From positions 1,120,001-1,184,000 of the forward strand of contig OY969807.1 in NCBI GenBank assembly GCA_963703285.1: a stretch of 64,000 nt of DNA, written 5' to 3'. Positions 1 to 64,000 of this stretch are shown here, piece after piece. The translations under genes and the position numbers were made by a program. Origin of the DNA: an uncultured Nitrososphaerota archaeon (GTDB taxonomy: Archaea > Thermoproteota > Nitrososphaeria > Nitrososphaerales > Gagatemarchaeaceae). Positions within the stretch are counted from its first letter, which is position 1. Each line of letters starts with the position of its first letter. The notes under the pieces were generated by a model. It saw only the letters and a program-made list of their open reading frames with translations. It was not told where the DNA came from and made no database searches.

Positions 1-104
1 CGAACGGTCCGTCTCCTCCGCCGGGTTGATGTCGGTCGACACGCTTAGTCATCCCCCGGATTTGATGTAATCAAGAACGTTTACCCTCTGCAAAGCATCA
101 AGAA

Positions 105-494
105 ATGCTTATCTCCGCGGGACCGACGCTTCGAATCGAATTGACGTACTTCGGAATCGTCCTCCGCGGCGGCCCGTACCAGAGCCAGAGATGGGAGACG
201 GCGTACAGCATCGCCAGGGCCGCGTTGAACAGGTCGGACAAGGTGACGATCTTCCTCTACATGGACGGGGTCTACAACGCGCTCGCGACGGAGGACTTCC
301 CTTTCCTGCAGAAGCTGCCGAAGGACCACGTCGACTCGCTGCTCGACCAGGGCGCCCACGTCTTCGCCTGCCTGACCTGCACGGACAACAGGGGGCTCGA
401 GGACGGGAAGAACTACCTCAAGAGGGTCCAAGTGACGGGAGCGACCCATGCCTCCGAGATGGTGAGCGAGTGCGACAGGATCATCAATCTCTGA
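105..494 (+). CDS. DsrE/TusD-like sulfur relay protein
   Basis: GGPY, IFLYMDGVY, FACLTC..RG motifs typical of DsrE family; true start may be TTG at 141. Confidence 0.8.
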   Translation: MLISAGPTLRIELTYFGIVLRGGPYQSQRWETAYSIARAALNRSDKVTIFLYMDGVYNALATEDFPFLQKLPKDHVDSLLDQGAHVFACLTCTDNRGLEDGKNYLKRVQVTGATHASEMVSECDRIINL

Positions 495-506
495 GGTTGG
501 GCTGGC

Positions 507-767
507 ATGACGATTTACCTGGTCGACGAGCCGTTCCTCGACGTCGCGATATCCTACGCGTCGCGCGACCCGGGAGCCCGCCTGGTGCTCCTCCAGGATG
601 CCGTCTACTCGTCAGCGAGGGCCGACCTCCCGGGGCAGGTCTACGCCGTCGAGGACGACGTCACGCGCAGAGGATTGAGGGCGAAGATGCCTCCGGGTGT
701 CCACGTCATAGGCTACGACGAGCTCGTCAGGATGATTGAGGACGAGAAGGTAGTCAACTTCCTGTAG
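507..767 (+). CDS. DsrH/TusB-like protein
   Basis: LLQDAVY, YAVEDDVTRRG, IGYDELV motifs; in operon with DsrE-like gene. Confidence 0.8.
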   Translation: MTIYLVDEPFLDVAISYASRDPGARLVLLQDAVYSSARADLPGQVYAVEDDVTRRGLRAKMPPGVHVIGYDELVRMIEDEKVVNFL

Positions 768-777
768 GTGCCCTGGC

Positions 778-1131
778 ACGCCCAAGAAGGTCTTCGTCTC
801 GATAATCAGGCCACCGGTGGGCAGCTCCTACTACATCGAGGGGCTCAGGCTCGCCCTGGGGGTACTCGGGGGGACCGACGACCACGAGGTCACCATAGCC
901 CACCTAGGGAAGGGCGTCTATTCGGCCCTGAAGGGCGTCGACAGGTCGTACGCCGACGGGCTGATGTCCATGTTCCAGAAGGACGCGAGGGGAAACCTGT
1001 TCTACGTGGAGCGGGAGTCGCTCGCGGAGGCGGGGATACCCGAGTCCGACGTGGCGGACGGTTTTGGCATCGCCTCGAGGGACGAGCTGAGGGAGAGGAT
1101 GCTCCAGGCCGACGCCGTCTTCAGCTTCTGA
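778..1131 (+). CDS. DsrF/TusC-like protein
   Basis: EGLRLALG, GKGVY, YVERESL motifs; frame extends upstream of GTG817 to ACG778 (PKKVFVSIIRPP). Confidence 0.7.
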   Translation, partial: TPKKVFVSIIRPPVGSSYYIEGLRLALGVLGGTDDHEVTIAHLGKGVYSALKGVDRSYADGLMSMFQKDARGNLFYVERESLAEAGIPESDVADGFGIASRDELRERMLQADAVFSF

Positions 1132-1342
1132 GCCTGAAAGACGCCATCTCGTGAAGCGGTGATGGAGAAGTCTCTCAACCAGGGATCTTACGAACGGCCC
1201 CTGCGGAACGATTCTAACATAGCGGCTTAACCCAAACCTTGGTTCGAGACACCGAATGGAAAATGAGCGAAACCGAGACTGACGAGAAGAAGGAGTACGT
1301 CAGGAGAGAGCCCGAAGCGGTCGAGGGGGAAAGCATTTCAGG

Positions 1343-1816
1343 ATGGAGCTTGGCGAGAAGCCGGGTGTCGCATTGAGGAGAATAGAACTGCCCTCGAATG
1401 AACTCGTTCAGGAGCTTCAGAAGCACCTTCAAGAGAAGAGGTTTGGAGGGGCCACGCACGACAAGGGGCGGAGGGAACTGCAGTATCCGGACGGCATGAA
1501 AGATTCGGAATGGTCCGCAATCAAGGGCGAGGTCGAGAAGTGGGCGAAGGGCAAGAACATGGACGTCTCGGAACTGCTGAAGATCCAGTCCCGCAAGCAG
1601 GAGTCGGCGCAGCACAAGGAGGAGGCGAAGGAGCACACGAAGGAGCAGGAGGAGGACATGAAGAAGAGGGTCGCCGCTCTCTCACCCGAGAAGGCGGAGG
1701 AGCGTTATGCCTACCTCTCCAGCAAGCCCCTCTCGGAGCTGACCGACCTGGAGTACATGGAGAGGATCGCGTTGGCAGCGAAGCCGTCAGTGAAGAACAA
1801 GCCTCAGAAGGGGTAG
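1343..1816 (+). CDS. hypothetical charged protein (possibly frameshifted from ATG 1263)
   Basis: ORF with host-like codon usage. Confidence 0.55.
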   Translation: MELGEKPGVALRRIELPSNELVQELQKHLQEKRFGGATHDKGRRELQYPDGMKDSEWSAIKGEVEKWAKGKNMDVSELLKIQSRKQESAQHKEEAKEHTKEQEEDMKKRVAALSPEKAEERYAYLSSKPLSELTDLEYMERIALAAKPSVKNKPQKG

Positions 1817-1884
1817 GCGAGGCATCCGCTCGACGGGGGCGCTTGAGAAAAGCGTCGAAGAGGATTCGACCGCGGACCTGGATA

Positions 1885-2166
1885 TCATTCAACGCCGGTC
1901 GACGCGCTGACCGGACGGACCTTTTCCCTCAGGGACGGTACGAGGCCCAGGGCCTCCTCAACGTCCATGTTCTTTCCGGTCAGAGACGCCGAGTACAGGA
2001 GCTCGCCCTCCGCCACAAGAAGGGCTGTCGGAGAGACCATCCTCCCGAACGCCCTCCCGCCCGGGCCCTTCATGGAAGTGACCTCGCATATGACATAGAA
2101 CGTCCTCTTCCCGACCGTGAAGGTCGCGTCGGCGCGAAACTCGGTCTCCGCCCGAATGTCAATCAA
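1885..2166 (-). CDS. hypothetical protein, YtfJ/GerW-like
   Basis: VSPTALLV motif resembles YtfJ; directly downstream of the DUF2953 gene. Confidence 0.5.
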   Translation of the reverse strand: MIDIRAETEFRADATFTVGKRTFYVICEVTSMKGPGGRAFGRMVSPTALLVAEGELLYSASLTGKNMDVEEALGLVPSLREKVRPVSASTGVE

Positions 2167-2631
2167 TCAGCTCCTGACCTCCTTGATCAGGGAGCGGAAG
2201 GACCTGTGGAGGTAGGCCCTCGCGAAACCCGTGACGAGGGAGAATAATCTCACCCTCAAATGAGCGGCTATCGAGCCCTCGAGCCGAAGATTCTCCATAT
2301 CTGGATGCACGGTCAGCGACACCATAGGCGACAGGTTGGGGATCCAGGAGACGCTCCAGATGTATCCCGCAGCGAGGGCCGTGTCGGCAGGGTCACCGAG
2401 CCCGAAGGTGACGTCGACGGAGAGCCTTCGGATCTTAACCGCCCTGCGGAACGACCTTCCAAGAACCAGGAGGGATGAGCGGGACTCCCAGAGAAGTGTG
2501 ACGATGCGCGAGAGACGGCCGACGTCGAATCCCGCCCTCCCGGGTTTACCACCTTCCGCGGCTTTCCCCTCCTTGGACGCCGCCCGCCCGGGCTTGGTTC
2601 GCCACAGCGTCAGGCCGAGCCATCTGACCAT
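2167..2631 (-). CDS. DUF2953 (YtfI-like) membrane protein
   Basis: FGLGDPADTALAAG motif; frame stays open upstream to ~2785 and encodes a TM helix without a canonical start. Confidence 0.7.
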   Translation of the reverse strand: MVRWLGLTLWRTKPGRAASKEGKAAEGGKPGRAGFDVGRLSRIVTLLWESRSSLLVLGRSFRRAVKIRRLSVDVTFGLGDPADTALAAGYIWSVSWIPNLSPMVSLTVHPDMENLRLEGSIAAHLRVRLFSLVTGFARAYLHRSFRSLIKEVRS

Positions 2632-2788
2632 GACGCGGCCTTTTTGGGAGGAACCAACCCTGGATGCCTCGAGAGACAGGTCGAACGGAACAAGCAGGAC
2701 AGCTAGGACGAGTGTAAGAAGGATGAGGAGGATGATCGCCAGCAGCTCAAGGAGTAAGGGCGACCGTATCCCCTCTCGGTTGGGGTTG

Positions 2789-3172
2789 CTACTCCTTTTC
2801 TTCTGCCTTGGCCTTTGATTCCTTGACCCGTTCCATCAGGGTCGAGGCGATTTCGCCGATCGCCTTTCCGACAGAGCTCGGGGGCCTCAACGACCTGACT
2901 TCCACGCCCTCCGGCCCCTTCACGGACTTGTGGACGATTATCACGGCGACGGGGCTGACGCCGGCTACTCCTCCCGTGCCCATGCCTGCTCCAGCCTCGC
3001 CCTTCTCCCCCTTGCCCTCGCCCTTCCCCGCGCCGAAGCCGAGCCCGACTCTGGTGATCGTGATCATCACGTTGTCGCCCACCTCGATCGGGTCGGAGAT
3101 GACGTTCTTCGTCGAAATCACTTTCAAAAGCTCCTCGACCGTCGTCTTTGTGTCCTGTTCCACTGCGCTCAT
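2789..3172 (-). CDS. GerW/YtfJ family protein
   Basis: VISDPIEVG, VGLGFGAG, Gly-rich stretch, VSPVAVIIV. Confidence 0.8.
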   Translation of the reverse strand: MSAVEQDTKTTVEELLKVISTKNVISDPIEVGDNVMITITRVGLGFGAGKGEGKGEKGEAGAGMGTGGVAGVSPVAVIIVHKSVKGPEGVEVRSLRPPSSVGKAIGEIASTLMERVKESKAKAEEKE

Positions 3173-3276
3173 TGGGATTCCTCTGTTTTCGTCGAAACTC
3201 CCTTCTAGTTAAACTGCGTGCCCTTACTCAAAGTTCAATGTCGCACAACGGGCCGGCACCGGAGCCTGCTGGGGTG

Positions 3277-3663
3277 TCAGCTACGGGAGCGAAGCGCCTC
3301 TTCAATCGTCCGCGCGGCCGCCTCCTTGTCGTCGACCTCGAAGACAATCTGCTTGTACGTCTCGTGGTCGAGGTTTACCGTGATGCACTTGTCGGGATGG
3401 TGCATCTCGAAGAACGACAGCGACCCGTCGGAGGTCATGAACCTGCCGTCCTTGGCAACGCCAGGAAGGCCGGTCCCGCCGACCCTCAGCTGCTGGAACG
3501 CCTTCCACGGGACGCGCTCGGTGGAGACCGAGGTGACGTGCTCGAGCGGGACCGATATGGTCCTCTTCAAGGAGAGTATCTCGTCGAAGCCGTGGATCTC
3601 AAAGACGAGGTTGTCTCCCTCGATCTTTACGGTTCCACCTTCTAGCTTTGGCTTTCCGACCAC
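3277..3663 (-). CDS. conserved hypothetical protein
   Basis: VPLEHVTSV, RVGGTGLPG motifs; good codon bias. Confidence 0.65.
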   Translation of the reverse strand: MVGKPKLEGGTVKIEGDNLVFEIHGFDEILSLKRTISVPLEHVTSVSTERVPWKAFQQLRVGGTGLPGVAKDGRFMTSDGSLSFFEMHHPDKCITVNLDHETYKQIVFEVDDKEAAARTIEEALRSRS

Positions 3664-3768
3664 GATTTCGCGTTTCGTTTCCCTCTGATTAGTCTTGCGC
3701 CTCCCCGTAGCGTCGCTGGCTCCGGAAGCTCATCTCTGCGACGCTCGTCGGCCCGACCCAGTTCATGG

Positions 3769-3984
3769 TCAGCCTTGAGGTCTTTTCACCCGAAGCTGGG
3801 TGAAGTAGATGTCTGCAAAGAACGCCGCGGCTATGCAGATCCAGCCCACCGGCACTACGTTCACGGCTCCGAGGTGCGTCATCGTCGGGAGGAAGGTCAG
3901 CAGGACGAGCGAGACCATGAACCATCCTATGTACAGGAACACGTACAGGATGATCCTGAATGGCCATCGGAGTATCTCGGTCAT
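3769..3984 (-). CDS. small membrane protein
   Basis: two hydrophobic segments. Confidence 0.5.
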   Translation of the reverse strand: MTEILRWPFRIILYVFLYIGWFMVSLVLLTFLPTMTHLGAVNVVPVGWICIAAAFFADIYFTQLRVKRPQG

Positions 3985-4071
3985 CGCTGTTGGTCCCCTC
4001 CTCCGAAGGCCCCAGATTGCGGACGAATGTTATCTTCTTTTGGCCGGAGTCGGCTTCGGCAAGAGTGGCGT

Positions 4072-4341
4072 CTAGCGGCGCGCTTTCTCTATCTCGTTGA
4101 GGCGCGCCTTGATCTCTGCAAGCTCCTGAACGGCTGGGAACCGCTTCTCGAGGGAGTCAATCTTGGTGTTCACTGCCTCGAAGCGCGCGTCCATCTTGGA
4201 GTTCACGGCCTCGAATCTGGCGTCGATCACCTTCTCTAGATGTCCCACCTCCTCCCTTACGATGGAGCGTATCTTCGACTCGAGGCTAGGTATCAGGAGC
4301 CTCTCGACCCATCCAGGGACCTTCTCCGCTACCCTCGACAA
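4072..4341 (-). CDS. small coiled-coil protein
   Basis: tandem DARFEAVN repeats. Confidence 0.6.
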   Translation of the reverse strand: MSRVAEKVPGWVERLLIPSLESKIRSIVREEVGHLEKVIDARFEAVNSKMDARFEAVNTKIDSLEKRFPAVQELAEIKARLNEIEKARR

Positions 4342-4478
4342 CTCAGCTTCACGCGGATTTAGTCCACGACCATATTTAAGACACGCTAAACCGTCCGCGC
4401 TTCACTTCTCGCCCACCCAGAGTGTTGTACTTCGCCCTCCAGTGGCGGGTCAAAGAAACGTAGTACTCCCTTGAGACG

Positions 4479-5111
4479 TCAGAGATGAATCAGAGGCAGG
4501 ACGAGCAGGATTGCGATAACAAGGAACGCCAGTCCGGATACCAGTGTCAGTGCCCGCATACCCCGCTCTCCGGTCAGCTTGCGGCCGCGTGATGAAACGA
4601 GTATCAGCAGCAGGCTTATCCCCGCCGAAGTCAAGATGATGTCTAGGCCGAAGATTGCGTAGGCGACGGTGCCGACGGAGCTGAGCCCGTCTTCGAGTAT
4701 CGCGGCTCCCACCGTCAAAAGCCACAGGATGTACGCCGGATTGAGCACCGTCATCGCGAATCCGCGGGCGAAGGAGCCGCCGGGGGCGATCCGCGAGTTC
4801 CCGGGATGACCCCTTAGCGCGGTCCAGACAGCGGACGCTCCGATGAAGACGAGGAGGGCCGCCCCGACGAGACTGAGCTCCGGCACCACCTGACGAAGGA
4901 ACAACAGGAGGCCCGTCGCCAGTACGAGTAGAAGCATGACCTGGGCGGTCATCGCCCCCAGCATCATCAGCAACCCCGCGTGGATGCTCCGGACGCCCTC
5001 GCTGATGGATAGAAAGAATATCGGTCCCGGCACGATGAAGATGAAGAGACACGTTGCGAACGAGTAGGCAACGTACTCCAACACCGTCAAGGGCTGGCTG
5101 GTCGGTGCCAC
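4479..5111 (-). CDS. LysE/RhtB family translocator
   Basis: PGP and F..GF....LNP..ILW motifs, several TM helices. Confidence 0.8.
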   Translation of the reverse strand: MAPTSQPLTVLEYVAYSFATCLFIFIVPGPIFFLSISEGVRSIHAGLLMMLGAMTAQVMLLLVLATGLLLFLRQVVPELSLVGAALLVFIGASAVWTALRGHPGNSRIAPGGSFARGFAMTVLNPAYILWLLTVGAAILEDGLSSVGTVAYAIFGLDIILTSAGISLLLILVSSRGRKLTGERGMRALTLVSGLAFLVIAILLVLPLIHL

Positions 5112-5331
5112 GGACCGGCTATTTAATGCCGAAAAACGGCGGCCATCACTTTATAACCGGACCCCGGTCTCATCTGGGATTTGCAATCTGACCGAAGGCT
5201 GCCTCCAAGGCAGAGTTGAGAATCCTTCCTCCGCGACATTTGTCTTCGACAACCGCCTCCACGCTCAATTCACCATTCACCCTCAGAGAAGTTAAAAGGC
5301 TTATAACATATGTGCGCCGACGCCCTCTGCA

Positions 5332-7005
5332 ATGGCTCAGATTGCAGACATCTCCCTAGAGGTAAGGAAGGAGGTCGCAAAGGGCAAGTTCATCCGGCAG
5401 ACCCAGTCGATATGCCCGGACTGCAACAGGATACTCCCGGCGATTGTCTTCGAGCGCGAAGGCAAGGTCTTCATGACCAAGACCTGCCCGCAGCACGGCG
5501 AGACCGAGGAGCTCTATTTCGGCTCCTACGAGATGTACGCCAAGTTCTCACGCTTCTGGAAGGACGGGAAGGGCACGCACGCGGCCAACGTCCCCATGGA
5601 CGTCTGCTCGTGCCCCGCGAACTGCGGGCTGTGCTCCAACCACCTCTCGCACACGGGTCTCTCGAACATCATCGTGACGAACCGCTGCGACCTAACCTGC
5701 TGGTACTGCTTCTTCTACGTCAAGAAGGGGCTCGAGGGCGCCTACGTCTACGAGCCGACGCTGCCGCAGATTCGCGAGATGGCCCGGACGCTCAAGGCCG
5801 AGAGGCCGGTCCCCGGCAACTCCGTCCAGATAACGGGCGGCGAGCCGACGATACGCGACGACCTGCCCGAGATAATCCAGATTATGAAGGAGGAGGGCGT
5901 AGACCACATCCAGCTCAACACCAACGGGATCAACCTGGCGCTCGACCCCGGGATGGCCCAGAGGCTGAAGGTCGCCGGAGTCTCGAACCTCTACATGTCC
6001 TTCGACGGCACCAGCCCCAAGACGAACCCGAAGAACCACTGGGAGGCGCCCTACGCCATAGAGGCCTGCAAGAGGGCGGGCATCGGCGTCGTCCTCGTCC
6101 CGACGGTCATCAAGTCCATCAACGACCACGAGCTCGGGTCCATCATCGAGTTCGGCCACAGGAACCTCGGCACCGTTCACGCCGTCAACTTCCAGCCCGT
6201 GTCGCTGACCGGGCGCATGACCGCCAAGGAGCGAGCAAAGTACCGCATCACGATACCCGACTGCATCAAGAGGATTGAGGAGCAGACGAACGGAGAGATT
6301 ACCTCGGAGGGCTGGTTCCCCGTCCCGTCGTGCTCGCCGCTGACCTCGTTCATCGAGGCGTTCACCAAGAAGGAGCAGTACGAGCTCTCGATACACTTCG
6401 CATGCGGCGCGGGGACCTACGTCTTCGAGGACGCGGAGACCAAGAAGCTGGTGCCGCTGACGAACTTCGTCGACATCCAGGGGCTCGTCGAGTACCTGGA
6501 GGAGAAGACGGAGGAGATTTACTCGGGGACGAACAGGTACGTGGTCGCCGCGAGGGTCCTCACCCAGATAAACAGGTTCGTCAACAGGGAGAAGCAGCCC
6601 AAGGGGATGTCGTTCGGGAAGATGATAACCAACGCGCTCATCAGGCACGACTACGCCGCCATAGGGGACTTCCACACAAAGTCGATGTTCCTCGGAATGA
6701 TGCATTTTCAGGATAAATACAATCAAGATGAGGAGAGACTTCAGCGCTGCGACATCCACTATCTGACTCCGGACCTGAGGATAATACCATTTTGCTCATT
6801 TAATGTCATACCTGAGTGGTACCGCGACCGCATCCAGCAGAAGTACGGCATGCCGATCGAGGCCTGGGAGAAGAAGGTCGGTCGCAAGCTCGAGGACGGA
6901 CTCTACCGTGGCACCCTTCGCAGAGGCGGCCACGTCGCAGGATGCGGATGCGCGCTCGGCGAGAACGGCGAAGAGATCCACATCCAACCGATAACCGGAA
7001 CCTAA
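5332..7005 (+). CDS. tes: radical SAM tetraether lipid synthase (Tes/GDGT-MAS, MJ0619-like)
   Basis: N-terminal SICPDC..KTCPQHG, CSCPANCGLC..H cluster, radical SAM RCDLTCWYC, TGGEPT, C-terminal RCDIHY..IIPFC. Confidence 0.85.
   Translation: MAQIADISLEVRKEVAKGKFIRQTQSICPDCNRILPAIVFEREGKVFMTKTCPQHGETEELYFGSYEMYAKFSRFWKDGKGTHAANVPMDVCSCPANCGLCSNHLSHTGLSNIIVTNRCDLTCWYCFFYVKKGLEGAYVYEPTLPQIREMARTLKAERPVPGNSVQITGGEPTIRDDLPEIIQIMKEEGVDHIQLNTNGINLALDPGMAQRLKVAGVSNLYMSFDGTSPKTNPKNHWEAPYAIEACKRAGIGVVLVPTVIKSINDHELGSIIEFGHRNLGTVHAVNFQPVSLTGRMTAKERAKYRITIPDCIKRIEEQTNGEITSEGWFPVPSCSPLTSFIEAFTKKEQYELSIHFACGAGTYVFEDAETKKLVPLTNFVDIQGLVEYLEEKTEEIYSGTNRYVVAARVLTQINRFVNREKQPKGMSFGKMITNALIRHDYAAIGDFHTKSMFLGMMHFQDKYNQDEERLQRCDIHYLTPDLRIIPFCSFNVIPEWYRDRIQQKYGMPIEAWEKKVGRKLEDGLYRGTLRRGGHVAGCGCALGENGEEIHIQPITGT
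6907..7005 (+). repeat. tes 3'-end repeat, master copy (RGTLRRGGHVAGCGCALGENGEEIHIQPITGT*)
   Basis: segment recurring at several downstream sites. Confidence 0.9.
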
Positions 7006-7099
7006 CGAAAGAGAGCCATAGGATCCGGGCTTTCCATTTCCTTTCCTGTGGCCCCTGTCTCCTTGCTTTGAAGCCGATTTAAGTAAAATTTATGACGGT

Positions 7100-8446
7100 T
7101 TGGGCCCATCTACTGCGGGTCAATGGCCGATGGCCCGTCCAAAATTAGGTCAAAGCACGAGTGACAGGGTGTCAAGAACCGGCTCAATCGATTCGGTGGC
7201 TAGCAAGATACTCTCACAGTGCGAAGTCTTCTTCTTCGAGAGCCATGAACCGGGTAGAAATGCATCCAAGCTTCTTGATTCCACTACGGAGACGTTACTT
7301 CAATACGACGCCTTGAAGGACGAACTCTTACCTTATGACGTAAGCGAAACCCTTCGTAGTGCCCTTCTCACGATTCCCATTACTCATCGCCAAAACGCGA
7401 GAGCCCGCCTGAGAAGACTAATCTCAAGCAATTTGCTAGATGCTAAGGTTTTCGATATCTATTATGCCTTGAATCAAGTCTCGGGCTTTCCTAACCATTT
7501 TAAATTGGGCCATGGAGAGTTGCTCGCCTTTGATTCAGTCCCATCTTACGTCAGAAACAGAATGATACGGGCATGGAAAGGTGAATCGTTGGGCCATGGG
7601 CTGAACGCCAAGAGTTCTTCCGAATTCGTACAGTCGGGGAAGGAACATAACTGCCTGCACTTGACTGTCGCTCGTCGAGGGTTCGCTCGGGCCATAGCAG
7701 AGGCCAACAGAAAGGCCTACGAGTCGGTCAATCTCCTCCGGGTTGTTTACGGACAGGATGTCCCCTTGTTCACGCTAGTTCACGTAAGAAGGGGAAGTCA
7801 CTGGGACATAGGCGCTCTCTCCTACGGAGGCGGCGCCGTGAGGGATCGAAATATGTTCCCGGTAATCCAATACACGACCTGGCCATCTCTTCCTCATGGT
7901 ACGAGGAGAAAGCCATTGGAGACGCGGTATGGCCCTCACCATCTACTTGATATCCAGTACTCCGAGTCACTTGGTAGCATACTGTCCCGGTATAGAAGGC
8001 TGATGCTAAATGAGCATCCATCTGAGCTCGAAAGTAAGCTGAGAAACGCTCTTCTTCTCATTGGGTTCACGTGGGAGGTCGACCTTGATCAAGTCAAGTT
8101 CATCCTACTGATCACGGCTCTTGAAGCTCTGCTTCTGGAAGACTCAGGACAGGGGAACCTTCAACTGAGGCTTGCTGAACGGGTCGCGTTTCTTATTGGC
8201 GAATCTCCTGCAAGACGAGTGCAACTATATGACGAGATGAAGAGGTTCTATGGTCAACGCTCGCGATTTGTGCATCAAGGTGATTTTGAGGATAATGTGG
8301 ATGCTGATATCGCTGAACTCTTCGAAATAGCCAAAAGAGTTTGGGTCCGAGTTGAAGAACTCACAAAAGACGGCTTCGTTCAGCTTAGAAAGGACAAGCA
8401 GAAGAGATCTTTGGATGGTCTAGTTGAAAGGCTGAAATTCACATAA
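7100..8446 (+). CDS. ApeA-like HEPN domain protein
   Basis: LITALEALL..LAERVAFL..YGQRSRFVHQG (RxxxxH); lower GC than host genes; ATG 7130 alternative start. Confidence 0.8.
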   Translation: MGPSTAGQWPMARPKLGQSTSDRVSRTGSIDSVASKILSQCEVFFFESHEPGRNASKLLDSTTETLLQYDALKDELLPYDVSETLRSALLTIPITHRQNARARLRRLISSNLLDAKVFDIYYALNQVSGFPNHFKLGHGELLAFDSVPSYVRNRMIRAWKGESLGHGLNAKSSSEFVQSGKEHNCLHLTVARRGFARAIAEANRKAYESVNLLRVVYGQDVPLFTLVHVRRGSHWDIGALSYGGGAVRDRNMFPVIQYTTWPSLPHGTRRKPLETRYGPHHLLDIQYSESLGSILSRYRRLMLNEHPSELESKLRNALLLIGFTWEVDLDQVKFILLITALEALLLEDSGQGNLQLRLAERVAFLIGESPARRVQLYDEMKRFYGQRSRFVHQGDFEDNVDADIAELFEIAKRVWVRVEELTKDGFVQLRKDKQKRSLDGLVERLKFT

Positions 8447-8476
8447 TGCAGTTTTTGAGAAATCCATTCACAGTAC

Positions 8477-8536
8477 GGCTTTGTTCTGGGCTAGAACGGC
8501 GAAGAGTTCCAAATCCAGCCGATGACAGGTACTTGA
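8477..8536 (+). repeat. degenerate tes 3'-end copy
   Basis: translates GFVLG*NGEEFQIQPMTGT* vs tes GCALGENGEEIHIQPITGT*. Confidence 0.85.
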
Positions 8537-8790
8537 ACTGATAGTAGAAAGCTCAACGCTTTCTATCCTCCACTTTCATCTTCAACCCACTGTTTACTTG
8601 TCGTTACGCTCTGATGCGGGATTATCCAGATGAATGTAGGCAATTCAATTCCGATGGTGTTAGGAGGCATGATAATTGGAACAAATCTGTATCATCCTAG
8701 GCTACAGAACGAGGTCTTCGGGTCATTGAAAGCTCGCGAAGGATATGAGATTCCCACTGTCAAGGTCGGCATTAGTACCGAAATTCAGCT

Positions 8791-10630
8791 TCATGACCAA
8801 ACAGCGCGGCTCACAGCCAAATCTCCAAGGATCTCTTCACGTTGCCTAATTGCCTCTTCACCAAATTCATTCAACTCGTCTCCCTCGAATGTCGCGTTAT
8901 TGACAGGAAGATTCATGGACAAATATCTTTCACGTTTTTGTTGGTATGGAAGAATTCCGAGTTCACTGTTCTCATCTTGTGAAAGAATTGTGAAATTTCC
9001 GAGCCGATCGACGAAATCCCCATGTTTCATATGCTTCGAAACGAGATACGCGTTCCAATCTGCATCAGGGTTTTGAGGAATCACATGTTCCAGGGTTATC
9101 TCCTTTCCCCACACTCTGTGAAGCGGGGTTGTTTCCATCTGGTCATTGATCATCGTTATGAGGTACTTGACCACTCGGCCCTTCCTATCCTTCATCTCGA
9201 CGAACGCTCTCTTGAGTTCTGCATCATCATGAGGCGTGACTTCCCTGATATGTCCGATGGCTGTTGGAAGGTCAAGACTCCCTGAACGGACCTCCAAGGC
9301 CCAAATACTGTACATCTCTTCCAATTCGTTCGGATTCCCTTCTAGTATTGTATACGCCTTGACACAGAGATTTCGATACGCCTCTAGCAACGATTCGATT
9401 CCACGCAAGTTCCCTGAGAATCGGATATACGCAGCTAGGAATAGAGGCAATGCTTGCCTAAAGCCCAAGTACTCGAGCTCACTAATGAGGTGAGAAATGC
9501 CACTGTGATTCGTCCACTCCGGAGAGGTAGGATCTCTTAGTGCAAAATAGGCTCTAGCTTCATTGGTCATCTTCTGCATGAATGTTTCGAAGGCGGGTGC
9601 AGTCTTTCCACCGATCTCGTTCTTAATCGCGGAACAACTTCTTCTTTCTAACAAACTCATAGTTTGAAAGCCAGAATTGACGCAGAAAATCATCAATATC
9701 ATCCCCTGCTATTTGAGAGAAGCCACTCCATATGTCCTCCATTCTAGGTTGGCCGAGGTCGTGCTCGAAAGTATCAAAGATGAAGTTCTTGAAGAGATCA
9801 CTAACCAAGAGTTTTGTCCCTCGTTGGTTGAGAGTCTCGAAGATCTCATACATGATTCCGATATCGGGAACCTTGTTGTCAAGAACATAGAATCCCGCAG
9901 AAAGCGATGTGTGAAGATCACGCAAATACGACTCGCTTACATCGTTCGATAAGGATGACAAGGCTGCGCGTAGCTGATCTTGATTGTTACCTGTGAGGCG
10001 TGTATTATTGATTCGTGCAATATCCTGGACTAATCTCAGATGATAGAACCGGTAGCAACCAACGATGGCTGAGTTGCTTTTTCCTTCCCCCTTCTCCTCA
10101 CGCAGGGTTGAGATCTTCGAAAGAGAATCCCCCTGGGCACCGCCAGCCGCGCGCAAAGTCAACACCCTGTCAAATAGCACCGAACTATCTTTTCCCAATT
10201 TAACACGAGAAGTGCTCAGACCTCCCGCAGTTTGAAGGAGTGAATCGTGAATTCTTCCTAGCACGTTAGCTCCTTCCGCCGAGATGTTGTAGATGGCTCG
10301 CTTGTAGTCAAGCAAGTCATAAATGACAATTTCGACAATAGCGAGGGTCGCCAATCGTTGCTGTCCGTCGAGGATTCGTAGAGTCCTAGCTTCCCCATTT
10401 GGCAAGAAAAACATCGGGCCGAGAAAATGGAAATTATCATGTGAATCGCGGTCCCCCCTCTGCCGTGCCCTTAACAGATCTTGCAGATCTTCCCAGAGGT
10501 CAAGCCAATTATCACTGTCCCAAGAATATCCTCGTTGATTGACGGGAACGACGAAACGATTATTGCGAAACAACTCCCCAATTTGGACTGGTTTCGAGGA
10601 AGGCAGTACATAGTTCTCAAAATCACTCAT
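8791..10630 (-). pseudogene. GmrSD-type DUF262 + DUF1524 (HNH) nuclease, split by a frameshift near 9628
   Basis: QRGYSW, ILDGQQRL, FETLNQRG (DUF262); LEHVIPQ..RLGNFTIL..N (DUF1524); two overlapping ORFs. Confidence 0.8.
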
Positions 10631-10749
10631 AAATCGATATTTGTTGGTAATGATACATATGGCTTTTGCCCGTATCATACGTTCTTGCAAATTGACTTAG
10701 CTTTGGGTATTCCACCTCGAAGCCCAGACAGAATCTTATATAGTCAAAG

Positions 10750-11691
10750 GTGAAACAAGAGCCAGAGAAATTGAATGTTCCTGAGCTAGAAATTGCCGGT
10801 CTTCCTCAGGCAATTGAAAGAAGGTCTGCATTCCCGTTCATCAAATGGGCGGGAGGAAAGGGCCATCTTCTCAGCGAGATTATGCGCTATGTCCCGAGGG
10901 ATTTCTCAGGAGATTACTATGAACCATTCCTGGGGGGTGGGGCAGTGTTCTTCGCGTTGTACCGAACAGGCCACAGTTTCAAGGCTTATCTCTCGGACAC
11001 GAATGAAGAACTAATAAATTGCTATGAAATGGTCAAGAATAGACCAGCCGACCTGCTCGTGCTGCTGAAGATCTTGCAGCAGCAATTTCATGATGCGACA
11101 AACAAAGAAGTCTACTTCTACAATGTAAGAAGTCTGACTCCGACAAGCGGTCTCCAGGCCGCTGCAAGATTCATCTTCCTGAATAAGACATGCTATAACG
11201 GTCTATATCGCGTGAACAAGAAGGGAGTATTCAACGTTCCTTTTGGCGGGTATAGGAAACCCAATATCGTCAACGAAAGCAAGCTTTTCTCAGGAAGCAA
11301 GGCTCTGAACGAATCCAAGTCGAAGTTGAGCGTCTTGGACTACAAGAAATCGATTGATCGATGTCAATCCGGCGATTTGGTTTACCTCGATCCTCCATAT
11401 CACCCAACAAGCAAGACTGCGGCATTCACTGACTACACTACTCAAGGATTCACAGAGCTGGATCAAAGAAACCTTCGGGATTCGTTCGTTTCACTGGCAG
11501 AGCGTGGGTGCAAGGTTGTTCTCACCAATTCCGATACTGGATTAGTAAGAACCCTCTATGATGATTTCCGTAGGAAGCGACTCTTGGTTTCCCGTCCAAT
11601 AAGCTGCAAAGGTTCAGGGCGAAAGGGATTCCACGAGTTACTGGTTTCAAATGTTCCTAGAATAGACACCCAGATCAGTGATTTTGTATGA
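10750..11691 (+). CDS. Dam-family (D12 class) DNA adenine methyltransferase
   Basis: KWAGGK, YYEPFLGGG, NGLYRVN..G.FNVPFG, YLDPPY. Confidence 0.92.
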   Translation: MKQEPEKLNVPELEIAGLPQAIERRSAFPFIKWAGGKGHLLSEIMRYVPRDFSGDYYEPFLGGGAVFFALYRTGHSFKAYLSDTNEELINCYEMVKNRPADLLVLLKILQQQFHDATNKEVYFYNVRSLTPTSGLQAAARFIFLNKTCYNGLYRVNKKGVFNVPFGGYRKPNIVNESKLFSGSKALNESKSKLSVLDYKKSIDRCQSGDLVYLDPPYHPTSKTAAFTDYTTQGFTELDQRNLRDSFVSLAERGCKVVLTNSDTGLVRTLYDDFRRKRLLVSRPISCKGSGRKGFHELLVSNVPRIDTQISDFV

Positions 11692-12227
11692 GTTCTTTGT
11701 TGATCATCCTGTCGCAACGCGAAAGAATCCCGAAAGTTCCGCAGGCGAACGAGATTAATCGAATCATTGAGTTAGTCGAGAAAGTGGGTGAAGGTGCTCA
11801 TGATGCCAAGACAATTGGTAAGAGAATGAGTTTTGATCCTCGACAGAGTTCTTACTACCGCGAGGCAGCCGAAATGCTGGGATTTCTTAATCAGCGGAAG
11901 CACTATTCCCTAACTGAGTTGGGAAAACAACTCATGGTGGCCGATCCAACAGCCCGAACACGCATTCTCTTCCTTTCCTTGCTGCGCTTTCCGGTAACCG
12001 GGATAATAGTTGAGAGTCTGGAGGCGGGGCTGCAGGAGTGGATTACTAAGGACGAAATCGAAGTGTATATGGCGAAAGTCAGCAAGCTAGATCCAGATAC
12101 TGTCAAGCGGCGGACGCAAACAATCCTCGCATGGCTGAAATGGCTGGCGAAGAACGGCGGAATCATCGAAGTTTCGAATGATGTAGTAAGGCTATCGTCT
12201 CAATATCGTTTGACGAACTTTGATTGA
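11688..12227 (+). CDS. winged-helix protein of the type associated with restriction systems
   Basis: FDPRQSSYYREAAEMLG..LTELG and TVKRRTQTILAW; overlaps the MTase stop. Confidence 0.6.
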   Translation: MSSLLIILSQRERIPKVPQANEINRIIELVEKVGEGAHDAKTIGKRMSFDPRQSSYYREAAEMLGFLNQRKHYSLTELGKQLMVADPTARTRILFLSLLRFPVTGIIVESLEAGLQEWITKDEIEVYMAKVSKLDPDTVKRRTQTILAWLKWLAKNGGIIEVSNDVVRLSSQYRLTNFD

Positions 12228-12308
12228 CAGAGAATCTCTGTCCGATTAATGGCATATCGACCAGTTCCCTAGAAGTATAAAGAGAGCCTAGAATTCGATT
12301 TCCGCGAA

Positions 12309-14447
12309 TTGGGTTTACGCGACCTGCCTCTAAAGGCTGCGTACGATTCTGACGAGGATGACGTCTTGAATGATTTCTACATCCCAGTTCTTTCAGAATC
12401 CATACGATACAGGAGACTTGCTGGATTCTTCTCTTCCACCTCGCTTGCTGTGGCCGCCCGAGGCATCTACAATTTTGTCTTAAGGGGAGGAGAGATGGAG
12501 CTCATCACGAGCGCGTATCTCAGCAAACAGGATGTAGAGGCAATTCGAGCCGGATTGAAAGAGGCCGATCAAGCCATTTCCAAGTCCGCCCTCGATGAAT
12601 TGGGCAGTATAACTGAGGAGTCGGTGAAGAATAACTTGAAGACACTTGCGTGGCTCGTCGCGAGTAGAAAGCTAAGAATCAAAATCGCCATTCCAATGGA
12701 CGATGGAGGGTGCCCCTTGGAAAGGGATGCAATTGAAACTAAAGGAATATTCCATCAAAAAGTCGGATTGCTCGTGGACGAAAGCGGAGACTCAATTTCC
12801 TTTAGTGGGTCGATCAATGAAACGGCGTACGCTTGGACGAGTAATATCGAGGAATTCAAGGTCTTCAGAAGTTGGGACCAAACTCAAAACTCTTACCTCA
12901 CTAGCGACCGCGCCAAGTTGGACAAGTACTGGACGGGGAGTCCGAAGAACACCCGGGTTATCGACCTACCTACGGCAATTAGGGAACGGCTGCTTGCCAT
13001 GGCTCCGACAAGAATGGAGGATCTCGTCCCTGATGGCAAGGGTCCTGCGCATTCAGGCAGCTTCGTATTGCGCGACTATCAGATAGAAGCAATTGAGAAG
13101 TGGCGCGAGAATGGCTTTAGGGGGATCTTGTCCATGGCAACCGGGACTGGCAAGACACTCACTGCGCTAAGCGCCATCAAGGAACACGTACCCACGACCG
13201 CCCTGAACATCATCGCGGTTCCCACGATCCTGTTGGCAAATCAGTGGAAAGAAGCAATACGAAGAGTGTTTCCGGACTCACTAACACTTGAGTGCGATTC
13301 CTCTACAGCAAATTGGGAAAGCAAACTGAGGGTAATCGCTGATCACCTGAACACTGCTTCTCCAAGCTCCAAGAGATTCTTCGCCATCATTATTCAACGA
13401 ACTGCGGGAACTGAACGCTTCGTCAACATGATTGCGGCACTACCTTCTGAGAAATTATGTCTGGTAGGTGATGAAGTACATCATATGGGCGCCCGCGTTT
13501 CAAGCAACATCATGACGAAGGACTTTTCCTTCAGGCTTGGGCTCAGTGCAACGCCGGAGCGATTTTGGGATGAGGAGGGTCAAAGCCGCATCGTTCAGTT
13601 CTTCGGCCGCATTGTCTTCGACTATCCGATAAGTCGAGCTTTGAAGGATAAAGTTCTGTGCGAGTACTTGTATTATGTTAAGCCGGCGATATTGGAGGAT
13701 ACCGAACTAATCCAGTATTCAGACGTAACAACGGCCATCTCTGGGAAAATCACACGACTACAACGCCTGTACCCCTCATTGAGGAGTCTTGCGTTCCCTA
13801 GCCTTCTTGGGAAGCTGGGTGCACTGGATCCTGATGAGTTTTCGTCGCTGCAAGCGCTTCTTCAAACTCGGGTTAACATACTCAAGCGCGCACACAACAA
13901 GATAGAAGCGACCCGTGAGATAGTCCAAGCTGGCGGATTGAAACGATGTCTTATCTACTGCAATGATATAGAACACGTTAAGGAGGTCGTTGAGATGCTT
14001 GGGACTTTAAATATCGGTGCCCTCGAATACGATTCTTCGATGAAGGACGAGGACAAGGAATCGAATCTCTCCTCGTTTGCTGCAGAATCTGGTGGTTTTC
14101 TTGTTGCAGTTAGGTGCCTCGACGAGGGAGCCGATATTCCTTCATGTGATAGTGCCATAATCGTATCAAGTTCGAAGAATTCAAGGGAATTCATTCAGCG
14201 CAGAGGAAGAATGCTCAGGCGCAGCGAAAACAAAGATTTTGCAAGAATCCACGACATACTCATTTTGCCGATGGACCCAGATTCATCCTCTCGGAGTCTG
14301 TCTGAACCGGAGTACCGAATCATTGATTCAGAACTGGATAGAGCGCGCCTATTCGCTGAGTCCGCTAAGAATAGCTCCGAAGTGTTGCTCGACATTGCCC
14401 GAATTGCGAGGGCGCTGTCGGCGAAGGTGAAGCGGGGAGAAGAGTGA
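12309..14447 (+). CDS. PLD-like nuclease domain + SF2 helicase (Dnd-associated restriction-helicase type)
   Basis: FHQKVG..SGSINET; LRDYQ, MATGTGKT, DEVH, LGLSATP, LDEGADIP, FIQRRGR. Confidence 0.88.
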   Translation: MGLRDLPLKAAYDSDEDDVLNDFYIPVLSESIRYRRLAGFFSSTSLAVAARGIYNFVLRGGEMELITSAYLSKQDVEAIRAGLKEADQAISKSALDELGSITEESVKNNLKTLAWLVASRKLRIKIAIPMDDGGCPLERDAIETKGIFHQKVGLLVDESGDSISFSGSINETAYAWTSNIEEFKVFRSWDQTQNSYLTSDRAKLDKYWTGSPKNTRVIDLPTAIRERLLAMAPTRMEDLVPDGKGPAHSGSFVLRDYQIEAIEKWRENGFRGILSMATGTGKTLTALSAIKEHVPTTALNIIAVPTILLANQWKEAIRRVFPDSLTLECDSSTANWESKLRVIADHLNTASPSSKRFFAIIIQRTAGTERFVNMIAALPSEKLCLVGDEVHHMGARVSSNIMTKDFSFRLGLSATPERFWDEEGQSRIVQFFGRIVFDYPISRALKDKVLCEYLYYVKPAILEDTELIQYSDVTTAISGKITRLQRLYPSLRSLAFPSLLGKLGALDPDEFSSLQALLQTRVNILKRAHNKIEATREIVQAGGLKRCLIYCNDIEHVKEVVEMLGTLNIGALEYDSSMKDEDKESNLSSFAAESGGFLVAVRCLDEGADIPSCDSAIIVSSSKNSREFIQRRGRMLRRSENKDFARIHDILILPMDPDSSSRSLSEPEYRIIDSELDRARLFAESAKNSSEVLLDIARIARALSAKVKRGEE

Positions 14448-14451
14448 AACC

Positions 14452-14631
14452 TTGGCAAAGATTGATCCCATTCTCGACCAATTGATCCAAGAGGCGTCAA
14501 AGAAGTTTGACGTTCCTGAGTCGCTGCTCTCTTCGATAATCCTAGAAGAGAAAATCCAGCGATACAGAAGGGGAGGAGACAAGAAGATCGTGATAGAAAA
14601 GCTAGCTAAGATTCTCGAAGAAGGAGAGTAG
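14452..14631 (+). CDS. 59-aa small helical protein (not in ORF track)
   Basis: TTG start; MAKIDPILDQLIQEASKKFDVPESLLSSIILEEK...EEGE*; fills the gap between helicase and ATPase. Confidence 0.7.
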   Translation: MAKIDPILDQLIQEASKKFDVPESLLSSIILEEKIQRYRRGGDKKIVIEKLAKILEEGE

Positions 14632-14634
14632 AAG

Positions 14635-16632
14635 ATGAAGCTCGTAGAACTCTCGATGGAGAATTTTCGCTCATACAAGGAGAAAAAACCAGTTAAGTTC
14701 CCTACAACAGATGAGAAACCGCTAGTCACCTTTGTGGGAAACAACGGAGCTGGCAAGACAACAATATTCCTCGCTATAATATGGGCGCTCTATGGTGAAA
14801 GAGCCATACGCGCGTACGCGGAGAACCGCCCGACGGACACCCAGGCTCCTCGTACAAACTTCGACCTGCTCAACAGTGACGTGGTAGAAACAAGCCCAAA
14901 GCCTTTCATGCGCGTCACTCTGGTTTTTGAGCACGGTTCAAAGAAGTATATTCTGTGGAGAAGGATCACGTCAAACCGTTCGAATCCCCAGTCAAATCGG
15001 GATCTTGCTGGAGAGGAGATCGAGCTGAAGGAAATCGGAAAGCCGTCACATGAGAACTTCCCGCAAGGAGTGATCGACGACATTCTTCCCTTCGAAGCAT
15101 CACAATTCTTCCTCTTTGATGGGGAAGAAGTCCGACGATACAGCGGGGGAAAGGCCAAGGAGACACAAGAGGCAATTGAACTCGTTCTTGGCATCCCAGA
15201 AATTCGTGAGGCGAGAGACGACATGACGAAAATCCAGAGACGCTTGTTGGAGCGACTTCGAGAAGAGCCCAACGTCTCAGAGAACATGAGAAATATCAGT
15301 AATGGTCTTGAACTCGCCATAAGAAACGAACGGACGTTTGGAGACACTCTGGAGGCCAAGAGAAAGGAGTTCGCCAACGTTGAAACGGAACTTAGGCAAG
15401 CGCAACTCCGGCGCGAGGAACTGAAGGAGATAGCTGACGAGAACGCTCAATTACAAAGGATTATCGCAGAAAAGAAGGCAACAGACGAATCAATAATCGA
15501 AAACGAGGCACGGCGTAACGAGTTGGTCGATAGGTTGCCTTACTTCTTGATAATACCACAGGTTAGGGAGACTCTAGCTAGATTCAAGAAAATTTCGGGA
15601 ACAGATGATCTTACTTCGAGAATCAGGAATCTTGCCGTTAGGACTGAGACGATAGATGAGCTACTTAACTCCACGACAGGCACATGTCTGTGCGGCTCGA
15701 CACTGGATGATTCACACAGGCGTCATCTTCTGTTGGCACGAAAATCGCTGGAAGAGGAGTCTAAGGAGCTGGGTCTCCGCGCTTCAAAGAAAACCGTTCC
15801 GCCCACGGAGGACATTCAGTACGTGTTAGGTCGCCTCGAAGGCGTGAATGTCGACTTCAAGCAATTGGACCGGACTATCAATGAGCTTAAGGTGAGTTTG
15901 ATCGAGCTCGATGACCAGAGACTTGCTCTTGAAAAGAAGATCAAGGGAAGCGACGTTCGGGAAGCTGCCCAGGTCCAGACACTGATCGAACAGCTCAGCG
16001 TTCGGAAGGGAAAGCTGGAGGCCGAGATTGAAAGTGGTCGAGTGTATTATAACCAAGCTCTGACGGCAAAGGAAAGACTAACAGGCCTTCTAAGAAAAAC
16101 TCAGGGAGAATTGGGAACTATGTCAACGGTTTCTGTTCGGCAACAGACAGCCTCGAAGCTAGTAGAAGCGTTAAGTTGGATAATTGAGGAGTTATCGTCA
16201 AAGAAAAAGAGATTGATAATTGACAACGCTTCGAAATTCTTCGGTACCGTCTCAGAAGATGCTGGATGGAGTGGGATTCAAATGGATGACGACTACTCGA
16301 TCTGGTTGCTTGATGCCAAGGGAAGACGCACAATTCCTGCTGAAGGCTGGAAAGAACTAGTCGCTCTATCGCTAATATACGGTCTGAACAAGGCGGCCAA
16401 CTACGAAGCTCCTGTTGTGATGGATTTCGTGCTTGGGCGTCTTGACTCCTCGCGCCAGATCGGTGTTGTAGACAATCTCGCGGATTTCGCAAAACAGATC
16501 GTTATACTGTTCCTAGACTCTGAAATCCAAACCGAGAGGGTGAAAGAAAGATTGTCTTCTCTTTCCGCCGCCCAGTATGAAATAGAGAGAGATTCAAGCG
16601 GTGGGAGTATTGTCCAGGAGCTAGGAAGATGA
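14635..16632 (+). CDS. DndD-like SMC/ABC ATPase with CxC hook
   Basis: ENFRSY, GNNGAGKTT, FFLFDGE, long coiled coils with CLCG, PVVMDFVLGRLD. Confidence 0.85.
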   Translation: MKLVELSMENFRSYKEKKPVKFPTTDEKPLVTFVGNNGAGKTTIFLAIIWALYGERAIRAYAENRPTDTQAPRTNFDLLNSDVVETSPKPFMRVTLVFEHGSKKYILWRRITSNRSNPQSNRDLAGEEIELKEIGKPSHENFPQGVIDDILPFEASQFFLFDGEEVRRYSGGKAKETQEAIELVLGIPEIREARDDMTKIQRRLLERLREEPNVSENMRNISNGLELAIRNERTFGDTLEAKRKEFANVETELRQAQLRREELKEIADENAQLQRIIAEKKATDESIIENEARRNELVDRLPYFLIIPQVRETLARFKKISGTDDLTSRIRNLAVRTETIDELLNSTTGTCLCGSTLDDSHRRHLLLARKSLEEESKELGLRASKKTVPPTEDIQYVLGRLEGVNVDFKQLDRTINELKVSLIELDDQRLALEKKIKGSDVREAAQVQTLIEQLSVRKGKLEAEIESGRVYYNQALTAKERLTGLLRKTQGELGTMSTVSVRQQTASKLVEALSWIIEELSSKKKRLIIDNASKFFGTVSEDAGWSGIQMDDDYSIWLLDAKGRRTIPAEGWKELVALSLIYGLNKAANYEAPVVMDFVLGRLDSSRQIGVVDNLADFAKQIVILFLDSEIQTERVKERLSSLSAAQYEIERDSSGGSIVQELGR

Positions 16633-17039
16633 GCAACGAAGGAATTGGGTTTGCTTATCTTGATCCCGGACAGAGGTTCGCCACGTCGAAAGAAGGGAAG
16701 AGGATTCTTGAAGAGTTAGTCAAAGGCAATGAGAGTTTCCATCCCTTCGGGACACAGGTGGGGATATTCATGCTAGCTCTTGCCGTGGGGATAATTACGC
16801 GGGATATTTCTGACGATAAGCTAACTGAGACAATATTCGTTCTTTCGACTTACCGAAATAATGATGAGTTCGGCGTCTATCCACTAGTTGTAAAATCAAT
16901 GTATCCGGAGTTAGACGAAAAGGAGACCGGAGAAATGATAGAAAAGTTTGCTGATGCAGGACTGAAGACATTATACAAGGAGTTCACAGCCAGCGGCAAG
17001 ATTGATTTTGAGAAGTGGATTGCCCTTTCAAGGAAATAG
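16629..17039 (+). CDS. DndE-like small partner protein
   Basis: overlaps ATPase stop; FMLALAVG..IEKFADAGL pattern; size and position of DndE-like genes. Confidence 0.5.
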   Translation: MSNEGIGFAYLDPGQRFATSKEGKRILEELVKGNESFHPFGTQVGIFMLALAVGIITRDISDDKLTETIFVLSTYRNNDEFGVYPLVVKSMYPELDEKETGEMIEKFADAGLKTLYKEFTASGKIDFEKWIALSRK

Positions 17040-17092
17040 GCGATCTGGGCTAACTCTTCCCTGAGAACTTAGGAGATAAGAGAGAGGGAATG

Positions 17093-17580
17093 TCATTCTT
17101 TAATTCTTCCTATGTATTTCTTGACAGTCTCGCCGCTTATCTTGTAGCCGGTAGCTCTCGCGATTTCGAGACATGCTTGGCTGTACTCAGAGTTTGCCAG
17201 TAGGATGGATCGAATTTGGTTCAGGAACGATTCTGGAAGTGCTTTTCTTTCTGGAAATCTCTTTGCTGTTCCCATGGCCACCAAATCTTCGTAGTAGTTA
17301 CTCCGAATCCTAGAACTGAAGATGGGAAGTGATAGTCCGTCTTCGGTTCCAATGTCAATGTGAGTGATTGATGGTTGGTTGAAGACCATAGAGCGTATGT
17401 TGAGACTTGCGAACAGATCAACGAGCAGGCGTTCATTCGGTGAAGAGACTATCTTCACGTGATCGGCACCTGCGTCGACCCAGCCATCTGATTCGGCCAG
17501 CGCTTGCAGGAAGTGGATTCTGACGCTCGGTGGCGATTTCAGGAGCCATTTCGCTCTCAACGGATCGTATGTCGTCCTCT
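17093..17580 (-). pseudogene. C-terminal fragment of a LAGLIDADG-like endonuclease
   Basis: FLQALAESDGWV motif; appears 5'-truncated. Confidence 0.6.
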
Positions 17581-17621
17581 CTATCTGTGTCTTCGGAGGG
17601 AAACGTCTAAGAGCGGAGAAG

Positions 17622-17792
17622 TTGAAAAGTAGTCTGCACTTGGTAAATTATCTGTCGAGCTTGGTTGCGGCTTCGAGCAATGCCAGAGGTTCCCTAAGGA
17701 CCACGTTTCCGAAGGAATTGGTGGATTTGTTTGGTCTGGCTGAGGGGGACAAGATAGAATGGGAATTCGATTCGAGGTCAGGTAAAGCTTGA
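17622..17792 (+). CDS. AbrB/SpoVT-type DNA-binding microprotein (not in ORF track)
   Basis: GSLRTTFPKELVDLFGLAEGDKIEW; TTG start at 17622 or 17640. Confidence 0.65.
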   Translation: MKSSLHLVNYLSSLVAASSNARGSLRTTFPKELVDLFGLAEGDKIEWEFDSRSGKA

Positions 17793-17871
17793 GGCCATTG
17801 TCCGCAAGTCTGAATGAGGTTCCACATTTGATTCTGCCGACGTTCACAACAATCGAGAATCTACCAAGGAA

Positions 17872-18435
17872 TTATCTTCTCCAATACTCAGGAAAGTCCT
17901 TCCCGGAGCCCGTTTGGTTGCCAGCATATCGGAACGCATTGTCGAAGTCCTTCTTATCCCATATCAATCGCTTATAAAACGAAACTGCGAATAATGCTGC
18001 GGTCACCCAAAAGATTTCGGTCTTCGGCGCGAGATAGTAATCAGCTCCTTTTTGCCTCATAGCATCGGCCATGTCCTTGTAGGAATTCAAACAAGCGCTA
18101 ACAAAAACTGTTCCTGCTTTGATGTCGCCATCCATTTGAGCAATATCCTTTGCCGTGACCCATGAACTACCAACTTTGATACCAGTATTCTTTCCGCGCC
18201 TACCTGAACTTCTCTTTCCGCTATCACCATGCGCCGAAAGATGAATGATAGTGGGCCAATTCGCAGTCAAGGCGGCGAAGAGCGCGTTCTTGCTACGAAC
18301 TTCTCCTGGGTAATAATCAACGGATCTGGGGAATCTCAACTTGAGCATTCTGAAGAATTCACTTAGTAACACCGTTTCGTTCGGCTGATTCTGCGCAATG
18401 CAATTTACGAGAAGGATTCGATATTTTCGGGGCAT
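17872..18435 (-). CDS. stand-alone CHAT (caspase-like) domain protein
   Basis: IIHLSAHG and VFVSAC His/Cys dyad motifs, FAVSFY..L. Confidence 0.7.
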   Translation of the reverse strand: MPRKYRILLVNCIAQNQPNETVLLSEFFRMLKLRFPRSVDYYPGEVRSKNALFAALTANWPTIIHLSAHGDSGKRSSGRRGKNTGIKVGSSWVTAKDIAQMDGDIKAGTVFVSACLNSYKDMADAMRQKGADYYLAPKTEIFWVTAALFAVSFYKRLIWDKKDFDNAFRYAGNQTGSGKDFPEYWRR

Positions 18436-18567
18436 TAATGAATCGGTGATGAAACTATCAATCTTCTACTTAATTCCTCCCAAGTCAGTTACCGAGGCTT
18501 CGTTCTCTCTTTTTTGGAGTCTGTTGTGTGCCCTAACGCGGCGCATGGGGTGTAGGCAACAATCACC

Positions 18568-18725
18568 ATGGCCACCGCTCAACGCTTCCTCGAGAGATCG
18601 CCCCTATCATTGTCGTTCCTCGCCCAAATTAAGCTGGTCCTGTCTAGCTGCAAGAACTACGATCGAGCCTGCTTGGATATCGCGACGAACACAGGTTATA
18701 AGATCAGCAATAAGACGGTAAAGAA
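18568..18725 (+). pseudogene. second, inverted fragment of the LAGLIDADG-like gene C-terminus
   Basis: MATAQRFLER..ACLDIATNTGYKISNKTVKK matches MGTAKRFPER..ACLEIARATGYKISGETVKK. Confidence 0.75.
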
Positions 18726-18754
18726 ATGCTCAATCGCATTACGCTGTCCGGAGA

Positions 18755-19303
18755 TCAGTCGAACTTGAGCAGGTCTTTCATTGCAATGTCTCCTGATTTC
18801 AACCTCTGGAATAGCAATTCTGAAGTATTCAGGTCGTCTCGATTGTGCATCACGATCTTGTCGTATTCCTTCGTTTCGTAGAAATGAGGCATATCCTTAC
18901 CATTCAATTCTGGAAACTCCCTCTTGATTCCCAGCCTCGCGAGCCAAAAAGACTGACTCTGATAGCTGTCTCCGAGGAACTGATAGAGGTCAAACCACTT
19001 CTTGTCATGAATCTTTACCCATGAATCCGGGGTTGACTTGCCAAGAATGTCGAGACGCTTGAGAAGGAATGGAACGTCGAACTTCAGATTATTGAATCCC
19101 AGTATGGTCTCTTCAAACTTGTCAATCCCTTCTATCTCCCTGAATACCTCTAGGATCATCTCTGCTTCACTCCTTGCCTCCCAAACCTTCCAGTGTAGAA
19201 TCTTCCCATGGCGTTTCATTCCGATGAGAGAAACGATGCTCCTGTGAGGATCTAACCCTTGGCCGGCCGTCTCGATGTCAAAACAAACGACCATGTTCAA
19301 CAT
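18755..19303 (-). CDS. DEDD/RNase H-like 3'-5' exonuclease
   Basis: FDIET, GFNNLKFDVPFL, HNRDDL. Confidence 0.8.
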   Translation of the reverse strand: MLNMVVCFDIETAGQGLDPHRSIVSLIGMKRHGKILHWKVWEARSEAEMILEVFREIEGIDKFEETILGFNNLKFDVPFLLKRLDILGKSTPDSWVKIHDKKWFDLYQFLGDSYQSQSFWLARLGIKREFPELNGKDMPHFYETKEYDKIVMHNRDDLNTSELLFQRLKSGDIAMKDLLKFD

Positions 19304-19412
19304 TTGCCGACCTTGCAGAATAAAAAAAGCGTCACTCTTGTTCACTGCGTCGGAATCGAGCCGACTCGATGTCATAGGGTTAATTAGTCCCGGCTTCCCA
19401 ATCCACTTCAGC

Positions 19413-19712
19413 ATGAGCTTCTCTGAGGCCAAAGTCGAGCAGGTTTGGCAGAAGGCTACACAGGTTCCCGATCCTCAAAATCCAAGGTGGGCAAAGGATG
19501 AATGCGGAGCTTGGATCTACAGGGGCAACTACGGTAGGCGTGACCTAGTATATGGCTGGGAGGTTCATCATATCCTACCGGCCTCAAGAGGGGGGTCCGA
19601 TGACTTGTCGAATCTAATCCCTCTCCAGTGCGATAACAATATTGCGACTGGCGATGGTCCTCTTCGATGTGTGATGAAGGCAAACGGTAACAAGAATGTT
19701 CGCGTTGGATAA
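19413..19712 (+). CDS. HNH endonuclease
   Basis: GWEVHHILPASRGGSDDLSNLIPLQ..NN. Confidence 0.85.
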   Translation: MSFSEAKVEQVWQKATQVPDPQNPRWAKDECGAWIYRGNYGRRDLVYGWEVHHILPASRGGSDDLSNLIPLQCDNNIATGDGPLRCVMKANGNKNVRVG

Positions 19713-19783
19713 ATGCCAATCCGTCGGTCAGGAAACTTCTCAGACAAGTTAACAGGATTCGCGATTAAGCGCTCGCTTGCTCT

Positions 19784-20044
19784 TCACTTTTCCATATCTT
19801 TTAACTTGGACGAGACCGATTTTCCCCGTTCCGAAGCCACAAAGATCTTCCCCAGCCTCGCCTTCGGAGTGACAAGTTCGATCAGCCCCTTCGATTGGAG
19901 CTCGCGGAGCGCTCGGCTGATATTCGGGAGGCTCATGTGAAGCTCTCTCGCAAGGATTGTGGGGGTCTTCGCCGAGGCCAACTTCAGCAGGACGGCGGCG
20001 CGAGTCTTGCTGCGAACCACATAGCTCACGTCATCCCAGGACAT
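19784..20044 (-). CDS. ArsR/MarR-type winged-helix regulator
   Basis: TPTILARELHMSLPNISRALREL..KGLIE. Confidence 0.85.
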   Translation of the reverse strand: MSWDDVSYVVRSKTRAAVLLKLASAKTPTILARELHMSLPNISRALRELQSKGLIELVTPKARLGKIFVASERGKSVSSKLKDMEK

Positions 20045-20051
20045 TCGCCAT

Positions 20052-20073
20052 GAAATAGTTCACAAGTTATTTC
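20052..20073. promoter_or_regulatory. candidate operator inverted repeat GAAATA-N10-TATTTC
   Basis: lies in the short divergent spacer between the HTH gene and the 20100 gene. Confidence 0.4.
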
Positions 20074-20099
20074 GGAATAGTTATCAAGAAGCTATCATA

Positions 20100-21287
20100 A
20101 TGTTAACGGATATGACCGGTTCCTCGCCCCCCAGTCTGGAGGAGGAGGTCACATCCATCGTCTCCTTTCTCTGCAAGAGGGACCCTCGCACGTTCAGGCC
20201 AGTCTCAGGAGAGTGGGACTCCTTGGAGATAAGGGACGACCCGAGGGAGGCGGTCCTGATCGCGAGCATCGTCTCCGACTCCTTCTTCATCAGGAGAGGT
20301 ACCGACAACCAAGATTCGCTAGAAGCCTTCCACATCAGCCTTCCTCTCGACTTTCCGGCGGGGTGGGCGACCGACCTCCAGGCTATCTACCCGGAGGTCT
20401 TCGAGGGCAGCATCAAGACCGTCCGATTCGTCAAGCACTGGGTCCCGATGTGGGAGACGAGCCCTTCGACCCTAGAGACGGGGAGGAGGAAGATGCTCCG
20501 CGAGCTCGACGCCTATTTGAGGGCAGAGAGGATGGAGCCGGGGGACTGCCTCTTCGTCCCCTACAAGGAGTACAGGAGCGGCCTCCAGGTGGGCGAGCTG
20601 GTCTACCACTACCTCGCCGGGCTGGTCTTCAAGGAGATGGGCTACCTCGTGTGCAACGAGTTCCCCGTCGCCGAGTACGACAAGGCGAAGACCCCGAGGC
20701 CCGACCTCAGCGCGTTCAGGACCCCGGAGGTCGAGGGGATTTTGGTCGAGGCGCGCAGGAGGGGCGTGATCTGGGCCGGGGCCTTCGTGGAGGAGTTCCA
20801 GCTCTTCGGCGTCTTCGGGAGGCAGCGGTACAAGCCCAGGCCGCCCGACGCCTTCGAGCCCCTGACGGACGCCCAGGGCGTCGCGATCGAGGTCGAGAGG
20901 ACGGAGTCCCAGAGGCGCGGCGTCTCGCAGCTCCGGGGCTACCTGCTGGCGACGATGGGTCTCTTCGACGAGGGGTACCTCGCGGGCCCGTCCCTGGACC
21001 TCCTGGAAGGGACGATGGCCTTCTCAGGCAACGGGGAGCTGCGATTCAGGAGGTCCGCCCCGGCGTACCGGTTCGATCCCCTGCCCGAGCACCTCAAGGC
21101 TAAGAGAAGGGCGCAGCTCGAGAGCATCCAGGCCACGATGATAGTCCAGGCGTTCAAGAACCTCCCCCTACCCAGAATCGTCTCGCTCTGCTCGGCGACG
21201 TACGAGGCCTCGAGCTACCAGGCTCTCTTGGGCGCGATGTACTCGACGGATTTTGCAACGGTTCTGGACGCGGTCGAGAGGAGATAA
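20100..21287 (+). CDS. hypothetical protein with PD-(D/E)XK-like motifs
   Basis: CNEF..RPDL..IEVER..QLRGY; high GC relative to neighbours. Confidence 0.5.
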   Translation: MLTDMTGSSPPSLEEEVTSIVSFLCKRDPRTFRPVSGEWDSLEIRDDPREAVLIASIVSDSFFIRRGTDNQDSLEAFHISLPLDFPAGWATDLQAIYPEVFEGSIKTVRFVKHWVPMWETSPSTLETGRRKMLRELDAYLRAERMEPGDCLFVPYKEYRSGLQVGELVYHYLAGLVFKEMGYLVCNEFPVAEYDKAKTPRPDLSAFRTPEVEGILVEARRRGVIWAGAFVEEFQLFGVFGRQRYKPRPPDAFEPLTDAQGVAIEVERTESQRRGVSQLRGYLLATMGLFDEGYLAGPSLDLLEGTMAFSGNGELRFRRSAPAYRFDPLPEHLKAKRRAQLESIQATMIVQAFKNLPLPRIVSLCSATYEASSYQALLGAMYSTDFATVLDAVERR

Positions 21288-21832
21288 CAGATTTACCTGC
21301 GCTTCGGTATCCAGCTGGGAGGAGCGCGCCCAAAACCTCCCTCGGCCTAGACCGGACGTGCCAAGAAAAAAGAATGGTGCGACCCGAATAACCAAAGATA
21401 GCTCGCGAAGGCAAGTAGGCATCAACAGAAGCCAGAGGATAACGGGGATCCAGGAAAGTGCTTCTCGTTGATACCGCAAGATAGCCGGGGACAGAGGTTG
21501 TCAGTGGAAGGATGACTTGGGGGCATGATAGGAAGAAAGAAAGCGCAACCTCGGTCAATCAAGCTCCCGCGGCAGACATCGAGACATGAGGCTGTCGACG
21601 AGCTATCGCCGTCTACTTTACGCTGTAACAGCCGTCTATGAGAATTTTGTGACAAAAAATATTTTCTAGTCGCGCGTCTATTCTCCGTTGCTATTCGATA
21701 TTGTCTCACACTATCCTTGGCTACTGTCTTAGAAGCAACTTTGTTGCTCTCCCGTTATCCTCCATTATCCCCTGTTGTACTATCCCGAATGAGTGGCGTA
21801 ACACTCGAAGGCAGGCGTGTTCAGTAACTATC
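21283..21832. other. non-coding segment with convergent short repeats around an AT-rich core (origin-like)
   Basis: GATAR motifs on left, YTATC on right; 12-bp inverted pair 21435-21446/21751-21762; TTTTGTGACAAAA at 21645. Confidence 0.4.
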
Positions 21833-22152
21833 GATTAGATGTCGTAAGGTGACGCTAGCCTCGAATCCCCTGCCCCACCAGATGTAGGTGCCCCTCGACG
21901 CACACCTTCTTACCATGGATCGCGCCCCTTGTTTGCAGGTCGAACAGTCTGGACACGAGAACATCACGAGTGACGCCTAATGTTGGGTCGAAACTCTTGG
22001 CAAAATCAAGAATCTTGGCATAGGGCGGCGGGGCATACAACTTGACTTCACTCCCATCCACAACTCCAAGCGATTTCGCATACTTGATTCCCTCTCTCGC
22101 AATCCCGTGCAGTAGCTGGGCGTGGGCGAAGTGGTGGGGCTTGACCGTTAGA

Positions 22153-22638
22153 TCATGCGATAGGACAGCCGTCTACAATCTTGTCTCCGCTCTCGAGTCT
22201 CGGCAATGGGGCATCCATATTTGGCACCTTACTGCCAATACGGTGATGTTGGATTGTACTTGGATTTAGGAGTCTAAATCCGTTCTTGTGGCTGTCCTCC
22301 ATATTCGACGACTCTTCAGTAAATTGACAAAGGGTAATGGATCCATCGAGAGTGTGCCGCATTGACGACAGACTAGCAACAGCGTCGAATTTGCCATCTG
22401 CTAGAGCATCTCCTATGCCCTTGAGCAGAACCTTGTTCACTTCCCCTATTGTTGGGCACGCCGGGCCAGGGTCTTCTGCTTCCAGGATTGGCTTGAGTTT
22501 TTGCTCGACGTATTTCGAAACCGAATCGTCCCCCTTCCTATCCTTGATCTTGCGCAGACCATTCCGCGTTGTCTCGTCAAGAGACAGATTAACTGCCTTA
22601 TGCCCGCCATCTTCCGCTGGTCTGCCTCCGGTTGTCAT
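22153..22638 (-). CDS. protein with N-terminal ribbon-helix-helix-like domain
   Basis: HKAVNLSLDETT..L..SVSKYVE; divergent from 22669. Confidence 0.55.
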   Translation of the reverse strand: MTTGGRPAEDGGHKAVNLSLDETTRNGLRKIKDRKGDDSVSKYVEQKLKPILEAEDPGPACPTIGEVNKVLLKGIGDALADGKFDAVASLSSMRHTLDGSITLCQFTEESSNMEDSHKNGFRLLNPSTIQHHRIGSKVPNMDAPLPRLESGDKIVDGCPIA

Positions 22639-22668
22639 TGAGTTTCCTGCGCATGATTTTCCATATAT

Positions 22669-24255
22669 GTGCCTTATTACCCGAAAGACATGAACGCCGA
22701 CGAAGGAACAATCAAAGAGCTTGAGAGTCTCGGCAAGCGAAAACCACTGTCGAAAGAGGACCTCAACCGGGCCAAGGACCTGATGGTCGCGCTGAAGCAG
22801 CACGGGTACACGGTCGAGGAGATCGCCGAGCTCTCCGACGGCGGCTGGTCGGTCCCCTCGGTGAAGAACTATGTACGTGGCGTGAAGGTCCAGGACGCGA
22901 CCTCGAAGCTCAACCTGATCTCCTCTTTGAAGGAACTGTTGGAGAAGGGAATCGCATTCGAGCAGGTGACCTCGGTAGCCGGTGCTATCCAAGAGCTCGA
23001 CTCCATGGGCCTGTCGATCGGGGACGTGTCAGCGGTATTCACGGAGGCGGCCGAGGCACGTTACCCATTGAAACAGTTGTTGGACCTGCTCGAAGAGGCG
23101 AAGGGTTCCGGACTTTCGGCCCTTCGCATGGCGGACGCGCTCAAGTTCAAGGACCTGTGCGACTCCTCCGGAATCGGTTTCGATAGCATGGCCAGCTTCG
23201 CTACGAGCCTAAAGACCTACGGTGATGCCGATTCGATTCTCTCGGCGATCAACCAATACGGTTCCCTCGAATCGATTCAGGACGATGTTGCGAAGGCGAA
23301 GGAGCAGAAGGACAGACTCACCGGAGAGATTCACAAGGTGGATGGCCAGCTCAACCAGCTGAGGGCTAAACAAGCGGCAATAGAGCCTAGTATCCGATTG
23401 TACGAGAAGCTCCAGAAGGCTGGGTTCGACGAAGGAGCGTTGCGAGAGCTTGAGACATCATCGGCCAAGTACGAAGAACCCAAGACGCTACTCAGGGCGA
23501 TCAACGCTTTCGGGAGCTTGAGAGAGCTGGAGACCAAGGCGAAAGATGGGAAGAAGAAACTCATCGATGTGGAGACCAATCTGAAGCAGACCCAAGCCGA
23601 GTACAGTCACCTCATGCCGGTGATCCACATGCTCACCAGACTCCTATACGAGCTGAAGTTCAATCCAGAGCGGATTACCCAGCTTTACCGAATGGCCGAG
23701 GCCTACGGTGAGCCGCTCGAGGTGCTGGGTGCGATTGCCAAGTACGGGGATATCAAGCGACTGGAAGAAAGGATATCCTCGCTCAGAGAGACGGACGGCG
23801 AACTCGCGTTGAGAGAGATCCAGCTTAATGCCAAGCTGGAACAAACGCAGGGTCTTCTCGACGATCTCGGTTCAAAGATTCCCGATCTCACGAAGAGGAT
23901 TTCGGACGAACTTCACAATGCAATCAAGTCCATTACCTTTGAGGCGACAAAATACTCTGAAAACCTGGGAAGTCAGAAGGCCAACGCAGCTCAGTTCGCC
24001 GAGGAACTCAAGGTCGCACGCATATTGTTGACCATCGACAAATACCCGGGCGAAGCCGTGCACCTTCCCCTAGACTACGTCCTCCTCATGATGCGAGGGG
24101 TCAAAAGATACTGCCACACGAAAGAGCTTAACCCGAAAGTTGTGCCCGGCAATCTCGGGAAGAAGTACTGGTTCAGTATAGAGGACAAGGAAATTGAACT
24201 CTACGACCTCATAGACTTGGTCGAGAGAGGCCTGTCAAAACCCATCGGAGGATGA
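22669..24255 (+). CDS. HTH + coiled-coil protein with three ~80-aa internal repeats
   Basis: GYTVEEIAEL..SVPSVKNY; repeats AINQYGSL / AINAFGSL / AIAKYGDI. Confidence 0.75.
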   Translation: MPYYPKDMNADEGTIKELESLGKRKPLSKEDLNRAKDLMVALKQHGYTVEEIAELSDGGWSVPSVKNYVRGVKVQDATSKLNLISSLKELLEKGIAFEQVTSVAGAIQELDSMGLSIGDVSAVFTEAAEARYPLKQLLDLLEEAKGSGLSALRMADALKFKDLCDSSGIGFDSMASFATSLKTYGDADSILSAINQYGSLESIQDDVAKAKEQKDRLTGEIHKVDGQLNQLRAKQAAIEPSIRLYEKLQKAGFDEGALRELETSSAKYEEPKTLLRAINAFGSLRELETKAKDGKKKLIDVETNLKQTQAEYSHLMPVIHMLTRLLYELKFNPERITQLYRMAEAYGEPLEVLGAIAKYGDIKRLEERISSLRETDGELALREIQLNAKLEQTQGLLDDLGSKIPDLTKRISDELHNAIKSITFEATKYSENLGSQKANAAQFAEELKVARILLTIDKYPGEAVHLPLDYVLLMMRGVKRYCHTKELNPKVVPGNLGKKYWFSIEDKEIELYDLIDLVERGLSKPIGG

Positions 24256-25169
24256 AGATGTCTCTCGATGATATCAGCCGCAGTCTGGCAGAGATGGATG
24301 CGGTGAAGAATTACGAGACCATATCTGAACAATTGAAGCAGAGTCAAGCTAGGAGCGAAGCTCTCACGAAGGAGGTTGAATCCCTCAAGCAGAAGGTGAC
24401 GGACCGCACTAACACTGCCGTGGAGCTGGGCTTGAAGGTCAATCTTTCTCTTGAAAGACTGAAACAAACGAAGGAGGAGAACGAAGCGCTGCGAGACCAC
24501 GTTCTCATTCTAGAAGACTTGGAGGCCACGACCGATGGGAAGAATCTTCCAGAGGTCCTTGACGCTTTACTCAAACTGAACGCTGCTGAAATCGAGAAGA
24601 GAAGCAAGGATCTTGCGATTAAATTGCACAACAAATGGGAGAAGAATGAACGGCCGAAGCAGGTCATGGAAGAGGCCGCTTCGTTTCTCAAACAGACTCT
24701 ATCAATCATAAACTCGGGCTCGAGCGACTTCGGGAAGGATCTTACACAGGTGGGAATTCCAGACTTGGTGAAAGCGGTCCTGGAGTCGGAACACAAAAAG
24801 AGGATTGATGAGGAGTTTCTGAAAGGGGTCGATGTCGAGTCCACCAAGATTGCGGGGGGCAAGCTGGAGAAGCTTAAGACGGAAGCCTGGCCGAAATTCG
24901 TCAAGGAACAGGTAGAGCCAAAGGCTTCAGAGCTTGCAACTATTCTGCACGATCAACTCGTGAACTTCCTCTCCGGAGAGTACTGGTTTCGATGTGACAA
25001 GTGCCAAACGGAGGGAAGCTTCAGACTTCTTCCCGAGCATATAGCTCAAATGTTGATGGACGGGTGGTTCAAGATTCAATGCGGGAATGAAGCGTGCCGA
25101 GACCCATTTGGGAGGCACGAAATCAAGCTTAGCGTTGTCGATTTTATCACGAATCGATTACTCCCATAG
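24252..25169 (+). CDS. coiled-coil protein with C-terminal Zn-binding motif
   Basis: overlaps previous stop; CDKC..CGNEAC..H. Confidence 0.7.
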   Translation: MKMSLDDISRSLAEMDAVKNYETISEQLKQSQARSEALTKEVESLKQKVTDRTNTAVELGLKVNLSLERLKQTKEENEALRDHVLILEDLEATTDGKNLPEVLDALLKLNAAEIEKRSKDLAIKLHNKWEKNERPKQVMEEAASFLKQTLSIINSGSSDFGKDLTQVGIPDLVKAVLESEHKKRIDEEFLKGVDVESTKIAGGKLEKLKTEAWPKFVKEQVEPKASELATILHDQLVNFLSGEYWFRCDKCQTEGSFRLLPEHIAQMLMDGWFKIQCGNEACRDPFGRHEIKLSVVDFITNRLLP

Positions 25170-25299
25170 CTGTTATCAGTAGTCCAAGGAAAGAACCAAG
25201 AAGAATCCGAGCTCAAGCTTCAAGGCCCGGTCTCTCAAAAGATAGCCAGGCAGTCGATCGAATGAAACCAGCTCTAAGCTTGGGAAATCAACTCTCTAC

Positions 25300-25827
25300 C
25301 TAATAGTGTGCGTCGCCCAGTTCGTCACGGATAGACCTCACAAGCTCGAACCTCGCTAACGCCGAGCTCCCAATGCTCTCGAAAACCTCCTCATTCTCGA
25401 GCTCATCGACGCTCAGGTCCGATTCTGTCAATCGGAAGGAAAACTCGGTCCAGCTCAAGTCGTGTCCTTCGTAACGCTCTCCGGGATGGTACTCGCTGAC
25501 CGCGGTCACGTGCAGTTCGAGGTCCTTGTACTTCCTCGCGATATCGCCCACGCTCTGGACTTCCTGGCCCAGCTGTATTGGGTGGATCACCGTGCCCTTG
25601 ACCCAGACCTCGAGGTCCCAGACCCCCGCCTCCTTGCGACCGCACCTGATCAGGGCGAACGCCCAGACGGTGTGCTTCCGGCCGTCCGGCTCCGCCACCG
25701 AGAGCACCAGGTTGCTCTCCCTCTCCGACGATTCCCCGACGGTGGTCGAGACGGTGGAATCCTTGAAGTGGGACCTGATCCGGTCCCCGATCGAGACGGC
25801 GATGCGGTCGCAGACCTCTAGGGACAT
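25300..25827 (-). CDS. hypothetical protein
   Basis: ORF with good codon bias. Confidence 0.55.
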   Translation of the reverse strand: MSLEVCDRIAVSIGDRIRSHFKDSTVSTTVGESSERESNLVLSVAEPDGRKHTVWAFALIRCGRKEAGVWDLEVWVKGTVIHPIQLGQEVQSVGDIARKYKDLELHVTAVSEYHPGERYEGHDLSWTEFSFRLTESDLSVDELENEEVFESIGSSALARFELVRSIRDELGDAHY

Positions 25828-26072
25828 TCTGAACTGTTACTCCGGTCGACGTTACGAACCCCGGACTCGTATCTCGATATGGCGATAATGGCTTGACCTA
25901 GGTACCCTCTGACCCGCGATAACTCGGCTCTGGTGTCCAGAACGAGTTGCTTCTGTTCCCGCCCGATGTCGGAGTCAGCATAGGTCCCTTGATCCTCGAT
26001 CGTCCAGTGGACGATCTGGTCCACGTCATCAATTGCACCTGCCATGCTCAGGAGAATTTCCCTGACGCTCAT
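25818..26072 (-). CDS. hypothetical protein
   Basis: short ORF overlapping the downstream gene. Confidence 0.4.
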   Translation of the reverse strand: MSVREILLSMAGAIDDVDQIVHWTIEDQGTYADSDIGREQKQLVLDTRAELSRVRGYLGQAIIAISRYESGVRNVDRSNSSECP

Positions 26073-26432
26073 TGGTTGCTGAACCGTGCCCGCGTTCTTA
26101 CGTGACCATGTTTGCCATGAGTTGACCTAAGGTTGATAGATCGAGCTCTCGATACGAGACGCCGGTCCAAGTGCCCCTTACCAAGATGAGGGTCTCGCAA
26201 TAGACTACCTAGGGGGACGTGTTGTCGCCAGAAGAGCTCTTCGTTGGCAGAAGTCGGGATGATTAACAAGCTCTACGAAAGCCTGTAATCTGACTATCTC
26301 GACGCTCTTACGTGAAATGCCTTCCCCATTTACCCCTCAAATTGCCCAAGGAGGAAGGTACCGTAACTAACGGCTGCGCCATATCACTAGGAAGGAAAAG
26401 CGACTTCCAGCTAGACTCTCGAGGCGTTGAGA

Positions 26433-27506
26433 TCAAGGGACCACCCTTCTCATCGTGTGGCTGGACGATATCTCATCGTGCTGTTCGGGTGCGGTGTTGT
26501 CGAATTGGAACCCTTCATTCTTGTACAACGCGAGTGCTGGCTCGTTTCCATCTCGAACAATCAAGATACACTCTTTTGCCGACTTGCTCTTGAAATATTC
26601 CTGAATTATTTCCAAGAGCCTCTTTCCTATTCCGAGTCTTCTGTAGGGAGAATCTACTGCAATCGAATCTACCTCTCCAATGCCACGTTCGTCGATGTAT
26701 CCGATTGTGTATCCAACGACCTTGCCCAGTATTTCGGCAACGAAAAACCCGTCCTTATGGTCTCTAAAGTACTCGAGGAATTTCTCTCTTGAATACGCAT
26801 CAGCCGCTAGGAAGGAACTCACCTCGACCTCAGTAACGCGGTCGATTTGCGCCGATTCAACAGGGCCGTACCGGACTTGTAGTTCTTCCATCAGGAAGCG
26901 CTTGAGGTTCGCTTGACTCGTCTCCCGCTGGATTTCTGCAAACCCCTCCTTTTTCGAGACCTGAGCGGACGCGATTTCGTTTAGGTGTTGGAACTCACCA
27001 TAGTATTCTTGACTTCCTCTCTCTGTTCTGTAAGCTTGGATATAGTCCTGCAGGACTTCCCAATACGGAATTATCCAGTAGCTCGGGATGGACCAAACAG
27101 CATACTGGCGGACTAGGCCGCTTCGCAGCATCAATCCGAAGTCCTCAAAGTAGTCCAATAATTCGTCCGCGTATTCTTCGTATAGCTTGAAATGGCCCTT
27201 GTAAAGCAGCAAGTTACGGGCCAAATTGCTTCTGACCTGGCGATACTCCGTCGAATCGAATTTGTCCATCTCTCTACGAAGAAGTTCGTATGCCGAGACT
27301 TTCGATGTCTGCTTGATCTGTATGTAAAGGTAGTAGACGTAAGCAACGGTAAAGATCGCAACGAGCGCTTCCCAGAAGATAGGAGATGTGAGCACGCTAG
27401 GCAGAACAGTTGAAAAACTGGCAGACGAACTTGCGGAGCTTAACGAGCTGGAAGCCCCCTCGTTCGCTAGGGCAATCCATTCGTTAACAATCTGGAACAC
27501 GTTCAC
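26433..27506 (-). CDS. TM/DUF4760-like domain fused to a RimI-type GNAT acetyltransferase
   Basis: TM helix, LLDYFEDFGLMLRSGLV; SIAVDSPYRRLGIGKRLL, N.PALALY..EGF. Confidence 0.75.
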   Translation of the reverse strand: MNVFQIVNEWIALANEGASSSLSSASSSASFSTVLPSVLTSPIFWEALVAIFTVAYVYYLYIQIKQTSKVSAYELLRREMDKFDSTEYRQVRSNLARNLLLYKGHFKLYEEYADELLDYFEDFGLMLRSGLVRQYAVWSIPSYWIIPYWEVLQDYIQAYRTERGSQEYYGEFQHLNEIASAQVSKKEGFAEIQRETSQANLKRFLMEELQVRYGPVESAQIDRVTEVEVSSFLAADAYSREKFLEYFRDHKDGFFVAEILGKVVGYTIGYIDERGIGEVDSIAVDSPYRRLGIGKRLLEIIQEYFKSKSAKECILIVRDGNEPALALYKNEGFQFDNTAPEQHDEISSSHTMRRVVP

Positions 27507-27692
27507 AGATAGGTGCTGATGTCTTTTAAGTCAGACGCTGCTGAGGAAGTTGGTGTGGGCGTCGGTCGCCAGAGGCGAAGGCCCGGAGAGTAAGCTCCTA
27601 AACTACCGCTTCCTGCCTCTCTACTTGAGAAAGGCCAAGGGGCGATACAATTAACTTGATCGGAAGGGAACCTGGAAGAGAGGGATAAACCC

Positions 27693-28631
27693 ATGATGTC
27701 AGAGAGCCAGTATCGCCCCCTAGGTGCCTCACGAATAATGGTCTCTCCCCTCGGCACCGGGACCAACAGGTGGGCCCAAGGAAAGAACGACGAGGCCGTT
27801 TTCCAGACCTTTCGATCCCTTGTTGATGCCGGGGTGAACTTCTTTGACACGGCTGAGGTCTACAGCATGGGAAAATCCGAGCGCCTCCTGGGCGCCTGTC
27901 TCCAGCGGGACCCCCGACCGGTGGTGATCGCCAGCAAGTTTGCGCCGTACCCCACACGCCTCTTCCGCCGTCAGTTCATGCGCGCCCTGGACGCCAGCCT
28001 GATGCGTCTGGGCAGGCAGACGGTCGACCTGTACTACATCCACTTCCCCAATACTCTGCTAAGCATCGAAACCCTGATGGACCTGATGGCGAAAGCAGTC
28101 GCGGCGGGCAAGGTCCGTGCGGTGGGCGTAAGCAACTTCAGCGCCGAGCAGATGCGCAGGGCCGCGACCCGCCTCGAGCGGTACGGCATCCCTCTGGCCG
28201 CGAACCAGGTTAGGTACAACCTGCTACATCGCCAGCCGGAAGAGGATGGTGTTCTGGCTGCCTGTCGGGAACTCAACGTCGCCCTTGTGGCCTATCGTCC
28301 GCTGGAGAGGGGACGACTCAGGTCGGACATCATCCCAGGAGCGGCGTCCGATTCGCTCTCCGCGGTAAGTAACAAGGGCAAGGCAGTTGCAAAAGAAGAG
28401 GCTATCCAAGAGACGCTCCACGCGATTGCGGAGCAGCGCGGAAAGAGCGTCAGTCAGGTCGCCCTGAACTGGCTCCTGCGCAGAGACGAACACGTGATAC
28501 CCATTCCGGGCACCACAAATGCGCGTCACGCGCTAGAGATTGTCGATACTCTCAAATGGCAACTCAGCGAGGACGAGTTTGCAGCCATCGACCATGTTTC
28601 CTCGCCGGCCCCGGGCATCTCGGCCTCCTGA
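27693..28631 (+). CDS. aldo/keto reductase
   Basis: FDTAEVY, SLMRL..VDLYYIH, AVGVSNF, IPIPG. Confidence 0.92.
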   Translation: MMSESQYRPLGASRIMVSPLGTGTNRWAQGKNDEAVFQTFRSLVDAGVNFFDTAEVYSMGKSERLLGACLQRDPRPVVIASKFAPYPTRLFRRQFMRALDASLMRLGRQTVDLYYIHFPNTLLSIETLMDLMAKAVAAGKVRAVGVSNFSAEQMRRAATRLERYGIPLAANQVRYNLLHRQPEEDGVLAACRELNVALVAYRPLERGRLRSDIIPGAASDSLSAVSNKGKAVAKEEAIQETLHAIAEQRGKSVSQVALNWLLRRDEHVIPIPGTTNARHALEIVDTLKWQLSEDEFAAIDHVSSPAPGISAS

Positions 28632-28634
28632 AAA

Positions 28635-28723
28635 GGCACCCGCGGCGCGGCGGCCACGTAGCCGGCTGCTGCTTCGCTCTGGGCGAGGACGGCGAAGAGG
28701 TCCACATCCAGCGGATCACTTGA
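28635..28723 (+). repeat. degenerate tes 3'-end copy
   Basis: GT..RGGHVAGCCFALGEDGEEVHIQRIT*; begins 4 bp after the AKR stop. Confidence 0.92.
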
Positions 28724-28777
28724 TGGTGCCCCTAGACACTGACGAAATTCATATATGCGAGATGCGATAGTTACGAA

Positions 28778-29479
28778 GTGATGGGCCTGGGCAGCGGTAA
28801 CAACGCGGTTCTCGTCAGCGGTTGTAAGAGTCTGCAGAACCTGACTGTGGACCTGTGGGTAACGGAGGACTTGGTCACGCTCGGGAACAACGGATTCTCG
28901 CTCCAATTGAACTGCTATCCGCAGACCAACCCCCAATCTACCCATGAGGGCACGCCGCTGAATTGGATTCAGTACGTCATCGCGGTAGTAAACGACTCGC
29001 TGGAGTGGGGGATCCAGTACTGGTCCCAGCCAAAGGGTTTCGGTTACAGCCCTAGTCCAAATTACGTCTCATTCGGCTCTGCCCCATCGAACCAAGTGCT
29101 CGCAGGCTCGGTGATGAGGATAGCGCTCATCACTGATTCCGGTGACAATGTGACACATGCGACATTCAGCGTTACCGATCCCAAGGGCAAAGTTTCCAGC
29201 CACACGTTCGCGTTCCCGTCTAACGCCTTGTCTGCGATCTATGGCTTCCAGGTCGATCTCGTAGGACCGCCCAGCGGCACCCACAGCTGCAACTTCACGT
29301 CGGGAGCGGGGACCCTGACCTACGCGGTGGGTCCCTCAGGGACGCTTGCGGTACAGACCACCAACACGTGCGGCGGCAGTCAGCCCGGCACGGCCGAGAC
29401 GTCCAATTCCAAGTACGGCACTGTCAATACAGTCGTCATTATAGTTCTAACCATACTGATTCAATCCGTATCAGTCTAA
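28778..29479 (+). CDS. hypothetical beta-rich protein
   Basis: long ORF rich in Ser/Thr/Gly, GFSLQLNCYP. Confidence 0.55.
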   Translation: MMGLGSGNNAVLVSGCKSLQNLTVDLWVTEDLVTLGNNGFSLQLNCYPQTNPQSTHEGTPLNWIQYVIAVVNDSLEWGIQYWSQPKGFGYSPSPNYVSFGSAPSNQVLAGSVMRIALITDSGDNVTHATFSVTDPKGKVSSHTFAFPSNALSAIYGFQVDLVGPPSGTHSCNFTSGAGTLTYAVGPSGTLAVQTTNTCGGSQPGTAETSNSKYGTVNTVVIIVLTILIQSVSV

Positions 29480-29849
29480 TCCCAGCCCAGAGGCTGAACG
29501 ACACCCGCGCGCCATCCACGAATCAAAATTACACAAAGCGTGTTCTATGCGCGATACCGTCAAGATAAGAGAGTGATTATGGCTAGGAGGACGCCCTTCG
29601 CATTCATTTGATGCTCCTCTTTCCTTTGTCCGTCAGCATCCACTGATTCTGCCTTCCGACCCTTTTGCCCTTGACAAGACCCTCTGAGACTAATTCGTAC
29701 AAATGAAGCTGGGCCGTGTTCCAGCTCTAAGGGATCGCCTTGGCACTCATCTCCGTCTCTATTGGCCAGGCTTCCGTCAGCAAGTAGGCGACTACCTATC
29801 GAATTTGTAAGCTCATTTTCTGTGGTTCTGTTTCGGTAAAGGAGGAAAA

Positions 29850-29930
29850 GGCACACACTTGGCATGATGTGATTGTGCTCTCGGCGAGAACGCCGAGGAA
29901 ATCCATATCAAAGCGATGGCTGGCACTTGA
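29850..29930 (+). repeat. degenerate tes 3'-end copy
   Basis: GTHLA*CDCALGENAEEIHIKAMAGT*. Confidence 0.9.
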
Positions 29931-29945
29931 GCCCGGGCGTGGCTA

Positions 29946-30380
29946 TTGCGGCCTAAGGTTCAGGTAGTTTTCGACTCCAAGGATCCCGAGCGTTTAGCTT
30001 CCTTCTATGCCAGGGCCCTAGGCTACAAGCTGCAGGAGCCACCCAAGCCCTACGCGTCCTGGGACGAAGCTCAGAAGGACTGGGGCATCCCCGAAGAAGA
30101 CTGGCACGACTGGGCGGCGATAGTCGACCCCGACGGGACGGGCCCTCGCATCTACTTCCAGAAGATGGACACCCTGAAGACCGCAAAGAACCGGCTCCAC
30201 ATCGACGTGAACGCGAGCGAAGGGCACACCGCCTCTCCCGAGAAGCGCAAGGAGCAGGTCGGGGCCAGGGTGGACTACCTGAAGTCGCTCGGCGCGAGCC
30301 GACAGGGCGAATTCGACGAGAACGGTGACTACTGGGTCGTCATGCTCGACCCCGAAGGCAACGAGTTCTGCGTCCAATAG
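29946..30380 (+). CDS. VOC/glyoxalase family protein
   Basis: DPERLASFY, KNRLHID, WVVMLDPEGNEFCV. Confidence 0.9.
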   Translation: MRPKVQVVFDSKDPERLASFYARALGYKLQEPPKPYASWDEAQKDWGIPEEDWHDWAAIVDPDGTGPRIYFQKMDTLKTAKNRLHIDVNASEGHTASPEKRKEQVGARVDYLKSLGASRQGEFDENGDYWVVMLDPEGNEFCVQ

Positions 30381-30408
30381 GTCTGGCCCGCGTTGCCGTC
30401 TGCGAATC

Positions 30409-30468
30409 GGCTGCGGGCTTCCCTAGAACGGCGAAGAGATACACATCCAGCCCATCACCGGGAGCTAG
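30409..30468 (+). repeat. degenerate tes 3'-end copy
   Basis: GCGLP*NGEEIHIQPITGS*. Confidence 0.9.
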
Positions 30469-30782
30469 GCTGCAACATATTCCGCTGACAAATTCTGCTG
30501 ATCCCCGCTGATCGTCTTCTCACGAACTAACTTTTACAGACCTTGAGGGCCGCGCGCTTTGCGGGAGTCAGGGGCCGTCTGGATGGCTATCTTGCCCCCT
30601 CAAGACCGGCCCTTGCCTGAACACTCGATGTGAGCGTAAAGGGATTACGGCGGTTGTTCCTTACCCCGTCGGGAAGCCAGACAGCGGAGGCTTCTGTGGT
30701 GGAGGAACTGGCTTCGTTCGGGAGATACGTCGAAGGGTTGCCTCGCTCGGGAAGTTCCAAGCTTAATTATCAGGGGCACGCA

Positions 30783-31886
30783 GTGATTCTGTTGAACCCC
30801 AAGTCAAGAAGAGCGGGCACAAAGTCGTCGGTCGCCGGCCTCCACGAGGAGGTGGCGAGGAAGGTGATTTCTGATTCCCTTCACCTGAAGAAGGGAGAGT
30901 CGGTGACGGTCGAGACCTGGAACAACGGGTTGCCGATGGCCCTTAGGTTTGTGGGCGAGGCGAGAAAAACCGGGGCCATCCCGCTCATGCTGTTCGAGGA
31001 CGAAGACACCTATGTCTTCGGCGTGAAGAACGCTCCGAAGGAAGGCCGCGGGAAGATGGGAAAGCACGAGCACGGACTCCTCGCAGCCTCGGACGCGTAC
31101 TTCTTCATCCCCAATGAGCTCCTCGAAGGATACACGAGGAGGATTACTCCGGACGAGGTCGAAGAGGCGACGGCCTACGGCGACTCGTGGTACGAGGCTG
31201 CTCAGAAGGCCGGGCTCAGGGGGGCGAGGATGAGCTTCGGCTTCGCGGGGAAGGAGCTCGCGAGGCTGCTGGGCAAGTCCCTCGAGGAGATAGAGGTCCA
31301 TCAGCTCAAGGCTGCACTAGTCGACTTTGGCTCGATCAGAAGGGCAGGGAACGGGCTGGCATCGCGTCTCCCGGACAGCGGTTCCGGCTCCCTCACCTCA
31401 CCCGGTGGTTCGCACCTGAGGTTCGAGTTTGAGCGTGGCGTGCACCTCGAGGACGGCATCGTCGATGCGAAGGACGTCGCAACGGGGCACAACATGACCT
31501 ACCTCCCACCCGGGTTTCTCAGGAAGAGCATCAGGCCGGAGTCGGTGAGCGGAAGTGTGAAGCTTTCGCCTTCGATTGGCTGGACCGGAATCATCGGTGA
31601 CGCGACGCTGGACTTTGAGAAGGGACGACTCGTCGGGTGGAAAAGCATTTCATCGAAGCGCATGCTGGACGAGGCCATCGAGGACCAGGTCGAGAGCGAA
31701 AGGATGGTCAACGCGTTGACCATCGGGCTCAACCCGCTGATGCGCTACGGCTACGGTCAGGACAGGTTTGTGGCCGGTTCCATAGGCGTCGCGGGATTGT
31801 CCTTCACTGGCATCGTGAGGAGCGGCACGCTCCGGGCGGGCCACTCGGTCGTCGTGAATAAAGGGCGACTGGCTCTTCCCTCCTAG
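30783..31886 (+). CDS. M29 aminopeptidase-like protein, metal ligands apparently missing
   Basis: SLHLKKGESV N-terminus, LDFEKGR, IGLNP; TATA-like box ~30763. Confidence 0.65.
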   Translation: MILLNPKSRRAGTKSSVAGLHEEVARKVISDSLHLKKGESVTVETWNNGLPMALRFVGEARKTGAIPLMLFEDEDTYVFGVKNAPKEGRGKMGKHEHGLLAASDAYFFIPNELLEGYTRRITPDEVEEATAYGDSWYEAAQKAGLRGARMSFGFAGKELARLLGKSLEEIEVHQLKAALVDFGSIRRAGNGLASRLPDSGSGSLTSPGGSHLRFEFERGVHLEDGIVDAKDVATGHNMTYLPPGFLRKSIRPESVSGSVKLSPSIGWTGIIGDATLDFEKGRLVGWKSISSKRMLDEAIEDQVESERMVNALTIGLNPLMRYGYGQDRFVAGSIGVAGLSFTGIVRSGTLRAGHSVVVNKGRLALPS

Positions 31887-31951
31887 CTCTGCGCTTCATG
31901 CTGAAGCAGGGCGCACCCTCATTTTTTACCGGCCCAAGAACATTGCAAGGC

Positions 31952-32160
31952 ATGCCCCCGGAGGACGGGGCCCGGATTGAGGCCAAATTGAGGAAAATCG
32001 AAGCGACCATCGCACACTTGCAGAGCGGGAGCAACAGCTTCTCGAGGTGATATCTGCACTTACGAAATCGACGATCTCCGAATCGCCTGCGTAGCTGCAA
32101 CAGCCCGAATTCAGTGAGAGGGCCCTGGACAGAACCTCATCCGCATCGGCGGCTTCGGGA
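31952..32160 (+). pseudogene. decayed paralog of 39098..39508
   Basis: MPPEDGARIEAKLRKIEATIAHLQ, frameshift, ESPA*LQQPEFSERALD, internal deletion, LIRIGGF. Confidence 0.8.
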
Positions 32161-32236
32161 GGGCTGGCCCGGGAAATAACTTCACAGAAATACGACAAGC
32201 TGGGCGGCCCCATGAGAGCGAGGAATCGCCTGAACC

Positions 32237-32333
32237 AGGGGTAGCGCGGAGAGGCGACCACGTCGCGGGCTGTGGCTGCGCCCTCGGAGAGAACGGCGAG
32301 GAGATCCACATCCAGCCAATCGCCGGTACCCAG
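32237..32333 (+). repeat. best-preserved tes 3'-end copy
   Basis: RRGDHVAGCGCALGENGEEIHIQPIAGT(Q). Confidence 0.95.
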
Positions 32334-32418
32334 TTGGTTACTAGTCCGCCCCCGAGCTTGGCAGAGCGTTTTTGGTTCGAGGGGAATCACTCGCCTGCGT
32401 GAGGTCGGAGGAGCCCTT

Positions 32419-33285
32419 TCACGAGCTGAAGAGCAACGGAATAATCCTAAGGTCACCGCGGCGGAGGAAGATCCTATCCAGCTCCTGGTTCTCTTCGTCG
32501 GTGAGCCTCCAGTCCGTCGAGCCGAGGTTCTCCTCAACGTGCGCCGCGTGGGATGCCCTCGGAATCGGGAAGACGTTCCCCTGCGAGAGCAGCCAGTTGA
32601 GAGCCACTTGGGCGGCGGTCTTCCCGTGCCTCGCCCCGATCTCCCGGAGCTTCGGGTCAGAGACGAGCTTCCCATGGCCCATGGGGAAGTAAGCGAGGAG
32701 TGCGACGTTCTCGTTGCTGCAGAACGGGAGTATCTCCCTCTCCATCCTCCTGTCCGCGAGGTTGTACGGCATCTGGATCGAGGCGATGCTGTGCTTCTTC
32801 ATCGCGTCCTTCGCAGCGATGGTCTGCTTGAAGGAGAAGTTCGAGATCCCGATGGAGCGCGTGAGGCCCCTGTCGACCATCTCCTCCAGGGCCCCCATGG
32901 TCTCCTTGATCGGCACGAACGGGCTGGGTTGGTGGACCTGGTAGAGGTCCACGTAGTCGAGCTCGAGCCTCTTCAGGCTCCTTTCGAGGGCCCTGACCAG
33001 CGCGTCGTGCCGCAGGTGGAGGAACATTACCTTCGTGGCGATGAAGAGGCCCTCCCTCTTTCGCCCGGATATGGCCTTCGCTACGAGCGGTTCGGAGTTG
33101 TAGACCTCGGCCGTGTCTATCAGCGTGATGCCTCCATCGAGACCCGCCTTGAGCGCCTCCACCTTTGATGACGCGCCTCCCCTGCTCCCGAGTCTGGCCT
33201 TGATGATCCAGGGGAAGTCGTAGTAGGTGCCCATCCCTATGGCGCTCACCTGCCTGCCTGTCGGGCCGAAGGGCTTGAGTTCCAT
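32419..33285 (-). CDS. aldo/keto reductase
   Basis: IDTAEVY, IATK, SLKRL..VDLYQVH, IGISNF. Confidence 0.92.
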   Translation of the reverse strand: MELKPFGPTGRQVSAIGMGTYYDFPWIIKARLGSRGGASSKVEALKAGLDGGITLIDTAEVYNSEPLVAKAISGRKREGLFIATKVMFLHLRHDALVRALERSLKRLELDYVDLYQVHQPSPFVPIKETMGALEEMVDRGLTRSIGISNFSFKQTIAAKDAMKKHSIASIQMPYNLADRRMEREILPFCSNENVALLAYFPMGHGKLVSDPKLREIGARHGKTAAQVALNWLLSQGNVFPIPRASHAAHVEENLGSTDWRLTDEENQELDRIFLRRGDLRIIPLLFSS

Positions 33286-33440
33286 CTTGATGGATGCGGT
33301 TTTCCCGGTCCTTAAATCGGCTCTGGTTGCTCGACTTCGGAGACCTGGTAAGAGTTCCAGCCATTCATCCTCCACTTCGTCGGCCGCTCTTCGAGCCGTC
33401 GTAGCGCCTCGGGATTTCAGCCCGAGGTTCGTCGCAGCCT

Positions 33441-33505
33441 ACGGGCTACCAGCGGCCGTGATCCAGTAGTGCGGCGAAGAGATCTTGCTTAGTTGACGCC
33501 GTACT
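33441..33505 (+). repeat. possible highly degenerate tes 3'-end copy
   Basis: exact GGCGAAGAGATC core at 33473 with weak flanking similarity; intergenic. Confidence 0.35.
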
Positions 33506-33549
33506 CGCCTGTTTTGCAAGTCTTATAAGTAAGTGGGAATCGTTGTGGG

Positions 33550-33801
33550 ATGGGAACGGTTATGGGAGAGGCAGTGATCGACGGGAGAGGCAGAATAGTC
33601 ATACCTAATGAGATAAGGGAAGAACTCAAGTTGAGACCCGAGCAAAAGCTGAGAATATCGACGAAGGGGAAGGAGCTCGTGCTCTCGCCAGAGATTGAAG
33701 CGGACGAATTCATCTCCCAACTGAAGGGGTGCGTCCATGGTTCGGGAATCAAGCCAGAGGATCTAAAGACCATCTGGGGTGTCGACCATGCTCATCATTG
33801 A
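33550..33801 (+). CDS. AbrB/MazE-type antitoxin
   Basis: IDGRGRIVIPNEIREEL. Confidence 0.88.
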   Translation: MGTVMGEAVIDGRGRIVIPNEIREELKLRPEQKLRISTKGKELVLSPEIEADEFISQLKGCVHGSGIKPEDLKTIWGVDHAHH

Positions 33802-34213
33802 CACGAACATCTGGGCCTACTATTTCGACAGGGACTCACCGGAGCACGGATCCGTCGTCGCACCCGTTGAGGAGGCCCTCAGGTCAGAGCAGATAGCCAT
33901 CAACACGATAGTAATCATGGAGTTGGCGCATTTTCTCGTCAAGAACCTCGGCCCTGTTGATGGCGGCGAAAAGCTCGGGGTGTTCCTTCGTTTTCCCTTG
34001 GCCATATCCGAATTCGACTACAGGACCGCTCTCGATTCTGTGGAGATGCTCAAGAGATATTCCCACCTGGGCGTGGGCGGCAGGGATGCGACAATACTCG
34101 CCCTGATGGACAGGGCCAAGGTGAAGAAGATCATGACTCATGACGCAGCTCTGAAAAGAGTTGACTGGTTGGAAGCCACGGACCCGGTCATAAAGCCGAG
34201 AGAAAGTGAATAG
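33788..34213 (+). CDS. vapC: PIN-domain VapC toxin
   Basis: IIDTNIW, E, RDATILA, MTHD acidic PIN residues; overlaps antitoxin. Confidence 0.88.
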   Translation: MLIIDTNIWAYYFDRDSPEHGSVVAPVEEALRSEQIAINTIVIMELAHFLVKNLGPVDGGEKLGVFLRFPLAISEFDYRTALDSVEMLKRYSHLGVGGRDATILALMDRAKVKKIMTHDAALKRVDWLEATDPVIKPRESE

Positions 34214-34344
34214 AGAGGCCACCGAGGCCCGGTCCGTGCGCAGGTCGCACGGGGCAGAGCGGCCGGTAGGGCTGGGTCGTCACGTTCTACGGATAGCCGT
34301 GGGCCCTTGTCCCTTGCACCTGCCATAGGGCCGGGCTGACGCAA

Positions 34345-34599
34345 CTAGGTCATCTTCTTCGTCTCGTACATCTCGGCGTTGGGAAAGGACAGCTCAACCT
34401 TCGAGGTCGTATGAAAGAGGAAGCCCTTGTAGCTCGTGAGGTACTGCCAGGTGGGGCTGAAGCCGAGCTGTCCGGGTCTGCTGAAGACCACGACGGGATC
34501 CTGCATGCTACGAACGATACGATTGAATACGACAGAATCGACCGTGACCTTGTGCCCGAGGACGGCTTTCGCCCTCGCCGCATCTCCTCCGCTTTCCAA
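34345..34599 (-). CDS. hypothetical protein
   Basis: YLTSYKGFLF motif; upstream AT-rich box. Confidence 0.5.
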   Translation of the reverse strand: MESGGDAARAKAVLGHKVTVDSVVFNRIVRSMQDPVVVFSRPGQLGFSPTWQYLTSYKGFLFHTTSKVELSFPNAEMYETKKMT

Positions 34600-34642
34600 G
34601 CCGCCCCTTGAGGAGGCGCTGCCCCATTAATATCTTTGGAAG

Positions 34643-34724
34643 AGTGGCGACCTCGTCCCCGAATCCCGGAGGTCAGGAGAGCACGACAGCCAAAGTCCGC
34701 CGCAAGCGGATCGCAGGCACCTAG
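34643..34724 (+). repeat. highly degenerate tes 3'-end copy
   Basis: AGT GGC GAC CTC GTC..GGA GAG CAC GAC..CGG ATC GCA GGC ACC TAG (SGDLV..GEHD..RIAGT*). Confidence 0.55.
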
Positions 34725-34813
34725 AACCTGAAGGTGGGAGAGTTCACACTGTCTCCCTGACCTGAATCACCTCAACCGCCTTCCCTCCGCCACCTTTACA
34801 AAGCCGCGGACCA

Positions 34814-35140
34814 GTGTCAGGAAGGCGTCCCTTGTCTGAAATCGAGACCTTCTTTCGGCACTGCCCCGCCTGCGGAAGGCGGTTTGAAGTAAGACTGGTG
34901 GGCAAGAAGGTGGTCAGCGACGAGGAACACGAGTCCGAAGCGCCAGTGGAGGTTCCTACCGCCTTGCGCTCGACGCCCGCACTCTTTCTCCCCGTCACGC
35001 TGGATGAGGAAGTGCCGACCCTCGTCAACAGGGACGAGTTCCAGTACTCATACGTCTGCAAGCACTGCGGTCACCGCTGGTTGGAACTCCGCACCAAGAC
35101 GAACGAGATGAATAGACCCAAGGGCTACGAGGGTGACTAA
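34814..35140 (+). CDS. Zn-ribbon protein
   Basis: CPAC..YVCKHCGHRW. Confidence 0.7.
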   Translation: MSGRRPLSEIETFFRHCPACGRRFEVRLVGKKVVSDEEHESEAPVEVPTALRSTPALFLPVTLDEEVPTLVNRDEFQYSYVCKHCGHRWLELRTKTNEMNRPKGYEGD

Positions 35141-35155
35141 CTCGGCGGTCCTTAA

Positions 35156-35203
35156 GGCCGTGAGTGCGCCCTCGGCGAGAACGGCGAAGAGCTCCACAGT
35201 TGA
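35156..35203 (+). repeat. degenerate tes 3'-end copy
   Basis: GRECALGENGEELHS*. Confidence 0.88.
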
Positions 35204-35341
35204 CTGATTGCATGGAGGCTCTGGTGACGCAGGAACTGGAGATGGCCTGACCCGATAGTCAGCACCCGTCTCGGTGACCCTGCGGGCTACCAAAACCAAC
35301 GACTCGAAACGCGTATTAGCAAGAGAGAGTACATTCGGGAC

Positions 35342-35476
35342 ATGCCAATCTGTCCCAAGTGCCACAAGCTGATCAGCTCGAACAACTATGCCAGGCACAT
35401 CAGGCGGTGTGGTACGACGCACAAGCGAAGCCCACAGGCACTCACCAGCGGGGACAACTTCTTCATGCGAGTCTGA
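35342..35476 (+). CDS. 44-aa C2HC zinc-finger microprotein (not in ORF track)
   Basis: MPICPKCHKLISSNNYARHIRRCGTTH... Confidence 0.55.
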   Translation: MPICPKCHKLISSNNYARHIRRCGTTHKRSPQALTSGDNFFMRV

Positions 35477-35618
35477 AAGAAGCGTCCGCGGTGTAACTTT
35501 CCCGGCAATCGAGACTCAGCGGGAGCCTTGGAGGTTTGAGGGCGAGCACCGACCCTTCCTTCCTCGCGCGGTGACTACCGGCCGGATTTGGCAGGGATCG
35601 CCGAAGGCGGTCGGCTGG

Positions 35619-35834
35619 CTAGAATGTTGCTTGGATGGTCGTCAGCTCATCCTGAGGGGGAGTGTACACGATCAGGGGCGCGGCCTGATTCGCCTTCCCC
35701 AGGATCCTGAAGAGCTTGGTCCCGCAGCTCGGACAAGTCCCCTGAAGCGCCCTTCTGCCGTTCCTCATCTGTACCTCGGACACTCCGTTCATCTCGCGCT
35801 TCGCCTTCTCCTTCATGCAGAATGCTTCGGTCAT
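35619..35834 (-). CDS. DUF5679-like small protein
   Basis: EAFCMK..KREM..NGRRALQGTCPSCGTKLFRI. Confidence 0.75.
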   Translation of the reverse strand: MTEAFCMKEKAKREMNGVSEVQMRNGRRALQGTCPSCGTKLFRILGKANQAAPLIVYTPPQDELTTIQATF

Positions 35835-36071
35835 GAGTCTCCTGTCGTCCCTTGGCGATAAAGGGAAAGGAGCCAAATCGATTTCACCCCGCCATCAAGA
35901 AGATTGTCTGCCCGGGATGCCGCGTAGAGGTGCACGAGGTATCAGATGATTTCAAATGAGACGATAGCCCGTGAGATGCGGAGAGAGATGATCGGGGTCG
36001 ACAGGCCTTCCGGGAACTGGTTCGCGCCGGTCCGGAAATCCGTCCCCGCGTCTGGAGGAGACGGACACCGG

Positions 36072-36773
36072 ATGCCGCGCAAGTACTGGCACTATCTCTT
36101 CGTGGTTTCAATATTCACAATATCCCTAAGCGTTCTAGCCCTGCTTAACTCGTACTTCAGTTTCTTCAATCTATCGTCTTACAAAATCAGTCTATCGTCG
36201 CCGTTCCTGTTGGCGAGTTACCTCGGCATGTTCATCAGCCTCGCCTTCCTACCAATTCCCGATTACATTCTCGTTCCGGCGTACGGCTATCTATCGTCGA
36301 TAGGTGTGTTCGACCCGTATACGACGTTCCTAGTATGCCTTGCGGCCGCTGTATTTCCCATAGAGTACGTACCCGGCAGGCTTGCAGGCAGACCACTGCT
36401 CTTGAAAGGCCTGTCCTACTTTCGCATAACAGAGAAGGACATCGAAGTCGCCGATAAATGGTTGGAGGAACACGGAAGGTTCTCGGTCTTGATATCAACC
36501 TTCATACCGTACTTCTACAGCGTCACTTCTCTGGCAGCCGGGACGCTGAAGATGAATGTGGTCGCGTTCCTTCTGGCCAGCGCCACAGGATTCGGGTTGA
36601 GGTACGTACTCCTTGAATACGTTGGCTACCACAGCGTCTACATCTTCACCGCTTCATTCGACTATTCTCAAAGAACTCTCTTCTCTCTGCTCCTGATTTT
36701 CTCATTTGTTTACGCGGCTCTCTATCTCATTGGAACTCTCCGATCCACTCGCCGAATGGCTTCAGCCCCATGA
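36072..36773 (+). CDS. DedA/VTT-domain membrane protein
   Basis: LPIPD, KWLEEHGRFSVLISTFIP, LAAGTLKM. Confidence 0.8.
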   Translation: MPRKYWHYLFVVSIFTISLSVLALLNSYFSFFNLSSYKISLSSPFLLASYLGMFISLAFLPIPDYILVPAYGYLSSIGVFDPYTTFLVCLAAAVFPIEYVPGRLAGRPLLLKGLSYFRITEKDIEVADKWLEEHGRFSVLISTFIPYFYSVTSLAAGTLKMNVVAFLLASATGFGLRYVLLEYVGYHSVYIFTASFDYSQRTLFSLLLIFSFVYAALYLIGTLRSTRRMASAP

Positions 36774-36847
36774 CCGCCCTCCGACGAGAGGTGGCAGAAC
36801 AGTAATGCACAAGCGTTAAGTATTACCGATGTCGTATGTATTACGAA

Positions 36848-37102
36848 ATGTCCGAGGCGATTGTGTCAGTCACAAAGAAGGGACAGGCGACGATTCCAAG
36901 CAAGCTGAGGAAGAAACATGGGATAGGGAGGAAGGTGCTTGTCGTCGACACCGATGCTGGCGTGCTGCTGAAGCCCGTCCCCGACCCTCTTCTCGAGAAG
37001 GGGTCTTTGAGCAGGGTGTTTGAGGGGCAGGGTTCGCGCGACCTCATCGACGAGGCGAGGGCAGCCGAACGTTCCAGGGAACTCGCCGCCACGCGACGAT
37101 AG
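36848..37102 (+). CDS. AbrB/MazE-type antitoxin
   Basis: VTKKGQATIPSKLRKKHG; GTATTAC-like motifs at 18-bp spacing upstream (36802 inverted, 36820, 36838). Confidence 0.88.
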   Translation: MSEAIVSVTKKGQATIPSKLRKKHGIGRKVLVVDTDAGVLLKPVPDPLLEKGSLSRVFEGQGSRDLIDEARAAERSRELAATRR

Positions 37103-37107
37103 ACGCC

Positions 37108-37509
37108 ATGCAGACCGTAGTCTTCGATAGCCAGTCGCTCCTCAAGCTCTACCTCGGCGAGCCGGGTGCGGATGGCGTGGTGCGCCTGCTGAGGGAGGTC
37201 CAAGAAGGAAGACTCGAAGGACGGATGAGCATCGTTAATCTGGCTGAGGTCTACTACATACTCTGTAGAAGAAACAAGGAGATTGCCGAAGAGAAGGAGA
37301 AGAGGCTCAGAGAGTACGGCGTGGCCTTGGTTCCCGTGGACCCGGAATCGTCTCTATGGAAGAGAGCGGCCACGCTCAAGGCTGCGCACGGTATGTCATT
37401 GGCTGATGCCTTTGCTGCGGCGACGGCGATGGAGCTTCATGCAAGACTCGTGACTGGAGGGGATGCGGAGTTCGAGGACATTCCGGCGCTTAGAGTGGAG
37501 AGGGTCTGA
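37108..37509 (+). CDS. vapC: PIN-domain VapC toxin
   Basis: VVFDS, NLAEVYY, SLADAF, LVTGD.EF. Confidence 0.88.
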   Translation: MQTVVFDSQSLLKLYLGEPGADGVVRLLREVQEGRLEGRMSIVNLAEVYYILCRRNKEIAEEKEKRLREYGVALVPVDPESSLWKRAATLKAAHGMSLADAFAAATAMELHARLVTGGDAEFEDIPALRVERV

Positions 37510-37579
37510 GCGGCTTCCACCGGCTCTTGGTGGGCTCCTCAAGCGACCCTGGCGTTTTTTCACGCACAGGCAACAACAG

Positions 37580-37862
37580 TAACAGTTCGACCTTCGCTGT
37601 GGGGATGAGCATGTTCGCGATAGCGTACTTCCGCCGCCACTTCGATCATCCAGGGAGGCTCTGGAGCTTCGCATCGAAGAACTTCTATGGGGCGTTCATC
37701 CTCCAGGCCCCCGTCATCGTCACGGTCGCGGCCGTCCTCCTCTCTTCGGTCAACATTGAGTCGCTGCTCAAGTTTGGCTTGGCAGCTGTGATCATAGTGC
37801 CCCTGACCTGGTCGCTGGCATATCTTGTCAGGAAGATACCGTATGTCGACCGCGTCCTCTAG
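37580..37862 (+). pseudogene. C-terminal fragment of an acyltransferase-3 family membrane protein
   Basis: FRRHFD..NFYGAFILQAPV..LLKF..RKIPYVDRVL; N-terminal part absent. Confidence 0.6.
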
Positions 37863-37864
37863 AA

Positions 37865-39010
37865 CTAGAGAGCTAACCTGTTTTCCTTCCGCACGGTTTC
37901 GAGTTCCTTCCTCAGCCGGGCCATCTGGTCGTCTATGTCGAAGAACCACCGCCCGTTCGAGTCGTCGTAGAGCCTCTGGATGGTGAACCTCGTGGCGCAC
38001 GTCATGTCCACGAGATGGAAGTGCGACCTCTCTCTGGTCGGCTCCATCGCCTCGCGCAGATAGGCCATTGTCTCGATCGTCTGCTCGAGGGGAGGGATGA
38101 GAAACGCGGAATAGTCCGAGTCACCACCCATCTCCATAGCCAGGAAGGGCAGCGCGTTCATCCTGCGCCTGAGCTCGGTCTGCTCATCGTCGCTTATCCC
38201 CGTAAATGAAGCGATCATGGGAGCATACCTGTGCATGGGACGCCGAGGTTGGTTCGTATCCTGGTTCATCTGGTTCTTCGCCCAGAGGACCCTGTAACCC
38301 CCAATCAGCTTCCTATCGCGGACGTGAGCGAGGTGGCTGTACGCCGTCTTTACGCTCATCGAGCTCCGTTTGGCGAACCCGCTGATGGGCGAAGTCGCGT
38401 TGAGCTCCTTCCAGATGATCATCGAGACGTCGACGGAGTCCAGCTCCTGCCTCGGCGTGTGCGATGGGGACGGTGGCTCCACAGAGGGGAGGTTCGACCA
38501 GTCCAGATTCCAGGTGGTCCTCTTGAAGTCGAAGAGCTCCGCGCGCATCGGCGTGACTATCCGCCATCTCGGATGGTAGGTTTCGTGGACCGTCTCGAGG
38601 AATCCCATCCCTTCCATCTCGGCAAGGATTCGGGGGAACTCGCCGTAGTGCTCCTCGGGCAGGAGGAACGCGATGTTGAACTTCCCATCAGGGAAGAGCC
38701 TGTCGAACTCGAGGAAGAACCAGCGGTTGTCCATCGCATAGAATATGTCCGAGGCGTACTTCGCGTAGGTCTTCGAAATGTCCGCGACCACCCTGACAGG
38801 CCGCAGGCCGAGCGCTCCCCAGTCCGAGCGTGCGATCAGGTGGAAGCCGTTCTTCAGCACCCTGGACCTGTAGCATCGACGGACCCTCTCCTCTGGGAGT
38901 TTCAGCCGCCTTGCGACCTCCGCCACGTTCGGTCCAACGGTTTCCACCTCCCGGACGATGTCCCCGATGAGCCTTTCTCCCCTCTTGGATGGAGGACGGG
39001 GTTCGGTCAT
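37865..39010 (-). CDS. double-HTH Lrp/AsnC-like regulator
   Basis: NVAEVARRLKLPEERVR and LDSVD..ISGFAKRSSMSVKTAYSH. Confidence 0.6.
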   Translation of the reverse strand: MTEPRPPSKRGERLIGDIVREVETVGPNVAEVARRLKLPEERVRRCYRSRVLKNGFHLIARSDWGALGLRPVRVVADISKTYAKYASDIFYAMDNRWFFLEFDRLFPDGKFNIAFLLPEEHYGEFPRILAEMEGMGFLETVHETYHPRWRIVTPMRAELFDFKRTTWNLDWSNLPSVEPPSPSHTPRQELDSVDVSMIIWKELNATSPISGFAKRSSMSVKTAYSHLAHVRDRKLIGGYRVLWAKNQMNQDTNQPRRPMHRYAPMIASFTGISDDEQTELRRRMNALPFLAMEMGGDSDYSAFLIPPLEQTIETMAYLREAMEPTRERSHFHLVDMTCATRFTIQRLYDDSNGRWFFDIDDQMARLRKELETVRKENRLAL

Positions 39011-39097
39011 CCCGGTCTAGACGGTCCCGTGCGAGCCAAAAAATGTTCCTGTGTTCCTGTCTTCGACATACACTAATCTACCCGCCCTAGGACTTCG

Positions 39098-39508
39098 ATG
39101 GAGATGCCGCCAGAAGACCAAGCTCAGATAGATGCCAAATTGAGGGAAATCGACGCGACAATCGCAGACCTGCAGAGGCAGAGGCGGGAGTTGCTCGGGG
39201 CAAGGTCGGAACTGAGGAAGTCAGCCGCGCCCGAATCACCCGCAGAGCCGCAGCGGCAGCCGGAGCCGAGCGAGAAGGCCATCGAGAGGGCGATGAACAT
39301 GCTCGAGTGGAAGGGATTCAAGAAGAAAGATGGCGAGTGGGCCTTCCTGAGGACCAGGGACGGCGACCTCGTCGAAGACCTCAAACCCATCGCGGGCTTC
39401 ATCGACCAGCTCCGGAAGGGCAGACGATTGGCGCTCGGCGAGTATGAGTACGTCGCCTCGGAGGACAGGTTTCTGAACAGATATCCCCGAGCGCCAAGCC
39501 AAAGCTGA
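39098..39508 (+). CDS. hypothetical protein with N-terminal coiled coil
   Basis: good codon bias; has a decayed paralog at 31952. Confidence 0.7.
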   Translation: MEMPPEDQAQIDAKLREIDATIADLQRQRRELLGARSELRKSAAPESPAEPQRQPEPSEKAIERAMNMLEWKGFKKKDGEWAFLRTRDGDLVEDLKPIAGFIDQLRKGRRLALGEYEYVASEDRFLNRYPRAPSQS

Positions 39509-39584
39509 AGGAATCACCTCATCGCCCACAACTCAAGGGCTAGCCTGGCTCGAACCGCTCCAGAACAATCAGGCGGGCGCTAGC

Positions 39585-39992
39585 CTAGGGGACTTCTTCG
39601 ATTGTCTGGCAGTAGTCTGTGATTATCCAGCCCTGCTGTCCGTCGTAGGTGCCGAACACGCCTCCGAATCCGTCCAACATGGGACCCGGAATCGAGCTCT
39701 GTGCGCCCGGGAAGAAGTAGGACGTCATGTTGCCGAAGGAGTCGAACAGGGTGCCGCCGCCCTCGAATCCGCTGGGCGCGACCCATGTGTTCCCGTACGA
39801 GTCCGTGAAGGTCGCACCCGTCGGCATGAGTGTTCCGCCGCCATTGAACGCGCAAGTAGTCCTGGTGGGCGGCGGTATCGCGTGTGATGCCGGAAGGAGC
39901 GTAAGGACCATTAGAAGAGAGAGGAGGACCATAGAGACGAGCGTCCTCGGTCCGGTGAAGCTCGACAGGGTGATTGAGTTGCTTGCACGCAT
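39585..39992 (-). CDS. putative secreted protein
   Basis: signal-peptide-like LLSLLMVLTLLPASHA; internal GGGTL..DS.GN repeat. Confidence 0.5.
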   Translation of the reverse strand: MRASNSITLSSFTGPRTLVSMVLLSLLMVLTLLPASHAIPPPTRTTCAFNGGGTLMPTGATFTDSYGNTWVAPSGFEGGGTLFDSFGNMTSYFFPGAQSSIPGPMLDGFGGVFGTYDGQQGWIITDYCQTIEEVP

Positions 39993-40371
39993 CAGGCGAA
40001 GATTAGCTCTTTGGGTTATTAAAACATGCGTCGAGGGCCCTAAGCTCTCGGTCTTCATTTTCCTTTGTTTCAGCGCGAGCCGTGCATCCATAAGATTGTA
40101 ATCCCGCCCCTTGACTAGCCGAGATTCGCGGCCGTGATGAGTGCGCGTTAAGCTCCTGGGAAGAATGGAGAGATAGCGCTGAAGACTGAGCCGCGGGCTT
40201 CCTGCAGCTAACACAGGATTTCCGATTGAGCAGAACCAGGGGCTTCGTGGCCCGCCGGGCGCCTAGTCGCTGCTCGGTTGGCGGCATTCCCCGGGGGCGC
40301 CGGATTAATCGAATCGTGAAGGCTCCTTCACCCTCGCCGGTATAACCTTCTCAGGCCATCGAGGAGCTCGT

Positions 40372-41016
40372 ATGTCGGATTTCGCGGCAAATTGGGACCA
40401 GGAGAAGAAGGGACCCGGGATAGGCCTGAGGCTGCGTGGCAGCGTGAACCAGGGGGCGCCGCTCAAGCCCCGTCTAGACGAGGCGAACCGCGAGATTCAG
40501 GCGGTAATTGCGAGACTCGACGGGACGATGGCGAAGCTGCGCGACAAGGACGCGAGCCTCTTCAACAAGATAGTGGTAGCGACGCAGAAGCGCGATTCCG
40601 CGCGCGCGTCGGTGTACGCAAACGAGCTGGGAGAGCTAAGGAAGATGAACAGGATGGTGACCCAGTCTAGGCTGGCCCTCGAGCAGATAAACCTCAGACT
40701 CAACACGATAACCGATCTGGGCGACATAGTGTCGACCCTCGCGCCGGCTACGTCAATCGTCAGCGGCCTCAGGCAGAGCCTCTCGGGACTTGTGCCGGAG
40801 GCAGAGAGCGGGATGAGCGAGATATCGAGCCTGCTCGGCGGTATCCTAGTCGACGCCGGGTCGGTGAACGGCTCCTCGATCGACTTCGGCATCGCCAACG
40901 CTGAGGCCGAGAGTGTCCTGTCCGAGGCTGCGGCCGTCGCGGAATCTAGGATGGAGAGCACGCTCCCCGAGATTCCGGCCACAGCTAGAATGTCAAGCGA
41001 GATGGAAGAGGCGTAG
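40372..41016 (+). CDS. cdvB: ESCRT-III / CdvB family cell-division protein
   Basis: PLKPRL..LFNKIV..YANELGELRKM..LEQINLRLNT..GD..LAPA. Confidence 0.85.
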   Translation: MSDFAANWDQEKKGPGIGLRLRGSVNQGAPLKPRLDEANREIQAVIARLDGTMAKLRDKDASLFNKIVVATQKRDSARASVYANELGELRKMNRMVTQSRLALEQINLRLNTITDLGDIVSTLAPATSIVSGLRQSLSGLVPEAESGMSEISSLLGGILVDAGSVNGSSIDFGIANAEAESVLSEAAAVAESRMESTLPEIPATARMSSEMEEA

Positions 41017-41135
41017 CCGGACCAAGGCTGCCCGGGGGTCGCATGCCTCGGCGGTTCCCGATTCGTCCAGCTCGCGACTTCATAGATCAAGTTCTTTCTT
41101 TCAGGCCGTCCCATCAGGGACGCAATTGAAATCTC

Positions 41136-41477
41136 TCAAAGCAGCGGCTGAAGTTCTTCAAGAAGCACGCGCGTCTCGTTGAGCAGCGACTTTGCGCTCC
41201 ACGGCTGCCTTCTCTGCATAACATAGGAGGCGCCCAGCATGGCGACGCCGGGGACGTCGACTATGGGCCCAAGAGGGTCTGGAGAGAGAACCAGCACAAT
41301 GCCCGCCTTCCTCAGGTTCGACGAGATCGAGTTCGGCCTCACGACCTGGTTGAGCCTCCTCCTCGTCTCGGTTTGGGCCAGGCTATTGGCTATCTGTGCC
41401 CTGTCCTGGGCTGTTCTTTCGAGAGCGTCTGCCCCTGCCCTCAACAGCCTCGCCTGGCTCTTCAACGGCTGTTGCAC
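41136..41477 (-). CDS. hypothetical protein
   Basis: AGIVLVLSPDP..PGVAMLGA. Confidence 0.5.
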   Translation of the reverse strand: MQQPLKSQARLLRAGADALERTAQDRAQIANSLAQTETRRRLNQVVRPNSISSNLRKAGIVLVLSPDPLGPIVDVPGVAMLGASYVMQRRQPWSAKSLLNETRVLLEELQPLL

Positions 41478-41756
41478 GGGCCTGGCCCACTTAATCTAGT
41501 CTGGTCAAGAGTTCTTGTCGCCGCGCTCAGTTATGGCAGCGCGGAAATCAACCCTTGAACGAGTCGAGGAAGCTATCTGACGGCCCGAAGACGCTCCGCC
41601 CTAGCTGTGGCCAGGAGGACGGGGGGCCCCGCTCTGCGGCCGACCCGCGGGTCGGAATCAATCGTCGACCTCAGACGAGTCGCGGCGATTTAAGAGTTTG
41701 GTCGAAGGCACTGGAGATTCCTTCCAGACCGAGCTGGGAAGAACCCAGCCCAGGGT

Positions 41757-42050
41757 TCAAGAGCCTTTCAGCCCCAGGGCGGCCTCCCCGGGGTCTATTC
41801 CGGCGCTGTACAGCGATTCCATGATGGCGTGGACCAGCTCCATCGCTGACGCAGGGCTCAGCTCCACCGCTACCCTTGCTCCCGGCGCCTCCTTCTCGTT
41901 GAAGAAGTCTATGTTGATGCCCTGCGGCATCGAGGTGTGGTACGAGCAGTCGTATGTGACGACCACCTCGTCAAGCTTGAACCAGTCGTCGGCGGCCTTT
42001 CCCGCTCCCGCCACCTTTGCCCTCTGGACTATACCCGTGCACACGCCCAT
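41757..42050 (-). CDS. DUF6295-like protein
   Basis: CT.I..GAGK..W, INIDF, ARVAVELSPASA; follows dienelactone hydrolase. Confidence 0.65.
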   Translation of the reverse strand: MGVCTGIVQRAKVAGAGKAADDWFKLDEVVVTYDCSYHTSMPQGINIDFFNEKEAPGARVAVELSPASAMELVHAIMESLYSAGIDPGEAALGLKGS

Positions 42051-42058
42051 TCACCCCC

Positions 42059-42844
42059 CTATGAGCTCCCCGGCGTCCCTAGGTTCTTCTCCAGGAACGC
42101 GAAGATCCTCTTCCAGCCGTCTACCGCCTGCTCCTGCCTGTAGGCTGGCCTGTCGTAGTAGAAGAAGCCGTGACCGGCCTTCGGATACGTGTGGAACTCG
42201 TAGCTCTTCCCGAGGTTCTTGAGCAGCTCCTCGTGCTGAGCGACCTGCTGGGGCGTGGGAAACTGGTCTTCCTCGCCGAACAAGCCCAGCAGGGGGCAAG
42301 AAAGGTCCTTCGTGTAGTCGATGGGGGCCACCGGCGTCTTCGGCGTCAGCTCCTGGGGTGTCATCACCACGCGTCCTCCCCAGCAGTCCACCACCGCTCC
42401 GAAGCCCTTGCTTCTGCATCCCGCCAGGAACGCGTGGCGGCCTCCCGAACACGTCCCGAAGACGCCGACCCTGCCGGTGCACGTCGGAAGTGTGGCCACG
42501 TAATTCCGCGCCGCGGCGGCATCGCCGACCGCCTGGTCGTCCGGTATCCCCCCCTCGGCGCGAGCCTTCGCCGCGATGTCCTCCGGCGAGCCGTGGCCGA
42601 GGCGAAAGTAGAGGTTGGGGCTGATCGCCAGGTAGCCGTGGTGCGCGAACCTTCGCGTGGCCTCCCTGTACCACTCGTCCCATCCGGGAGCGTGGTGCAT
42701 CAGCACGATTCCGGGGTTCGGCCCGGGGCCTAGCGGTCGGGCGAAGTACGCGTTGATGACGTCGCCGTTGTATCCCGTCATCGTCACCGTCTCCGCGAGC
42801 ATCCCTTCGTACATGTCCGTCCTGTATTGTTGCTGGTGAGCCAA
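42059..42844 (-). CDS. dienelactone hydrolase family protein
   Basis: GTCSGG nucleophile, GEED, AGHGF. Confidence 0.9.
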   Translation of the reverse strand: MAHQQQYRTDMYEGMLAETVTMTGYNGDVINAYFARPLGPGPNPGIVLMHHAPGWDEWYREATRRFAHHGYLAISPNLYFRLGHGSPEDIAAKARAEGGIPDDQAVGDAAAARNYVATLPTCTGRVGVFGTCSGGRHAFLAGCRSKGFGAVVDCWGGRVVMTPQELTPKTPVAPIDYTKDLSCPLLGLFGEEDQFPTPQQVAQHEELLKNLGKSYEFHTYPKAGHGFFYYDRPAYRQEQAVDGWKRIFAFLEKNLGTPGSS

Positions 42845-42976
42845 GACGGCTTTGGTTTCAGAGTTCTTCGGTTAAAGCGTTCCGAACTATCGGTGGACCC
42901 GTCCGGAGCCGCCCCCTGAACACCCCAAGAGTTCGTGTACACTCTCGACCACTTGAGCATCCCCAGACATAGGACC

Positions 42977-43654
42977 CTACTCCGATATCTTCTCGCTCAA
43001 GACCTGATAGGCCTTCGGTCCCAGCTTCTCCTGCACTATCATCACGATGTCTTCGTAGCTGAGAAACGCGTCGAGAATGCTGACACCATTCCTGTAGAGC
43101 AGCTCCGTGATGAACGAGACGATCCCCGGGACCTTCTCCGCTCCCGCAGGCATCCGAACCGTGATCTTTGCGACGCTCCTCTTCAGGGTCAGCGGGTATC
43201 TCATGGAGAGCGCGCTCTCGAGGAGGAGGGCGTCCTCCTCCTCGGCTATCACCTTGACGGAGTTGGGGAGCTGGAAGATGTTCGGCGTCCCGCTGAGCTT
43301 GGGTGCCAATCTCAAGATGGCCTGGATGACCTGATGCGCGTCGGAGCCCTTCGCCCCGATCGTCACGTCGACCGCTCCCCCCGCCAGATTCAGCCTGGCG
43401 CCCTTGAGGATGGCAGACATCTCCTCCATCTTGCCTTCAGACAGGCGGTCGGAGAACCTCTTGATCGCCACCACGATTGTCTCCATGTTGGCCCCCTTTC
43501 CGGTCAGCTCCTCCACCTCGGAAGAGATTCTCGAAGCGACAGCGTGGTAGTTGACTATCTTGAGCTTCACGGCCTCGTAGACCACATAGTTTCGCAGGAT
43601 TATCGTGGCAACCGCGTCGCTCACCGGGACGTTGTTGCCTTGTGAATCGGTCAT
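42977..43654 (-). CDS. ACT-domain protein with probable N-terminal DNA-binding region
   Basis: IVNYHAVA..I, AIKR, VPGIVSFITELLYRNGVSI. Confidence 0.75.
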   Translation of the reverse strand: MTDSQGNNVPVSDAVATIILRNYVVYEAVKLKIVNYHAVASRISSEVEELTGKGANMETIVVAIKRFSDRLSEGKMEEMSAILKGARLNLAGGAVDVTIGAKGSDAHQVIQAILRLAPKLSGTPNIFQLPNSVKVIAEEEDALLLESALSMRYPLTLKRSVAKITVRMPAGAEKVPGIVSFITELLYRNGVSILDAFLSYEDIVMIVQEKLGPKAYQVLSEKISE

Positions 43655-43680
43655 TCCCCGTCGTGCGGATTCAACGAGGT

Positions 43681-43738
43681 CAGTTATAAGTATGACTGAA
43701 CATATAGATAGACCTATATAGTGTCATATCTATGACAC
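43681..43738. promoter_or_regulatory. two palindromic operator-like sites, GTCATA-N2-TATGAC consensus
   Basis: CAGTTATA-AG-TATGACTG (43681) and GTGTCATA-TC-TATGACAC (43721) in divergent spacer. Confidence 0.65.
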
Positions 43739-43749
43739 ATTGAAATACT

Positions 43750-44265
43750 ATGATAACAACGACAATGAATCCGACAACCATAATCGCCAACATCCAACCA
43801 AAAATGCGCAACCAAGTGGCTGAGCAGTTGAGCAGGATCCAGGGGATCACCTACTCCTCACCACTGACCGGCAGATTCGACTTTGCCATCGAGCTGAAGG
43901 CAGCCGACCCGAGGCAGGTCTACGAGCTGGTCAACAAGGTGCGCTCCATAAGCGGAGTCACATCGACTAGGACCTACACCCCATTCGAGGGATTTGCTAA
44001 CGGCAAGAACATCCAGGCAACCGACTCTCTTGCGCTAGTGCTGCTCCGCGTCAACGAGCACGTACAAGCACAGAATGTACTGCAATCCATCGAGAACTTC
44101 CCGCAAGTCCGCAGTGCTTATGTCGTCCCTGGTGAGTTCGACGTCCTCGCGACCGTCTACGGAAAGAACCAAGATGAGATTCTCTCCCAGGTCTCGAAGA
44201 TGGACGACGTCCAGGGCGTAAGGACCAGCGAGACGCTCTTCGCCTACTTGCCCAAGTGGCAGTAG
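43750..44265 (+). CDS. tandem Lrp/AsnC ligand-binding (RAM) domain protein
   Basis: TGRFD..ISGVTSTRT and PGEFD..VQGVRTSET. Confidence 0.8.
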   Translation: MITTTMNPTTIIANIQPKMRNQVAEQLSRIQGITYSSPLTGRFDFAIELKAADPRQVYELVNKVRSISGVTSTRTYTPFEGFANGKNIQATDSLALVLLRVNEHVQAQNVLQSIENFPQVRSAYVVPGEFDVLATVYGKNQDEILSQVSKMDDVQGVRTSETLFAYLPKWQ

Positions 44266-44283
44266 GCTCTCTCTTTTTTCTTA
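44266..44283 (+). terminator. oligo-T archaeal terminator candidate
   Basis: CTCTCTCTTTTTTCTT right after stop. Confidence 0.45.
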
Positions 44284-44417
44284 TCAGATCCTGCTGTCCC
44301 CGGAGGGCCACGCGTACGGATGTGCCCCTCCCCAACTTTCCTTCGGGTCGTCCCGAAGCAAGCCCGCTCACGCGACCGTCCAAGGGGCCGTGACATTTCA
44401 GAACCACACCGAAGACC

Positions 44418-46022
44418 TCAGGGGGGAACCTCCTTCCCAGTGCGGCCGTCCAGCAAGACGATCCTCTTCCTCCTCTTCAGGACCATCTCGACTCGGTAAA
44501 GCGGGTACACGAACTCCCTGTACCCCTGCACCTCGGAGTGCTCGACGAGGCCCCTGATGACCTCCCGGAGCGACGCCTCGGACAGGACGTTGTTCTCTAC
44601 GGTCCCCGATTGGGCGACGGGCTCGAGCGCCTGCTCCGAGTCGTGCCAGACGAATCCGGGAAACTCGTAGATGCGCCGGTAGAGGCGTGAGCGGCCCGCC
44701 TGGACCGACCTGACGAGCCTCCTCTGCTCCAGGGCCTTCATCAGCCGCCTGAGCGTCTGGACCGAGACGCCAATCTTACCGGCGACCTCCAGGGCACCCT
44801 TGTCCCTGTCGGTGCTCGTCTCCCTGAGGACCTCGATCTGTTCCGCAGTCAGCCCAATCAGCCCCTGCAGGCCGTCGTGCAGGACGGGTACGTCCCCGAG
44901 CTCGACGAACGCGCCCGTCCGCCCGTCGAGGAGGAGGTACCTCAGGTCGACCCTCTTCCTGAGGACGCCGGCCCTAACAGCGACCGCGAGCTCGACCATG
45001 GGCCGAAGGATCAGGCGAGCGTTCGCGATGGCCTCCCTGCCGCCGAAGAAGATGAAGGCCTTGTCGCGCTTGACCATCGTCGGGACGTCCTCCGGACCGA
45101 ACGTCGGGTTTATCCCGAGGAGGGGGGCCCCTCGGACCGGGACTCCGGGTGCGGACCTCACGGACGGCCCGACCACCGCCGCCGCGCCCTTCGGCCTGAA
45201 CTGTCTGACCACGCGCGGCGTGATCTTGGGGGTTCCTCCTCCGTAACGGGTCTCCTTCACCCTTATGGAGACGACCCTGGGCAAGGCGGACAGCCCTCCC
45301 ATGGCGTAGAACCTTCCGGACGGGAGGGCGGTGAGCTCATTCGGGGATTCTCGCCCCTGGAAGAACTGGCTGACCGCCTGCAGGTCGTTCCTGATTACGA
45401 GCTTACCGATGAGCTGGTTCCCGCACTGGCTCAGTACGTTCTTGTCGACGAGCGAAGGCCGCTGGGTGCAGACCATCAGCCCGACACCCCGCTTCCGCCC
45501 CCTCCTCGCTATCTCGCCGAGGATCGCGACCCGTTCGCCGTTCTGGGGCACGAACCTGTCCGCCTCCTCGACGATGATCAGGTAGGGCGTCCTGCGCCTC
45601 TCGACCTCCTCGTATATGCTCGAGAGGAGGTCCGAGACCTTCTGCCTGGGCTCGTCGGACTCCGAGAGGTCGAGAATCAGTGGGGCGAGGTCGGGCGCCT
45701 GGCTGCCGAGGTCATGGAGGTCGAGGCCTGACCACCGGAGGTCGGATCCCTCCCCGTCGCCGACGAGGACCATCTGGTACTTCTCCTTGAGCCCGGAGTG
45801 CTCACCCTCCGTGTCCACCACCGCGAAGGGCACCCCGCACTTGCAGAGCTCCTCGCAGATCACGCCCACCGCGTAACTCTTTCCAGACCCCGAAGCTCCG
45901 ATCACGCAGGTCCGCCCCGTCGCGACCACGTTGGCGTCGACGTCGAACGGCCCTCTCTCGTCGCTGCCCAGGTGGAGAATCGGGGGCGCCTCTGCGCCGA
46001 GGGTACGGCCGGTGACTTCCAT
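44418..46022 (-). CDS. HerA/DUF87-type P-loop ATPase with C-terminal HTH
   Basis: GASGSGKS, DTEGE, EEADRF, RRGRKRG..TQRP; EVAGKIGVSVQTLRR. Confidence 0.82.
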   Translation of the reverse strand: MEVTGRTLGAEAPPILHLGSDERGPFDVDANVVATGRTCVIGASGSGKSYAVGVICEELCKCGVPFAVVDTEGEHSGLKEKYQMVLVGDGEGSDLRWSGLDLHDLGSQAPDLAPLILDLSESDEPRQKVSDLLSSIYEEVERRRTPYLIIVEEADRFVPQNGERVAILGEIARRGRKRGVGLMVCTQRPSLVDKNVLSQCGNQLIGKLVIRNDLQAVSQFFQGRESPNELTALPSGRFYAMGGLSALPRVVSIRVKETRYGGGTPKITPRVVRQFRPKGAAAVVGPSVRSAPGVPVRGAPLLGINPTFGPEDVPTMVKRDKAFIFFGGREAIANARLILRPMVELAVAVRAGVLRKRVDLRYLLLDGRTGAFVELGDVPVLHDGLQGLIGLTAEQIEVLRETSTDRDKGALEVAGKIGVSVQTLRRLMKALEQRRLVRSVQAGRSRLYRRIYEFPGFVWHDSEQALEPVAQSGTVENNVLSEASLREVIRGLVEHSEVQGYREFVYPLYRVEMVLKRRKRIVLLDGRTGKEVPP

Positions 46023-46338
46023 TGTACCGCTTCGCGTCCGGGAGGGATTTAATGGTTAGCGAGGCTGCGGGAAGAATCCTCGGCATGCCGAGCTGGGGGA
46101 GCCCACGGGAAAAACGTGAGATATGTCCTTCCTCGTGTTAGATGACAAGACGACGATGCCTCCGCATATATCTGCGCAGAACTGCCTGGGCCATATGGTT
46201 AACCCATTTCATATGTGATTGGTTTATGTCAGTGTCGTCGAGGGCGCGGCTTTGAGGTCAGAAAAAAGATGTCAACCGTCCAAGAAGTCGAGTTCAAGTC
46301 TGTTCCCCCCGACAGAGTTAGAGAGGACGAGCGGCCTG

Positions 46339-46839
46339 ATGGCGAGAAGCGTCCGCAGCGTCAGGATAGGATCCTCCGCTGATGGCGAAAGCAGCGCTGC
46401 GGGCGACTTGGTCCTTCCGGTGGACGGCCGAACCGACATCGAGGCCGCCCTGGAACACTCAATCAAGCTGGCGAAGGCGTACAGCGCCAGGATAGTCCTT
46501 GTGTACGTCACGGACGAGACGGTCGTTCCCAGAGGATATGCAGAGTACGCCAGGGCTGAGAAGATTCGCGATTACTCCCCGGCGTACTTCAGTTCGCTCG
46601 GTGAGACCACGATTGCGAGGTTAAGGAGAAGGATAGAAGATGAGGGCGTGGAGTGCACGGGCCATGCCTTCGTCGGAAGCTTCACCGACGCGATGAAAGC
46701 CTGCCAGCGGGACCCCAGGGTCCTCTTGCTAGTGCTGACTCGTCCCAGGAGATCGGTGCTTGCCAGGCTCGGGATAGGCGGGTTCAGGCTTGGGGCGATA
46801 TCCCGTCTGAACGTGCCCATTGTGTTCGTCCCCGCCTAG
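46339..46839 (+). CDS. universal stress protein
   Basis: LVLPVDG..LAKAYSARIVLVYV..VPIVFVP. Confidence 0.75.
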   Translation: MARSVRSVRIGSSADGESSAAGDLVLPVDGRTDIEAALEHSIKLAKAYSARIVLVYVTDETVVPRGYAEYARAEKIRDYSPAYFSSLGETTIARLRRRIEDEGVECTGHAFVGSFTDAMKACQRDPRVLLLVLTRPRRSVLARLGIGGFRLGAISRLNVPIVFVPA

Positions 46840-46863
46840 CCAACAGGTTCCCTCCAGGAAGGA

Positions 46864-47469
46864 CTAGGCAGGCGTGGGTTGAGCCCCATCCGACACGCTT
46901 TGCCTGAACCTCCTGCCGTACGGAAAGAGCTTAGGCACCTGCCGCCTATAGTCCGCGTATCTCGCCCCGAACAGGGCCAGGAGTTCCCTCTCCTCGAACG
47001 GTATCAGGAAGAACCAGTACCAGCCCGTCAGGACCAGCCCCCACATGAGGAGGGGGACAGACTCGACCGCCACCCCGAGCCCGACTACGGCCGCCACCAC
47101 TCCAAAGTACATCGGGCTCCTGACGTAAACATAGGGACCTCTCGGGATGAAAGCTTCCACCCTACCCTCCTTCTCGCCGAGCGGCCTCCTCCGAATCAGT
47201 TTCATGAATGTCGCCGAGGTTGAGACCCAGACGTCCCACGGGCGCCTGAACCTGAAGACGTCAGCTGCTACGGCAAGCCCCGAGACCAGGAGCGCCGCGC
47301 CCAGCAGCCTGATCTCAATCGGGAGGCCGAAGCTCAGCTGGTGTCCAACGAGCGCACCGAGGAGCGCGTATACAGCATATCCAATCCAGTAGGTCGCGGC
47401 GAGGATCAACAGGATCACAAGCCCCGCAATCAACAGGTCCGCCACGCTGAGGGCTCGGTCGGTCTTCAA
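46864..47469 (-). CDS. ICMT/PEMT-family membrane methyltransferase
   Basis: GPYVYVRSPMY, EERELLALFG..Y..YRRQVP. Confidence 0.85.
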   Translation of the reverse strand: MKTDRALSVADLLIAGLVILLILAATYWIGYAVYALLGALVGHQLSFGLPIEIRLLGAALLVSGLAVAADVFRFRRPWDVWVSTSATFMKLIRRRPLGEKEGRVEAFIPRGPYVYVRSPMYFGVVAAVVGLGVAVESVPLLMWGLVLTGWYWFFLIPFEERELLALFGARYADYRRQVPKLFPYGRRFRQSVSDGAQPTPA

Positions 47470-47526
47470 CAGGAATCCCCACCAGACCCTCGGGTGCTTC
47501 GGAGATATTGGGTTCGGTCTAGGGTA

Positions 47527-47643
47527 CTAGCCTTTGTCGACCTTGGGTACTTTGGTTGCCGTGGCAAGGATCGCATCGTATGTAGAATCCGCGATGAGTC
47601 TGAGTTCAGCTTCTTTCTTCTTGGTCAGCTTCTCCGCGGTCAT
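47527..47643 (-). CDS. 38-aa hypothetical microprotein (not in ORF track)
   Basis: MTAEKLTKKKEAELRLIADSTYDAIL..; ATGA overlap with upstream ORF. Confidence 0.35.
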   Translation of the reverse strand: MTAEKLTKKKEAELRLIADSTYDAILATATKVPKVDKG

Positions 47644-47813
47644 TTTCCTCTTAACCTCTTCTCGTCTCGTTTATACCTTTCCGCCAATTCTTTGTACAGG
47701 AATCGGGCTTCGAGCGAACTGCTGAAGACGATGTGGATCACGTTCCCGACTCTCACCAGCCTTATCGAGGTGGTTCCGATGTCGAATTGGTCAGCCTCGA
47801 CGTCCTCGTTCAT
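47640..47813 (-). CDS. small hypothetical protein
   Basis: MNEDVEADQFDIG... Confidence 0.4.
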   Translation of the reverse strand: MNEDVEADQFDIGTTSIRLVRVGNVIHIVFSSSLEARFLYKELAERYKRDEKRLRGK

Positions 47814-47917
47814 GACAGGGGACCTTGCCAGTCCTCTTAAGCGGCAAGCATCAGCCTCGGCGGTTTGCTTTAGCCCAAGTGCTGCAGTTTTGCCTTCCCT
47901 GACCGATAGCAAGCAGC

Positions 47918-48400
47918 CTATCTTCCGGCGAACATGCTGGCACTGCCGATTACAGTTAGAAAGCCGGCGAGGCTGACCCCGATGTCAAAGGGAAGCAGGG
48001 TCCCGCTGGCTATCAGGATGAACCATCCGAGGAGGAATGGTATGATACCGAAGATTCCCACCTTCCTCACGTCTACCGCCGAGTACAACCTCCGTGCGAA
48101 GGTTACGATTAGAATGGCGAAGATTACTCCAAGGACTCCTGCGATAGCATTTCCTATCACAAGATACCCGACGGCGCCCAGAAACGTGATGGCTCCGCCA
48201 ATGAGGGTGAGAGCGTATCCGATTCTTGGTCTTCTCTTCGTCGTTCGCGCGTATGTCTTTGCTTGCGGGGCGCCCGAAGCCGGGGGGCTCGCCGCGACAC
48301 GGGCCCCGCAGTTGGGGCAGAAGTCATTGCCTTCTTCGACCGCGGTACCGCAGTGCGGGCAGTACAAACCAAGCTCGCGCGATTCGTCGGTCCGTTTCAT
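47918..48400 (-). CDS. zinc-ribbon membrane protein
   Basis: YCPHCG..FCPNCG plus several TM helices. Confidence 0.75.
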   Translation of the reverse strand: MKRTDESRELGLYCPHCGTAVEEGNDFCPNCGARVAASPPASGAPQAKTYARTTKRRPRIGYALTLIGGAITFLGAVGYLVIGNAIAGVLGVIFAILIVTFARRLYSAVDVRKVGIFGIIPFLLGWFILIASGTLLPFDIGVSLAGFLTVIGSASMFAGR

Positions 48401-48482
48401 TTAAGGTTCGTCCCGAACTGATTGGCTGTGACAGTCAGGAGGTCCCTGGGTGTCGATGCTAGTTGCAGGCGCGTGGCAAGAG

Positions 48483-49724
48483 TCAGTAGCTTGCGTTCCT
48501 CAGTTCCCCGAAGGGGACGTAGAGCGCGAGAGATACGACCAGCATCGCCAGCCCAACCGCCAGAAAAATCGTCCCGATGGAGATCAGTCCTGCGAGAGCT
48601 CCGAAGACCACGGCCCCAATCGGAGTCGCGGCGCTGAGGAATGACCGAAGGACGGTTCCCGTGCGACCGAGCAGTTCGTTGGGCACCTTCGTCTGCACGA
48701 GCACCCCCAATGGCAGGTTGACGGCGCCGAGGAACGCTCCCAGTGCGAAGAACACCACGAAGGCGACGGGTACCTCTGTCACCAGGCCCGCGGTCGACAC
48801 CAGAGCCCCGACCGCGGCGACCCCGATCAGGAGGACCTTTCCGACATAACCACGGAAGTTGAGTTTCCCAAGGACGCCCGCACCGACGATCGCCCCCAGC
48901 GCGATGGACGAGAGTTCGAGGCCGTAGGCCAGCCCGTCCCCGTGGAGCTGTAGCTTGACGTACGGTGCCAGCACGGCCGATAGCCCGCCCCCGAAGAAAT
49001 TGACGATGAGGCCGAAGACTATCATCTGCCTGAAAAGACGGCTGCTCCTCACGTACGCGAATCCCTCCCTGAAGCTCTTCCAGAACGGCTCCCTCGGCGA
49101 GGACTCTGGGTGCGTGCCGCTGTGGACCCTCCCGTAGGAGCTCGCCACGAGCCCCAGCAGGGCGGCCGCGACGAAGAAGGTGAGGCTGTCGTAGGTTATC
49201 GAACCGGACGCCCCGATCGTCACCAGGACCACGCCTCCGATCGCATAACCCACCAGCTGATTGGCGGAGCTGGTCAGCGAGAGCAGGCCGTTCGCCGCCC
49301 CCAGGCTGCGCCTCTCGACCACGTTGGGTAGGATTGCGGTGAGTGACGACTGGAAGAACACGGCCCCGGTGTAGAGCAGCAGGACCAGAAAGAGGAGGTA
49401 CGGAAAGGCGAGGACGTGCTCCAGATAGAGGATCGAGAGCGCCGCGGTTATCGCTCCCTCGGCGGCGTTGCTCGCAATCATGATGTTCCTCCTGTTGAGC
49501 CTGTCCGAATAGACGCCGGCGATCGGACCGGCGAACACCTGGGGCAGCGCGACAGCCGCCTGGGTGACCCCGACCAGGACGGGCGAACCGGTGGTCTCGA
49601 GGACGAGCCAGAGGAGCGCGACGTCGAATATCGCGTCTCCAGACACCGATACGAGCTGTGAGGACCAGAGCGCACCGAAGGCGCGACCGCGGAGGAGTTC
49701 GATGTAGCTCGGTCGTTCGCCCAC
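48483..49724 (-). CDS. MFS transporter (macrolide-efflux-like)
   Basis: GVYSDRLNRR motif A, ~12 TM. Confidence 0.9.
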   Translation of the reverse strand: MGERPSYIELLRGRAFGALWSSQLVSVSGDAIFDVALLWLVLETTGSPVLVGVTQAAVALPQVFAGPIAGVYSDRLNRRNIMIASNAAEGAITAALSILYLEHVLAFPYLLFLVLLLYTGAVFFQSSLTAILPNVVERRSLGAANGLLSLTSSANQLVGYAIGGVVLVTIGASGSITYDSLTFFVAAALLGLVASSYGRVHSGTHPESSPREPFWKSFREGFAYVRSSRLFRQMIVFGLIVNFFGGGLSAVLAPYVKLQLHGDGLAYGLELSSIALGAIVGAGVLGKLNFRGYVGKVLLIGVAAVGALVSTAGLVTEVPVAFVVFFALGAFLGAVNLPLGVLVQTKVPNELLGRTGTVLRSFLSAATPIGAVVFGALAGLISIGTIFLAVGLAMLVVSLALYVPFGELRNASY

Positions 49725-49782
49725 GAGGGGACGCCTCTTCCTCAGATTTTAAAAGACTGAGCCAGTTACCCGTGCCAGCAGG

Positions 49783-50646
49783 TCACTCGTGGTCCGCCGG
49801 GTTCCGCCAGCCGTGCTCCGGCTGATATCCGAGCACGCGCCTCGCCTTTTCGATCGAGTGCAGGGACTCGTTGGGGCCGAGCTCCTTCCTCAGCGGCACC
49901 CCCGGGAAGACCTCCGCCATGAGCTCCGCGCTGCTCCGGGGCATGACGGTCTCGTCGCTCGCGATGGCGAAGACGTCAGCCCCCCTTATGGGCGCCTCGA
50001 GTGCCCTGCGAACCGCCTGGGCGGCGTCCCGCACGTCGACGTAGCCCCAGAGGTTCCACTTTCGTAGGCGCGCGTCCCCCTGGAACGCGGCGAACTTTGC
50101 GTAGTCCTTGGGGGCCATGATGTTCGAGAACCTGAGCCCGACTATCTTCATGGAGGGCTCCCAGCGGCAGAACTGTTCGGCCATCTCCTCGCAGAGCAGC
50201 TTCGAGAGCGAGTACGCGGTCTCCGGCCTCACCGGGGACTCCTCGTCGATTGGAACGTAGGGAGGCGGCTCGTCGTAGGGGACTCCGGGGATGGAGTCGC
50301 TGGAGGCCCAGACGACGCTCTTGATGCCCAGCCGCCGTGACGCTTCGAAGACGTTGTAGGTGCTCACGATATTGTTGGCGAAGGTGACCGAATCGGGATA
50401 CATCCGCACGCGCATGGCGGCGAGGTGGACAACGCCCACGACGTCCTGAGGCCCGCTCACCGAGGTAGTGAGAGCGCCGACCGTCTGCCCATAGTCATCG
50501 AGGTCGACGATAAGGTCGGGGCAGGGCCTTCCCTCCGGCGCAACCCTGTCGACGCTGACGACGCCGTACCCGTGGGCGAGGAGGTCCCTGACACACACTC
50601 CGCCGAGCTTGCCGCTGCCGCCCGTCACGACCACTTTCTTCGACAA
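49783..50646 (-). CDS. NAD-dependent epimerase/dehydratase
   Basis: TGGSGKLG, HLAA, YSLSK. Confidence 0.9.
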   Translation of the reverse strand: MSKKVVVTGGSGKLGGVCVRDLLAHGYGVVSVDRVAPEGRPCPDLIVDLDDYGQTVGALTTSVSGPQDVVGVVHLAAMRVRMYPDSVTFANNIVSTYNVFEASRRLGIKSVVWASSDSIPGVPYDEPPPYVPIDEESPVRPETAYSLSKLLCEEMAEQFCRWEPSMKIVGLRFSNIMAPKDYAKFAAFQGDARLRKWNLWGYVDVRDAAQAVRRALEAPIRGADVFAIASDETVMPRSSAELMAEVFPGVPLRKELGPNESLHSIEKARRVLGYQPEHGWRNPADHE

Positions 50647-50692
50647 TCCGGGATTGTCGTTCTGTGGCTGCGCTAATATTTATTCCTGAGAG

Positions 50693-51064
50693 ATGGATGT
50701 GGGGGCATCAATGAAGACGGGAGAGACGCGCGTCGTGGCCAGGGTGCAAGGTCCCTCAGGGGATGCCGACGTTGAGATGCTGGCTGACACAGGTTCGACC
50801 TTCACGAAGATAGGCGAATCGCTTGCCAGGAAACTGGGGATCGAGCCCACTGGCTCGGTCGTGGTAGAACTGGCGGATGGGACAGACAGAGAACGTAGGA
50901 TTGCGGAAGCCAAAATCGAGATGACGGGCAACACGGCCACCGTCATGTTACCAATCGGTCCAGATGGGGAAGAGCCTCTGCTTGGCCTGACTACGCTCGA
51001 GAGCCTCCGCCTGAAGGTTAATCCGATCAAACGAAGGCTGGAGCCCGCTAAGCTCATCGAATAA
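50693..51064 (+). CDS. clan AA aspartic protease
   Basis: LADTGS, LADG, LLGLTTLE. Confidence 0.85.
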   Translation: MDVGASMKTGETRVVARVQGPSGDADVEMLADTGSTFTKIGESLARKLGIEPTGSVVVELADGTDRERRIAEAKIEMTGNTATVMLPIGPDGEEPLLGLTTLESLRLKVNPIKRRLEPAKLIE

Positions 51065-51108
51065 GCGTCGACGTCGCAAGCTCGGGCGCGTTTCTATCCG
51101 CTGAAATG

Positions 51109-51912
51109 TCACCTTGCGTCCTTAACCTGTCGGGTTGACAGCGTTACCAGCGGTGCTCCACTCCTCTCCTTCTTCCCGAACCTTGGATACAGCAACTCGA
51201 ACGCACACAGGAAAACGGAGACGGTGAGGAGGAACCAGTTGCTCAGGAGAGAGACGCCGTCGAACGTCAACCCCGACACCAGGTTCACCGCCTGAAGGTC
51301 CATCTGCCCGGGGTCGAAGAGAAGCACGACGACCGCGAGGAAGAGTATGGACGGCAAAGCGAAGATTTTCACCCCCCGCGCGAGGCCCCAAGCAAGGGAC
51401 AGGGCGACCACCGTCAGCCCCCATATCAGGAGGGCGAGCGCCCCGTATCCCACGGCGCCGTTCTGTCCCAAGGCGCTGCCGCCGAAATACCCGAAGACGG
51501 CCAATGGATACTGTGTCAGGTTCCAGCCGTAGATGTCAAGGACGTCCTTCCCCTGTCTGAAGTTGCACAGGACGAGGAGGGCATAGGACAACGTCCCGAG
51601 GGCCGCCAGCGCAGCGGACAGACGGGAGAGTGGAGGCTTGAGGTGCCTCCTCAGGAACGGGGAGTCGAACAGGTAGCCGAACCGGGAGGACTTCAGCACG
51701 ATGGTGGACAGCAGCAACAGCGCGACGATCAGGAGGCCTTCGGCGACCTCGAACTGCGAGGCGGAAGACCACACTAGCTTCCCGCCGAAAGTGTTGGCAA
51801 TCACGCCCATTGGGGGTCCATCATCTCCTAGCCATCCAGACGACAAAGGCTCTTCGCGACTTAGATATGAAAGCATCGAACAGAAGATACTTGCAGCTCC
51901 GCTCTCGCACAT
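51109..51912 (-). CDS. hypothetical membrane protein
   Basis: multiple TM segments; start uncertain. Confidence 0.55.
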   Translation of the reverse strand: MCESGAASIFCSMLSYLSREEPLSSGWLGDDGPPMGVIANTFGGKLVWSSASQFEVAEGLLIVALLLLSTIVLKSSRFGYLFDSPFLRRHLKPPLSRLSAALAALGTLSYALLVLCNFRQGKDVLDIYGWNLTQYPLAVFGYFGGSALGQNGAVGYGALALLIWGLTVVALSLAWGLARGVKIFALPSILFLAVVVLLFDPGQMDLQAVNLVSGLTFDGVSLLSNWFLLTVSVFLCAFELLYPRFGKKERSGAPLVTLSTRQVKDAR

Positions 51913-52054
51913 TGTGCCAGTATGTTAATGCCGGCCTTCGCAACCGGTTGATTGATGAAGAGGGGGAGGAGCCTACGGCGCCCTATCTGCACGGCGCTAG
52001 ACGGTTCCCGGCAAGCTGGCGACCGCGCGGGGGAGCCCACTGTGTGAAGGGGCT

Positions 52055-53146
52055 TTACTCCTCTCTCCATTCGAAGAAACGCACGGCGAGGGCGAAGATG
52101 ACTGCGGAGATGACGACGAGCACGCCGAGGTCGAGCAGCGCCGCGCCGTAGTTCCCGTAGATCATGACGTTCGTCAGTCCGTCTATGACGTAATAGAGCG
52201 GGAGGACGTGGGCGACGGATTGCAGGAATGGCGGCATCGAGGAGACCTGGAAGAATGTCCCAGAGAGGAACATCATCGGGAAGGTGACCAGGTTGCCGAC
52301 GACCGAAGCCGACTCGGGTGATTTGGAGGCTGCCCCCACCAGCATTCCCAGGGAGACGAAGAGCAGGGGGCCCACAACCAGGAACGGCAGGAGGCCCAGA
52401 GAGAGCGTGATGTGCGCGCCAAAGATCAATACTCCCGCGGCGACCATCAGGCAGAAGGAGATCACCGTCATCATGACGTACCACAGCACCTTCGAGAACA
52501 GCCACTCGGTCTTGGTCATCGGTGTCAGCGAGAGGACCTTGAAGATTTTGTCCCGCTTGTAGGTCGAGCTTATGTTGACGAGAGCGAACATGGGGCTCGT
52601 CAGAACCGCGAATCCAATCAGCCCTGGCACGAGGAAGTCGATGTACTTGTAGGAGGGCGAAGCGACGGTCAGCGACTGGAGCCCCAGCACCGCCGTGCCG
52701 TGAGCCCGCGCGAGGTTGAGCGAGTTCAGGACGGAGGCCGCTATCCCGGTCACGACACCGTTTGTGGTAGACGCGGGGTTGCCATAGAGAGTGGCGTTCA
52801 CCGGAATACCCGAGTCGAAGTCGGCCGTGAAGTTGGCCGGGATTAAGATTCCTTCTGAGGCGGAGTGAGATAGGAGATACTGGGAGAAGTTGTCGCCTGC
52901 CGGGACCGGGACGAGCTTTATCGCCGTCGTTCCGTTCAGAGCGCTGATGAATTGGGCGCTCGCCTGGCCCCCGTCCTTGTTCTGGACGTAGACCGTCGTC
53001 GGGTCCCCGCTCCCCGAGAAGATGGCGCCGAAGATGAGGATAAGCACGATGGGGAAGATGAGCGTGAAGAAGGCGCCCTCCTTGCTGCGAACGAACCCCG
53101 TTCCGAATACCCTGAGGTCGGCCAGGGTCCTCCTGATGCTGACCAA
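52055..53146 (-). CDS. ABC-2 type permease
   Basis: YIDFLVPG, PMMFLSGTFF, LPLYY. Confidence 0.9.
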   Translation of the reverse strand: MVSIRRTLADLRVFGTGFVRSKEGAFFTLIFPIVLILIFGAIFSGSGDPTTVYVQNKDGGQASAQFISALNGTTAIKLVPVPAGDNFSQYLLSHSASEGILIPANFTADFDSGIPVNATLYGNPASTTNGVVTGIAASVLNSLNLARAHGTAVLGLQSLTVASPSYKYIDFLVPGLIGFAVLTSPMFALVNISSTYKRDKIFKVLSLTPMTKTEWLFSKVLWYVMMTVISFCLMVAAGVLIFGAHITLSLGLLPFLVVGPLLFVSLGMLVGAASKSPESASVVGNLVTFPMMFLSGTFFQVSSMPPFLQSVAHVLPLYYVIDGLTNVMIYGNYGAALLDLGVLVVISAVIFALAVRFFEWREE

Positions 53147-53152
53147 GGTCGC

Positions 53153-54091
53153 TCAGCTCCCTCCGTGGGCGCCGTCGCCATTATCTGCCGGGGGCTCCCC
53201 GACCATCCTGATGAAGATGTCCTCGAGGCTGTCCCTCTTGGTCGTAAGCTCGGACCAGGCCATCCCCGAATCGGAGATGGCGTCGAGCGCCGTCACGGCG
53301 TCCTCCTTCTGATTCAGGAAGACCGTCAACTTGCCTGAGTAGTACTCGACCCTGAGCTGGGTAGCCCTTCGAAGGTGGTCTGAGAGATCGCTGCCGCAGC
53401 GAATCGTCAGTCTCTCCCCGGATCCATACTTCGAGACTATCTCGTCCAGGGTCCCATGAGCGATGATCTTGCCGCGGTTCATTATCGCGACCCGGTCCGC
53501 CAGCTCCTCCGCCTCTTCGAGGTAGTGGGTGGTCAGCAGCACCCCCCTTCCCTGCTTCCTGAGGTTCCTGATCACCTCCCAGACCGCCCTCCTCGCCTGC
53601 GGGTCCAGGCCCGTCGTCGGCTCGTCCAGGAAGACAAGTTCCGGGTCGTTCACGAGCGAGAGCGCCATCCCCATCTTCTGCTTCTGACCTCCCGAGAGGT
53701 GCATGAAGTAGACGTCGGCCGCCTCTTCGAGTATGACCTCCTTCAGGATCTGGTCCACATCGACCCGCCTCCCGAAGAGGGCTGCGTAGAACCTGATTGC
53801 CTCCCTCGGAGTCGGATAGTCGAGGAACTTGAAACCTTGGGGTATGACCCCAATCTTCTTGTGCAGGTCGTACCCCTTCGCCCACGGGTCGAGGCCCAGG
53901 ACGTTCACGCTGCCGCTTTCCCTATTCCTCAGGCCCTCAAGTATCTCAATCGTCGTCGTCTTTCCCGCGCCGTTGGGGCCCAGGAGCGAGAAGACCTCCC
54001 CTTGTTCGACCGTGAACGAGATTCCGTCGACCGCGTGAAGGCTGCCGTAGGACTTCTGAAGCGATTCGACCTCGATGGCTCTTTGTGACAT
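53153..54091 (-). CDS. ABC transporter ATP-binding protein
   Basis: GPNGAGKTT, LSGGQ, FLDEPT, TTH. Confidence 0.95.
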   Translation of the reverse strand: MSQRAIEVESLQKSYGSLHAVDGISFTVEQGEVFSLLGPNGAGKTTTIEILEGLRNRESGSVNVLGLDPWAKGYDLHKKIGVIPQGFKFLDYPTPREAIRFYAALFGRRVDVDQILKEVILEEAADVYFMHLSGGQKQKMGMALSLVNDPELVFLDEPTTGLDPQARRAVWEVIRNLRKQGRGVLLTTHYLEEAEELADRVAIMNRGKIIAHGTLDEIVSKYGSGERLTIRCGSDLSDHLRRATQLRVEYYSGKLTVFLNQKEDAVTALDAISDSGMAWSELTTKRDSLEDIFIRMVGEPPADNGDGAHGGS

Positions 54092-54109
54092 GTCTCCGTC
54101 ATCAGCCTG

Positions 54110-54143
54110 ACTGACTGGTCAGTATTTATTCCTACTGGTCAGA
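54110..54143. promoter_or_regulatory. probable TetR operator
   Basis: ACTGAC-TG-GTCAGT palindrome at 54110; ACTGGTCAG repeated 20 bp later. Confidence 0.6.
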
Positions 54144-54179
54144 TACATCTTAAATACTCGCGACTTCGGCCCAGGATTG

Positions 54180-54803
54180 ATGCCGAAAGTAGTACCCAAG
54201 TACAAGGATGAGGCCAAGGGCAGGATTCTAGATGCGGCCGCGCAGGTCTTTGCGGAGAAAGGCTTCAGCAGGGCGACGATGGACGACATCGCCAAGAAGA
54301 TCGGGGTCAGCAAGGGGGCGCTCTACCTGTACTTCAAGAGCAAGGAACAGCTGTTCGAGGAGCTGTGTCGGACCGCCACCCGGAATCTTGAGGAGAACCT
54401 GGACTCGGCTTTCATGGGAGCGGACGTCGAGAAGGGTGCCGACGCCTACTTTGACAGGGACATCGGGCTCAGCACGGCCAACGTGACCCTGTGGCTGCAG
54501 ACCCTCGCCGAGGCCAGGAGCAACAGAGTCGTCCAGAAGATGCAGGAAGAAACCTCCGCGCGAATAATCGATGTACTCGCAAACTTCGTCGAAGAGCTGA
54601 AGAAGAGAGGACTCGTGAGACGGGAACTCGATAGCATATCAGTTGCGAAGGTCTTTTCAGCGTTTCACGATGGTGTTCTCGTCAGCATGCTGCAAGGAGC
54701 CACCGTGTCCACGGCGAAGGAGACGTGGAGGGAAGGGTTGCGGTCCTTCATAAATGGGATGGGGGAGGGAACCCATCTAGACGCCCCGGTCTCTTCGAAG
54801 TGA
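54180..54803 (+). CDS. TetR/AcrR family regulator
   Basis: [30 protein letters not shown]. Confidence 0.93.
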
Positions 54804-54896
54804 TTGACCAGCAATGGTGCGCGACTGAGAAGCTCCGCGAACGTTCGCCATCAATACTTGGAATTCTATATATCCGCCATCCTAGGATTAGATGAC

Positions 54897-55238
54897 ATGG
54901 ACAGCCAGACGGCCTGGAAGATAATCGGCGCCAATCTCGATAAGCTCGTCCCGTTGATGTTGACCGTCCAGAAGGGCAGCTCCGTCGACGTCTTCTGCGA
55001 TCTGACCGGGGCAAATCTAGCCTTCTCTAGCCCCTCCGGCCTCGCCATCATCAAACTATGCTCCGTGAGTGCTCCCGACCTGGAGGGGAGCTATGGCGTT
55101 CATCCCCGGGGCAACTCCTTCGTGAACGATGATGGGGAGGAGATACCCCGGGAAAAGCTCGCGGCCTATCTGGTGGACTACATAGTCGGAGCGAAGGATG
55201 GAGGGGCGGAATGGGGCTGGGAATTCAAGACGGGCTAG
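54897..55238 (+). CDS. hypothetical protein
   Basis: TATATA box upstream, ATG at 54897. Confidence 0.5.
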   Translation: MDSQTAWKIIGANLDKLVPLMLTVQKGSSVDVFCDLTGANLAFSSPSGLAIIKLCSVSAPDLEGSYGVHPRGNSFVNDDGEEIPREKLAAYLVDYIVGAKDGGAEWGWEFKTG

Positions 55239-55492
55239 GATGAATGTGGACGACCGACGATAACAAAATCCTGCATTCCACAGCTCGGCGCCCTGCGAAC
55301 CTGAGATGTCGCCCGACGATTTTCGTACTCGCTCGATTGGTGTTGGGCGCGATCGCCGATCTCATCTTCCGGCGTAGGAACGTGGGTTCGGAGTCCGAAC
55401 AACTATCCCATCGGCGTGTTCGATGAGTCCTGCGTGGTGGGAACGACTTGCAGTTTATCGGTACCACGGTCAGCATCATACGCATCGGCGGC

Positions 55493-55774
55493 CTAGAGGC
55501 TGAACCTGAGGAGCACCGCCAGCGCCACGAACTGGGACCCTGCGATCGCCGAGAGGAAGGGCACCGTCTGAGCGCCGAAGAGGGGGGCCATGCTGCCATA
55601 GGCGTAGATCGTCAGCAGGTTCTGCGCAAGGAGGAAGAACGCGAAGACTATCAGCGCGAAGGAAAGCACGGCCCTGCTCCTCGCGGCTATGCGCCCGTAG
55701 AGGAAGACGAGCGCGACGAGCACGGCGCAGTTCATCCCCGAAAATACGAGGGCTACGTCCATCAACAGTTCCAA
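55493..55774 (-). CDS. small 3-TM membrane protein
   Basis: hydrophobic; divergent from ArsR-type gene. Confidence 0.7.
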   Translation of the reverse strand: MELLMDVALVFSGMNCAVLVALVFLYGRIAARSRAVLSFALIVFAFFLLAQNLLTIYAYGSMAPLFGAQTVPFLSAIAGSQFVALAVLLRFSL

Positions 55775-55820
55775 CGAATCTACCGGTTCGCGGCCCGCCT
55801 TTCCCCCTGATGTTTAACCG

Positions 55821-55844
55821 TTTTTCAAGATTGGTGTGGAATTT
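55821..55844 (-). promoter_or_regulatory. candidate regulator site, copy 1
   Basis: minus strand AAATTCCACACCAATCTTGAAAAA resembles 56230-56253. Confidence 0.5.
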
Positions 55845-55887
55845 AGCCTTCAACCGATAAATAGCGTTTGACGCGCCCGTCCGCAGG

Positions 55888-56193
55888 ATGACGGATGACC
55901 CGGAGCTGCGCCGGTTGCTCTGGTTCGTCCTCGGCGCGACGAGGGGAGGGGAGAACAGGGTCAGGATCGTGAAGGCGCTGAGGGAACAGCCGGCGAATAT
56001 CAACCAGCTGTCCACGAGGCTGGGGATGGACTACCGCCTGGTCAACCACCACGTGGAGGTCCTCGACAAGAACTCGCTGCTCAAAGCGTCCGGGGAGCGC
56101 TACGGGCGGATGTACTTCCTCAACCCGTGGCTGGAGTCCCACTTCGAGATATTCGAGGAGATCGTCCGCAAGCTCAAGATGGAGCAGGGCTGA
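55888..56193 (+). CDS. ArsR-type winged-helix regulator
   Basis: TRGGENR..P.NINQLS..L.MDY..V.HH..L..YG.MYF. Confidence 0.88.
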   Translation: MTDDPELRRLLWFVLGATRGGENRVRIVKALREQPANINQLSTRLGMDYRLVNHHVEVLDKNSLLKASGERYGRMYFLNPWLESHFEIFEEIVRKLKMEQG

Positions 56194-56208
56194 GTCTCGG
56201 CCCCTAGG

Positions 56209-56255
56209 AATCCGGAACCAATCTGTAACAGATTCTGCTCCAATCCTGAAAAATC
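56209..56255 (+). promoter_or_regulatory. candidate regulator site, copy 2
   Basis: AGATTCTGCTCCAATCCTGAAAAA plus AATCTG-TAA-CAGATT palindrome at 56220. Confidence 0.5.
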
Positions 56256-56401
56256 GCCTAATAGGCTGAGGCCGCGTCCCGGCCTATGAAAACGACACAG
56301 AGGAACTTATCAGCAACACTCTCAGTCCTACCCATGGCTCCGCCACCCACGCGGGTGGCCCGGGCGTATCCAGGCCTGAACTCAACGGGGGCGGGACGCA
56401 G

Positions 56402-57535
56402 TTGAATGTGAAGACCTTGGCCGCTCTGGGCGGTGTCATATTCCTCCTCGCGCTCTTCTCCGCCGCGGGCGGGGCAGCCGCCGCAAGGCCGGGAGACGTC
56501 TACACGACGGACAACGCGGCAACGGTCAACCACGTCCTGCAGTACCAGACCGGTCCGACCGGGTCGCTCACCCTCGTAGGCACATTCTCGACGCAAGGCG
56601 CAGGGACGGGCAGCGCGCTGGCCAGCCAAGACGCCGTGGTGCTGACCCCGAACGGGCAGTGGCTCCTGACGGTAGACGCCGGCAGCGACCAGATCACCTC
56701 CTTCCAGGTCCACGCCGACGGAGGCCCCACCTTCGCCGACATCGTCGGCTCTCAGGGGACGGCCCCGATCTCGCTGGCGGTGAGCGCGCAGTACGGGCCC
56801 AACGCAGCCAACGGACCCAGCTATCTCGTCTACGTCCTGGACAACGGCACTTCGACGGTCCCCGGGAACATCGCTGGCTTCACCCTGAACGGGCAGGGCC
56901 AGCTGACCTACATCTCCGGCTCCACCCAGCCCCTCAGCGGCAAGCCCAACACCTCCCCTGAACAGATAGGGTTCAGCACGGACGGGAACGTGCTCGTCGT
57001 CACAGAGAAGGCGGCGGGCGTGATCGACACCTACACGGTCAGCAGAGGCGGCGTTGCGACTCCGTCCGCGGTGGTGCCCTCGAACGGCGAGGGACCCTAC
57101 GGCTTCGTCTTCACGCCCCAGGGCTACCTTCTCGTGACCGAGGCGGCGACGGGAACCGTCTCATCATACGCGGTCTCCGACACCGGAATCCTCAGGACCC
57201 TCAGCGGCGCAATCCCTGACTTCGGGCTCGCGCCCTGCTGGATCGCCATACCCCACGATGGGACCTACGCATACACGAGCAACGCTCACGGGGGGACCAT
57301 CTCGGGCTACTCGGTCTCCGGCACGGGAACCCTCAGCCTCTTCAGCTCGGTCGCAGCCAAGACCTCCATACCCACCCTCGACCTGGCGTTCAGCGGCAAC
57401 AACCAGTACCTGTACGCCCTGAACGGCGGCGAGATCACGAGCTTCCAGGTCTATCCGGGCGGCAGCATCTACCAGGTCTCGACAACGGCAGCGGGCGGAC
57501 TACCTGCATCTGCAACTGGCCTCGCGGCCAGTTGA
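56402..57535 (+). CDS. secreted beta-propeller, lactonase (6-phosphogluconolactonase-like) family
   Basis: signal peptide; repeated propeller blades, APCWI..DG.YAYTSN. Confidence 0.8.
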   Translation: MNVKTLAALGGVIFLLALFSAAGGAAAARPGDVYTTDNAATVNHVLQYQTGPTGSLTLVGTFSTQGAGTGSALASQDAVVLTPNGQWLLTVDAGSDQITSFQVHADGGPTFADIVGSQGTAPISLAVSAQYGPNAANGPSYLVYVLDNGTSTVPGNIAGFTLNGQGQLTYISGSTQPLSGKPNTSPEQIGFSTDGNVLVVTEKAAGVIDTYTVSRGGVATPSAVVPSNGEGPYGFVFTPQGYLLVTEAATGTVSSYAVSDTGILRTLSGAIPDFGLAPCWIAIPHDGTYAYTSNAHGGTISGYSVSGTGTLSLFSSVAAKTSIPTLDLAFSGNNQYLYALNGGEITSFQVYPGGSIYQVSTTAAGGLPASATGLAAS

Positions 57536-57692
57536 GGGTAGTCCTCCTCCCTCCTTTTCTTTTCTCAACGGAAAGGCTACTCTGCATCCCGTCGCGATTC
57601 ACCCTCGGCCGGAGCGGGACCGGATTCTCGGGCCGACAGGTTCGGCAACCTGCAGGTTTAACTGCTCCCACCCTCTGCTACCGCTAGCGGGA

Positions 57693-58274
57693 TTGACTCC
57701 TTCGGAGCCTCCTCCCAGGAGGCCGATGAACAGGCGGCTCGGACTGCTCCTGATGGTGCTGGTCGCAGTGCTCCTCGTGGCGGTCTTCGCGCAGCAGGCG
57801 GTAAGCCCTCCGGCCTGGGCGTTCAGCGGAGCCTATGCGGATTATTCCGGGAACGGCTTCAACACCAATCTCGGCGGGCCCGAATACCTTACCGGGATCT
57901 ACGTCTACAACTTGAACCTCACCGTGCTCTCGACAAACTCGTCGGCGGCGCAGGTTCGCATCTCCTTCTCCGGGGAGATAGGTGAGCTGGCGTACGCGAA
58001 CTCGTCGACAGCCTGGGTCCGGTTCGGGACGGACGACCTGATCAGGGCCCTCGGGGGGAACGGCACCTACAGCACGACCGCGGGAATCGTAGAGATCGAC
58101 AACGCACCCACCTCCGTCGTCGAATACGTCTTCAGAGGTCCAGGCCCGGAAATCTACACTATCTACGCAGGCAGCTACGGTGGCTTCCCGATCGGCACGA
58201 ACGCCGAATACGGCGGAGGAGTCTCTGTCTCTGCGTACCTTGTCAGGACGAACATCCCTGGACTTTCGACGTAG
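57693..58274 (+). CDS. putative secreted/membrane-anchored protein
   Basis: N-terminal TM, PAWAFSGAYADY, LVRTNIP. Confidence 0.6.
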   Translation: MTPSEPPPRRPMNRRLGLLLMVLVAVLLVAVFAQQAVSPPAWAFSGAYADYSGNGFNTNLGGPEYLTGIYVYNLNLTVLSTNSSAAQVRISFSGEIGELAYANSSTAWVRFGTDDLIRALGGNGTYSTTAGIVEIDNAPTSVVEYVFRGPGPEIYTIYAGSYGGFPIGTNAEYGGGVSVSAYLVRTNIPGLST

Positions 58275-58310
58275 GGGACCCGGGGTCGAGCGTCCTATCC
58301 GCGCTGGACT

Positions 58311-59639
58311 TCATATGCTGGTGTAGATCAGTGCGATGTTCAGCGCCACTATGGAGCCCCCGACGACGAGCGCAAGGACGGTCGTCGAGTGCCGGTTAAC
58401 GAACGAGCCCATTACCTTCCTCTTGCTGGTGTACCAGATCAACGGGATCATCGGGAGCGGAATCAGTATGCTCAGGAAGACCTGGCTGTAGAAGAGCAGC
58501 GCCAGCGGACTGAGCCCTATGAGGATGCAGATCGTCGTGGGGAAGACGTTGACGCCCCGGGTGATGATCCGTCTCAGGTAAGGGTTCACCTTGACGCTGA
58601 GAAGCGAGGTCATGACCTCCTGCCCCGCCAGGGTCCCGACGACCGAGGAGGCGATCCCGGAAGCGAGGAGAGTCAGCGCGAAGATCTTGGGCGCGAAACT
58701 GCCGAAGAGCTTCCCCAGTACCTGGTACGCGTCGTTGATCTGCTGAATGTTCGTGTATCCGTGAGTGTAGAAGGCGGCGACGGCCATGACGAGAATCGCC
58801 ACGTTCACGCAGCCGGCGATCGAGAGGATGATGACCGTCTCCCGCTGGTGGAGCCTGAGGAACTTCTTCTTCGGGGCGCGGTCGTCCTCCTTGATTCCCC
58901 ACCTGCCCATCTTGGTCGCCGTAAGTGAGGAGTGCAGCCAGAGGACGTGGGGCATCACCGTGGCGCCGACTATTCCCACGACGACGAGGACGGCGCCGGC
59001 TGGGACGGATGGGAGTGTCGGGGTGACGGAGTGGATGGCAATCTGACTGATACTCGGGACGGTGATCAGGAGCTCGTAGAGGAAGCCTATGGCTATCACC
59101 GAGACGAAGGCCATGAAGAAGTACTCTATCACCCGGAAACGGTTGCTCGTCAGCGCCAGGAGGATGATGACGTCCAGCGCTCCGAAGATGCTCGCGTAGA
59201 GGAGAGGGATGTTGAAGAGGATGTTCAGCGCTATGACGGTCCCTAGATACTCGGCCAGGTCTGTCGCGGCTATAGCGAGTTCGGCCGCGAGCCAGTACGA
59301 AACGATGCGCCTTCTGGTCTTCAGCGAGCCCCGGAGGTGTTGCGCGAGGCTGTTCCCGGTCGCAATCCCCAGCTTTCCCGAGAGGTACTGCAGTACCATG
59401 GCGAAGATGCTCGCCATCCAGACGGCCCAGATCAGGGTGTAGCCGTAGACCGACCCCCCCGCAATATCCGTCCCGAAGTTCCCCGGGTCGATGTACGCGA
59501 GGCTCACTATCAGAGTCGGGCCTAGATATGCGATGAAATCGCGAACCGAGATGTGAGGGTTCCTCCTCTGCTGCTCGGTCACCTCCGGAATTTGCATCTG
59601 TTCCGGTGGCTGGAGGATTTTCTCGGGCGGTCCGCTCAT
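58311..59639 (-). CDS. mntH: NRAMP family divalent metal transporter
   Basis: AYIDPGN, GATVMPH..LHS. Confidence 0.92.
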   Translation of the reverse strand: MSGPPEKILQPPEQMQIPEVTEQQRRNPHISVRDFIAYLGPTLIVSLAYIDPGNFGTDIAGGSVYGYTLIWAVWMASIFAMVLQYLSGKLGIATGNSLAQHLRGSLKTRRRIVSYWLAAELAIAATDLAEYLGTVIALNILFNIPLLYASIFGALDVIILLALTSNRFRVIEYFFMAFVSVIAIGFLYELLITVPSISQIAIHSVTPTLPSVPAGAVLVVVGIVGATVMPHVLWLHSSLTATKMGRWGIKEDDRAPKKKFLRLHQRETVIILSIAGCVNVAILVMAVAAFYTHGYTNIQQINDAYQVLGKLFGSFAPKIFALTLLASGIASSVVGTLAGQEVMTSLLSVKVNPYLRRIITRGVNVFPTTICILIGLSPLALLFYSQVFLSILIPLPMIPLIWYTSKRKVMGSFVNRHSTTVLALVVGGSIVALNIALIYTSI

Positions 59640-59675
59640 GAACAGCTAGGTGGAAGAATTGCGCGATATATAAAC

Positions 59676-59689
59676 TTAGGTGACTCTAA
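59676..59689. promoter_or_regulatory. DtxR/MntR-type box
   Basis: TTAGG-TGAC-TCTAA imperfect palindrome beside the mntH TATA box. Confidence 0.5.
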
Positions 59690-59773
59690 TATTTTTTGGC
59701 AGTTCAAACCTTTGTAGACGTCTCAAAATGTTTTTAAGCTGTCGAACTTCGTCGGCCCTCCATCGAAGACGCG

Positions 59774-60196
59774 TTGAAGAGGACAACCCAGGTCAAGCAG
59801 GAGACGCCCAGGACGGAGGACTATCTAGAAGCCATCTACCACCTGGCTCATGACAAGGGCTACGCGAGCACCATCGACATAGCGGCCAGGCTCGAGGTCA
59901 GCGCGGCGAGCGTCTCGAACATGTTGAAGAGCCTGGCCGCCGGAGGGGACCTGACGTACGAGCCCTACCGCGGGATGAGATTGACCTCGAAGGGCGAGAG
60001 GGTCGCCAGGTCTGTGATCTCCAGGCACGAGACGCTCATGGAGTTCCTGACCATGTTAGGCGTGGACGAGGCGACGGCATACAGAGACGCAGAGGGAATC
60101 GAACACCACCTCCACCCGGAGACAGAGCGCGCGCTGGAGAAGTTGACGCAGTTCCTGCGGAATCATCGCGCCCTGTTGAAGGGCGTACGAGAGTAG
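59774..60196 (+). CDS. mntR: DtxR/MntR family metal-dependent regulator
   Basis: EDYLEAIY, YEPYRG..LT, RH..L..FL, DAEGIEHH. Confidence 0.9.
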   Translation: MKRTTQVKQETPRTEDYLEAIYHLAHDKGYASTIDIAARLEVSAASVSNMLKSLAAGGDLTYEPYRGMRLTSKGERVARSVISRHETLMEFLTMLGVDEATAYRDAEGIEHHLHPETERALEKLTQFLRNHRALLKGVRE

Positions 60197-60407
60197 TCCG
60201 GAAAGACCGTGAGAATATTCGTCTCGGCACACCTGCTCAAGACGAACATGCCCGGGCCTTCCATGTAGCCGACCGCGAAGAAGCAACCTGAACAGCGAGT
60301 GACGTGCCGGCGCGCCTCAGGGTCTCCCTTCGAATCAGGGGCCCCGCATTTGAATGCTCCTTCGAGGTGGGCGTTAATATCTGGCCCGTGGGTTTGGTTG
60401 CGTTCCT

Positions 60408-60698
60408 ATGAACGTCCTCGCTACGGACGTGCTCTTCTGGATGCTGATAGTCGGCTTCGTCGGGTTCGCGGCGATGGGCATCGACAAGGCGCTGGCGAGG
60501 TCGAACTGGGGCGAGAGGATAAGCGAGAGGACGCTGTGGGGCGTGGCGATGGCCGGCGGCTTCGTCGGGGTCGTTGTCGGCGCCCTGATCTTTCACCACA
60601 AGACCTCGAAGGTGGAATTCTGGCCGCCGGTCGTGCTCGCCGTCATCCTATGGGTCGCAATCCTGGTCTTGGTCAATCTCGGTCGTCTTTCGTACTAA
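60408..60698 (+). CDS. DUF1294 family membrane protein
   Basis: MGIDK..A..RISERTL..GG..HHKTSK. Confidence 0.85.
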   Translation: MNVLATDVLFWMLIVGFVGFAAMGIDKALARSNWGERISERTLWGVAMAGGFVGVVVGALIFHHKTSKVEFWPPVVLAVILWVAILVLVNLGRLSY

Positions 60699-60741
60699 TT
60701 TTAATACGGACTCTGGAGGGAACGGGTTCACGTCCAACAGA

Positions 60742-61218
60742 TTGCGGGGACCGAACATAAGAGAGGGAGAGGAGAAGGATTTACCCGTCCTTCTTGAGTT
60801 GATCAAGGACCTTGCGGCATTTGAGAATTCGACAGACCAGGTCACAAACTCCATCGAGCAGATGAGGCGGGAGAGGCAGTCGTTCGGCTTCTTCCTCGCG
60901 GAGGAGGATGGAAAGGTCCTCGGAGCCGCCGTCTATTTCTTCGCGTACTACACCTGGGTCGGGAAGAGTCTCTACCTGGACGACCTGTACGTGAGGCCCG
61001 AGCACAGACGCAAGAATGTGGGGAGCATGCTACTGAGGAAGGTCCTTGAGCTCGCGAAGAGAGAGGAGTGCAAGAGGGTGCGACTGCAGGTTCTCGACTG
61101 GAACGAGAATGCGATATCCTTCTACAAGAAGCACGGAGGCTCCGTCAGCGGCGAGTGGCTCAACTGCGATTTTGACGCCGAAGGAATCGGACACTTCCTT
61201 GACAAGAGTCCGCCGTGA
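60742..61218 (+). CDS. GNAT acetyltransferase (SSAT-like)
   Basis: LYLDDLYV.PEHR, VLDWN..AI.FY. Confidence 0.88.
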   Translation: MRGPNIREGEEKDLPVLLELIKDLAAFENSTDQVTNSIEQMRRERQSFGFFLAEEDGKVLGAAVYFFAYYTWVGKSLYLDDLYVRPEHRRKNVGSMLLRKVLELAKREECKRVRLQVLDWNENAISFYKKHGGSVSGEWLNCDFDAEGIGHFLDKSPP

Positions 61219-61322
61219 AGCGGGCAAGACCGTCGAGGCGCTGGGCTGGCCGACCCCGGACCATCTAGCGCGCAGGGCACGATGATAAAGTAAGAGCGGA
61301 CGGACCTGAACACTACTGAGCG

Positions 61323-61751
61323 TTATGGGAGGCCCTCGACATATCGGACGAAGGACGCCAGCTCCTCCCTGATAGGAGGTTCGAATTGCTCGCTATCCCT
61401 CGTTGACAGGACCTTGGCCCACAACCCCTTGACCCTTACGTCGAGCGTGGCCGTCACCTTCGTTCCCTCGGGCGTCTCCTCGAACGTGACCGTCCTCTTG
61501 GTCCGGGTGAACCTCTTCTCGCTCTCCCACTCGACCCTGCCGGGCGGGGTCAGCACAAGCCTCCTGGTAGCGCCCCGCGTTTCGCCGCCCGGCGTTTCCC
61601 CGCTCTCCAGGTAGACGGTGTCCCCCTCCCTCTTCGCGACCTTCACCGGGCCGGGGAGCTTCGCCCACTTGGGCATCGACTCGAAGTCGGTGTAGGCCGC
61701 GAAGACCTTTTCGCGCGGCGCCCTTGCAGTCACGGAGACTTCGATGTGCAC
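61323..61751 (-). CDS. SRPBCC family protein
   Basis: APREKVFAAYTDFESMPKW, FEETPEGTKV. Confidence 0.75.
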   Translation of the reverse strand: MHIEVSVTARAPREKVFAAYTDFESMPKWAKLPGPVKVAKREGDTVYLESGETPGGETRGATRRLVLTPPGRVEWESEKRFTRTKRTVTFEETPEGTKVTATLDVRVKGLWAKVLSTRDSEQFEPPIREELASFVRYVEGLP

Positions 61752-61810
61752 GGCAGCCGCCTAAAGCGGGGTCGGAGATTAAGGGGTTCCGGGGTGCCGG
61801 GGCGGCCGCA

Positions 61811-62242
61811 TCAGCTGGTCTGCTTCGGGGTCCCCGCCACGTAGCTGTTCCAGATCTTCAGCCTCGAGATGGTGTAGGCGAAGAGGAACCCCACAGCGAC
61901 GGCAAGGATGTATGCGATCGTGTAGACGATGACGGTGGAGAGCACGAGTGTGAGGACGTACTGGATTATCGTGGCCGCTGAGCCGTTGAGGAAGTACTTG
62001 GAGAACCGCCCGCGCGAGAGGAGCGGGGAGCGGAAGACGACCTCGGACTTCCAAGTGTAGTCAGTGAAGATCGAAGTCACGACGGCTATGAGGGTCGAGA
62101 GGTACAGGGGGAGGCCGACATCGTGAGTGAGGACGTAGAGCCAGCCGTCGATGATAAGGGCGTTGGCGGCGCCCGTCCCCGCGTAGAGAATCGAGAGCCG
62201 GTTCACGTAGAACCTGAAGAGGCGCCTGATCGTCGCTGCCAA
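61811..62242 (-). CDS. GtrA family membrane protein
   Basis: 4 TM helices, VVFR, RFSKY. Confidence 0.7.
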   Translation of the reverse strand: MAATIRRLFRFYVNRLSILYAGTGAANALIIDGWLYVLTHDVGLPLYLSTLIAVVTSIFTDYTWKSEVVFRSPLLSRGRFSKYFLNGSAATIIQYVLTLVLSTVIVYTIAYILAVAVGFLFAYTISRLKIWNSYVAGTPKQTS

Positions 62243-62301
62243 CTACGGACTCCTGTCCAATCCCCGGCCGAATCGCCTTGTAAGCGCACCGATTGAATTC
62301 T

Positions 62302-62787
62302 CTACTGGAACGTTATCTGGATGCCGACCTGCAGGGTGAACGGGACTCCCCCTATGAACGTGACCGCCCAGTTCTGGTACTGCATGTGCTTCTTGAAATC
62401 GTCGAGGACGGCCATCAACCTGCTCAGTATGATGCTGATCACCTTCTGAGCGACCTCCTGCCCTGCGTCGGAGAGGTCCGAGAACGTCGATTGGATCCTG
62501 TTTACGTGCAGGACGGTGCCCGAGATCGAGTCGATGACCTGCTGCCTGGCGGGCTGCTGTGACGGCGGAGGGCCGAGCAACGAGAGACCATGGGTGAAGT
62601 GCTGACTCAGGAACTCTCTGAGCTCGTCAATCTTTGCCGTCGCGGCGGTCGCCGACTGGACTATCTTTGCCTGATGCTCCGGCGCCATCTGGCCCTTGCT
62701 GACGAGGTCTGAGGTCAGCGAGTTGATGGTCTGCATGTCCGCATCCTGCAGGGAGGGGCCGGAGGAGGATGATTCGTCGGTCGCCAT
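62302..62787 (-). CDS. hypothetical protein
   Basis: ORF with good codon bias. Confidence 0.55.
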   Translation of the reverse strand: MATDESSSSGPSLQDADMQTINSLTSDLVSKGQMAPEHQAKIVQSATAATAKIDELREFLSQHFTHGLSLLGPPPSQQPARQQVIDSISGTVLHVNRIQSTFSDLSDAGQEVAQKVISIILSRLMAVLDDFKKHMQYQNWAVTFIGGVPFTLQVGIQITFQ

Positions 62788-62905
62788 GTTGGGCCAACCA
62801 CTCATGAGTCGTAGATAACGTTAGCGCGATCAGGAGGACCCTTCGGGAGAGAATGCCAGCGGGGCGCGCCAAAGACGTATATCGCAAGCGCGATACGAAA
62901 GACCC

Positions 62906-64000
62906 ATGTCTGTAAGGCTATCGACGGGCGAAGAGATACCCATAGAGATGCACAAGGCACGGATGGTGCAGAAGATACAGCTGGTCCCTGTCGAGCGGCG
63001 GCTCGAGGCAATCGGGGAAGCAGGTTACAACACCTTCCTCCTCAAGACGAAGGACGTTTTCCTGGACATGCTAACGGACAGCGGTGTCAACGCGATGAGC
63101 GACAACCAGTTCGCCGGCATGATGAACGCCGACGACGCCTACGCGGGGAGCATGACCTTCTACGAGTTCGCGAAGGCGGTTGAGGACGTGCTGGGGTTCA
63201 AGCACGTCATGAACACCCACCAGGGAAGGGGAGCCGAGCACCTGCTGGCGAAGGTGTTCGCCAAGCCCGGAGGCGTCGTCCCAACTAACTACCACTTCAC
63301 AACTACCAAGGCCCACATAGAGCTGCAGGGGATGCGGGTATTGGAGATCTACTACGACGACGCGCTGAAGACGGAGAGCCCCAACCCGTTCAAGGGAAAC
63401 ATGGACCCCGACAAGCTGAGGAGGGTCGTCGACGAGTACGGGACGGAGAAGATAGGCTTCGTGCGGATGGAGGCCACGACCAACCTCATCGGCGGCCAGC
63501 CGTTCTCGATGGAGAACCTGAAGGAGATAGGGCGGATCTGCTCCGAGAACGGCCTCCTCCTCGTCCTGGACGGCAGCCTGATTTGCGAGAACGCGTACAT
63601 GATAGGCCAGCGAGAGAAGGGATACGAGGGGAAGACGGTCGCCGAGATTGTCAAGGAGATGTGCAGCGTCCCCGACGTCTACTACATGAGCGGAAGGAAG
63701 AACACGAGCGTCAGGGGCGGGTGCATCGCGACCAACGACCTGGGGATCTTCGAGCTGATAAAACCCTGGCTGCCCGTCTACGAGGGCTTCATCACCTATG
63801 GCGGGATGTCCATGAGGGAGATCGGCGCCATGGCCGTCGGGATGAGGGAGATGGTCGACCCCAGCGTCGCGGGATGCTCTGTGGAGCAGATCAGGTACTT
63901 CGTAAACAAGCTCGTCAAGGCGGGCATCCCGGCCGTCACGCCGCCGGGAGGACTAGCCTGCCACCTCGACGCGAAGAGGTTCCTCCCCCAGGTCCCGCAG
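62906..64000 (+). CDS. tnaA: tryptophanase / tyrosine phenol-lyase family PLP enzyme (runs off window end)
   Basis: EAGYNTFLL, DMLTDSG, DDAYAGS, HQGRGAE, FKGNMD, MSGRK, YEGFITYGGM. Confidence 0.8.
   Translation, partial: MSVRLSTGEEIPIEMHKARMVQKIQLVPVERRLEAIGEAGYNTFLLKTKDVFLDMLTDSGVNAMSDNQFAGMMNADDAYAGSMTFYEFAKAVEDVLGFKHVMNTHQGRGAEHLLAKVFAKPGGVVPTNYHFTTTKAHIELQGMRVLEIYYDDALKTESPNPFKGNMDPDKLRRVVDEYGTEKIGFVRMEATTNLIGGQPFSMENLKEIGRICSENGLLLVLDGSLICENAYMIGQREKGYEGKTVAEIVKEMCSVPDVYYMSGRKNTSVRGGCIATNDLGIFELIKPWLPVYEGFITYGGMSMREIGAMAVGMREMVDPSVAGCSVEQIRYFVNKLVKAGIPAVTPPGGLACHLDAKRFLPQVPQ

Follow-up and report, generated by a model that had tools for sequence, protein, structure and literature searches.

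The 3′ end of tes, the gene for tetraether lipid synthase, is best explained as the anchor of a cassette array held together by homology, possibly stimulated by DNA breaks and resembling an integron without an integrase; we give this reading a probability of about one half. Six displaced copies of the tes end follow the gene in the window (the whole stretch of 64,000 nucleotides that was analysed), each closing a unit of cargo, and comparable arrays are present in relatives of this soil archaeon.

Displaced tes ends in the window

The product of tes belongs to the NCBIfam Tes equivalog NF045702 (691.9 bits against a cut-off of 450, with the model spanning aa 23–508) and contains the Pfam domains Radical_SAM and Zn_ribbon_HMPTM. 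A repeat search of the window gives one family of seven members, tes and six copies, and nhmmer with a profile of the 3′ end of tes locates these copies (Table 1), all on the plus strand, with E values from 1.6e-5 to 1e-17. They correspond to the last 55–95 nt of the gene and lie within 28 kb downstream of it. The original prediction had listed eight copies. Six are real by both nhmmer and blastn, but the supposed decayed versions at 34643 and 33441 find no support: a profile of 187 displaced copies matches neither even at E ≤ 50, the vicinity of 33441 holds just a 13-nt exact match to the core (~33467–33483) that could be due to chance, and nothing recognisable lies at 34643. Several predicted details were confirmed. 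The two longest copies begin at tes ~6908 and ~6918, the copies finish on the right close to the tes stop, and nonsense changes occur in the copies at 8475 and 30388 (GAG to TAG) and at 28633 (GGA to TGA).

A sensitive blastn search of the 2,252,123-base genome with positions 6800–7045 leaves the six copies alone at E ≤ 1e-6, the next matches having E = 0.006, and the 187-copy profile returns tes and the six copies only at E ≤ 1e-5. Since no copies occur elsewhere in the genome and the repeats are confined to the region downstream of tes, a genome-wide REP or MITE is rejected. The core shared by all copies was delimited by alignments, column conservation and the position of exchange junctions at profile columns ~255–284.

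The two units nearest to tes are foreign in composition, with a GC content of 49.1 % in unit 1 and 47.5–53.3 % in unit 2 compared with 60.6 % (sd 3.8) for the genome, and this counts in favour of a cassette array. The ORF of unit 1 possibly encodes a HEPN/ApeA-like defence protein. Pfam identifies in unit 2 a defence island (split GmrSD, Dam methylase, ResIII helicase, SMC-like ATPase, CHAT and HNH) together with GNAT and aldo/keto reductase cargo, and for the ORF of unit 5 it offers nothing better than a weak M29 peptidase match.

Table 1 Features of the tes array in the window
Feature	Position	Strand	Description
tes (tetraether lipid synthase, 557 aa)	5332..7005	+	array anchor; last ~55–290 nt make up the repeats
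Shared core of all copies	6955..7005	+	near-invariant block GGCGARGARNTCCACATCCARCC, then last ~16 nt of tes and stop
Unit 1	7006..8537	+	ORF 7100–8446 (448 aa, function unknown), then displaced tes end 8475–8537
Unit 2 (composite, 20.2 kb)	8538..28723	+	Pfam cargo (see text); closes with displaced tes end 28633–28723
LAGLIDADG gene remnant, truncated	17114..17581	-	C-terminal ~156 aa; tblastn and family profile
Second LAGLIDADG fragment	18568–18735	+	inverted
Unit 3	28724..29933	+	ORF 28778–29479 (233 aa, function unknown), then displaced tes end 29849–29933
Unit 4	29934..30471	+	glyoxalase-like gene 29946–30380 (Pfam Glyoxalase_6, 4.9e-25), then displaced tes end 30388–30471
Unit 5	30472..32336	+	ORF 30630–31886 (418 aa), then displaced tes end 32246–32336
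Unit 6	32337..35209	+	several genes, then last displaced tes end 35155–35209
Aldo/keto reductase (unit 6)	32419–33375	-	Pfam
Candidate antitoxin ORF (unit 6)	33550–33801		candidate from its overlap with the PIN-domain gene
PIN-domain gene (unit 6)	33779–34213		Pfam
Zn-ribbon ORF (unit 6)	34814–35140		Pfam

Allelic origin of the arms

Across loci, the right ends of the repeats are fixed: 180 of 213 matches (196 displaced copies plus the true tes genes) stop in profile columns 301–310, just beyond the stop codon. The left ends are variable, with clusters near aa 462–466, 504–510 and 528–540. The arms comprise the last ~55, ~90, ~150 or ~290 nt of tes including the stop codon and a few bases more. 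Copies differ from the resident tes at 7.8 %, 7.6 % and 32.9 % of first, second and third codon positions (56 copies, 26 loci). The synonymous bias predicted for the six window copies is indeed strong, with 17/135, 15/136 and 62/140 mismatches at the three positions. In addition, the displaced copies have a codon-periodic conservation identical to the pattern of tes. Together, third-position bias and codon-periodic conservation show that, as had been proposed, the copies were once the ends of functional tes alleles and have been displaced, and that the arms evolved within working tes genes.

The same data already disfavour a local duplication of the resident tes end upon insertion, of the CRISPR-repeat, casposon target-site or slippage type, followed by decay. 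Neutral decay predicts that changes are spread evenly over the codon positions, which is not what is observed, and the displaced copies retain the codon-periodic pattern of tes. In favour of such a process, the repeats are direct and insertion is polarised beside tes, and PMC6563490 describes tandem integration of thaumarchaeal casposons into a protein gene at its 3′ end. However, repeats of 55–290 nt with variable left ends do not resemble the product of a fixed staggered cut, and neither Cas1 nor a casposase is present among the 25 cargo families listed of the 56 found. We consider this origin highly improbable.

Arrays in relatives and the sharing of units

Among related tes loci, 7 of 80 have arrays of tes ends, as do 13 of the 23 genus genomes and 58 of the 80 contigs from soil or peat metagenomes; the biggest array comprises 12 copies within 14.5 kb. 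Copies lie downstream of tes on the same strand in 6/6 cases in the window and in 187/189 in metagenome loci. Units have a median length of 835 nt (127 of 135 are ≤3 kb) and usually carry a single gene; toxin-antitoxin pairs, glyoxalases, reductases and defence genes make up the cargo, and ORF orientation is unbiased (62 plus, 65 minus). Metagenome contigs may be chimeric at repeats.

Individual units recur in different contexts. The reductase segment 32453–33397 is 94 % identical to a unit of genome G001, although the tes genes are merely 88.5 % identical; in G001 this unit also follows a displaced copy and its neighbours differ from those in the window. Loci L090 and L151 have three blocks in common in a different order. 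Gene order downstream of tes differs between relatives, as anticipated, and tes is intact despite the insertions. Additional units abut the tes stop in three comparisons: L006 has one more than L005 against the stop, G001 has two between tes and the unit that abuts tes in L107, and L111 and L133 differ likewise from L136. The end of tes is therefore a recurrent insertion hotspot, in agreement with the original prediction. Its claim of at least six independent insertions, on the other hand, cannot be upheld as such, since units travel between arrays both one at a time and several together.

Data on exchange junctions are few and come from six distinct informative pairs. The junctions lie within the invariant block (columns ~255–284) in two informative pairs that share their downstream sequence and in three of four distinct pairs that share their upstream sequence. 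Between the tes genes of L003 and L107, divergence leaps from ~1.7 % to 10.7 % at −295; the median ratio of 3′ to 5′ divergence of tes is 1.22 in 120 pairs of arrayless relatives. A two-unit sequence of 1,534 nt occurs in circularly permuted form on two contigs, each from a different metagenome project. No recombination joints were seen over 27500–36500 among public contigs, which are short and of low depth.

Mechanism and competing explanations

The model that fits the evidence best is the one to which the original prediction had resorted as a fall-back, a mechanism driven by homology. A unit would consist of its cargo and a portable copy of the tes end, and would enter by recombination of this arm with the resident tes 3′ end, either as a circular unit by a single crossover or by break repair with a donor array as the template. 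Entry would restore an intact tes with an end now derived partly from the incomer, and shift the old end downstream, where it would remain as the right-hand arm of the unit and a further recombination target. The recombination probably depends on homology and on the host recombination machinery, with resolution mostly within a ~30-nt block invariant among alleles, and double-strand breaks made by a free-standing LAGLIDADG homing endonuclease may stimulate it. By itself, homologous recombination leaves unexplained how a tes arm is first joined to a new gene and why the left ends fall into three or four classes.

The junction data fit equally well a site-specific recombinase that crosses over within the invariant block. 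The array would then be an integron-like system whose units are non-autonomous cassettes, similar to CALINs or cis-mobilisable elements. The recombinase would act in trans to recombine the ~30-nt block, from a gene at another place in the genome or on a transient element, and could belong to an unrecognised family. The size of the units, their permuted order and a cargo of toxin-antitoxins, glyoxalase and acetyltransferase-type genes recall integron cassettes, the circularly permuted contigs are as expected of excised circles, and 83 nt of homology further left were not used in L105 compared with L101. Archaeal integrons, as presented in PMC9668308, have so far mostly been without intI on the contig. 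However, a family-specific HMM built from 19 sequences of the archaeal family detects no tyrosine recombinase among 5116 six-frame ORFs from ~0.57 Mb of array loci. The window likewise contains no integrase, as first noted from its sequence, according to Pfam on the scanned ORFs and the integrase HMM on all six-frame ORFs of ≥60 aa. The array-bearing genomes G027 and G036 (82 % and 77 % complete) have no match to PF00589 or PF00239, the latter being found in only 3 of 23 genus genomes, and a tyrosine recombinase is undetected in 34 of 97 family genomes, array-bearing ones among them; in MAGs that are 54–88 % complete such absence is weak evidence, and an unrecognised family would go undetected. 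The sole tyrosine recombinase of the complete genome G000 is 500 kb away beside a tRNA-like sequence, like that of an ordinary integrated element. Furthermore, single-strand folding is no better than that of shuffles in 6/8 strands tested, so the tes-end sites, conserved in sequence and not in structure, are not attC. A recombinase in trans also gives no role to the long arms derived from tes, which show codon-type divergence to the left of the presumed core, and at least one tes-end replacement begins at −295, outside this core. We regard this alternative as possible but rather unlikely.

Still less probable is the serial integration of autonomous elements (proviruses, ICE-like or cryptic) that carry replacement tes 3′ ends and later lose their integrases and most other genes, the e14/phage 21 analogy of the original prediction. 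It has the right topology (intact gene, displaced old ends, synonymous differences), unit 2, with its 20 kb and low GC, could be an element of this kind, and integration into 3′-distal parts of protein genes with tandem re-use of sites is reported for Thaumarchaeota in PMC6563490 (14 of 68 elements). The short units speak against it, as do the incomplete genomes G027 and G036, in which no tyrosine or serine recombinase was detected, and the lack of any integrase or fragment in the 5116 ORFs, of which decay should leave some. Unlike relics, the same small units occur in different arrays and orders, and the array core has no match in 2.9 million viral contigs.

A LAGLIDADG gene beside tes

A LAGLIDADG gene had been missed in the first inspection of the window. 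The remnant is 46.8 % identical to the full-length L018 protein by tblastn and scores 144 bits with the family profile; the full-length L004 protein matches Pfam LAGLIDADG_3 (33.2 bits, cut-off 22.5). A structure model (pLDDT 82.6) has PI-SceI and I-DmoI as best folds but is also similar to WhiA, which derives from LAGLIDADG proteins and does not cleave. In both motifs the acidic residues are unchanged across 7/7 sequences. Among 80 genome loci, 8 have the gene downstream of tes (4/7 with arrays, 3/73 without, and L005, which nearly duplicates an array locus), and among 80 metagenome loci, 2 have it; of the 26 loci with a true tes, 6 contain the gene. In several relatives it stands free against the tes stop codon and is itself a unit there; it is the extra unit of L006, lies between tes and a displaced copy in L018, and adjoins tes in three arrayless lineages (L009, L011 and L019). 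The predicted endonuclease is a possible trigger of recombination at the tes end. It may also be a mere passenger exploiting the same conserved site, because its gene is rare and occurs next to tes in arrayless lineages.

Relation to known systems

The 3′ end of E. coli icd is replaced by e14 and phage 21, ICESt1/ICESt3 and cis-mobilisable elements accrete at fda of Streptococcus thermophilus, and Xer-exploiting elements (IMEX) are stacked at dif. Like IMEX, the tes units are integrase-less and tandem at one chromosomal site, probably via host machinery; in contrast, the tes site is inside a coding sequence, and many family genomes show no tyrosine recombinase. Thaumarchaeal iMGEs are described in PMC6563490 as integrating in the 3′-distal parts of protein genes. 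These, the icd elements and the fda elements resemble the tes units in that the target gene stays intact, the incomer brings a new, mostly synonymous end, old ends are displaced as direct repeats, and accretion is tandem, also for units without integrase. However, no integrase-bearing partner was found for the tes units, which are ten to a hundred times smaller, and tes arrays reach 12 repeats with several arm-length classes up to 290 nt. The main text of PMC6563490 does not name tes among integration targets; some targets are given in Krupovic 2019 merely as “conserved hypothetical proteins”. In line with the original prediction, searches of the literature exclusive of supplementary tables found no described system that uses tes in this way.

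Intronless homing in T-even phages (seg, mob; PMC2790892, PMC13096335) likewise places a free-standing endonuclease gene beside a conserved gene, sporadically among close relatives, where break repair would co-convert the adjacent gene end. The 2026 paper of the two reports endonuclease-driven segmental amplification. The tes setting differs in being a cellular archaeal chromosome with an endonuclease of the LAGLIDADG family, in which cleavage is only predicted and the gene is one unit among many unrelated ones. To our knowledge, homing has not been described to leave repeated displaced gene ends.

With integrons and CALINs, clusters of attC sites without integrase that include archaeal examples described in PMC9668308, the tes arrays share small, mostly one-gene units behind a fixed entry point, a cargo rich in toxin-antitoxins and small detoxifying enzymes, and units reordered between genomes; most arrays described in that source also have no integrase on the contig. 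Unlike them, the tes arrays use a sequence-conserved piece of a coding gene as recombination site in place of a structured attC, units enter at the end of a housekeeping gene that needs rebuilding at every insertion, no IntI is found near them or is detectable in some array-bearing genomes, and their ORFs have no orientation bias.

The array of the window may be inactive, because its own LAGLIDADG copy is truncated and its arms are only 73–94 % identical to tes. The tes arrays are a lineage-wide system, in which units would be gained beside tes, lost, permuted and exchanged between genomes.

The tes gene and its displaced ends

The tes gene of the window encodes a protein of 557 aa, of which residues 23–508 are spanned by the NCBIfam Tes model, and in which Radical_SAM and zinc-ribbon domains are also present. 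A repeat search of the window returned a single family with seven 84-nt members, namely tes and six copies of its 3′ end (Table). The genome to which the window belongs is one contig of 2,252,123 bases, and a sensitive blastn search of all of it with the tes end recovered six copies only at E ≤ 1e-6; a profile made from 187 displaced copies of many genomes found no further one. Decayed copies had also been proposed at 33441 and 34643, but the 187-copy profile found nothing there, the only trace being a 13-nt core match near 33467. Two other candidates, at 3819 (a member of repeat family D2) and 60720 (blastn E 0.006), were dismissed with the same profile.

All copies lie on one strand and within 28 kb of tes, at odds with the genome-wide scatter of a REP- or MITE-like repeat. 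As the original prediction held, changes that create stop codons are present when the copies are read in register with tes, and the differences accumulate at third codon positions (62/140, versus 17/135 and 15/136 at positions 1 and 2). The identity of the copies to tes does not drop with distance from the gene.

Table. Features of the tes region, in window coordinates
Feature	Position	Strand	Description
tes	5332-7005	+	NCBIfam equivalog 'tetraether lipid synthase Tes', 691.9 bits (cut-off 450)
Displaced tes end	8475-8537	+	tes 3′-end profile
Displaced tes end	28633-28723	+	tes 3′-end profile
Displaced tes end	29849-29933	+	tes 3′-end profile
Displaced tes end	30388-30471	+	tes 3′-end profile
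Displaced tes end	32246-32336	+	tes 3′-end profile
Displaced tes end	35155-35209	+	tes 3′-end profile
Unit 1	7100-8446 (ORF)		One gene, 448 aa; no Pfam or NCBIfam family
Unit 2	8538-28723		20 kb; defence island, GNAT and aldo/keto reductase genes
Unit 3			One gene, unknown
Unit 4			Glyoxalase-like gene
Unit 5			One gene, 418 aa
Unit 6			Second reductase, ORF overlapping a PIN-domain gene, zinc-ribbon ORF
Truncated LAGLIDADG remnant	17114-17581	-	About 156 aa
LAGLIDADG fragment	18568-18735

Anatomy of the repeats

Over all loci, 213 matches were collected, of which 196 are displaced copies and the rest true tes genes. The right end falls in columns 301–310 of the tes 3′-end profile, 1–10 nt past the stop codon, in 180 of them, and the left end in columns 201–270 in 127. 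Translated, the left ends group around residues 462–466, 504–510 and 528–540, with edges that are ragged within about 20 nt. A block of ~30 nt (columns about 255–284) is nearly invariant within each sub-lineage.

Per-column conservation of the displaced copies matches the pattern of tes, including a dip at every third position. When 56 copies from 26 loci were compared with the tes gene of their own locus, differences amounted to 7.8 %, 7.6 % and 32.9 % at codon positions 1, 2 and 3, respectively. This third-position bias and the tes-like, codon-periodic conservation show that the arms diverged while they were parts of working genes. The same two features support the proposal that the copies are displaced functional tes ends.

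Single-strand folding of the kind seen in attC sites gave z-scores between -0.65 and +0.66 for six of the eight strands analysed, and of about -2 for both strands of one copy. The attC sites of integrons are imperfect inverted repeats conserved in structure, whereas in the tes-end repeats, which stem from tes, it is the sequence that is conserved, and their folding is not attC-like.

Units and cargo in the window

The copies divide the 28 kb downstream of tes into six units. The atlas neighbours of the unit 1 protein are unnamed and come mainly from bacterial clusters; the nearest named ones, at 0.90, are HEPN/ApeA-like, which provides a lead only, and a distant relative (26 % identity) is encoded in the locus L141. 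The idea that this protein could be a hidden recombinase was dropped, as it belongs to no family and its nearest named neighbours are of the HEPN/ApeA type. The defence island of unit 2 comprises GmrSD, split into N and C genes, a Dam methylase, DUF7226, a ResIII helicase, an SMC-like ATPase and CHAT, together with HNH and a gene of the RNaseH/PolB-exonuclease type; several ORFs of 300–530 aa have no family. In unit 6, the ORF/PIN pair is read, by its position, as a candidate toxin-antitoxin system of which the PIN gene alone was scanned.

The GC content is 49.1 % in unit 1 and 47.5–53.3 % in unit 2, the genome having 60.6 % (sd 3.8, 2-kb windows), which suggests that the two tes-proximal units are the most foreign; units 4–6 look native by the same measure. 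A 99-nt direct repeat occurs at 31927-32025 and 39079-39177 with 75 % identity. Since a MerR-like ORF (39098-39508) begins within the second copy, unit 5 may end in a paralogue fragment. A gag-asp_proteas gene (retropepsin-like aspartyl protease) is found in 10 loci, including the window (50690-51061). It adjoins a LAGLIDADG gene in L004 (15440-15838), a tes locus of a relative, and in the family genome G001 (12797-13186), while in the window it is far from the LAGLIDADG remnant.

Arrays as a property of the lineage

A search with the Tes protein yielded 80 loci from species genomes, the closest of which belong, by their record titles, to Nitrososphaerota from peat and soil, including Candidatus Gagatemarchaeum. 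Compared each with its own tes end, seven of these loci (L002–L007 and L018) carry displaced copies downstream of tes, L007 having the most, 7 within 7.2 kb. The other loci examined had no downstream displaced copy, and five of them gave weak matches (E ≥ 4e-4) located upstream or in antisense. A core pattern (≤ 2 mismatches) tuned to the array genus is present two or more times in 13 of the 23 genomes of this genus versus none of 74 from the other nine genera of the family. L018, which carries two copies, apparently corresponds to G008, a genome of another genus; this match, like that of G001–G005 with G032/G021/G037/G038/G008, is deduced from identical contig coordinates. The array of G001 extends over at least 40 kb.

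A scan of metagenome contigs with a 23-nt core matched 103 stretches, and 79 of the 80 loci analysed from among them have a copy at E ≤ 1e-3. At least two copies occur in 58 of the 80, at least three in 19 and at least five in 7, the biggest arrays having 12 copies in 14.5 kb (L165) and 11 copies in 10 kb (L131). The strand agrees with that of the array in 187 of 189 metagenome copies. The tes-end array is a property of the lineage. Two copies in genomes are placed unusually, one being inverted within the G001 array (oriented 23694-23740), the other an orphan 32.6 kb upstream of tes in G003 (C7, about 76345-76456).

Units as mobile cassettes

Measured from stop to stop, 135 units have a median size of 835 nt, and 127 of them do not exceed 3 kb. 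In these 127 the longest ORF is on the plus strand in 62 cases and on the minus strand in 65, a rough count because long spurious antisense ORFs arise in GC-rich DNA. The ORFs of integron cassettes are mostly co-oriented, whereas the tes-array units show no such bias. The 81 non-redundant unit ORFs match 56 Pfam families; among the 25 families listed are HicA (3), PIN (3), HicB, Fic, glyoxalases, a reductase, AhpC and hydrolases, and no recombinase.

Units are shared between genomes and differ in their arrangement. The reductase segment of the window is 94 % identical to a segment of G001 that likewise follows a displaced copy; tes itself is just 88.5 % identical between the two, and the neighbours of the reductase unit differ. 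The loci L090 and L151 have three blocks in common in a different order; in G001, two further units separate tes from a unit that in L107 directly follows the gene; and L006 has one additional unit of 1.44 kb abutting the tes stop when compared with L005. Small cassettes that are shuffled and common to different genomes are also characteristic of integrons. Finally, L098 and L130, from two metagenome projects, contain the same 1,534-nt sequence, with two tes-end copies and a HicA/HicB pair, in circularly permuted form. The ends of the contigs are exact repeats, of 123 and 34 nt, and the sequence could be either a circle of two units or a duplication in tandem.

A predicted LAGLIDADG endonuclease beside tes

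Clustering of all ORFs of the loci brought out a protein of ~400 aa encoded in antisense just after tes. Against a cut-off of 22.5 bits, Pfam LAGLIDADG_3 scores 33.2 for the L004 protein, 21 for that of L006 and 16 for that of L018. The acidic residues of the LAGLIDADG motifs are kept in all seven sequences, and G-D and S-D-G are invariant. A structure model (pLDDT 82.6) has PI-SceI and I-DmoI (TM to target 0.61–0.68 for the top matches), as well as PI-PfuI, as its best Foldseek matches, together with WhiA; a profile search of solved structures gave a chance match alone (E 0.39). Relatives of the window archaeon are thus predicted to encode a free-standing LAGLIDADG homing endonuclease with fold and catalytic acidic residues intact and a putative cleavage activity. 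Tes proteins with an intein are covered by an NCBIfam model of their own (NF045703), so that tes is already a known host of intein-type selfish elements; the endonuclease gene in this lineage is free-standing.

The LAGLIDADG gene lies downstream of tes in 8 of the 80 genome loci and 2 of the 80 metagenome loci. It constitutes the extra unit of L006 and is missing from L005, whose flanks are otherwise collinear; in L018 it is located between tes and a displaced copy. Such sporadic presence at one position among close relatives is a trait of intronless homing. The family is multi-copy in 18 of the 23 genus genomes, many copies having stops, and it adjoins tes in three lineages without arrays. 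The paralogue in the window's own genome (C1:61975-63150) has no repeat array around it, and therefore provides no independent support. The endonuclease may be a passenger.

Where exchange happens

Copy pairs that share one flank at ≥ 93 % identity but not the other were used to locate junctions. In both of the informative pairs sharing the downstream flank, divergent sequence becomes near-identical at about column 254. Of the four distinct pairs sharing the upstream flank, three diverge from about column 284 on and one only past the stop, at or beyond column 297. Five of the six distinct informative pairs are thus compatible with columns 255–284, and these few events would fit exchange inside the invariant block. 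Such junctions would arise equally from a fixed crossover and from homologous exchange with its resolution in the longest stretch of identity.

Between the tes genes of L003 and L107 there are 10 mismatches from -900 to -300 and 32 in the last 300 nt. The divergence begins at -295, where the long class of arms has its left edge, and is read as a replaced tes end; among 120 array-free pairs of relatives, 3′ and 5′ divergence stand in a median ratio of 1.22. For the window such a replacement was discounted, as its tes diverges roughly evenly from those of L001, L002 and L003 (6–19 mismatches per 100 nt) with no visible jump. Logan contigs of four runs from one study, compared with window positions 27500-36500, gave short pieces and no joints or bridging records, and are uninformative on excision.

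Search for a recombinase

That the window lacks an integrase is borne out by the ORFs scanned in it. The whole genome has one PF00589 match, 500 kb from the array, and one small resolvase, 430 kb away. Its tyrosine recombinase (C1:1627138-1628601, about 410 aa, with a C-terminal zinc ribbon) lies directly behind a stretch whose translation resembles that of a tRNA 3′ half, and the locus looks like an ordinary tRNA-integrated element. An HMM made from 19 tyrosine recombinases of the family matched none of 5116 six-frame ORFs, a set drawn from the window, from the arrays in genomes and from all 80 metagenome loci. Five of the 22 other genus genomes (G022, G025, G027, G029 and G036) have no PF00589 match; G027 (82 % complete) and G036 (77 % complete) among them have 5 and 3 core matches, respectively. 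A serine recombinase was discarded as the missing enzyme, PF00239 being present in just 3 of the 23 genus genomes. Two core patterns had no match in a collection of viral contigs.

Mechanism and meaning

It is firmly established that the cassettes form an array whose anchor is the 3′ end of tes, that this array is made from displaced functional ends, and that it consists of mobile units without integrases in cis. For the way in which it operates we favour, with a probability of about 0.5, recombination between tes arms that depends on homology and that the endonuclease may trigger. Its weak points are that neither the origin of new arms nor the arm-length classes are accounted for, and that the recombination event itself is reconstructed from few junctions. 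The next in rank is a site-specific recombinase acting in trans, which would produce a fixed crossover as readily compatible with the junctions; an enzyme of this kind would have to serve arrays in genomes such as G027 and G036, and we regard it as unlikely. In integrons, intI adjoins the site or is present in the genome, whereas no such gene accompanies the tes arrays.

Decayed autonomous elements would explain the likeness to e14/icd-type integration, which also leaves direct repeats of the target 3′ end and an intact gene, with synonymous differences in the incoming end. However, in e14/icd and in ICE/CIME systems some elements carry an integrase or have a partner with attP, and none was found for the tes arrays; this origin is improbable. 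Least probable is a local duplication of the target, of the casposon or CRISPR-repeat type, which would account for direct repeats on one strand beside tes. Identical repeats duplicated in place should decay evenly, and the codon-type divergence of the arms (32.9 % at third positions), together with their variable length, argues against it.

Homology-dependent recombination of the arms may be part of a larger proposition, which we advance tentatively and at somewhat less than even odds: an undescribed archaeal gene-capture platform, analogous to an integron without integrase, run by homology and triggered by a homing-endonuclease cassette. Recombination would take place at the 3′ end of a lipid-synthesis gene that is essential, each cassette bringing along a spare copy of that end as its transferable arm of homology. 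The homologous recombination of the host would carry out insertion, excision and exchange, the trigger being a homing endonuclease that is itself a cassette.

Thaumarchaeal elements that integrate 3′-distally into protein genes and accumulate in tandem are known, with integrases or casposases (PMC6563490). Among the targets named in the main text of that paper tes is absent, although the 'conserved hypothetical protein' targets may include it (PMC6563490). Integrons with attC sites have been described in archaea, most of them on contigs that lack intI, in a text that contains neither Thaumarchaeota nor Nitrososphaer- as a word (PMC9668308). The text of the Gagatemarchaeaceae genome paper makes no mention of tetraether, integrase, cassette or genomic island (PMC10640624). 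Our literature search found no work joining tetraether synthase with a homing endonuclease, nor with integration or a genomic island.

If the array does operate in the way proposed here, a cassette platform can arise from the end of a housekeeping gene and homology, without a specialised recombinase, and homing endonucleases would be connected with how genomic islands are built in cellular genomes. The Tes end would be a repeatedly replaced mosaic, which matters for the use of tes as a phylogenetic or lipid-biomarker gene, and the tes-end core would provide a sequence handle for the flexible gene pool of an uncultured lineage in metagenomes. The Gagatemarchaeum-like Thaumarchaeota of acid soil and peat would own a dedicated site for collecting, shuffling and trading accessory genes, which in such arrays include toxin-antitoxins, detoxifying enzymes and defence genes, and the host would thereby receive an integron-like service reached by a different route.

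Follow-up and report, generated by a model that had tools for sequence, protein, structure and literature searches.

A PbeABCD Module Beside a Dam-Family Methyltransferase and a Detached Restriction-Enzyme Domain in a Soil Archaeon Without Sulfur-Modification Genes

Which modification, if any, serves a Dnd-like ATPase and helicase operon in which a DNA methyltransferase (MTase) stands where the sulfur genes would be expected? The question is raised by a locus of an uncultured soil archaeon and was addressed in a window of 64,000 nucleotides (contig OY969807.1, positions 1,120,001 to 1,184,000). A first-pass annotation had described six closely linked genes here and read them as a methylation-guarded restriction-like system. 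The six ORFs are present on the plus strand at positions 10750 to 17039, as described, with intergenic gaps of no more than 81 nucleotides and 4-nucleotide overlaps at two junctions. Short-read contigs from two runs of one study span the operon with at least 99% identity. Inside the six genes, these contigs differ from the assembly by three bases and contain no indels.

The operon lies in a low-GC genomic island, defined by its GC profile as positions 7002 to 20000 (no strand assigned). The GC content of 1-kb windows from 7001 to 20000 is 0.448 to 0.507, compared with 0.587 to 0.620 upstream and 0.606 genome-wide. The island is inserted directly behind tes (positions 5332 to 7005), the gene for tetraether lipid synthase, which matches NF045702 at 4e-208. 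The island also contains a GmrSD-family (DUF262/DUF1524; PADLOC HEC-06/Orf5-like) type IV restriction gene on the minus strand at positions 8791 to 10690, divergent from the operon. It is recognized by Pfam (GmrSD_N, 6.7e-27; GmrSD_C, 8.5e-18) and is split in the window at approximately position 9627 into two ORFs, which cover positions 13–295 and 296–562 of the PADLOC HEC-06 model. Contigs of both runs, X1 and X2, contain two extra bases behind 9627; with these added, the gene is a single 633-amino-acid frame running from 10690 to 8791. This read-corrected frame holds a DUF262 N-domain and a DUF1524/HNH-like C-domain in one protein, the arrangement that marks GmrSD type IV enzymes. HNH and CHAT fragments are located downstream of the operon.

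Genes 3 to 6 are the published PbeABCD module, also named the CxC-ABC-ATPase/DndE system. None of its four parts is missing; they follow the canonical order with tight spacing and full-length ORFs, and the reads of two runs contain no frameshift or stop in any of them. PbeA (positions 12309 to 14447, plus strand) is 712 amino acids in length and is composed of an N-terminal HKD nuclease of the PLD superfamily and an SF2 (ResIII/DEAD) helicase, in agreement with the PLD and SF2 helicase named in the first reading. It matches PADLOC PbeA over residues 3–691 (1.4e-202) as well as Pfam ResIII and Helicase_C, and scores 327.9 bits on TIGR04095 (dnd_restrict_1), under the cut-off of 600. Every one of the 75 PbeA sequences aligned carries the HxK(x)4D...GSxNE motif unchanged (H149, K151, D157, and G167-S168-x-N170), and the window protein retains intact helicase motifs I, II, III, and VI.

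The PbeB-position protein is 59 amino acids long (positions 14452 to 14631, plus strand) and is assigned by its position and size. Its ORF starts 4 nucleotides past pbeA and ends 3 nucleotides ahead of pbeC, and 49 of 58 related loci have an ORF of 53–76 amino acids between pbeA and pbeC. A sequence homologue was found only in L001, the closest relative of the locus (2e-17). The match to Pfam Sp-DndD (E 0.0024) falls below the cut-off, and a profile built from 46 other small ORFs does not match the window protein.

PbeC (positions 14635 to 16632, plus strand) is a 665-amino-acid ABC ATPase that belongs to the DndD/CxC clade and has a coiled-coil insert. It matches PADLOC PbeC over 1–650 (3.6e-63), and PbeC models outscore DndD models in PADLOC. 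An assignment as DndD proper was rejected, with 141.7 bits on TIGR03185 under the equivalog cut-off of 245.85. The C-L-C hook and the atypical signature seen in the first reading are both real. The hook is C351-L-C353, with Cys found at both of its Cys positions in 56 of 61 sequences. In the signature, A-E-G-W, Ala replaces a Ser seen in 54 of 61 sequences and Trp replaces a Glu seen in 53 of 61. Walker A is intact and the Walker B Asp597 is kept in 61 of 61 sequences, followed here by the atypical residues F-V. The missing signature Ser could impair ATP-driven dimerization.

PbeD (positions 16629 to 17039, plus strand), a 136-amino-acid protein that overlaps the pbeC stop by 4 nucleotides, is the DndE-fold cognate of PbeC and has no match in Pfam or PADLOC. 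The assignment comes from an AF2 model (pLDDT 91.1) and a structure search, which bear out the earlier description of a DndE-like last gene. The best matches are archaeal DndE 7x4e (VIA Z 11.2, rmsd 2.3, 106 aligned) and E. coli DndE 5wtu (VIA Z 10.1, rmsd 2.3, 98 aligned), with the next match at 6.8, and Foldseek ranks 1–10, 15, and 16 are all DndE. PbeD is 56% identical to its L001 orthologue.

Gene 1 (positions 10750 to 11691, plus strand) encodes a Dam-family (D12 class, alpha-group) N6-adenine DNA MTase of 313 amino acids, with an alternative in-frame TTG start at 10771. The genome has no other D12 MTase. Matches to Pfam PF02086 (1.7e-57) and to the NCBIfam Dam family TIGR00571 (271.9 bits, cut-off 114.85) uphold the Dam-type assignment made earlier. 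Its best solved relatives, DpnM (3.9e-62) and EcoDam (3.7e-41), both align end to end, and the alignments display the FxGxG motif of SAM binding and the DPPY motif of catalysis. EcoDam residues K9, L122, R124, P134, and Y138, which we take to be its DNA contacts, align to identical residues of the window MTase. GATC specificity is not common to all D12-class MTases; similarity to DpnM and EcoDam makes GATC the most likely site here. GATC is also the most under-represented 4-bp palindrome in the genome (8267 observed, 13032 expected, O/E 0.63).

Gene 2 (positions 11688 to 12227, plus strand) overlaps the MTase stop by 4 nucleotides and encodes a tandem winged-helix DNA-recognition module of 179 amino acids, the sole DUF7226 protein in the genome (Pfam PF23871, 3.1e-20). 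This MTase-DUF7226 pair is 81 nucleotides upstream of pbeA on the same strand. The AF2 model (pLDDT 86.9) has whole-length fold matches to the FokI recognition domain (Z 9.5, 158 aligned), N.BspD6I (Z 9.6), SspB (Z 8.5), and BrxA (Z 8.2). The winged-helix protein of the first-pass annotation is accordingly a tandem winged helix; it is not a generic regulator but the detached, nuclease-less C-terminal domain of DUF6996-DUF6997-DUF7226 “type II restriction enzymes”, a name given by NCBI to P0024 and represented in PADLOC by the REase_II model PDLC03513. Fused forms of approximately 420–440 amino acids were found linked to Dam, and fusion to DUF6996-DUF6997 occurs in 42 of 65 DUF7226 loci. An MTase is directly upstream of DUF7226 in 38 of the 45 loci with upstream sequence (33 D12 and 5 N4/N6). 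The nuclease part was searched for in the genome by tblastn with two fused enzymes, which matched only the DUF7226 part at window positions 11718–12212, and with the stand-alone DUF6996-DUF6997 protein of L001, which had no match at E ≤ 1. A genome search with Pfam DUF6997 gave no matches and was silent in its control as well.

The pairing of MTase and DUF7226 with Pbe recurs. In L001, PbeA-B-C-D is followed by a D12 MTase and a short DUF7226; its PbeA is 55% identical to that of the window, and the two are sisters with a tree support of 100. In L144, pbeD, the MTase, and a short DUF7226 abut or overlap. L116 and L095 combine Pbe with a D12 MTase and the nuclease-fused DUF7226 form, and L047 contains Pbe, a D12 MTase, and DUF7226. 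Co-occurrence of the MTase with homologous operons, on which the first reading depended, is thus seen in L001 and several others. Counted from PbeA, a D12 MTase is present in only 8 of 80 loci (seven by phmmer and L040 by Pfam) and DUF7226 in only 3 of 80, figures that speak against coupling. Counted from DUF7226, PbeA is present in 3 of 16 loci with at least 5 kb of flank. In the window, the pair precedes pbeA; in L001 and L144, it comes after pbeD. On the MTase tree, the window sequence falls in a clade of eight rows with 99% support and the L001 MTase falls outside it. The Pbe-linked label changes five times on this tree, at least four of them forced by well-supported branches, and as few changes were obtained in only 4 of 500 shuffles. 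The varying gene order and the non-sister MTases indicate that the MTase-Pbe pairing arose several times.

Across Pbe loci, one modification partner can be exchanged for another. Among 34 of the 80 loci scanned with Pfam, a non-random set made up of the first 22 by rank and 12 chosen for MTase matches or tree position, a DNA MTase occurs in 15, DndC or DndE in 5, and a DndB-like gene alone in 6, while the remaining 8 lack all of them. In Methanobrevibacter loci, the D12 MTase has apparent nuclease partners of its own, a MutH-like gene (L034) and a conserved ORF of 540–595 amino acids; here, proximity to Pbe may be ordinary defence-island clustering.

A conventional phosphorothioate (PT)-dependent Dnd-Pbe system would need its dnd genes elsewhere in the genome, which consists of one contig of 2.25 Mb and is 95.98% complete. 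Genome-wide searches for DndC (TIGR03183), PAPS_reduct, Pfam DndE, and DndB gave no matches, with the PAPS_reduct search positive in 14 of 14 control genomes, and the sole DndD-like gene is PbeC. Since there is no PAPS_reduct-fold protein of any kind, SspD-type enzymes are excluded too. The first-pass annotation had reported no DndA, DndB, or DndC in the window, and had named a dndC elsewhere in the genome, with phosphorothioated DNA, as one finding that would overturn its reading. The absence of DndB and DndC extends to the whole genome, and with no PAPS-reductase fold on its single contig, this objection fails. DndA is the exception, in that housekeeping class-V aminotransferases of the cysteine-desulfurase family exist at four genome loci. 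These could be taken in favor of PT dependence, a reading now close to refuted.

It is also improbable that the module is an inactive relic that has lost its PT partner, with PbeC drifting and only the MTase pair functional. Inactivity is raised as one reading of solitary pbeAC in PMC6459918. A full-length PbeA is present in none of the 22 same-genus genomes searched, and the signature Ser replaced by Ala in the window PbeC is kept in L001. Against a relic stand the four uninterrupted ORFs and the intact Walker A, CxC hook, Asp597, HKD, and helicase motifs. The D-F-V and Trp residues of PbeC are common to L001 at 55% identity and are therefore lineage traits rather than recent decay. A more serious rival, possible but carrying clearly less weight than a methylation-coupled system, is that the genes are unrelated defence-island neighbours: a degenerate type II restriction-modification (R-M) system, reduced to an orphan MTase and a DNA-binding or regulatory partner, beside a solitary PbeABCD that acts without modification or is idle when PT is missing. 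The window pair's nearest relatives (L084-L088 and L092) have no Pbe in 3–8 kb of flank and lie among variable cargo between conserved flanks, so the pair needs no Pbe. Fused DUF7226 with its upstream MTase is an ordinary R-M pair, and defence genes cluster locally, as GmrSD and the downstream fragments illustrate. Published work also counts for this rival: in the experiments of PMC6459918, PbeABCD showed neither activity nor toxicity when PT was absent, and a suicide model in PMC10853773 presents solitary Pbe as an abortive-infection nuclease set free by the small PbeB. Chance proximity is harder to reconcile with a pairing found in at least four separate MTase lineages and two gene orders, with the abutting or overlapping genes of L144, and with the same strand and 81-nucleotide gap in the window. 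Moreover, the short DUF7226 form is an intact ORF at 43–46% identity across many contigs, and hence not a decaying remnant.

With PT genes absent and the MTase co-occurring with homologous operons, the methylation-guarded reading is the best available. It holds that a horizontally acquired defence operon ties its PbeABCD effector to adenine methylation rather than to phosphorothioation, and we place its probability slightly above even, at about 55%. That the MTase pair and Pbe work together is inferred solely from their repeated gene linkage. In such a system, host DNA would be methylated by the Dam-family MTase, most likely at GATC to judge by its relatives. PbeC and PbeD would load onto and scan DNA, by analogy with published DndD and DndE, and PbeA would translocate and attack incoming unmarked DNA or stop its replication. 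The DUF7226 protein, as a restriction-enzyme recognition module without nuclease, would most likely read the site of the MTase. It might then tell the Pbe machinery whether that site is methylated, or else regulate the module, the most speculative step of the scheme.

The “DndD/E chassis” of the first reading is the named PbeABCD module, and both this module and the idea of pairing it with an MTase are already known; the operon is not a new chassis. Related predicted architectures, mentioned in the first-pass annotation, are in print. Methylation-coupled Pbe was put forward in 2019 (PMC6459918) and 2024 (PMC10853773), and passages of the former place an MTase within 10 kb of 155 of 320 solitary pbeAC and hypothesize the pairing. 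Archaeal examples of solitary pbeAC with MTases are tabulated in parts of this literature. The same annotation knew of no related system tested in archaea; archaeal PbeABCD has been tested, only with PT modification in the experiments given in PMC6459918. A literature search found no published test of methylation-coupled Pbe.

Among known systems, the DUF7226 model shares its tandem winged helix with BrxA (BREX), SspB (Ssp), and the recognition domains of FokI, N.BspD6I, and BpuJI, a likeness of fold only, with Z of 8.2–9.6 in the range of broad winged-helix matches and no detectable sequence relation. BrxA and SspB likewise belong to modification-based defence systems. The type II R-M systems of a Dam-family MTase and DUF6996-DUF6997-DUF7226 share with the window the MTase family and the DUF7226 directly downstream of it (33 of 45 loci). 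Unlike these, the window protein corresponds to the last ~160 residues only and is followed by the Pbe helicase-nuclease module. Krishnan et al. 2020 reportedly described systems anchored on a CxC ABC-ATPase and DndE, with methylases and an “MTaX1” domain. The CxC ABC-ATPase/DndE systems of Rakesh et al. 2024 (PMC10853773) have the same core of CxC ATPase, cognate DndE, HKD-SF2 protein, and small protein; cytosine-5 and N4-cytosine methylases are named in passages of that paper, whereas the window has a Dam-type adenine methylase. Closest in setting is the DndCDEA-PbeABCD of Haloterrigena jeotgali A29, which marks 5'-GpsATC-3' (Xiong et al. 2019, PMC6459918). As described there, it is likewise archaeal and has, in the same order, a PLD/HKD and SF2 helicase, a ~60-amino-acid protein, an AAA_23-type ABC ATPase, and a ~140-amino-acid protein. 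Its modification motif, GATC, is the likely motif here too. In place of dndCDEA, genes of which are absent genome-wide, the window operon has a Dam-family MTase and DUF7226. The mark in H. jeotgali is a backbone sulfur, whereas here it would be a base methyl, as predicted from the genes. In this genome, PbeABCD joins an adenine methylase and a DNA-reading protein of restriction-enzyme origin, without sulfur-modification genes.

The region at 10750-17039 holds six ORFs in one orientation, spaced by no more than 81 nucleotides and overlapping by 4 nucleotides at two junctions. The first encodes a Dam-family methyltransferase (MTase; Pfam D12, 1.7e-57; TIGR00571, 271.9 bits against a cut-off of 114.85) and the second a DUF7226 protein (Pfam, 3.1e-20). 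The third is PbeA (PADLOC, 1.4e-202), the fourth encodes 59 residues and occupies the PbeB position, and the fifth is PbeC (PADLOC, 3.6e-63), which scores 141.7 bits with the DndD model, below the curated cut-off of 245.85. The sixth, PbeD, is 136 residues in length and has no sequence-family match. The family scans bear out all gene assignments of the first-pass annotation and also supply the published name of the set. The locus consists of PbeABCD, with no phosphorothioate (PT) genes, together with a Dam-family MTase and a recognition domain derived from a restriction enzyme. Short-read contigs from two runs of one study carry the six genes with three substitutions and no indels.

The pbeABCD genes were named by Xiong et al. 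2019 (PMC6459918), who report that they protect a haloarchaeon approximately 10^4-fold against virus SNJ1. Host PT at GpsATC was required, PT-modified virus escaped, and pbeABCD without PT was neither protective nor toxic. In that paper pbeAC is "solitary" in 320 of 553 cases, 155 of the 320 have an MTase within 10 kb, and a pairing of solitary pbeAC with methylation is proposed; its table lists archaeal cases as "MTase existing", with no MTase class given. Rakesh et al. 2024 (PMC10853773) treat PbeABCD as their CxC-ABC/DndE system, identify an HKD nuclease, and describe versions with cytosine-5 and N4-cytosine methylases and an "MTaX1" domain, found also in restriction-modification systems. 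The mode of action is disputed. PMC6459918 reports no DNA cleavage and a dependence on PT in host DNA, while the opposing view is HKD-mediated cleavage or suicide (PMC10853773), and a 2025 review terms the restriction event "obscure". Literature searches turned up no experiment on a Pbe system coupled to methylation.

The lack of DndC, recognized in the window by the first-pass annotation, extends to the whole genome, which is a single contig of 2,252,123 bases and 95.98% complete. Searches for DndC (TIGR03183), Pfam DndE, and DndB gave no match anywhere in it, and no PAPS_reduct-fold protein of any kind was found, the control being positive in 14 of 14 genomes. The sole DndD-like gene is PbeC. 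Class-V aminotransferases are present at four places in the genome and likewise in all 14 control genomes. A dndC gene elsewhere in the genome had been named as evidence against a methylation-guarded system; no dndC was matched. Outside the window, two segments of a 902-residue open frame (C1:14182-16743), separated by about 1.4 kb, match positions 2-198 and 196-371 of the model for class-V aminotransferases, the cysteine desulfurase family, a layout that looks like an intein-type insertion.

Longer relatives of the DUF7226 protein, of which six were found, are DUF6996-DUF6997-DUF7226 fusions of approximately 420-440 residues labeled "type II restriction enzyme" by NCBI. The PADLOC REase_II model also matches the window DUF7226 protein, via the C-terminus. 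A DUF7226 alignment was obtained in 65 metagenome loci; the protein is fused in 42, short in 18, and cut by a contig end in five, and immediately upstream of three of the short forms there is a separate DUF6997-like ORF. In the 45 loci where 300 nucleotides or more of upstream sequence are available, the gene directly upstream of DUF7226 is a D12 MTase in 33, an N4/N6 MTase in five, and neither in seven. The genome holds one D12 MTase and one DUF7226, both within the operon, and nothing in it matches the nuclease part (DUF6996/DUF6997). When two fused enzymes are used in tblastn, only residues 271-435 and 267-407 align, at window positions 11718-12212. A stand-alone DUF6996-DUF6997 protein from L001, a Nitrososphaerales MAG locus, gave no match in the genome at E ≤1. 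This 293-residue protein lacks DUF7226 and lies with two N4/N6 MTase genes at L001:9033-11689, so that the nuclease and recognition parts of the fused enzyme are encoded apart in that locus. The AF2 model of the window DUF7226 protein is a predicted tandem winged helix (pLDDT 86.9). Over approximately 150-170 residues it resembles the FokI recognition domain (Z 9.5), N.BspD6I (Z 9.6), SspB (Z 8.5), and BrxA (Z 8.2), a likeness of predicted fold only, as winged helix-turn-helix domains match widely at such Z values.

Full-length alignments link the window MTase to two GATC enzymes, DpnM (3.9e-62) and EcoDam (3.7e-41). GATC is the most depleted 4-base-pair palindrome in the genome (8267 observed against 13032 expected, O/E 0.63) and is rarer still than CTAG (O/E 0.66).

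The linkage of the MTase-DUF7226 pair (the cassette) with Pbe was followed from both sides. Among 80 PbeA-centered genome loci, PbeC is present in 65, a D12 MTase in seven by phmmer (plus L040 by Pfam), and DUF7226 in three (L001, L047, and L041). L001 is the closest relative (PbeA 55% and PbeD 56% identical) and has the order PbeA-B-C-D followed by a D12 MTase and a short DUF7226. When DUF7226 is the starting point, 3 of the 16 loci whose flank reaches 5 kb or more contain PbeA (E <1e-20). In L144, pbeD, the MTase, and a short DUF7226 abut or overlap, and in L116 and L095 Pbe occurs with the fused enzyme.

A PbeA tree was constructed with FastTree from 77 sequences with SH-like supports, the truncated L095 being omitted. 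The window and L001 are sisters (support 100), and L144 and L116 form long branches. The MTase tree (33 distinct sequences) places the window MTase with stand-alone short-form pairs in a 99%-supported clade of eight that leaves L001 outside. The Pbe-linked label requires five changes on this tree, at least four of them forced, and 4 of 500 shuffles are as low, with the contigs of three "unlinked" rows (L090, L094, and L126) too short for certainty. The window DUF7226 shares 42-46% identity with the stand-alone set and 31% with L001. Together, the trees and the DUF7226 identities indicate that one Pbe lineage acquired Dam-DUF7226 cassettes that differ in origin and in the side on which they lie. 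Such independent joinings argue for selection on the Pbe-cassette linkage. The nearest relatives of the cassette occur without Pbe, between conserved flanking genes where the cargo varies; in L087 the cargo includes an SNF2 helicase and an Mrr-type nuclease, and L084-L088 and L092 have no Pbe within a 3-8 kb flank.

Other partners of Pbe were sorted in 34 of the 80 loci by Pfam scan, a non-random set composed of the first 22 by rank and 12 picked for an MTase match or tree position. The remaining 46 are mostly from bacteria, and for these the search was by phmmer using only proteins of the window as queries. In the 34 scanned loci, a DNA MTase (D12, N4/N6, or C5) lies within approximately 4.5 kb in 15, DndC or DndE is present in five, a DndB-like gene alone in six, and none of these in eight. 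The six DndB-like cases are from Bathyarchaeia, with PbeD fused to Schlafen AlbA_2. Bathyarchaeia loci L002, L003, L007, L008, L011, and L017 have a gene of approximately 315 residues after pbeC with a C-terminal Schlafen AlbA_2 domain, the DndB-like gene, and a gene for an unknown protein of approximately 365 residues, with no DndC in the scanned span. Methanobrevibacter loci have a D12 MTase with apparent nuclease partners of its own. One Methanobrevibacter MAG locus, L019, carries a tandem duplication of the Pbe system, in which a second PbeA-like helicase and a second AAA_23 ATPase (16564-20730) lie downstream of the first module at a distance of approximately 2 kb. A radical-SAM or B12-binding-domain gene (418-505 residues) is near or adjoining pbeD in L005, L013, L014, L019, L024, and L041, directly downstream in L005, L014, and L024 and approximately 1.7 kb away in L013. 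This gene is a candidate for a further recurrent partner in unrelated Pbe loci.

PbeD has 10 relatives by exhaustive HMMER scan, and the AF2 model built from their alignment has a pLDDT of 91.1. Compared with 48,161 representative chains, its best two matches are the DndE entries 7x4e (Z 11.2, rmsd 2.3, 106 aligned) and 5wtu (Z 10.1, rmsd 2.3, 98 aligned), and the third match overall has a Z of 6.8. In Foldseek, DndE takes ranks 1-10, 15, and 16 without exception. A word-based homologue search returned only PbeD itself, the PbeD profile against PDB sequences placed DndE at E 1.4 (rank 9 of 9), and the DndE Pfam matched none of the 11 family members scanned. The assignment of a DndE fold to PbeD thus rests on fold comparison, as the sequence methods alone are uninformative.

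The gap between PbeA and PbeC contains an ORF of 53-76 residues in 49 of 58 related loci. The window protein at the PbeB position has demonstrable homology to the L001 copy only (2e-17), and a profile built from the small ORFs of other loci did not retrieve it. This divergence agrees with the "rapidly evolving small protein" of PMC10853773. The Sp-DndD Pfam was rejected as the PbeB family, since 1 of 48 proteins (the window PbeB and 47 small ORFs of related loci) matched, and this was the window's own, below the cut-off.

The operon lies in an island (7001-20000) with a GC content of 0.448-0.507, against 0.587-0.620 upstream and 0.606 in the whole genome. The island starts directly after tes, the archaeal tetraether lipid synthase gene (NF045702, 4e-208). 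No tRNA was found within 1-30000 of the window, and family scans found no integrase family inside the island, so its borders are not set by an att/tRNA pair. Full-length PbeA is present in 0 of the 22 same-genus genomes searched, which gave generic helicase-part matches only; this absence and the drop in GC indicate horizontal acquisition. A 47-nucleotide direct repeat (6955-7001 and 8486-8532, 83% identical) duplicates the 3' end of tes. Between its copies is a 448-residue ORF (7100-8446, + strand) with no Pfam, NCBIfam, or PADLOC match. It is weakly similar (32% over 79 residues, E 9e-8) to an ORF of L093 flanked by a fused DUF7226 restriction enzyme on one side and cas1 on the other. This arrangement may be the scar of an insertion; alternatively, the window ORF may be a mobile or defence gene of unknown type.

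Divergent from the operon is a GmrSD-family type IV restriction gene (8791-10690, - strand) present as two ORFs with a break at approximately 9627. Contigs of sequencing runs X1 and X2 (one study) both add two bases behind 9627, which restores one 633-residue frame. The two-ORF form reflects a misassembly or a variant rather than decay; a misassembly in a CG repeat is the probable cause. GmrSD homologues adjoin PbeA or the fused enzyme in L010, L031, L017, and L103. Downstream of pbeD are a 155-residue ORF without a family (17093-17560, - strand), a CHAT-domain fragment (17872-18435, - strand), and an RNase_H_2/PolB-exonuclease-like gene (18755-19432, - strand), which is overlapped by an HNH ORF (19275-19712, + strand). 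A protein of the RNase_H_2/PolB-exonuclease families directly follows pbeD in L049. Scans with bacterial consensus sequences gave nine promoter-like sites (6.8 expected) and no terminators (7.0 expected) and are uninformative for an archaeon.

In PbeA, all 75 sequences compared share H149, K151, D157, and G167-S-x-N170, and the helicase retains intact motifs I, II, III, and VI. PbeC has an intact Walker A; its Walker B Asp597 is kept in 61 of 61 sequences, and each of the two hook cysteines is Cys in 56 of 61. The atypical PbeC signature pointed out in the first-pass annotation is real. It reads A-E-G-W, where relatives have Ser at the Ala position (54/61) and Glu at the Trp position (53/61). 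The Walker B Asp is followed by F-V, where relatives have T/S (56/61) and then P (55/61). The L001 PbeC shares the Trp and the D-F-V but retains Ser. By these counts and the L001 comparison, part of the atypical signature is a trait of the lineage and part is found in the window gene alone.

A methylation-guarded Pbe system is the favored reading, with a probability of roughly 0.55. The direction of the earlier interpretation, a methylation-guarded defence, stands, and the system, PbeABCD without PT genes, is not new in kind. That the MTase pair and Pbe are unrelated neighbors is somewhat unlikely; the cassette of the nearest relatives does exist without Pbe, but its repeated joining from different origins and on different sides argues for a selected linkage. 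An inactive relic, to be set beside the intact PbeA motifs and the unusual PbeC signature, is improbable. PT genes hidden elsewhere are hardly credible given that DndC, PAPS_reduct, Pfam DndE, and DndB all lack a match in a 95.98%-complete single contig.

The methylation-guarded reading can be extended to a hybrid mechanism, which as a whole is doubtful. Pbe would be steered by exchangeable "mark and reader" cassettes and be indifferent to the chemistry of the self-mark. In this lineage a type II enzyme would have been dismantled, its Dam methylase and DUF7226 kept and its nuclease replaced by the ATP-driven PbeABCD. The site policed would be GATC, the motif sulfur-marked by the PT-based archaeal system, and DUF7226 would act as the reader of methylated versus unmethylated GATC for the Pbe complex. 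If this is true, PT has given way to a Dam-type methyl mark, probably at the same GATC, which would offer a much easier system for studying "self" sensing by Pbe, since the mark is set by well-known enzymes and can be read by DpnI/DpnII or long-read sequencing. It would also show how larger defence machines reuse parts of restriction enzymes to supply specificity. Should the two modules be mere neighbors, the locus is an ordinary defence island.

Set against the accessible text of PMC6459918 and PMC10853773, three points go further. These are the identity of the Dam and DUF7226 cassette (unless MTaX1 is the same domain as DUF7226), its origin from a type II enzyme, and its repeated independent joining to Pbe. 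A fourth, a GATC motif putatively common to the cassette and the PT system, is suggestive. The archaeal Dnd-Pbe system described in PMC6459918 marks GATC, and the solved enzymes nearest to the window MTase are GATC enzymes, a parallel with the experimentally tested system that suggests GATC as the putative specificity of the window MTase.

Follow-up and report, generated by a model that had tools for sequence, protein, structure and literature searches.

The stretch of archaeal DNA analysed here (the window, 64 kb) carries a gene for tetraether lipid synthase (tes), a radical SAM enzyme of 557 aa, at 5332–7005 on the plus strand. Its identity was judged with the NCBIfam equivalog model NF045702 (curated cut-off 450 bits), against which the product scores 691.9 bits; Pfam assigns it the domains Radical_SAM and Zn_ribbon_HMPTM. 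The 3' end of this gene is repeated downstream. The window holds seven tes-end copies, all direct and on the plus strand; five fall within 28.6–35.2 kb. A repeat search places the seven starts at 6919, 8450, 28643, 29844, 30382, 32247 and 35135. A search of the 2.25-Mb genome found all tes-end copies inside this window. An initial sequence-only reading had described the repeats between 28.6 and 35.2 kb, and they are real: their 29-nt core gives 5 matches at ≤3 mismatches against 0 in 100 shuffles, and the window copies have nhmmer E-values of 1e-15 to 1e-19. Their spacing, which that reading put at ~0.5–1.8 kb, is 1200, 539, 1864 and 2888 nt from start to start. Its remark that some repeats start ~4–30 bp past the upstream stop codon agrees with starts about 0–30 nt past the stops at 8446, 28631, 30380 and 35140. 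The origin of the repeat in the end of tes, with the first copy as the working gene end, was absent from it.

The first copy serves as the functional end of tes, and the later copies are former or imported ends that newer insertions have pushed downstream. The region is a stack of displaced tes 3' ends, and the DNA between two copies is what came with an insertion, or its remainder. The site itself measures ~48 nt, sharply bounded on the left and ending with the stop codon, and some copies reach ~100 or ~285 nt. The features are as follows.

5332–7005, plus strand: tes (NCBIfam NF045702; Pfam), of which the last ~48–100 nt are the repeated sequence.
6940–7005, plus strand: R0, the working tes 3' end, which doubles as the landing site (nhmmer E = 1.9e-19).
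7006–8537, plus strand: unit 1, with one 448-aa ORF (7100–8446) and the closing repeat R1 (8474–8537).
8538–28729, plus strand: unit 2, a 20-kb island with the closing repeat R2 (tes-like over 28621–28729).
17093–17560, minus strand: broken LAGLIDADG remnant, C-terminal part (blastp to a protein of the related genome G015; shared cluster).
18568–18768, plus strand: second LAGLIDADG fragment, inverted, 57% identical over 53 aa to 17093–17560.
28730–29931, plus strand: unit 3, with a 233-aa ORF (28778–29479) and the closing repeat R3 (29845–29931).
29932–30469, plus strand: unit 4, with a glyoxalase-like gene (29946–30380; Pfam Glyoxalase_6, E = 4.9e-25) and the closing repeat R4 (30404–30469).
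30470–32333, plus strand: unit 5, with a weak M29-like ORF (30630–31886), a fragment (31927–32025) and the closing repeat R5.
32334–35220, plus strand: units 6/7, closed by the last copy, R6 (35156–35220).
32419–33375, minus strand: aldo/keto reductase (units 6/7).
33550–33801: MazE/AbrB-like gene (units 6/7).
33779–34213: PIN gene (units 6/7).
34345–34599, minus strand: ORF (units 6/7).
34814–35140: Zn-ribbon ORF (units 6/7).

The genes that had been listed between the repeats are all present: the 233-aa ORF, the glyoxalase, the M29-like gene, the aldo/keto reductase, the AbrB-VapC pair (MazE/AbrB-like plus PIN) and the Zn-ribbon gene. The repeat implied between the reductase and the AbrB-VapC pair reduces to a 13-nt look-alike at 33472–33484, which is not significant (nhmmer E = 5.2). 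Family searches gave no family for the ORFs of units 1 and 3. Unit 2, whose G+C content is low (45–50%) as far as about 20 kb, encodes GmrSD, a D12 methylase, DUF7226, a helicase, an SMC-like ATPase, CHAT, HNH, GNAT and an aldo/keto reductase (27693–28631), and the fragment in unit 5 is a piece of a gene resembling 39098–39508. The unit ORFs lie on the plus strand in 8 of 10 cases. As for the copies themselves, R2 aligns by tblastn (28622–28720) with Tes residues 523–555 at 70%; R4 is of the short type and begins at the sharp left edge; R5 is tes-like over 32193–32333 and coding-like for 44 codons; and R6, where the tes match ends at about 35198, holds the left part of the site only. R1 is followed by a hairpin with an 8-bp stem and a T-rich tract, and a hairpin plus T-tract terminator is retained in some tes-end copies.

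Arrays of tes ends stand behind tes in most genomes of Ca. Gagatemarchaeum, a non-ammonia-oxidising thaumarchaeal genus, and on 40 of 59 soil metagenome contigs, with a maximum of 11 copies per 10 kb. Outside this genus tes is essentially single-ended. Across 76 sequences we counted 202 copies, of which 199 are co-oriented, and 123 spacings with a median of 834 nt (103 at ≤2 kb); large units reach 20 kb in the window, 37 kb in G014 and 48 kb in G018. The right edge of the repeats is the tes stop codon, preserved in most copies, and the left edges of 147 downstream copies cluster at 48–53 nt (22 copies) and 276–293 nt (15 copies), within an overall length range of ~40 to ~290 nt. Just past the stop, a hairpin with a stem of ≥7 bp occurs in 15 of 163 copies, against 1 of 153 controls located 250 nt farther downstream. 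Pfam-positive array ORFs in the relatives are found in both orientations. There, tes-like fragments extend to 120 codons. Those of ≥60 codons differ from the window's tes mostly at synonymous positions, with dN/dS of 0.05–0.27 where dS was computable, and therefore derive from working tes alleles. Some long fragments contain a stop or gaps.

Units are gained, lost and re-sorted at the tes-end repeats among related strains. The contigs L108 and L153 differ by the presence or absence of one ~510-nt unit with both boundaries within repeats, and the site borne by this unit runs exactly from the sharp left edge to the stop codon. Two strain variants in the G017 bin differ in one segment, replaced up to the start of the next repeat. 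The reductase unit of the window recurs behind a repeat in G014 (94% over 946 nt) and the M29-like unit ahead of one in G012 (82% over 1,144 nt); the same cargo is found in different arrays. The metagenome records L107 and L137, whose termini overlap exactly by 123 and 34 nt, are circular permutations of one three-unit cycle of 1,533 nt, and two of its units are seen separately in other arrays; these contigs could represent a circle or a tandem duplication. A read search over 5000–24999 gave no joints. Half-sites occur, a left half in the window copy at 35156 and a right half near position 305 of L107. Several copies match the tes end of another species better than the resident tes end, for example 28635–28719, with 86% identity to the tes end of G001 and 75% to the window's own. 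The view of the sequence-only reading that the units are too small to be autonomous is in line with these cases, in which they behave as exchangeable packets. That reading would have fallen if units were never shuffled among strains and each mapped to an integrase-bearing element; instead, units differ among strains and no array maps to such an element.

Neither IntI nor any other tyrosine or serine recombinase adjoins tes or lies within any array examined. A Pfam scan of the 94 window ORFs gave no Phage_integrase match, and scans of 94 + 64 + 104 + 101 + 22 ORFs recovered neither a recombinase nor a transposase family. Across 23 genomes of the genus PF00589 has 57 places, all of them outside the array stretches, and a six-frame search of the arrays of 23 genomes found no integrase and no integrase fragment. 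These searches are as sensitive as Pfam PF00589, PF16795 and PF00239 allow, and a recombinase of a novel family could escape them. The window's own genome has one PF00589 match (C1:1627840), 0.5 Mb away, and one resolvase match, 0.44 Mb away. This sole tyrosine recombinase, of 412 aa, belongs to a patchy mobile family found in 25 of 81 genomes of the order and occupies a 4.5-kb module of its own, which has no tes-like site in its vicinity. Modules exploiting Xer/dif, of the IMEX or pdif type, which rely on a housekeeping Xer recombinase and on a dif-like site whose arms are inverted, were considered and rejected in view of this patchiness and the lack of a consistent palindrome. The extremes of GC skew lie near 0.5 and 1.66 Mb, away from the array.

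The only recurrent DNA-cutting candidate is a LAGLIDADG gene resembling I-DmoI, found close behind tes in five genomes that represent four genera. It is convergent to tes and separated from the tes stop by about 85 nt (G033), about 100 nt (G030), 127 nt (G017 contig 10), about 160 nt (G026) and 758 nt (L127); the other two full-length close copies, in G015 and G014 (frameshifted), lie within tes arrays. The predicted protein of ~395 aa has two LAGLIDADG motifs and keeps both acidic residues in six of seven sequences, the seventh being the frameshifted G014 copy. Motif residues G194, D195, Q302, G303 and G309 show no variation, and six of the seven sequences have D308. Pfam LAGLIDADG_3 matches P0002 at E = 6.2e-08, and phmmer against PDB sequences gave no match. 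In the AlphaFold model (pLDDT 82, pTM 0.83) the chain is predicted to adopt the alpha-beta-beta-alpha-beta-beta-alpha double-domain fold which, with the two motifs and their acidic residues, characterises LAGLIDADG homing endonucleases. Foldseek places I-DmoI at the top of the matches (probability 1.00, TM 0.68 over the whole target), with WhiA also among them. The candidate thus shares fold, motifs and acidic residues with I-DmoI and other monomeric double-motif enzymes, cleavage being a prediction. Unlike I-DmoI, to which it is about 14% identical, it has an extra ~190-aa N-terminal helical domain, and its gene stands free behind a protein-coding gene rather than in an rRNA intron or intein. 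In G017 the gene constitutes a 1,435-nt presence/absence difference exactly past the tes stop, and beyond the insert in contig 10, on its far side, a piece of internal tes sequence is left over. The window remnant at 17093–17560 clusters with the LAGLIDADG proteins of G014, G015, G017 contig 10 and L127, and a genome search with the protein gave a match at G000:C1:1137279-1137581.

We tentatively favour, at somewhat under even odds, an endonuclease-driven replacement of the tes end, repeated over many rounds and with cargo, as in the mORF elements of fungal mitochondria. We infer that the driver is a free-standing LAGLIDADG homing endonuclease and not an integrase. The endonuclease would cut insert-free tes alleles at, or close to, their 3' ends, and homologous recombination with a donor would repair the break. 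The donor would bring an end to replace that of tes, followed by the endonuclease and/or cargo and, beyond these, an older tes end acting as right-hand homology arm. Each round would add one unit and one spare tes end. The endonuclease gene may subsequently decay and be lost, which would leave cargo-only units, and recombination between repeats may delete, duplicate or pop out units. If this is correct, the mORF mechanism has been iterated in an archaeal chromosome, where it carries defence, toxin-antitoxin and detoxification genes.

In the sections available of the account by Beaudet et al. (2013, PMC3630166), fungal mORFs, which encode LAGLIDADG or GIY-YIG proteins, carry an inserted C-terminal part of atp6, atp9, cox2 or nad3 and displace the native C-terminal part downstream. 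As far as those sections go, the tes locus resembles the mORFs of Allomyces (atp6) and Glomus (atp6, atp9, cox2, nad3) in that a LAGLIDADG-type gene adjoins a conserved gene at its 3' end, that the conserved gene is kept whole by a substituted C-terminal piece, with its former end lying downstream and non-functional, and that the two ends differ mainly at synonymous sites. The candidate endonuclease ORF lies 85–758 nt past the tes stop in relatives, and the window itself has only the two broken remnants in unit 2; the C-terminal part is duplicated, and the window holds six copies displaced downstream; and the differences between the two ends are those of working alleles. Unlike mORFs, the system is in an archaeal chromosome, the candidate gene is convergent to tes with no in-frame fusion, the event has been repeated up to 11 times, and most units are unrelated cargo without an endonuclease. 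Several results count against the endonuclease. Only 5 of 76 sequences carry the gene and most arrays are without one; none of the units between 28.6 and 35.2 kb has an endonuclease gene, and the 82%-complete genome G013 has 7–8 tes-end copies and no match to the LAGLIDADG protein. Conversely, G026, G033 and G030 have the gene behind tes but no duplicated tes end within 15 kb, so adjacency alone does not build arrays. Paralogues with 25–36% identity are found elsewhere in every genome, and the adjacency could instead be old synteny of a WhiA-like DNA-binding protein. Third codon positions within the site vary little, which is weakly significant (2.8% of random draws).

The main rival, possible but in our view unlikely, is a site-specific recombinase acting in trans, encoded by a virus, a plasmid, a larger element or a not-yet-recognised protein family. 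The ~48-nt tes end would be its attachment site, and small circles of site plus cargo would be inserted and excised. Such a system would resemble integron cassettes, streptococcal CIMEs or the cargo remnants in tycheposon islands. CIMEs at fda are a further case of tandem accretion at the 3' end of a gene. The left edge falls at the same few bases in independent copies, almost all copies are co-oriented, the unit distinguishing L108 from L153 bears an exact site, and half-sites exist. The sharp 48-nt edge and the cyclic contigs suit a site-specific recombinase at least as well as an endonuclease, though the cycles are equally explicable as tandem duplications. Arrays are confined to one genus although the tes end of its sister genera is nearly identical, as expected of a lineage-specific enzyme. 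Against this, no recombinase was found in or near >70 arrays, the genome's sole tyrosine recombinase is patchy and sits apart in its own module, none of the viral contigs searched carries the tes-end site, and repeat lengths from ~40 to ~290 nt are unusual for one integrase. A precedent exists in Thaumarchaeota, where the available text of PMC6563490 describes tandem arrays and integration into the 3' ends of protein genes (14 of 68 elements); tes does not appear among the integration targets listed in that text, where 'radical SAM' has 0 occurrences.

It is improbable that the arrays are passive wreckage, in which successive integrase-bearing islands at the tes 3' end eroded to remnants between att scars and nothing is mobile today. 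The large units beside small ones and the gene fragments (31927–32025; the LAGLIDADG remnants) would fit, as would the tandem accretion, decayed elements and partial target copies of tRNA islands described in the part of 10.1101/2020.12.28.424599 at hand. However, the six-frame search recovered no trace of an integrase, many units are 0.4–1 kb long with an intact ORF ending a few bases ahead of the repeat, a series of internal deletions is unlikely to have left both scars intact every time, and related strains differ by whole units. Still less probable is local duplication of the tes end by unequal crossing-over or replication slippage, with the LAGLIDADG gene as an unrelated conserved neighbour or regulator. 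The cyclic contigs are compatible with it and the gene adjoins tes in array-free genera, but the units between copies are mutually unrelated and differ in G+C, several copies are nearer to foreign tes ends, and the long fragments carry many synonymous differences. Least of all do we expect a true integron with IntI, attI and attC. Integrons have an intI tyrosine recombinase gene adjoining the array and attC sites that are imperfect palindromes conserved in structure, not sequence; their cassettes exist as excised circles, with mostly co-oriented, promoterless genes. The cassette-like layout that the sequence-only reading called integron-like stands, as does the exchangeability of the units: as in chromosomal superintegrons and in the integrons reported from Archaea, each small unit holds one to a few genes and is closed by a site-like repeat, and the array has a single fixed chromosomal anchor, with toxin-antitoxin pairs and detoxification genes in the cargo. 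The integron itself is rejected, because no IntI lies by the array and the sites are copies of a coding end conserved in sequence rather than as attC-like hairpins; cargo genes, moreover, lie in both orientations. Folded as DNA, the seven copies all differ (z-scores -2.25, -1.42, +1.73, -0.57, +0.84, +1.04 and -1.46), and no attC-like hairpin is common to them. Integrons have been reported in Archaea, according to the portion available of 10.1101/2022.02.06.479319.

Whichever enzyme acts, the arrays share features with the thaumarchaeal iMGEs (PMC6563490) and the tycheposon islands (10.1101/2020.12.28.424599). In both, as far as the excerpts at our disposal go, at least some of the units carry a tyrosine or serine recombinase; in the >70 arrays here none was found. 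As in those excerpts, the direct repeats are partial copies of the target 3' end in tandem, newcomers displace older units to positions farther from the gene, such sites flank non-autonomous units, and the cargo consists of defence and niche genes.

The repeats that delimit the units of this locus are copies of the end of a gene. A repeat search of the window returned seven direct copies, with the following starts.

6919 (+), first copy, the final ~65 nt of the radical SAM gene at 5332-7005 (557 aa)
8450 (+), second copy
28643 (+), third copy
29844 (+), fourth copy
30382 (+), fifth copy
32247 (+), sixth copy
35135 (+), last copy, left part of the site only

A 29-nt core recovered five matches in the window at three mismatches or fewer, and none in 100 shuffles. 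In the 2.25-Mb single-contig genome, copies of the repeat are confined to the window. The gene at 5332-7005 is assigned to Tes by the NCBIfam equivalog for tetraether lipid synthase (691.9 bits against a cut-off of 450). As the first copy is the 3' terminus of tes, the repeats represent spare tes 3' ends. Within 28635..35203, where the sequence-only reading had proposed integron-like cassettes, ORF and Pfam scans returned the gene contents it had listed between the repeats (a beta-rich protein, a glyoxalase, an aminopeptidase-like gene, an aldo/keto reductase, an AbrB-VapC pair with a hypothetical gene, and a Zn-ribbon gene). Four repeats start within about 0-30 nt of the upstream stop, as had been noticed. 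The proposed spacing of ~0.5-1.8 kb needs correction, with start-to-start distances of 1200, 539, 1864 and 2888 nt, and the repeat implied to separate the reductase from the AbrB-VapC pair proves to be a 13-nt look-alike (E = 5.2).

Aligned copies from many genomes share their right edge, which is the stop codon; TAA, TAG or TGA is retained in most. The left edge is variable. Of the 147 downstream copies whose left edge could be measured, 22 begin 48-53 nt and 15 begin 276-293 nt ahead of the stop, and a broad shoulder spans 36 to 107 nt; these counts are of non-independent events, with copies common to related genomes by descent. The tes fragments of at least 60 codons differ from the window tes mainly synonymously (dN/dS 0.05-0.27 where dS was computable), and some contain a stop or gaps. 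These long fragments are former pieces of working tes alleles. Third-position conservation within the site gives a weak signal. A perfect hairpin with a stem of at least 7 bp directly follows the stop in 15 of 163 copies, compared with 1 of 153 control stretches taken 250 nt onward and 1.7% of shuffles. This hairpin, often followed by a T-rich tract, looks like a terminator carried along with a working tes end. In two related genomes, G008 (L037 3170-4842) and G009 (L035 2846-4518), tes itself aligns as two or three frame-shifted pieces, which may reflect homopolymer error of long-read assembly and not real breakage.

No attC-like hairpins were found in the repeats: when the seven window copies were folded as single-stranded DNA, they had no fold in common (z-scores -2.25 to +1.73). 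Rfam gave no match to the window. A true integron was rejected, two defining tests having come out negative.

Comparison of related loci revealed differences that amount to single units. The sequence stretches L108 and L153, whose tes DNA is 91% identical, differ by one ~510-nt unit, with its own site spanning from the sharp left edge to the stop codon. In L108, the repeat and flank that lie downstream of it equal the working end and flank of L153. Two binned strain variants in the related genome G017 (contigs 10 and 14, 91-97% identical) show two differences, namely a 1,435-nt insert precisely behind the tes stop and a segment whose replacement extends to about 7 nt ahead of the next repeat. 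In G014, the reductase unit of the window recurs after the last repeat (94% over 946 nt), where the similarity is limited to the gene and excludes the spacer to the repeat, and the M29-like unit is found in G012 immediately ahead of a repeat (82% over 1,144 nt). The ~600-nt units of different genomes have only the tes-like part in common. Two stretches from different metagenome records, L107 (1,657 nt, with ends that overlap exactly over 123 nt) and L137 (1,567 nt, overlap 34), are circular permutations of one 1,533-nt cycle, the product of a circle or else of a tandem duplication. The cycle has three small units, together with two complete repeats and the right half of another, and two of its units occur separately in G019 (77%) and L133 (73%). 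Four soil runs of one study contain parts of the region. Placed on 5000-24999, they yielded short low-depth contigs and no joints; loose ends of read contigs at 6949 and 6982 belong to the contig of the copy at 35156. Units thus differ and recur among strains, which is contrary to the outcome named as fatal to the cassette proposal, in which units are never shuffled and always mark the end of an integrase element. We are highly confident that the locus is an accretion array of displaced tes ends that delimit exchangeable units, whichever enzyme is involved.

By pattern search, 12 of 61 related genomes have the site, and every one of the 12 belongs to the genus of the window (Ca. Gagatemarchaeum); none of 38 genomes outside this genus has it. 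Members of Ca. Gagatemarchaeum (Nitrososphaeria) are Thaumarchaeota that do not oxidise ammonia. With an nhmmer profile, at least two copies were found in 14 of 17 window and genome stretches and in 40 of 59 non-redundant metagenome stretches, the densest array holding 11 copies in 10 kb. Almost all copies are co-oriented (199 of 202, in 76 sequences), and their spacing has a median of 834 nt (n=123; 103 at 2 kb or less). We also searched 151 genomes of the order, including the window genome, with the last 67 residues of Tes; in this set, the genus is represented by the window genome and G007 only. A match was present in 124 genomes and was single in 120 of these. The remaining four are the window genome (five matches), G070 (three), G083, whose matches are two full genes located on two contigs, and G085, with one weak match besides the first. 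G070 was rejected as an array outside the genus, as its two extra copies lie on a 3.1-kb contig that is possibly mis-binned. In the sister genus, 17 of 19 genomes have a match with 74-88% identity over that stretch, each in one copy. The tes end as a target is therefore insufficient by itself to produce an array. No viral contig record contains the site. In the window genome, downstream synteny is too variable to define a native flank. A GNAT and cupin (MannoseP_isomer) pair is found repeatedly on or close to the far side of the arrays of G016, G018 contig 2, L104, L141, L157 and G011, with the cupin gene of G011 located between two repeats; this pair may be a native tes neighbour in that one clade.

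The search for an integrase in the window genome gave one PF00589 match (1.628 Mb), one resolvase match and no SSV-type integrase. The sole tyrosine recombinase carries a zinc ribbon at its C-terminus and belongs to a family that 25 of 81 genomes of the order possess, in many cases as a broken gene or on a small contig. It is encoded in a module outside the window.

L204 8364-12760, equivalent to about 1.627-1.632 Mb of the window genome contig (G000:C1), 4.5-kb module with the 412-aa tyrosine recombinase

The module also encodes a 324-aa Toprim-like protein (opposite strand) and a ~670-aa protein. It is common to the close relatives G021, G001, G014 and G015 (84-85% identity) with different flanks, has no tes-like site nearby and is probably a small mobile element. 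PF00589 matches occur at 57 places in 23 genomes of the genus, all of them outside array stretches. G013 and G009 (completeness 82% and 77%) possess arrays and have no PF00589 match. Pfam detected no recombinase or transposase family in the array ORFs (94 from the window; 64, 104, 101 and 22 from relatives and metagenomes), at a sensitivity that a non-Pfam family could escape, and NCBIfam, PHROGs and permissive Pfam revealed no recombinase among the unnamed ORFs. The position of the tes end (window 6940-7005, G000:C1:1126940-1127005) at 50.0% of the 2,252,123-nt contig prompted the idea of a Xer/dif site. This idea was rejected: the GC-skew extremes fall near 0.5 and 1.66 Mb, away from the array, the two cdc6 genes map to 1.64 and 2.14 Mb, and the only tyrosine recombinase of the genome is of a patchy, mobile type within a module of its own. 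As the skew extremes and cdc6 genes lie elsewhere, we treat the midpoint position as coincidence or assembly rotation.

Clustering of 499 array ORFs revealed a family of ~395-aa proteins with members in five sequences (G017 contig 10, G015, G014, where it is frameshifted, L127 and a fragment in the window). The family has two LAGLIDADG motifs, and the acidic residues are retained in 6 of 7 aligned members. For the AlphaFold model (pLDDT 82, pTM 0.83), the best PDB fold matches are the archaeal homing endonuclease I-DmoI (probability 1.00, TM 0.68 on target), followed at lower rank by intein endonucleases and the non-catalytic WhiA. The similarity is seen by fold search; phmmer found no match among PDB sequences. 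The gene is convergent to tes and lies 127 nt from its stop in G017 contig 10, 758 nt in L127, and about 160, 85 and 100 nt in G026, G033 and G030, respectively, which represent three further genera. Members are 27-52% identical to each other, while their Tes proteins are 84-89% identical to that of the window. All five full-length homologues with at least 47% identity lie behind tes or within a tes array, four short fragments are located elsewhere or on tes-less contigs, and paralogues of 25-36% identity are scattered through every genome. The 1,435-nt insert that is present or absent in G017 is the LAGLIDADG gene. At its far side, an internal tes fragment (about residues 487-499) is joined via short microhomology to a degenerate tes end, and this is the remainder of a displaced end. 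In larger units, a HerA-like and RecA/KaiC-like ATPase module is conserved in G014, G015, L127 and L099 and carries the LAGLIDADG gene in the first three; in G014 and G015, a retropepsin-like gene lies directly beside it. Retropepsin-like (gag-asp_proteas) genes of ~125 aa occur in or near tes arrays of the window (50693-51064, +), G009, G012, G014 and G015.

The explanation that we rank best, with a confidence that falls just short of even, is homing-type insertion with later recombination between the spare ends. The ranking rests on a four-part architecture matching that described for mORFs, mobile endonuclease ORFs of fungal mitochondria (PMC3630166). There, as in the tes arrays, a gene for an endonuclease adjoins the 3' end of a conserved gene, a replacement end preserves the whole gene, the old end is shifted downstream, and the two ends differ synonymously. 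In a fuller version of this explanation, which we hold less firmly, a homing endonuclease would land on the 3' end of tes, an essential lipid gene. Every round of homing would bring in a fresh gene end and leave a cargo packet behind it, and the stacked spare ends would provide homology for the shuffling, deletion and export of packets. Against homing, the endonuclease gene is missing from most arrays and from all units of 28635..35203, and three genera have the gene behind tes with no duplicated end within 15 kb. Moreover, the sharp 48-nt edge and the cyclic contigs suit a site-specific recombinase acting in trans at least equally well, although we consider it rather unlikely that such an enzyme moves the units.

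Two further explanations are less likely. Passive erosion of classical integrase islands could leave small units, but integrase remains are wholly absent and many units of 0.4-1 kb are intact, which makes it improbable. Local duplication alone would multiply the tes end in place; the contents of the units are unrelated and the tes ends look foreign, and we give this very little credence. There is a real chance that the locus is an integrase-free cassette system. The fuller version of the homing explanation, an integrase-free cassette system on an archaeal chromosome in which a homing endonuclease lands at the tes 3' end, cargo is deposited and spare ends drive shuffling, is a tentative proposal that we hold less firmly than homing as such. 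If correct, it would act as an integron that relies on the repair of double-strand breaks and not on site-specific recombination, and would be the first prokaryotic chromosomal counterpart of the mORF mechanism.

For Thaumarchaeota, earlier work describes tandem arrays as well as insertion at the 3' ends of protein-coding genes (14 of 68 elements), and these elements carry integrases (PMC6563490). In the available text of that study, tes is absent from the targets named and 'radical SAM' has 0 occurrences. We found no description of tes-linked arrays in the main texts searched, the Gagatemarchaeaceae genomics paper included. The routes by which uncultured soil archaea gain accessory genes are poorly understood. 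The tes locus provides a genus-wide, sequence-defined hotspot, which gathers small exchangeable units with genes for defence, detoxification and toxin-antitoxin systems. Should the LAGLIDADG enzyme be the driver of the arrays, homing endonucleases would build cargo arrays in cellular chromosomes, linking a fungal mitochondrial oddity to prokaryotic genome plasticity. If a trans-acting recombinase does so instead, the tes locus would be the place to find it. A first test is feasible with one protein and one ~50-bp site. The repeat may also serve as a probe for cassette diversity in soil metagenomes, while the tes 3' end is ill-suited to phylogenies of these archaea.

Between the second copy and 20000, the window has low G+C (45-50%) and is dense with defence-type genes.

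8538-20000, GmrSD N and C domains as two ORFs
8538-20000, D12 adenine methylase
8538-20000, DUF7226
8538-20000, ResIII/DEAD helicase
8538-20000, SMC-like AAA_23 ATPase
8538-20000, CHAT fragment
8538-20000, RNase H/PolB-exo-like ORF
8538-20000, HNH ORF

Shortly past the last repeat lies a second MazE/AbrB-like and PIN pair (36836-37509). Unnamed ORFs fill the space between this pair and CdvB (40372-41016). An element of ~80 nt at 40122-40202 (+) has counterparts at two places in G009 (88-91% identity) and at one in G012 (79%). It occurs once in the genome, has no Rfam match and overlaps a doubtful ORF (39585-40214, -). Its C-box-like GTGATGA, its D-box CTGA and a terminal stem of 6 bp mark it as a probable C/D box sRNA. 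Finally, 31927-32025 and 39079-39177 share 99 nt at 75% identity, the former being a fragment of a gene like 39098-39508. A full gene of this kind (72% identical) lies in G012, ~1.2 kb past the repeat that follows the M29-like gene.
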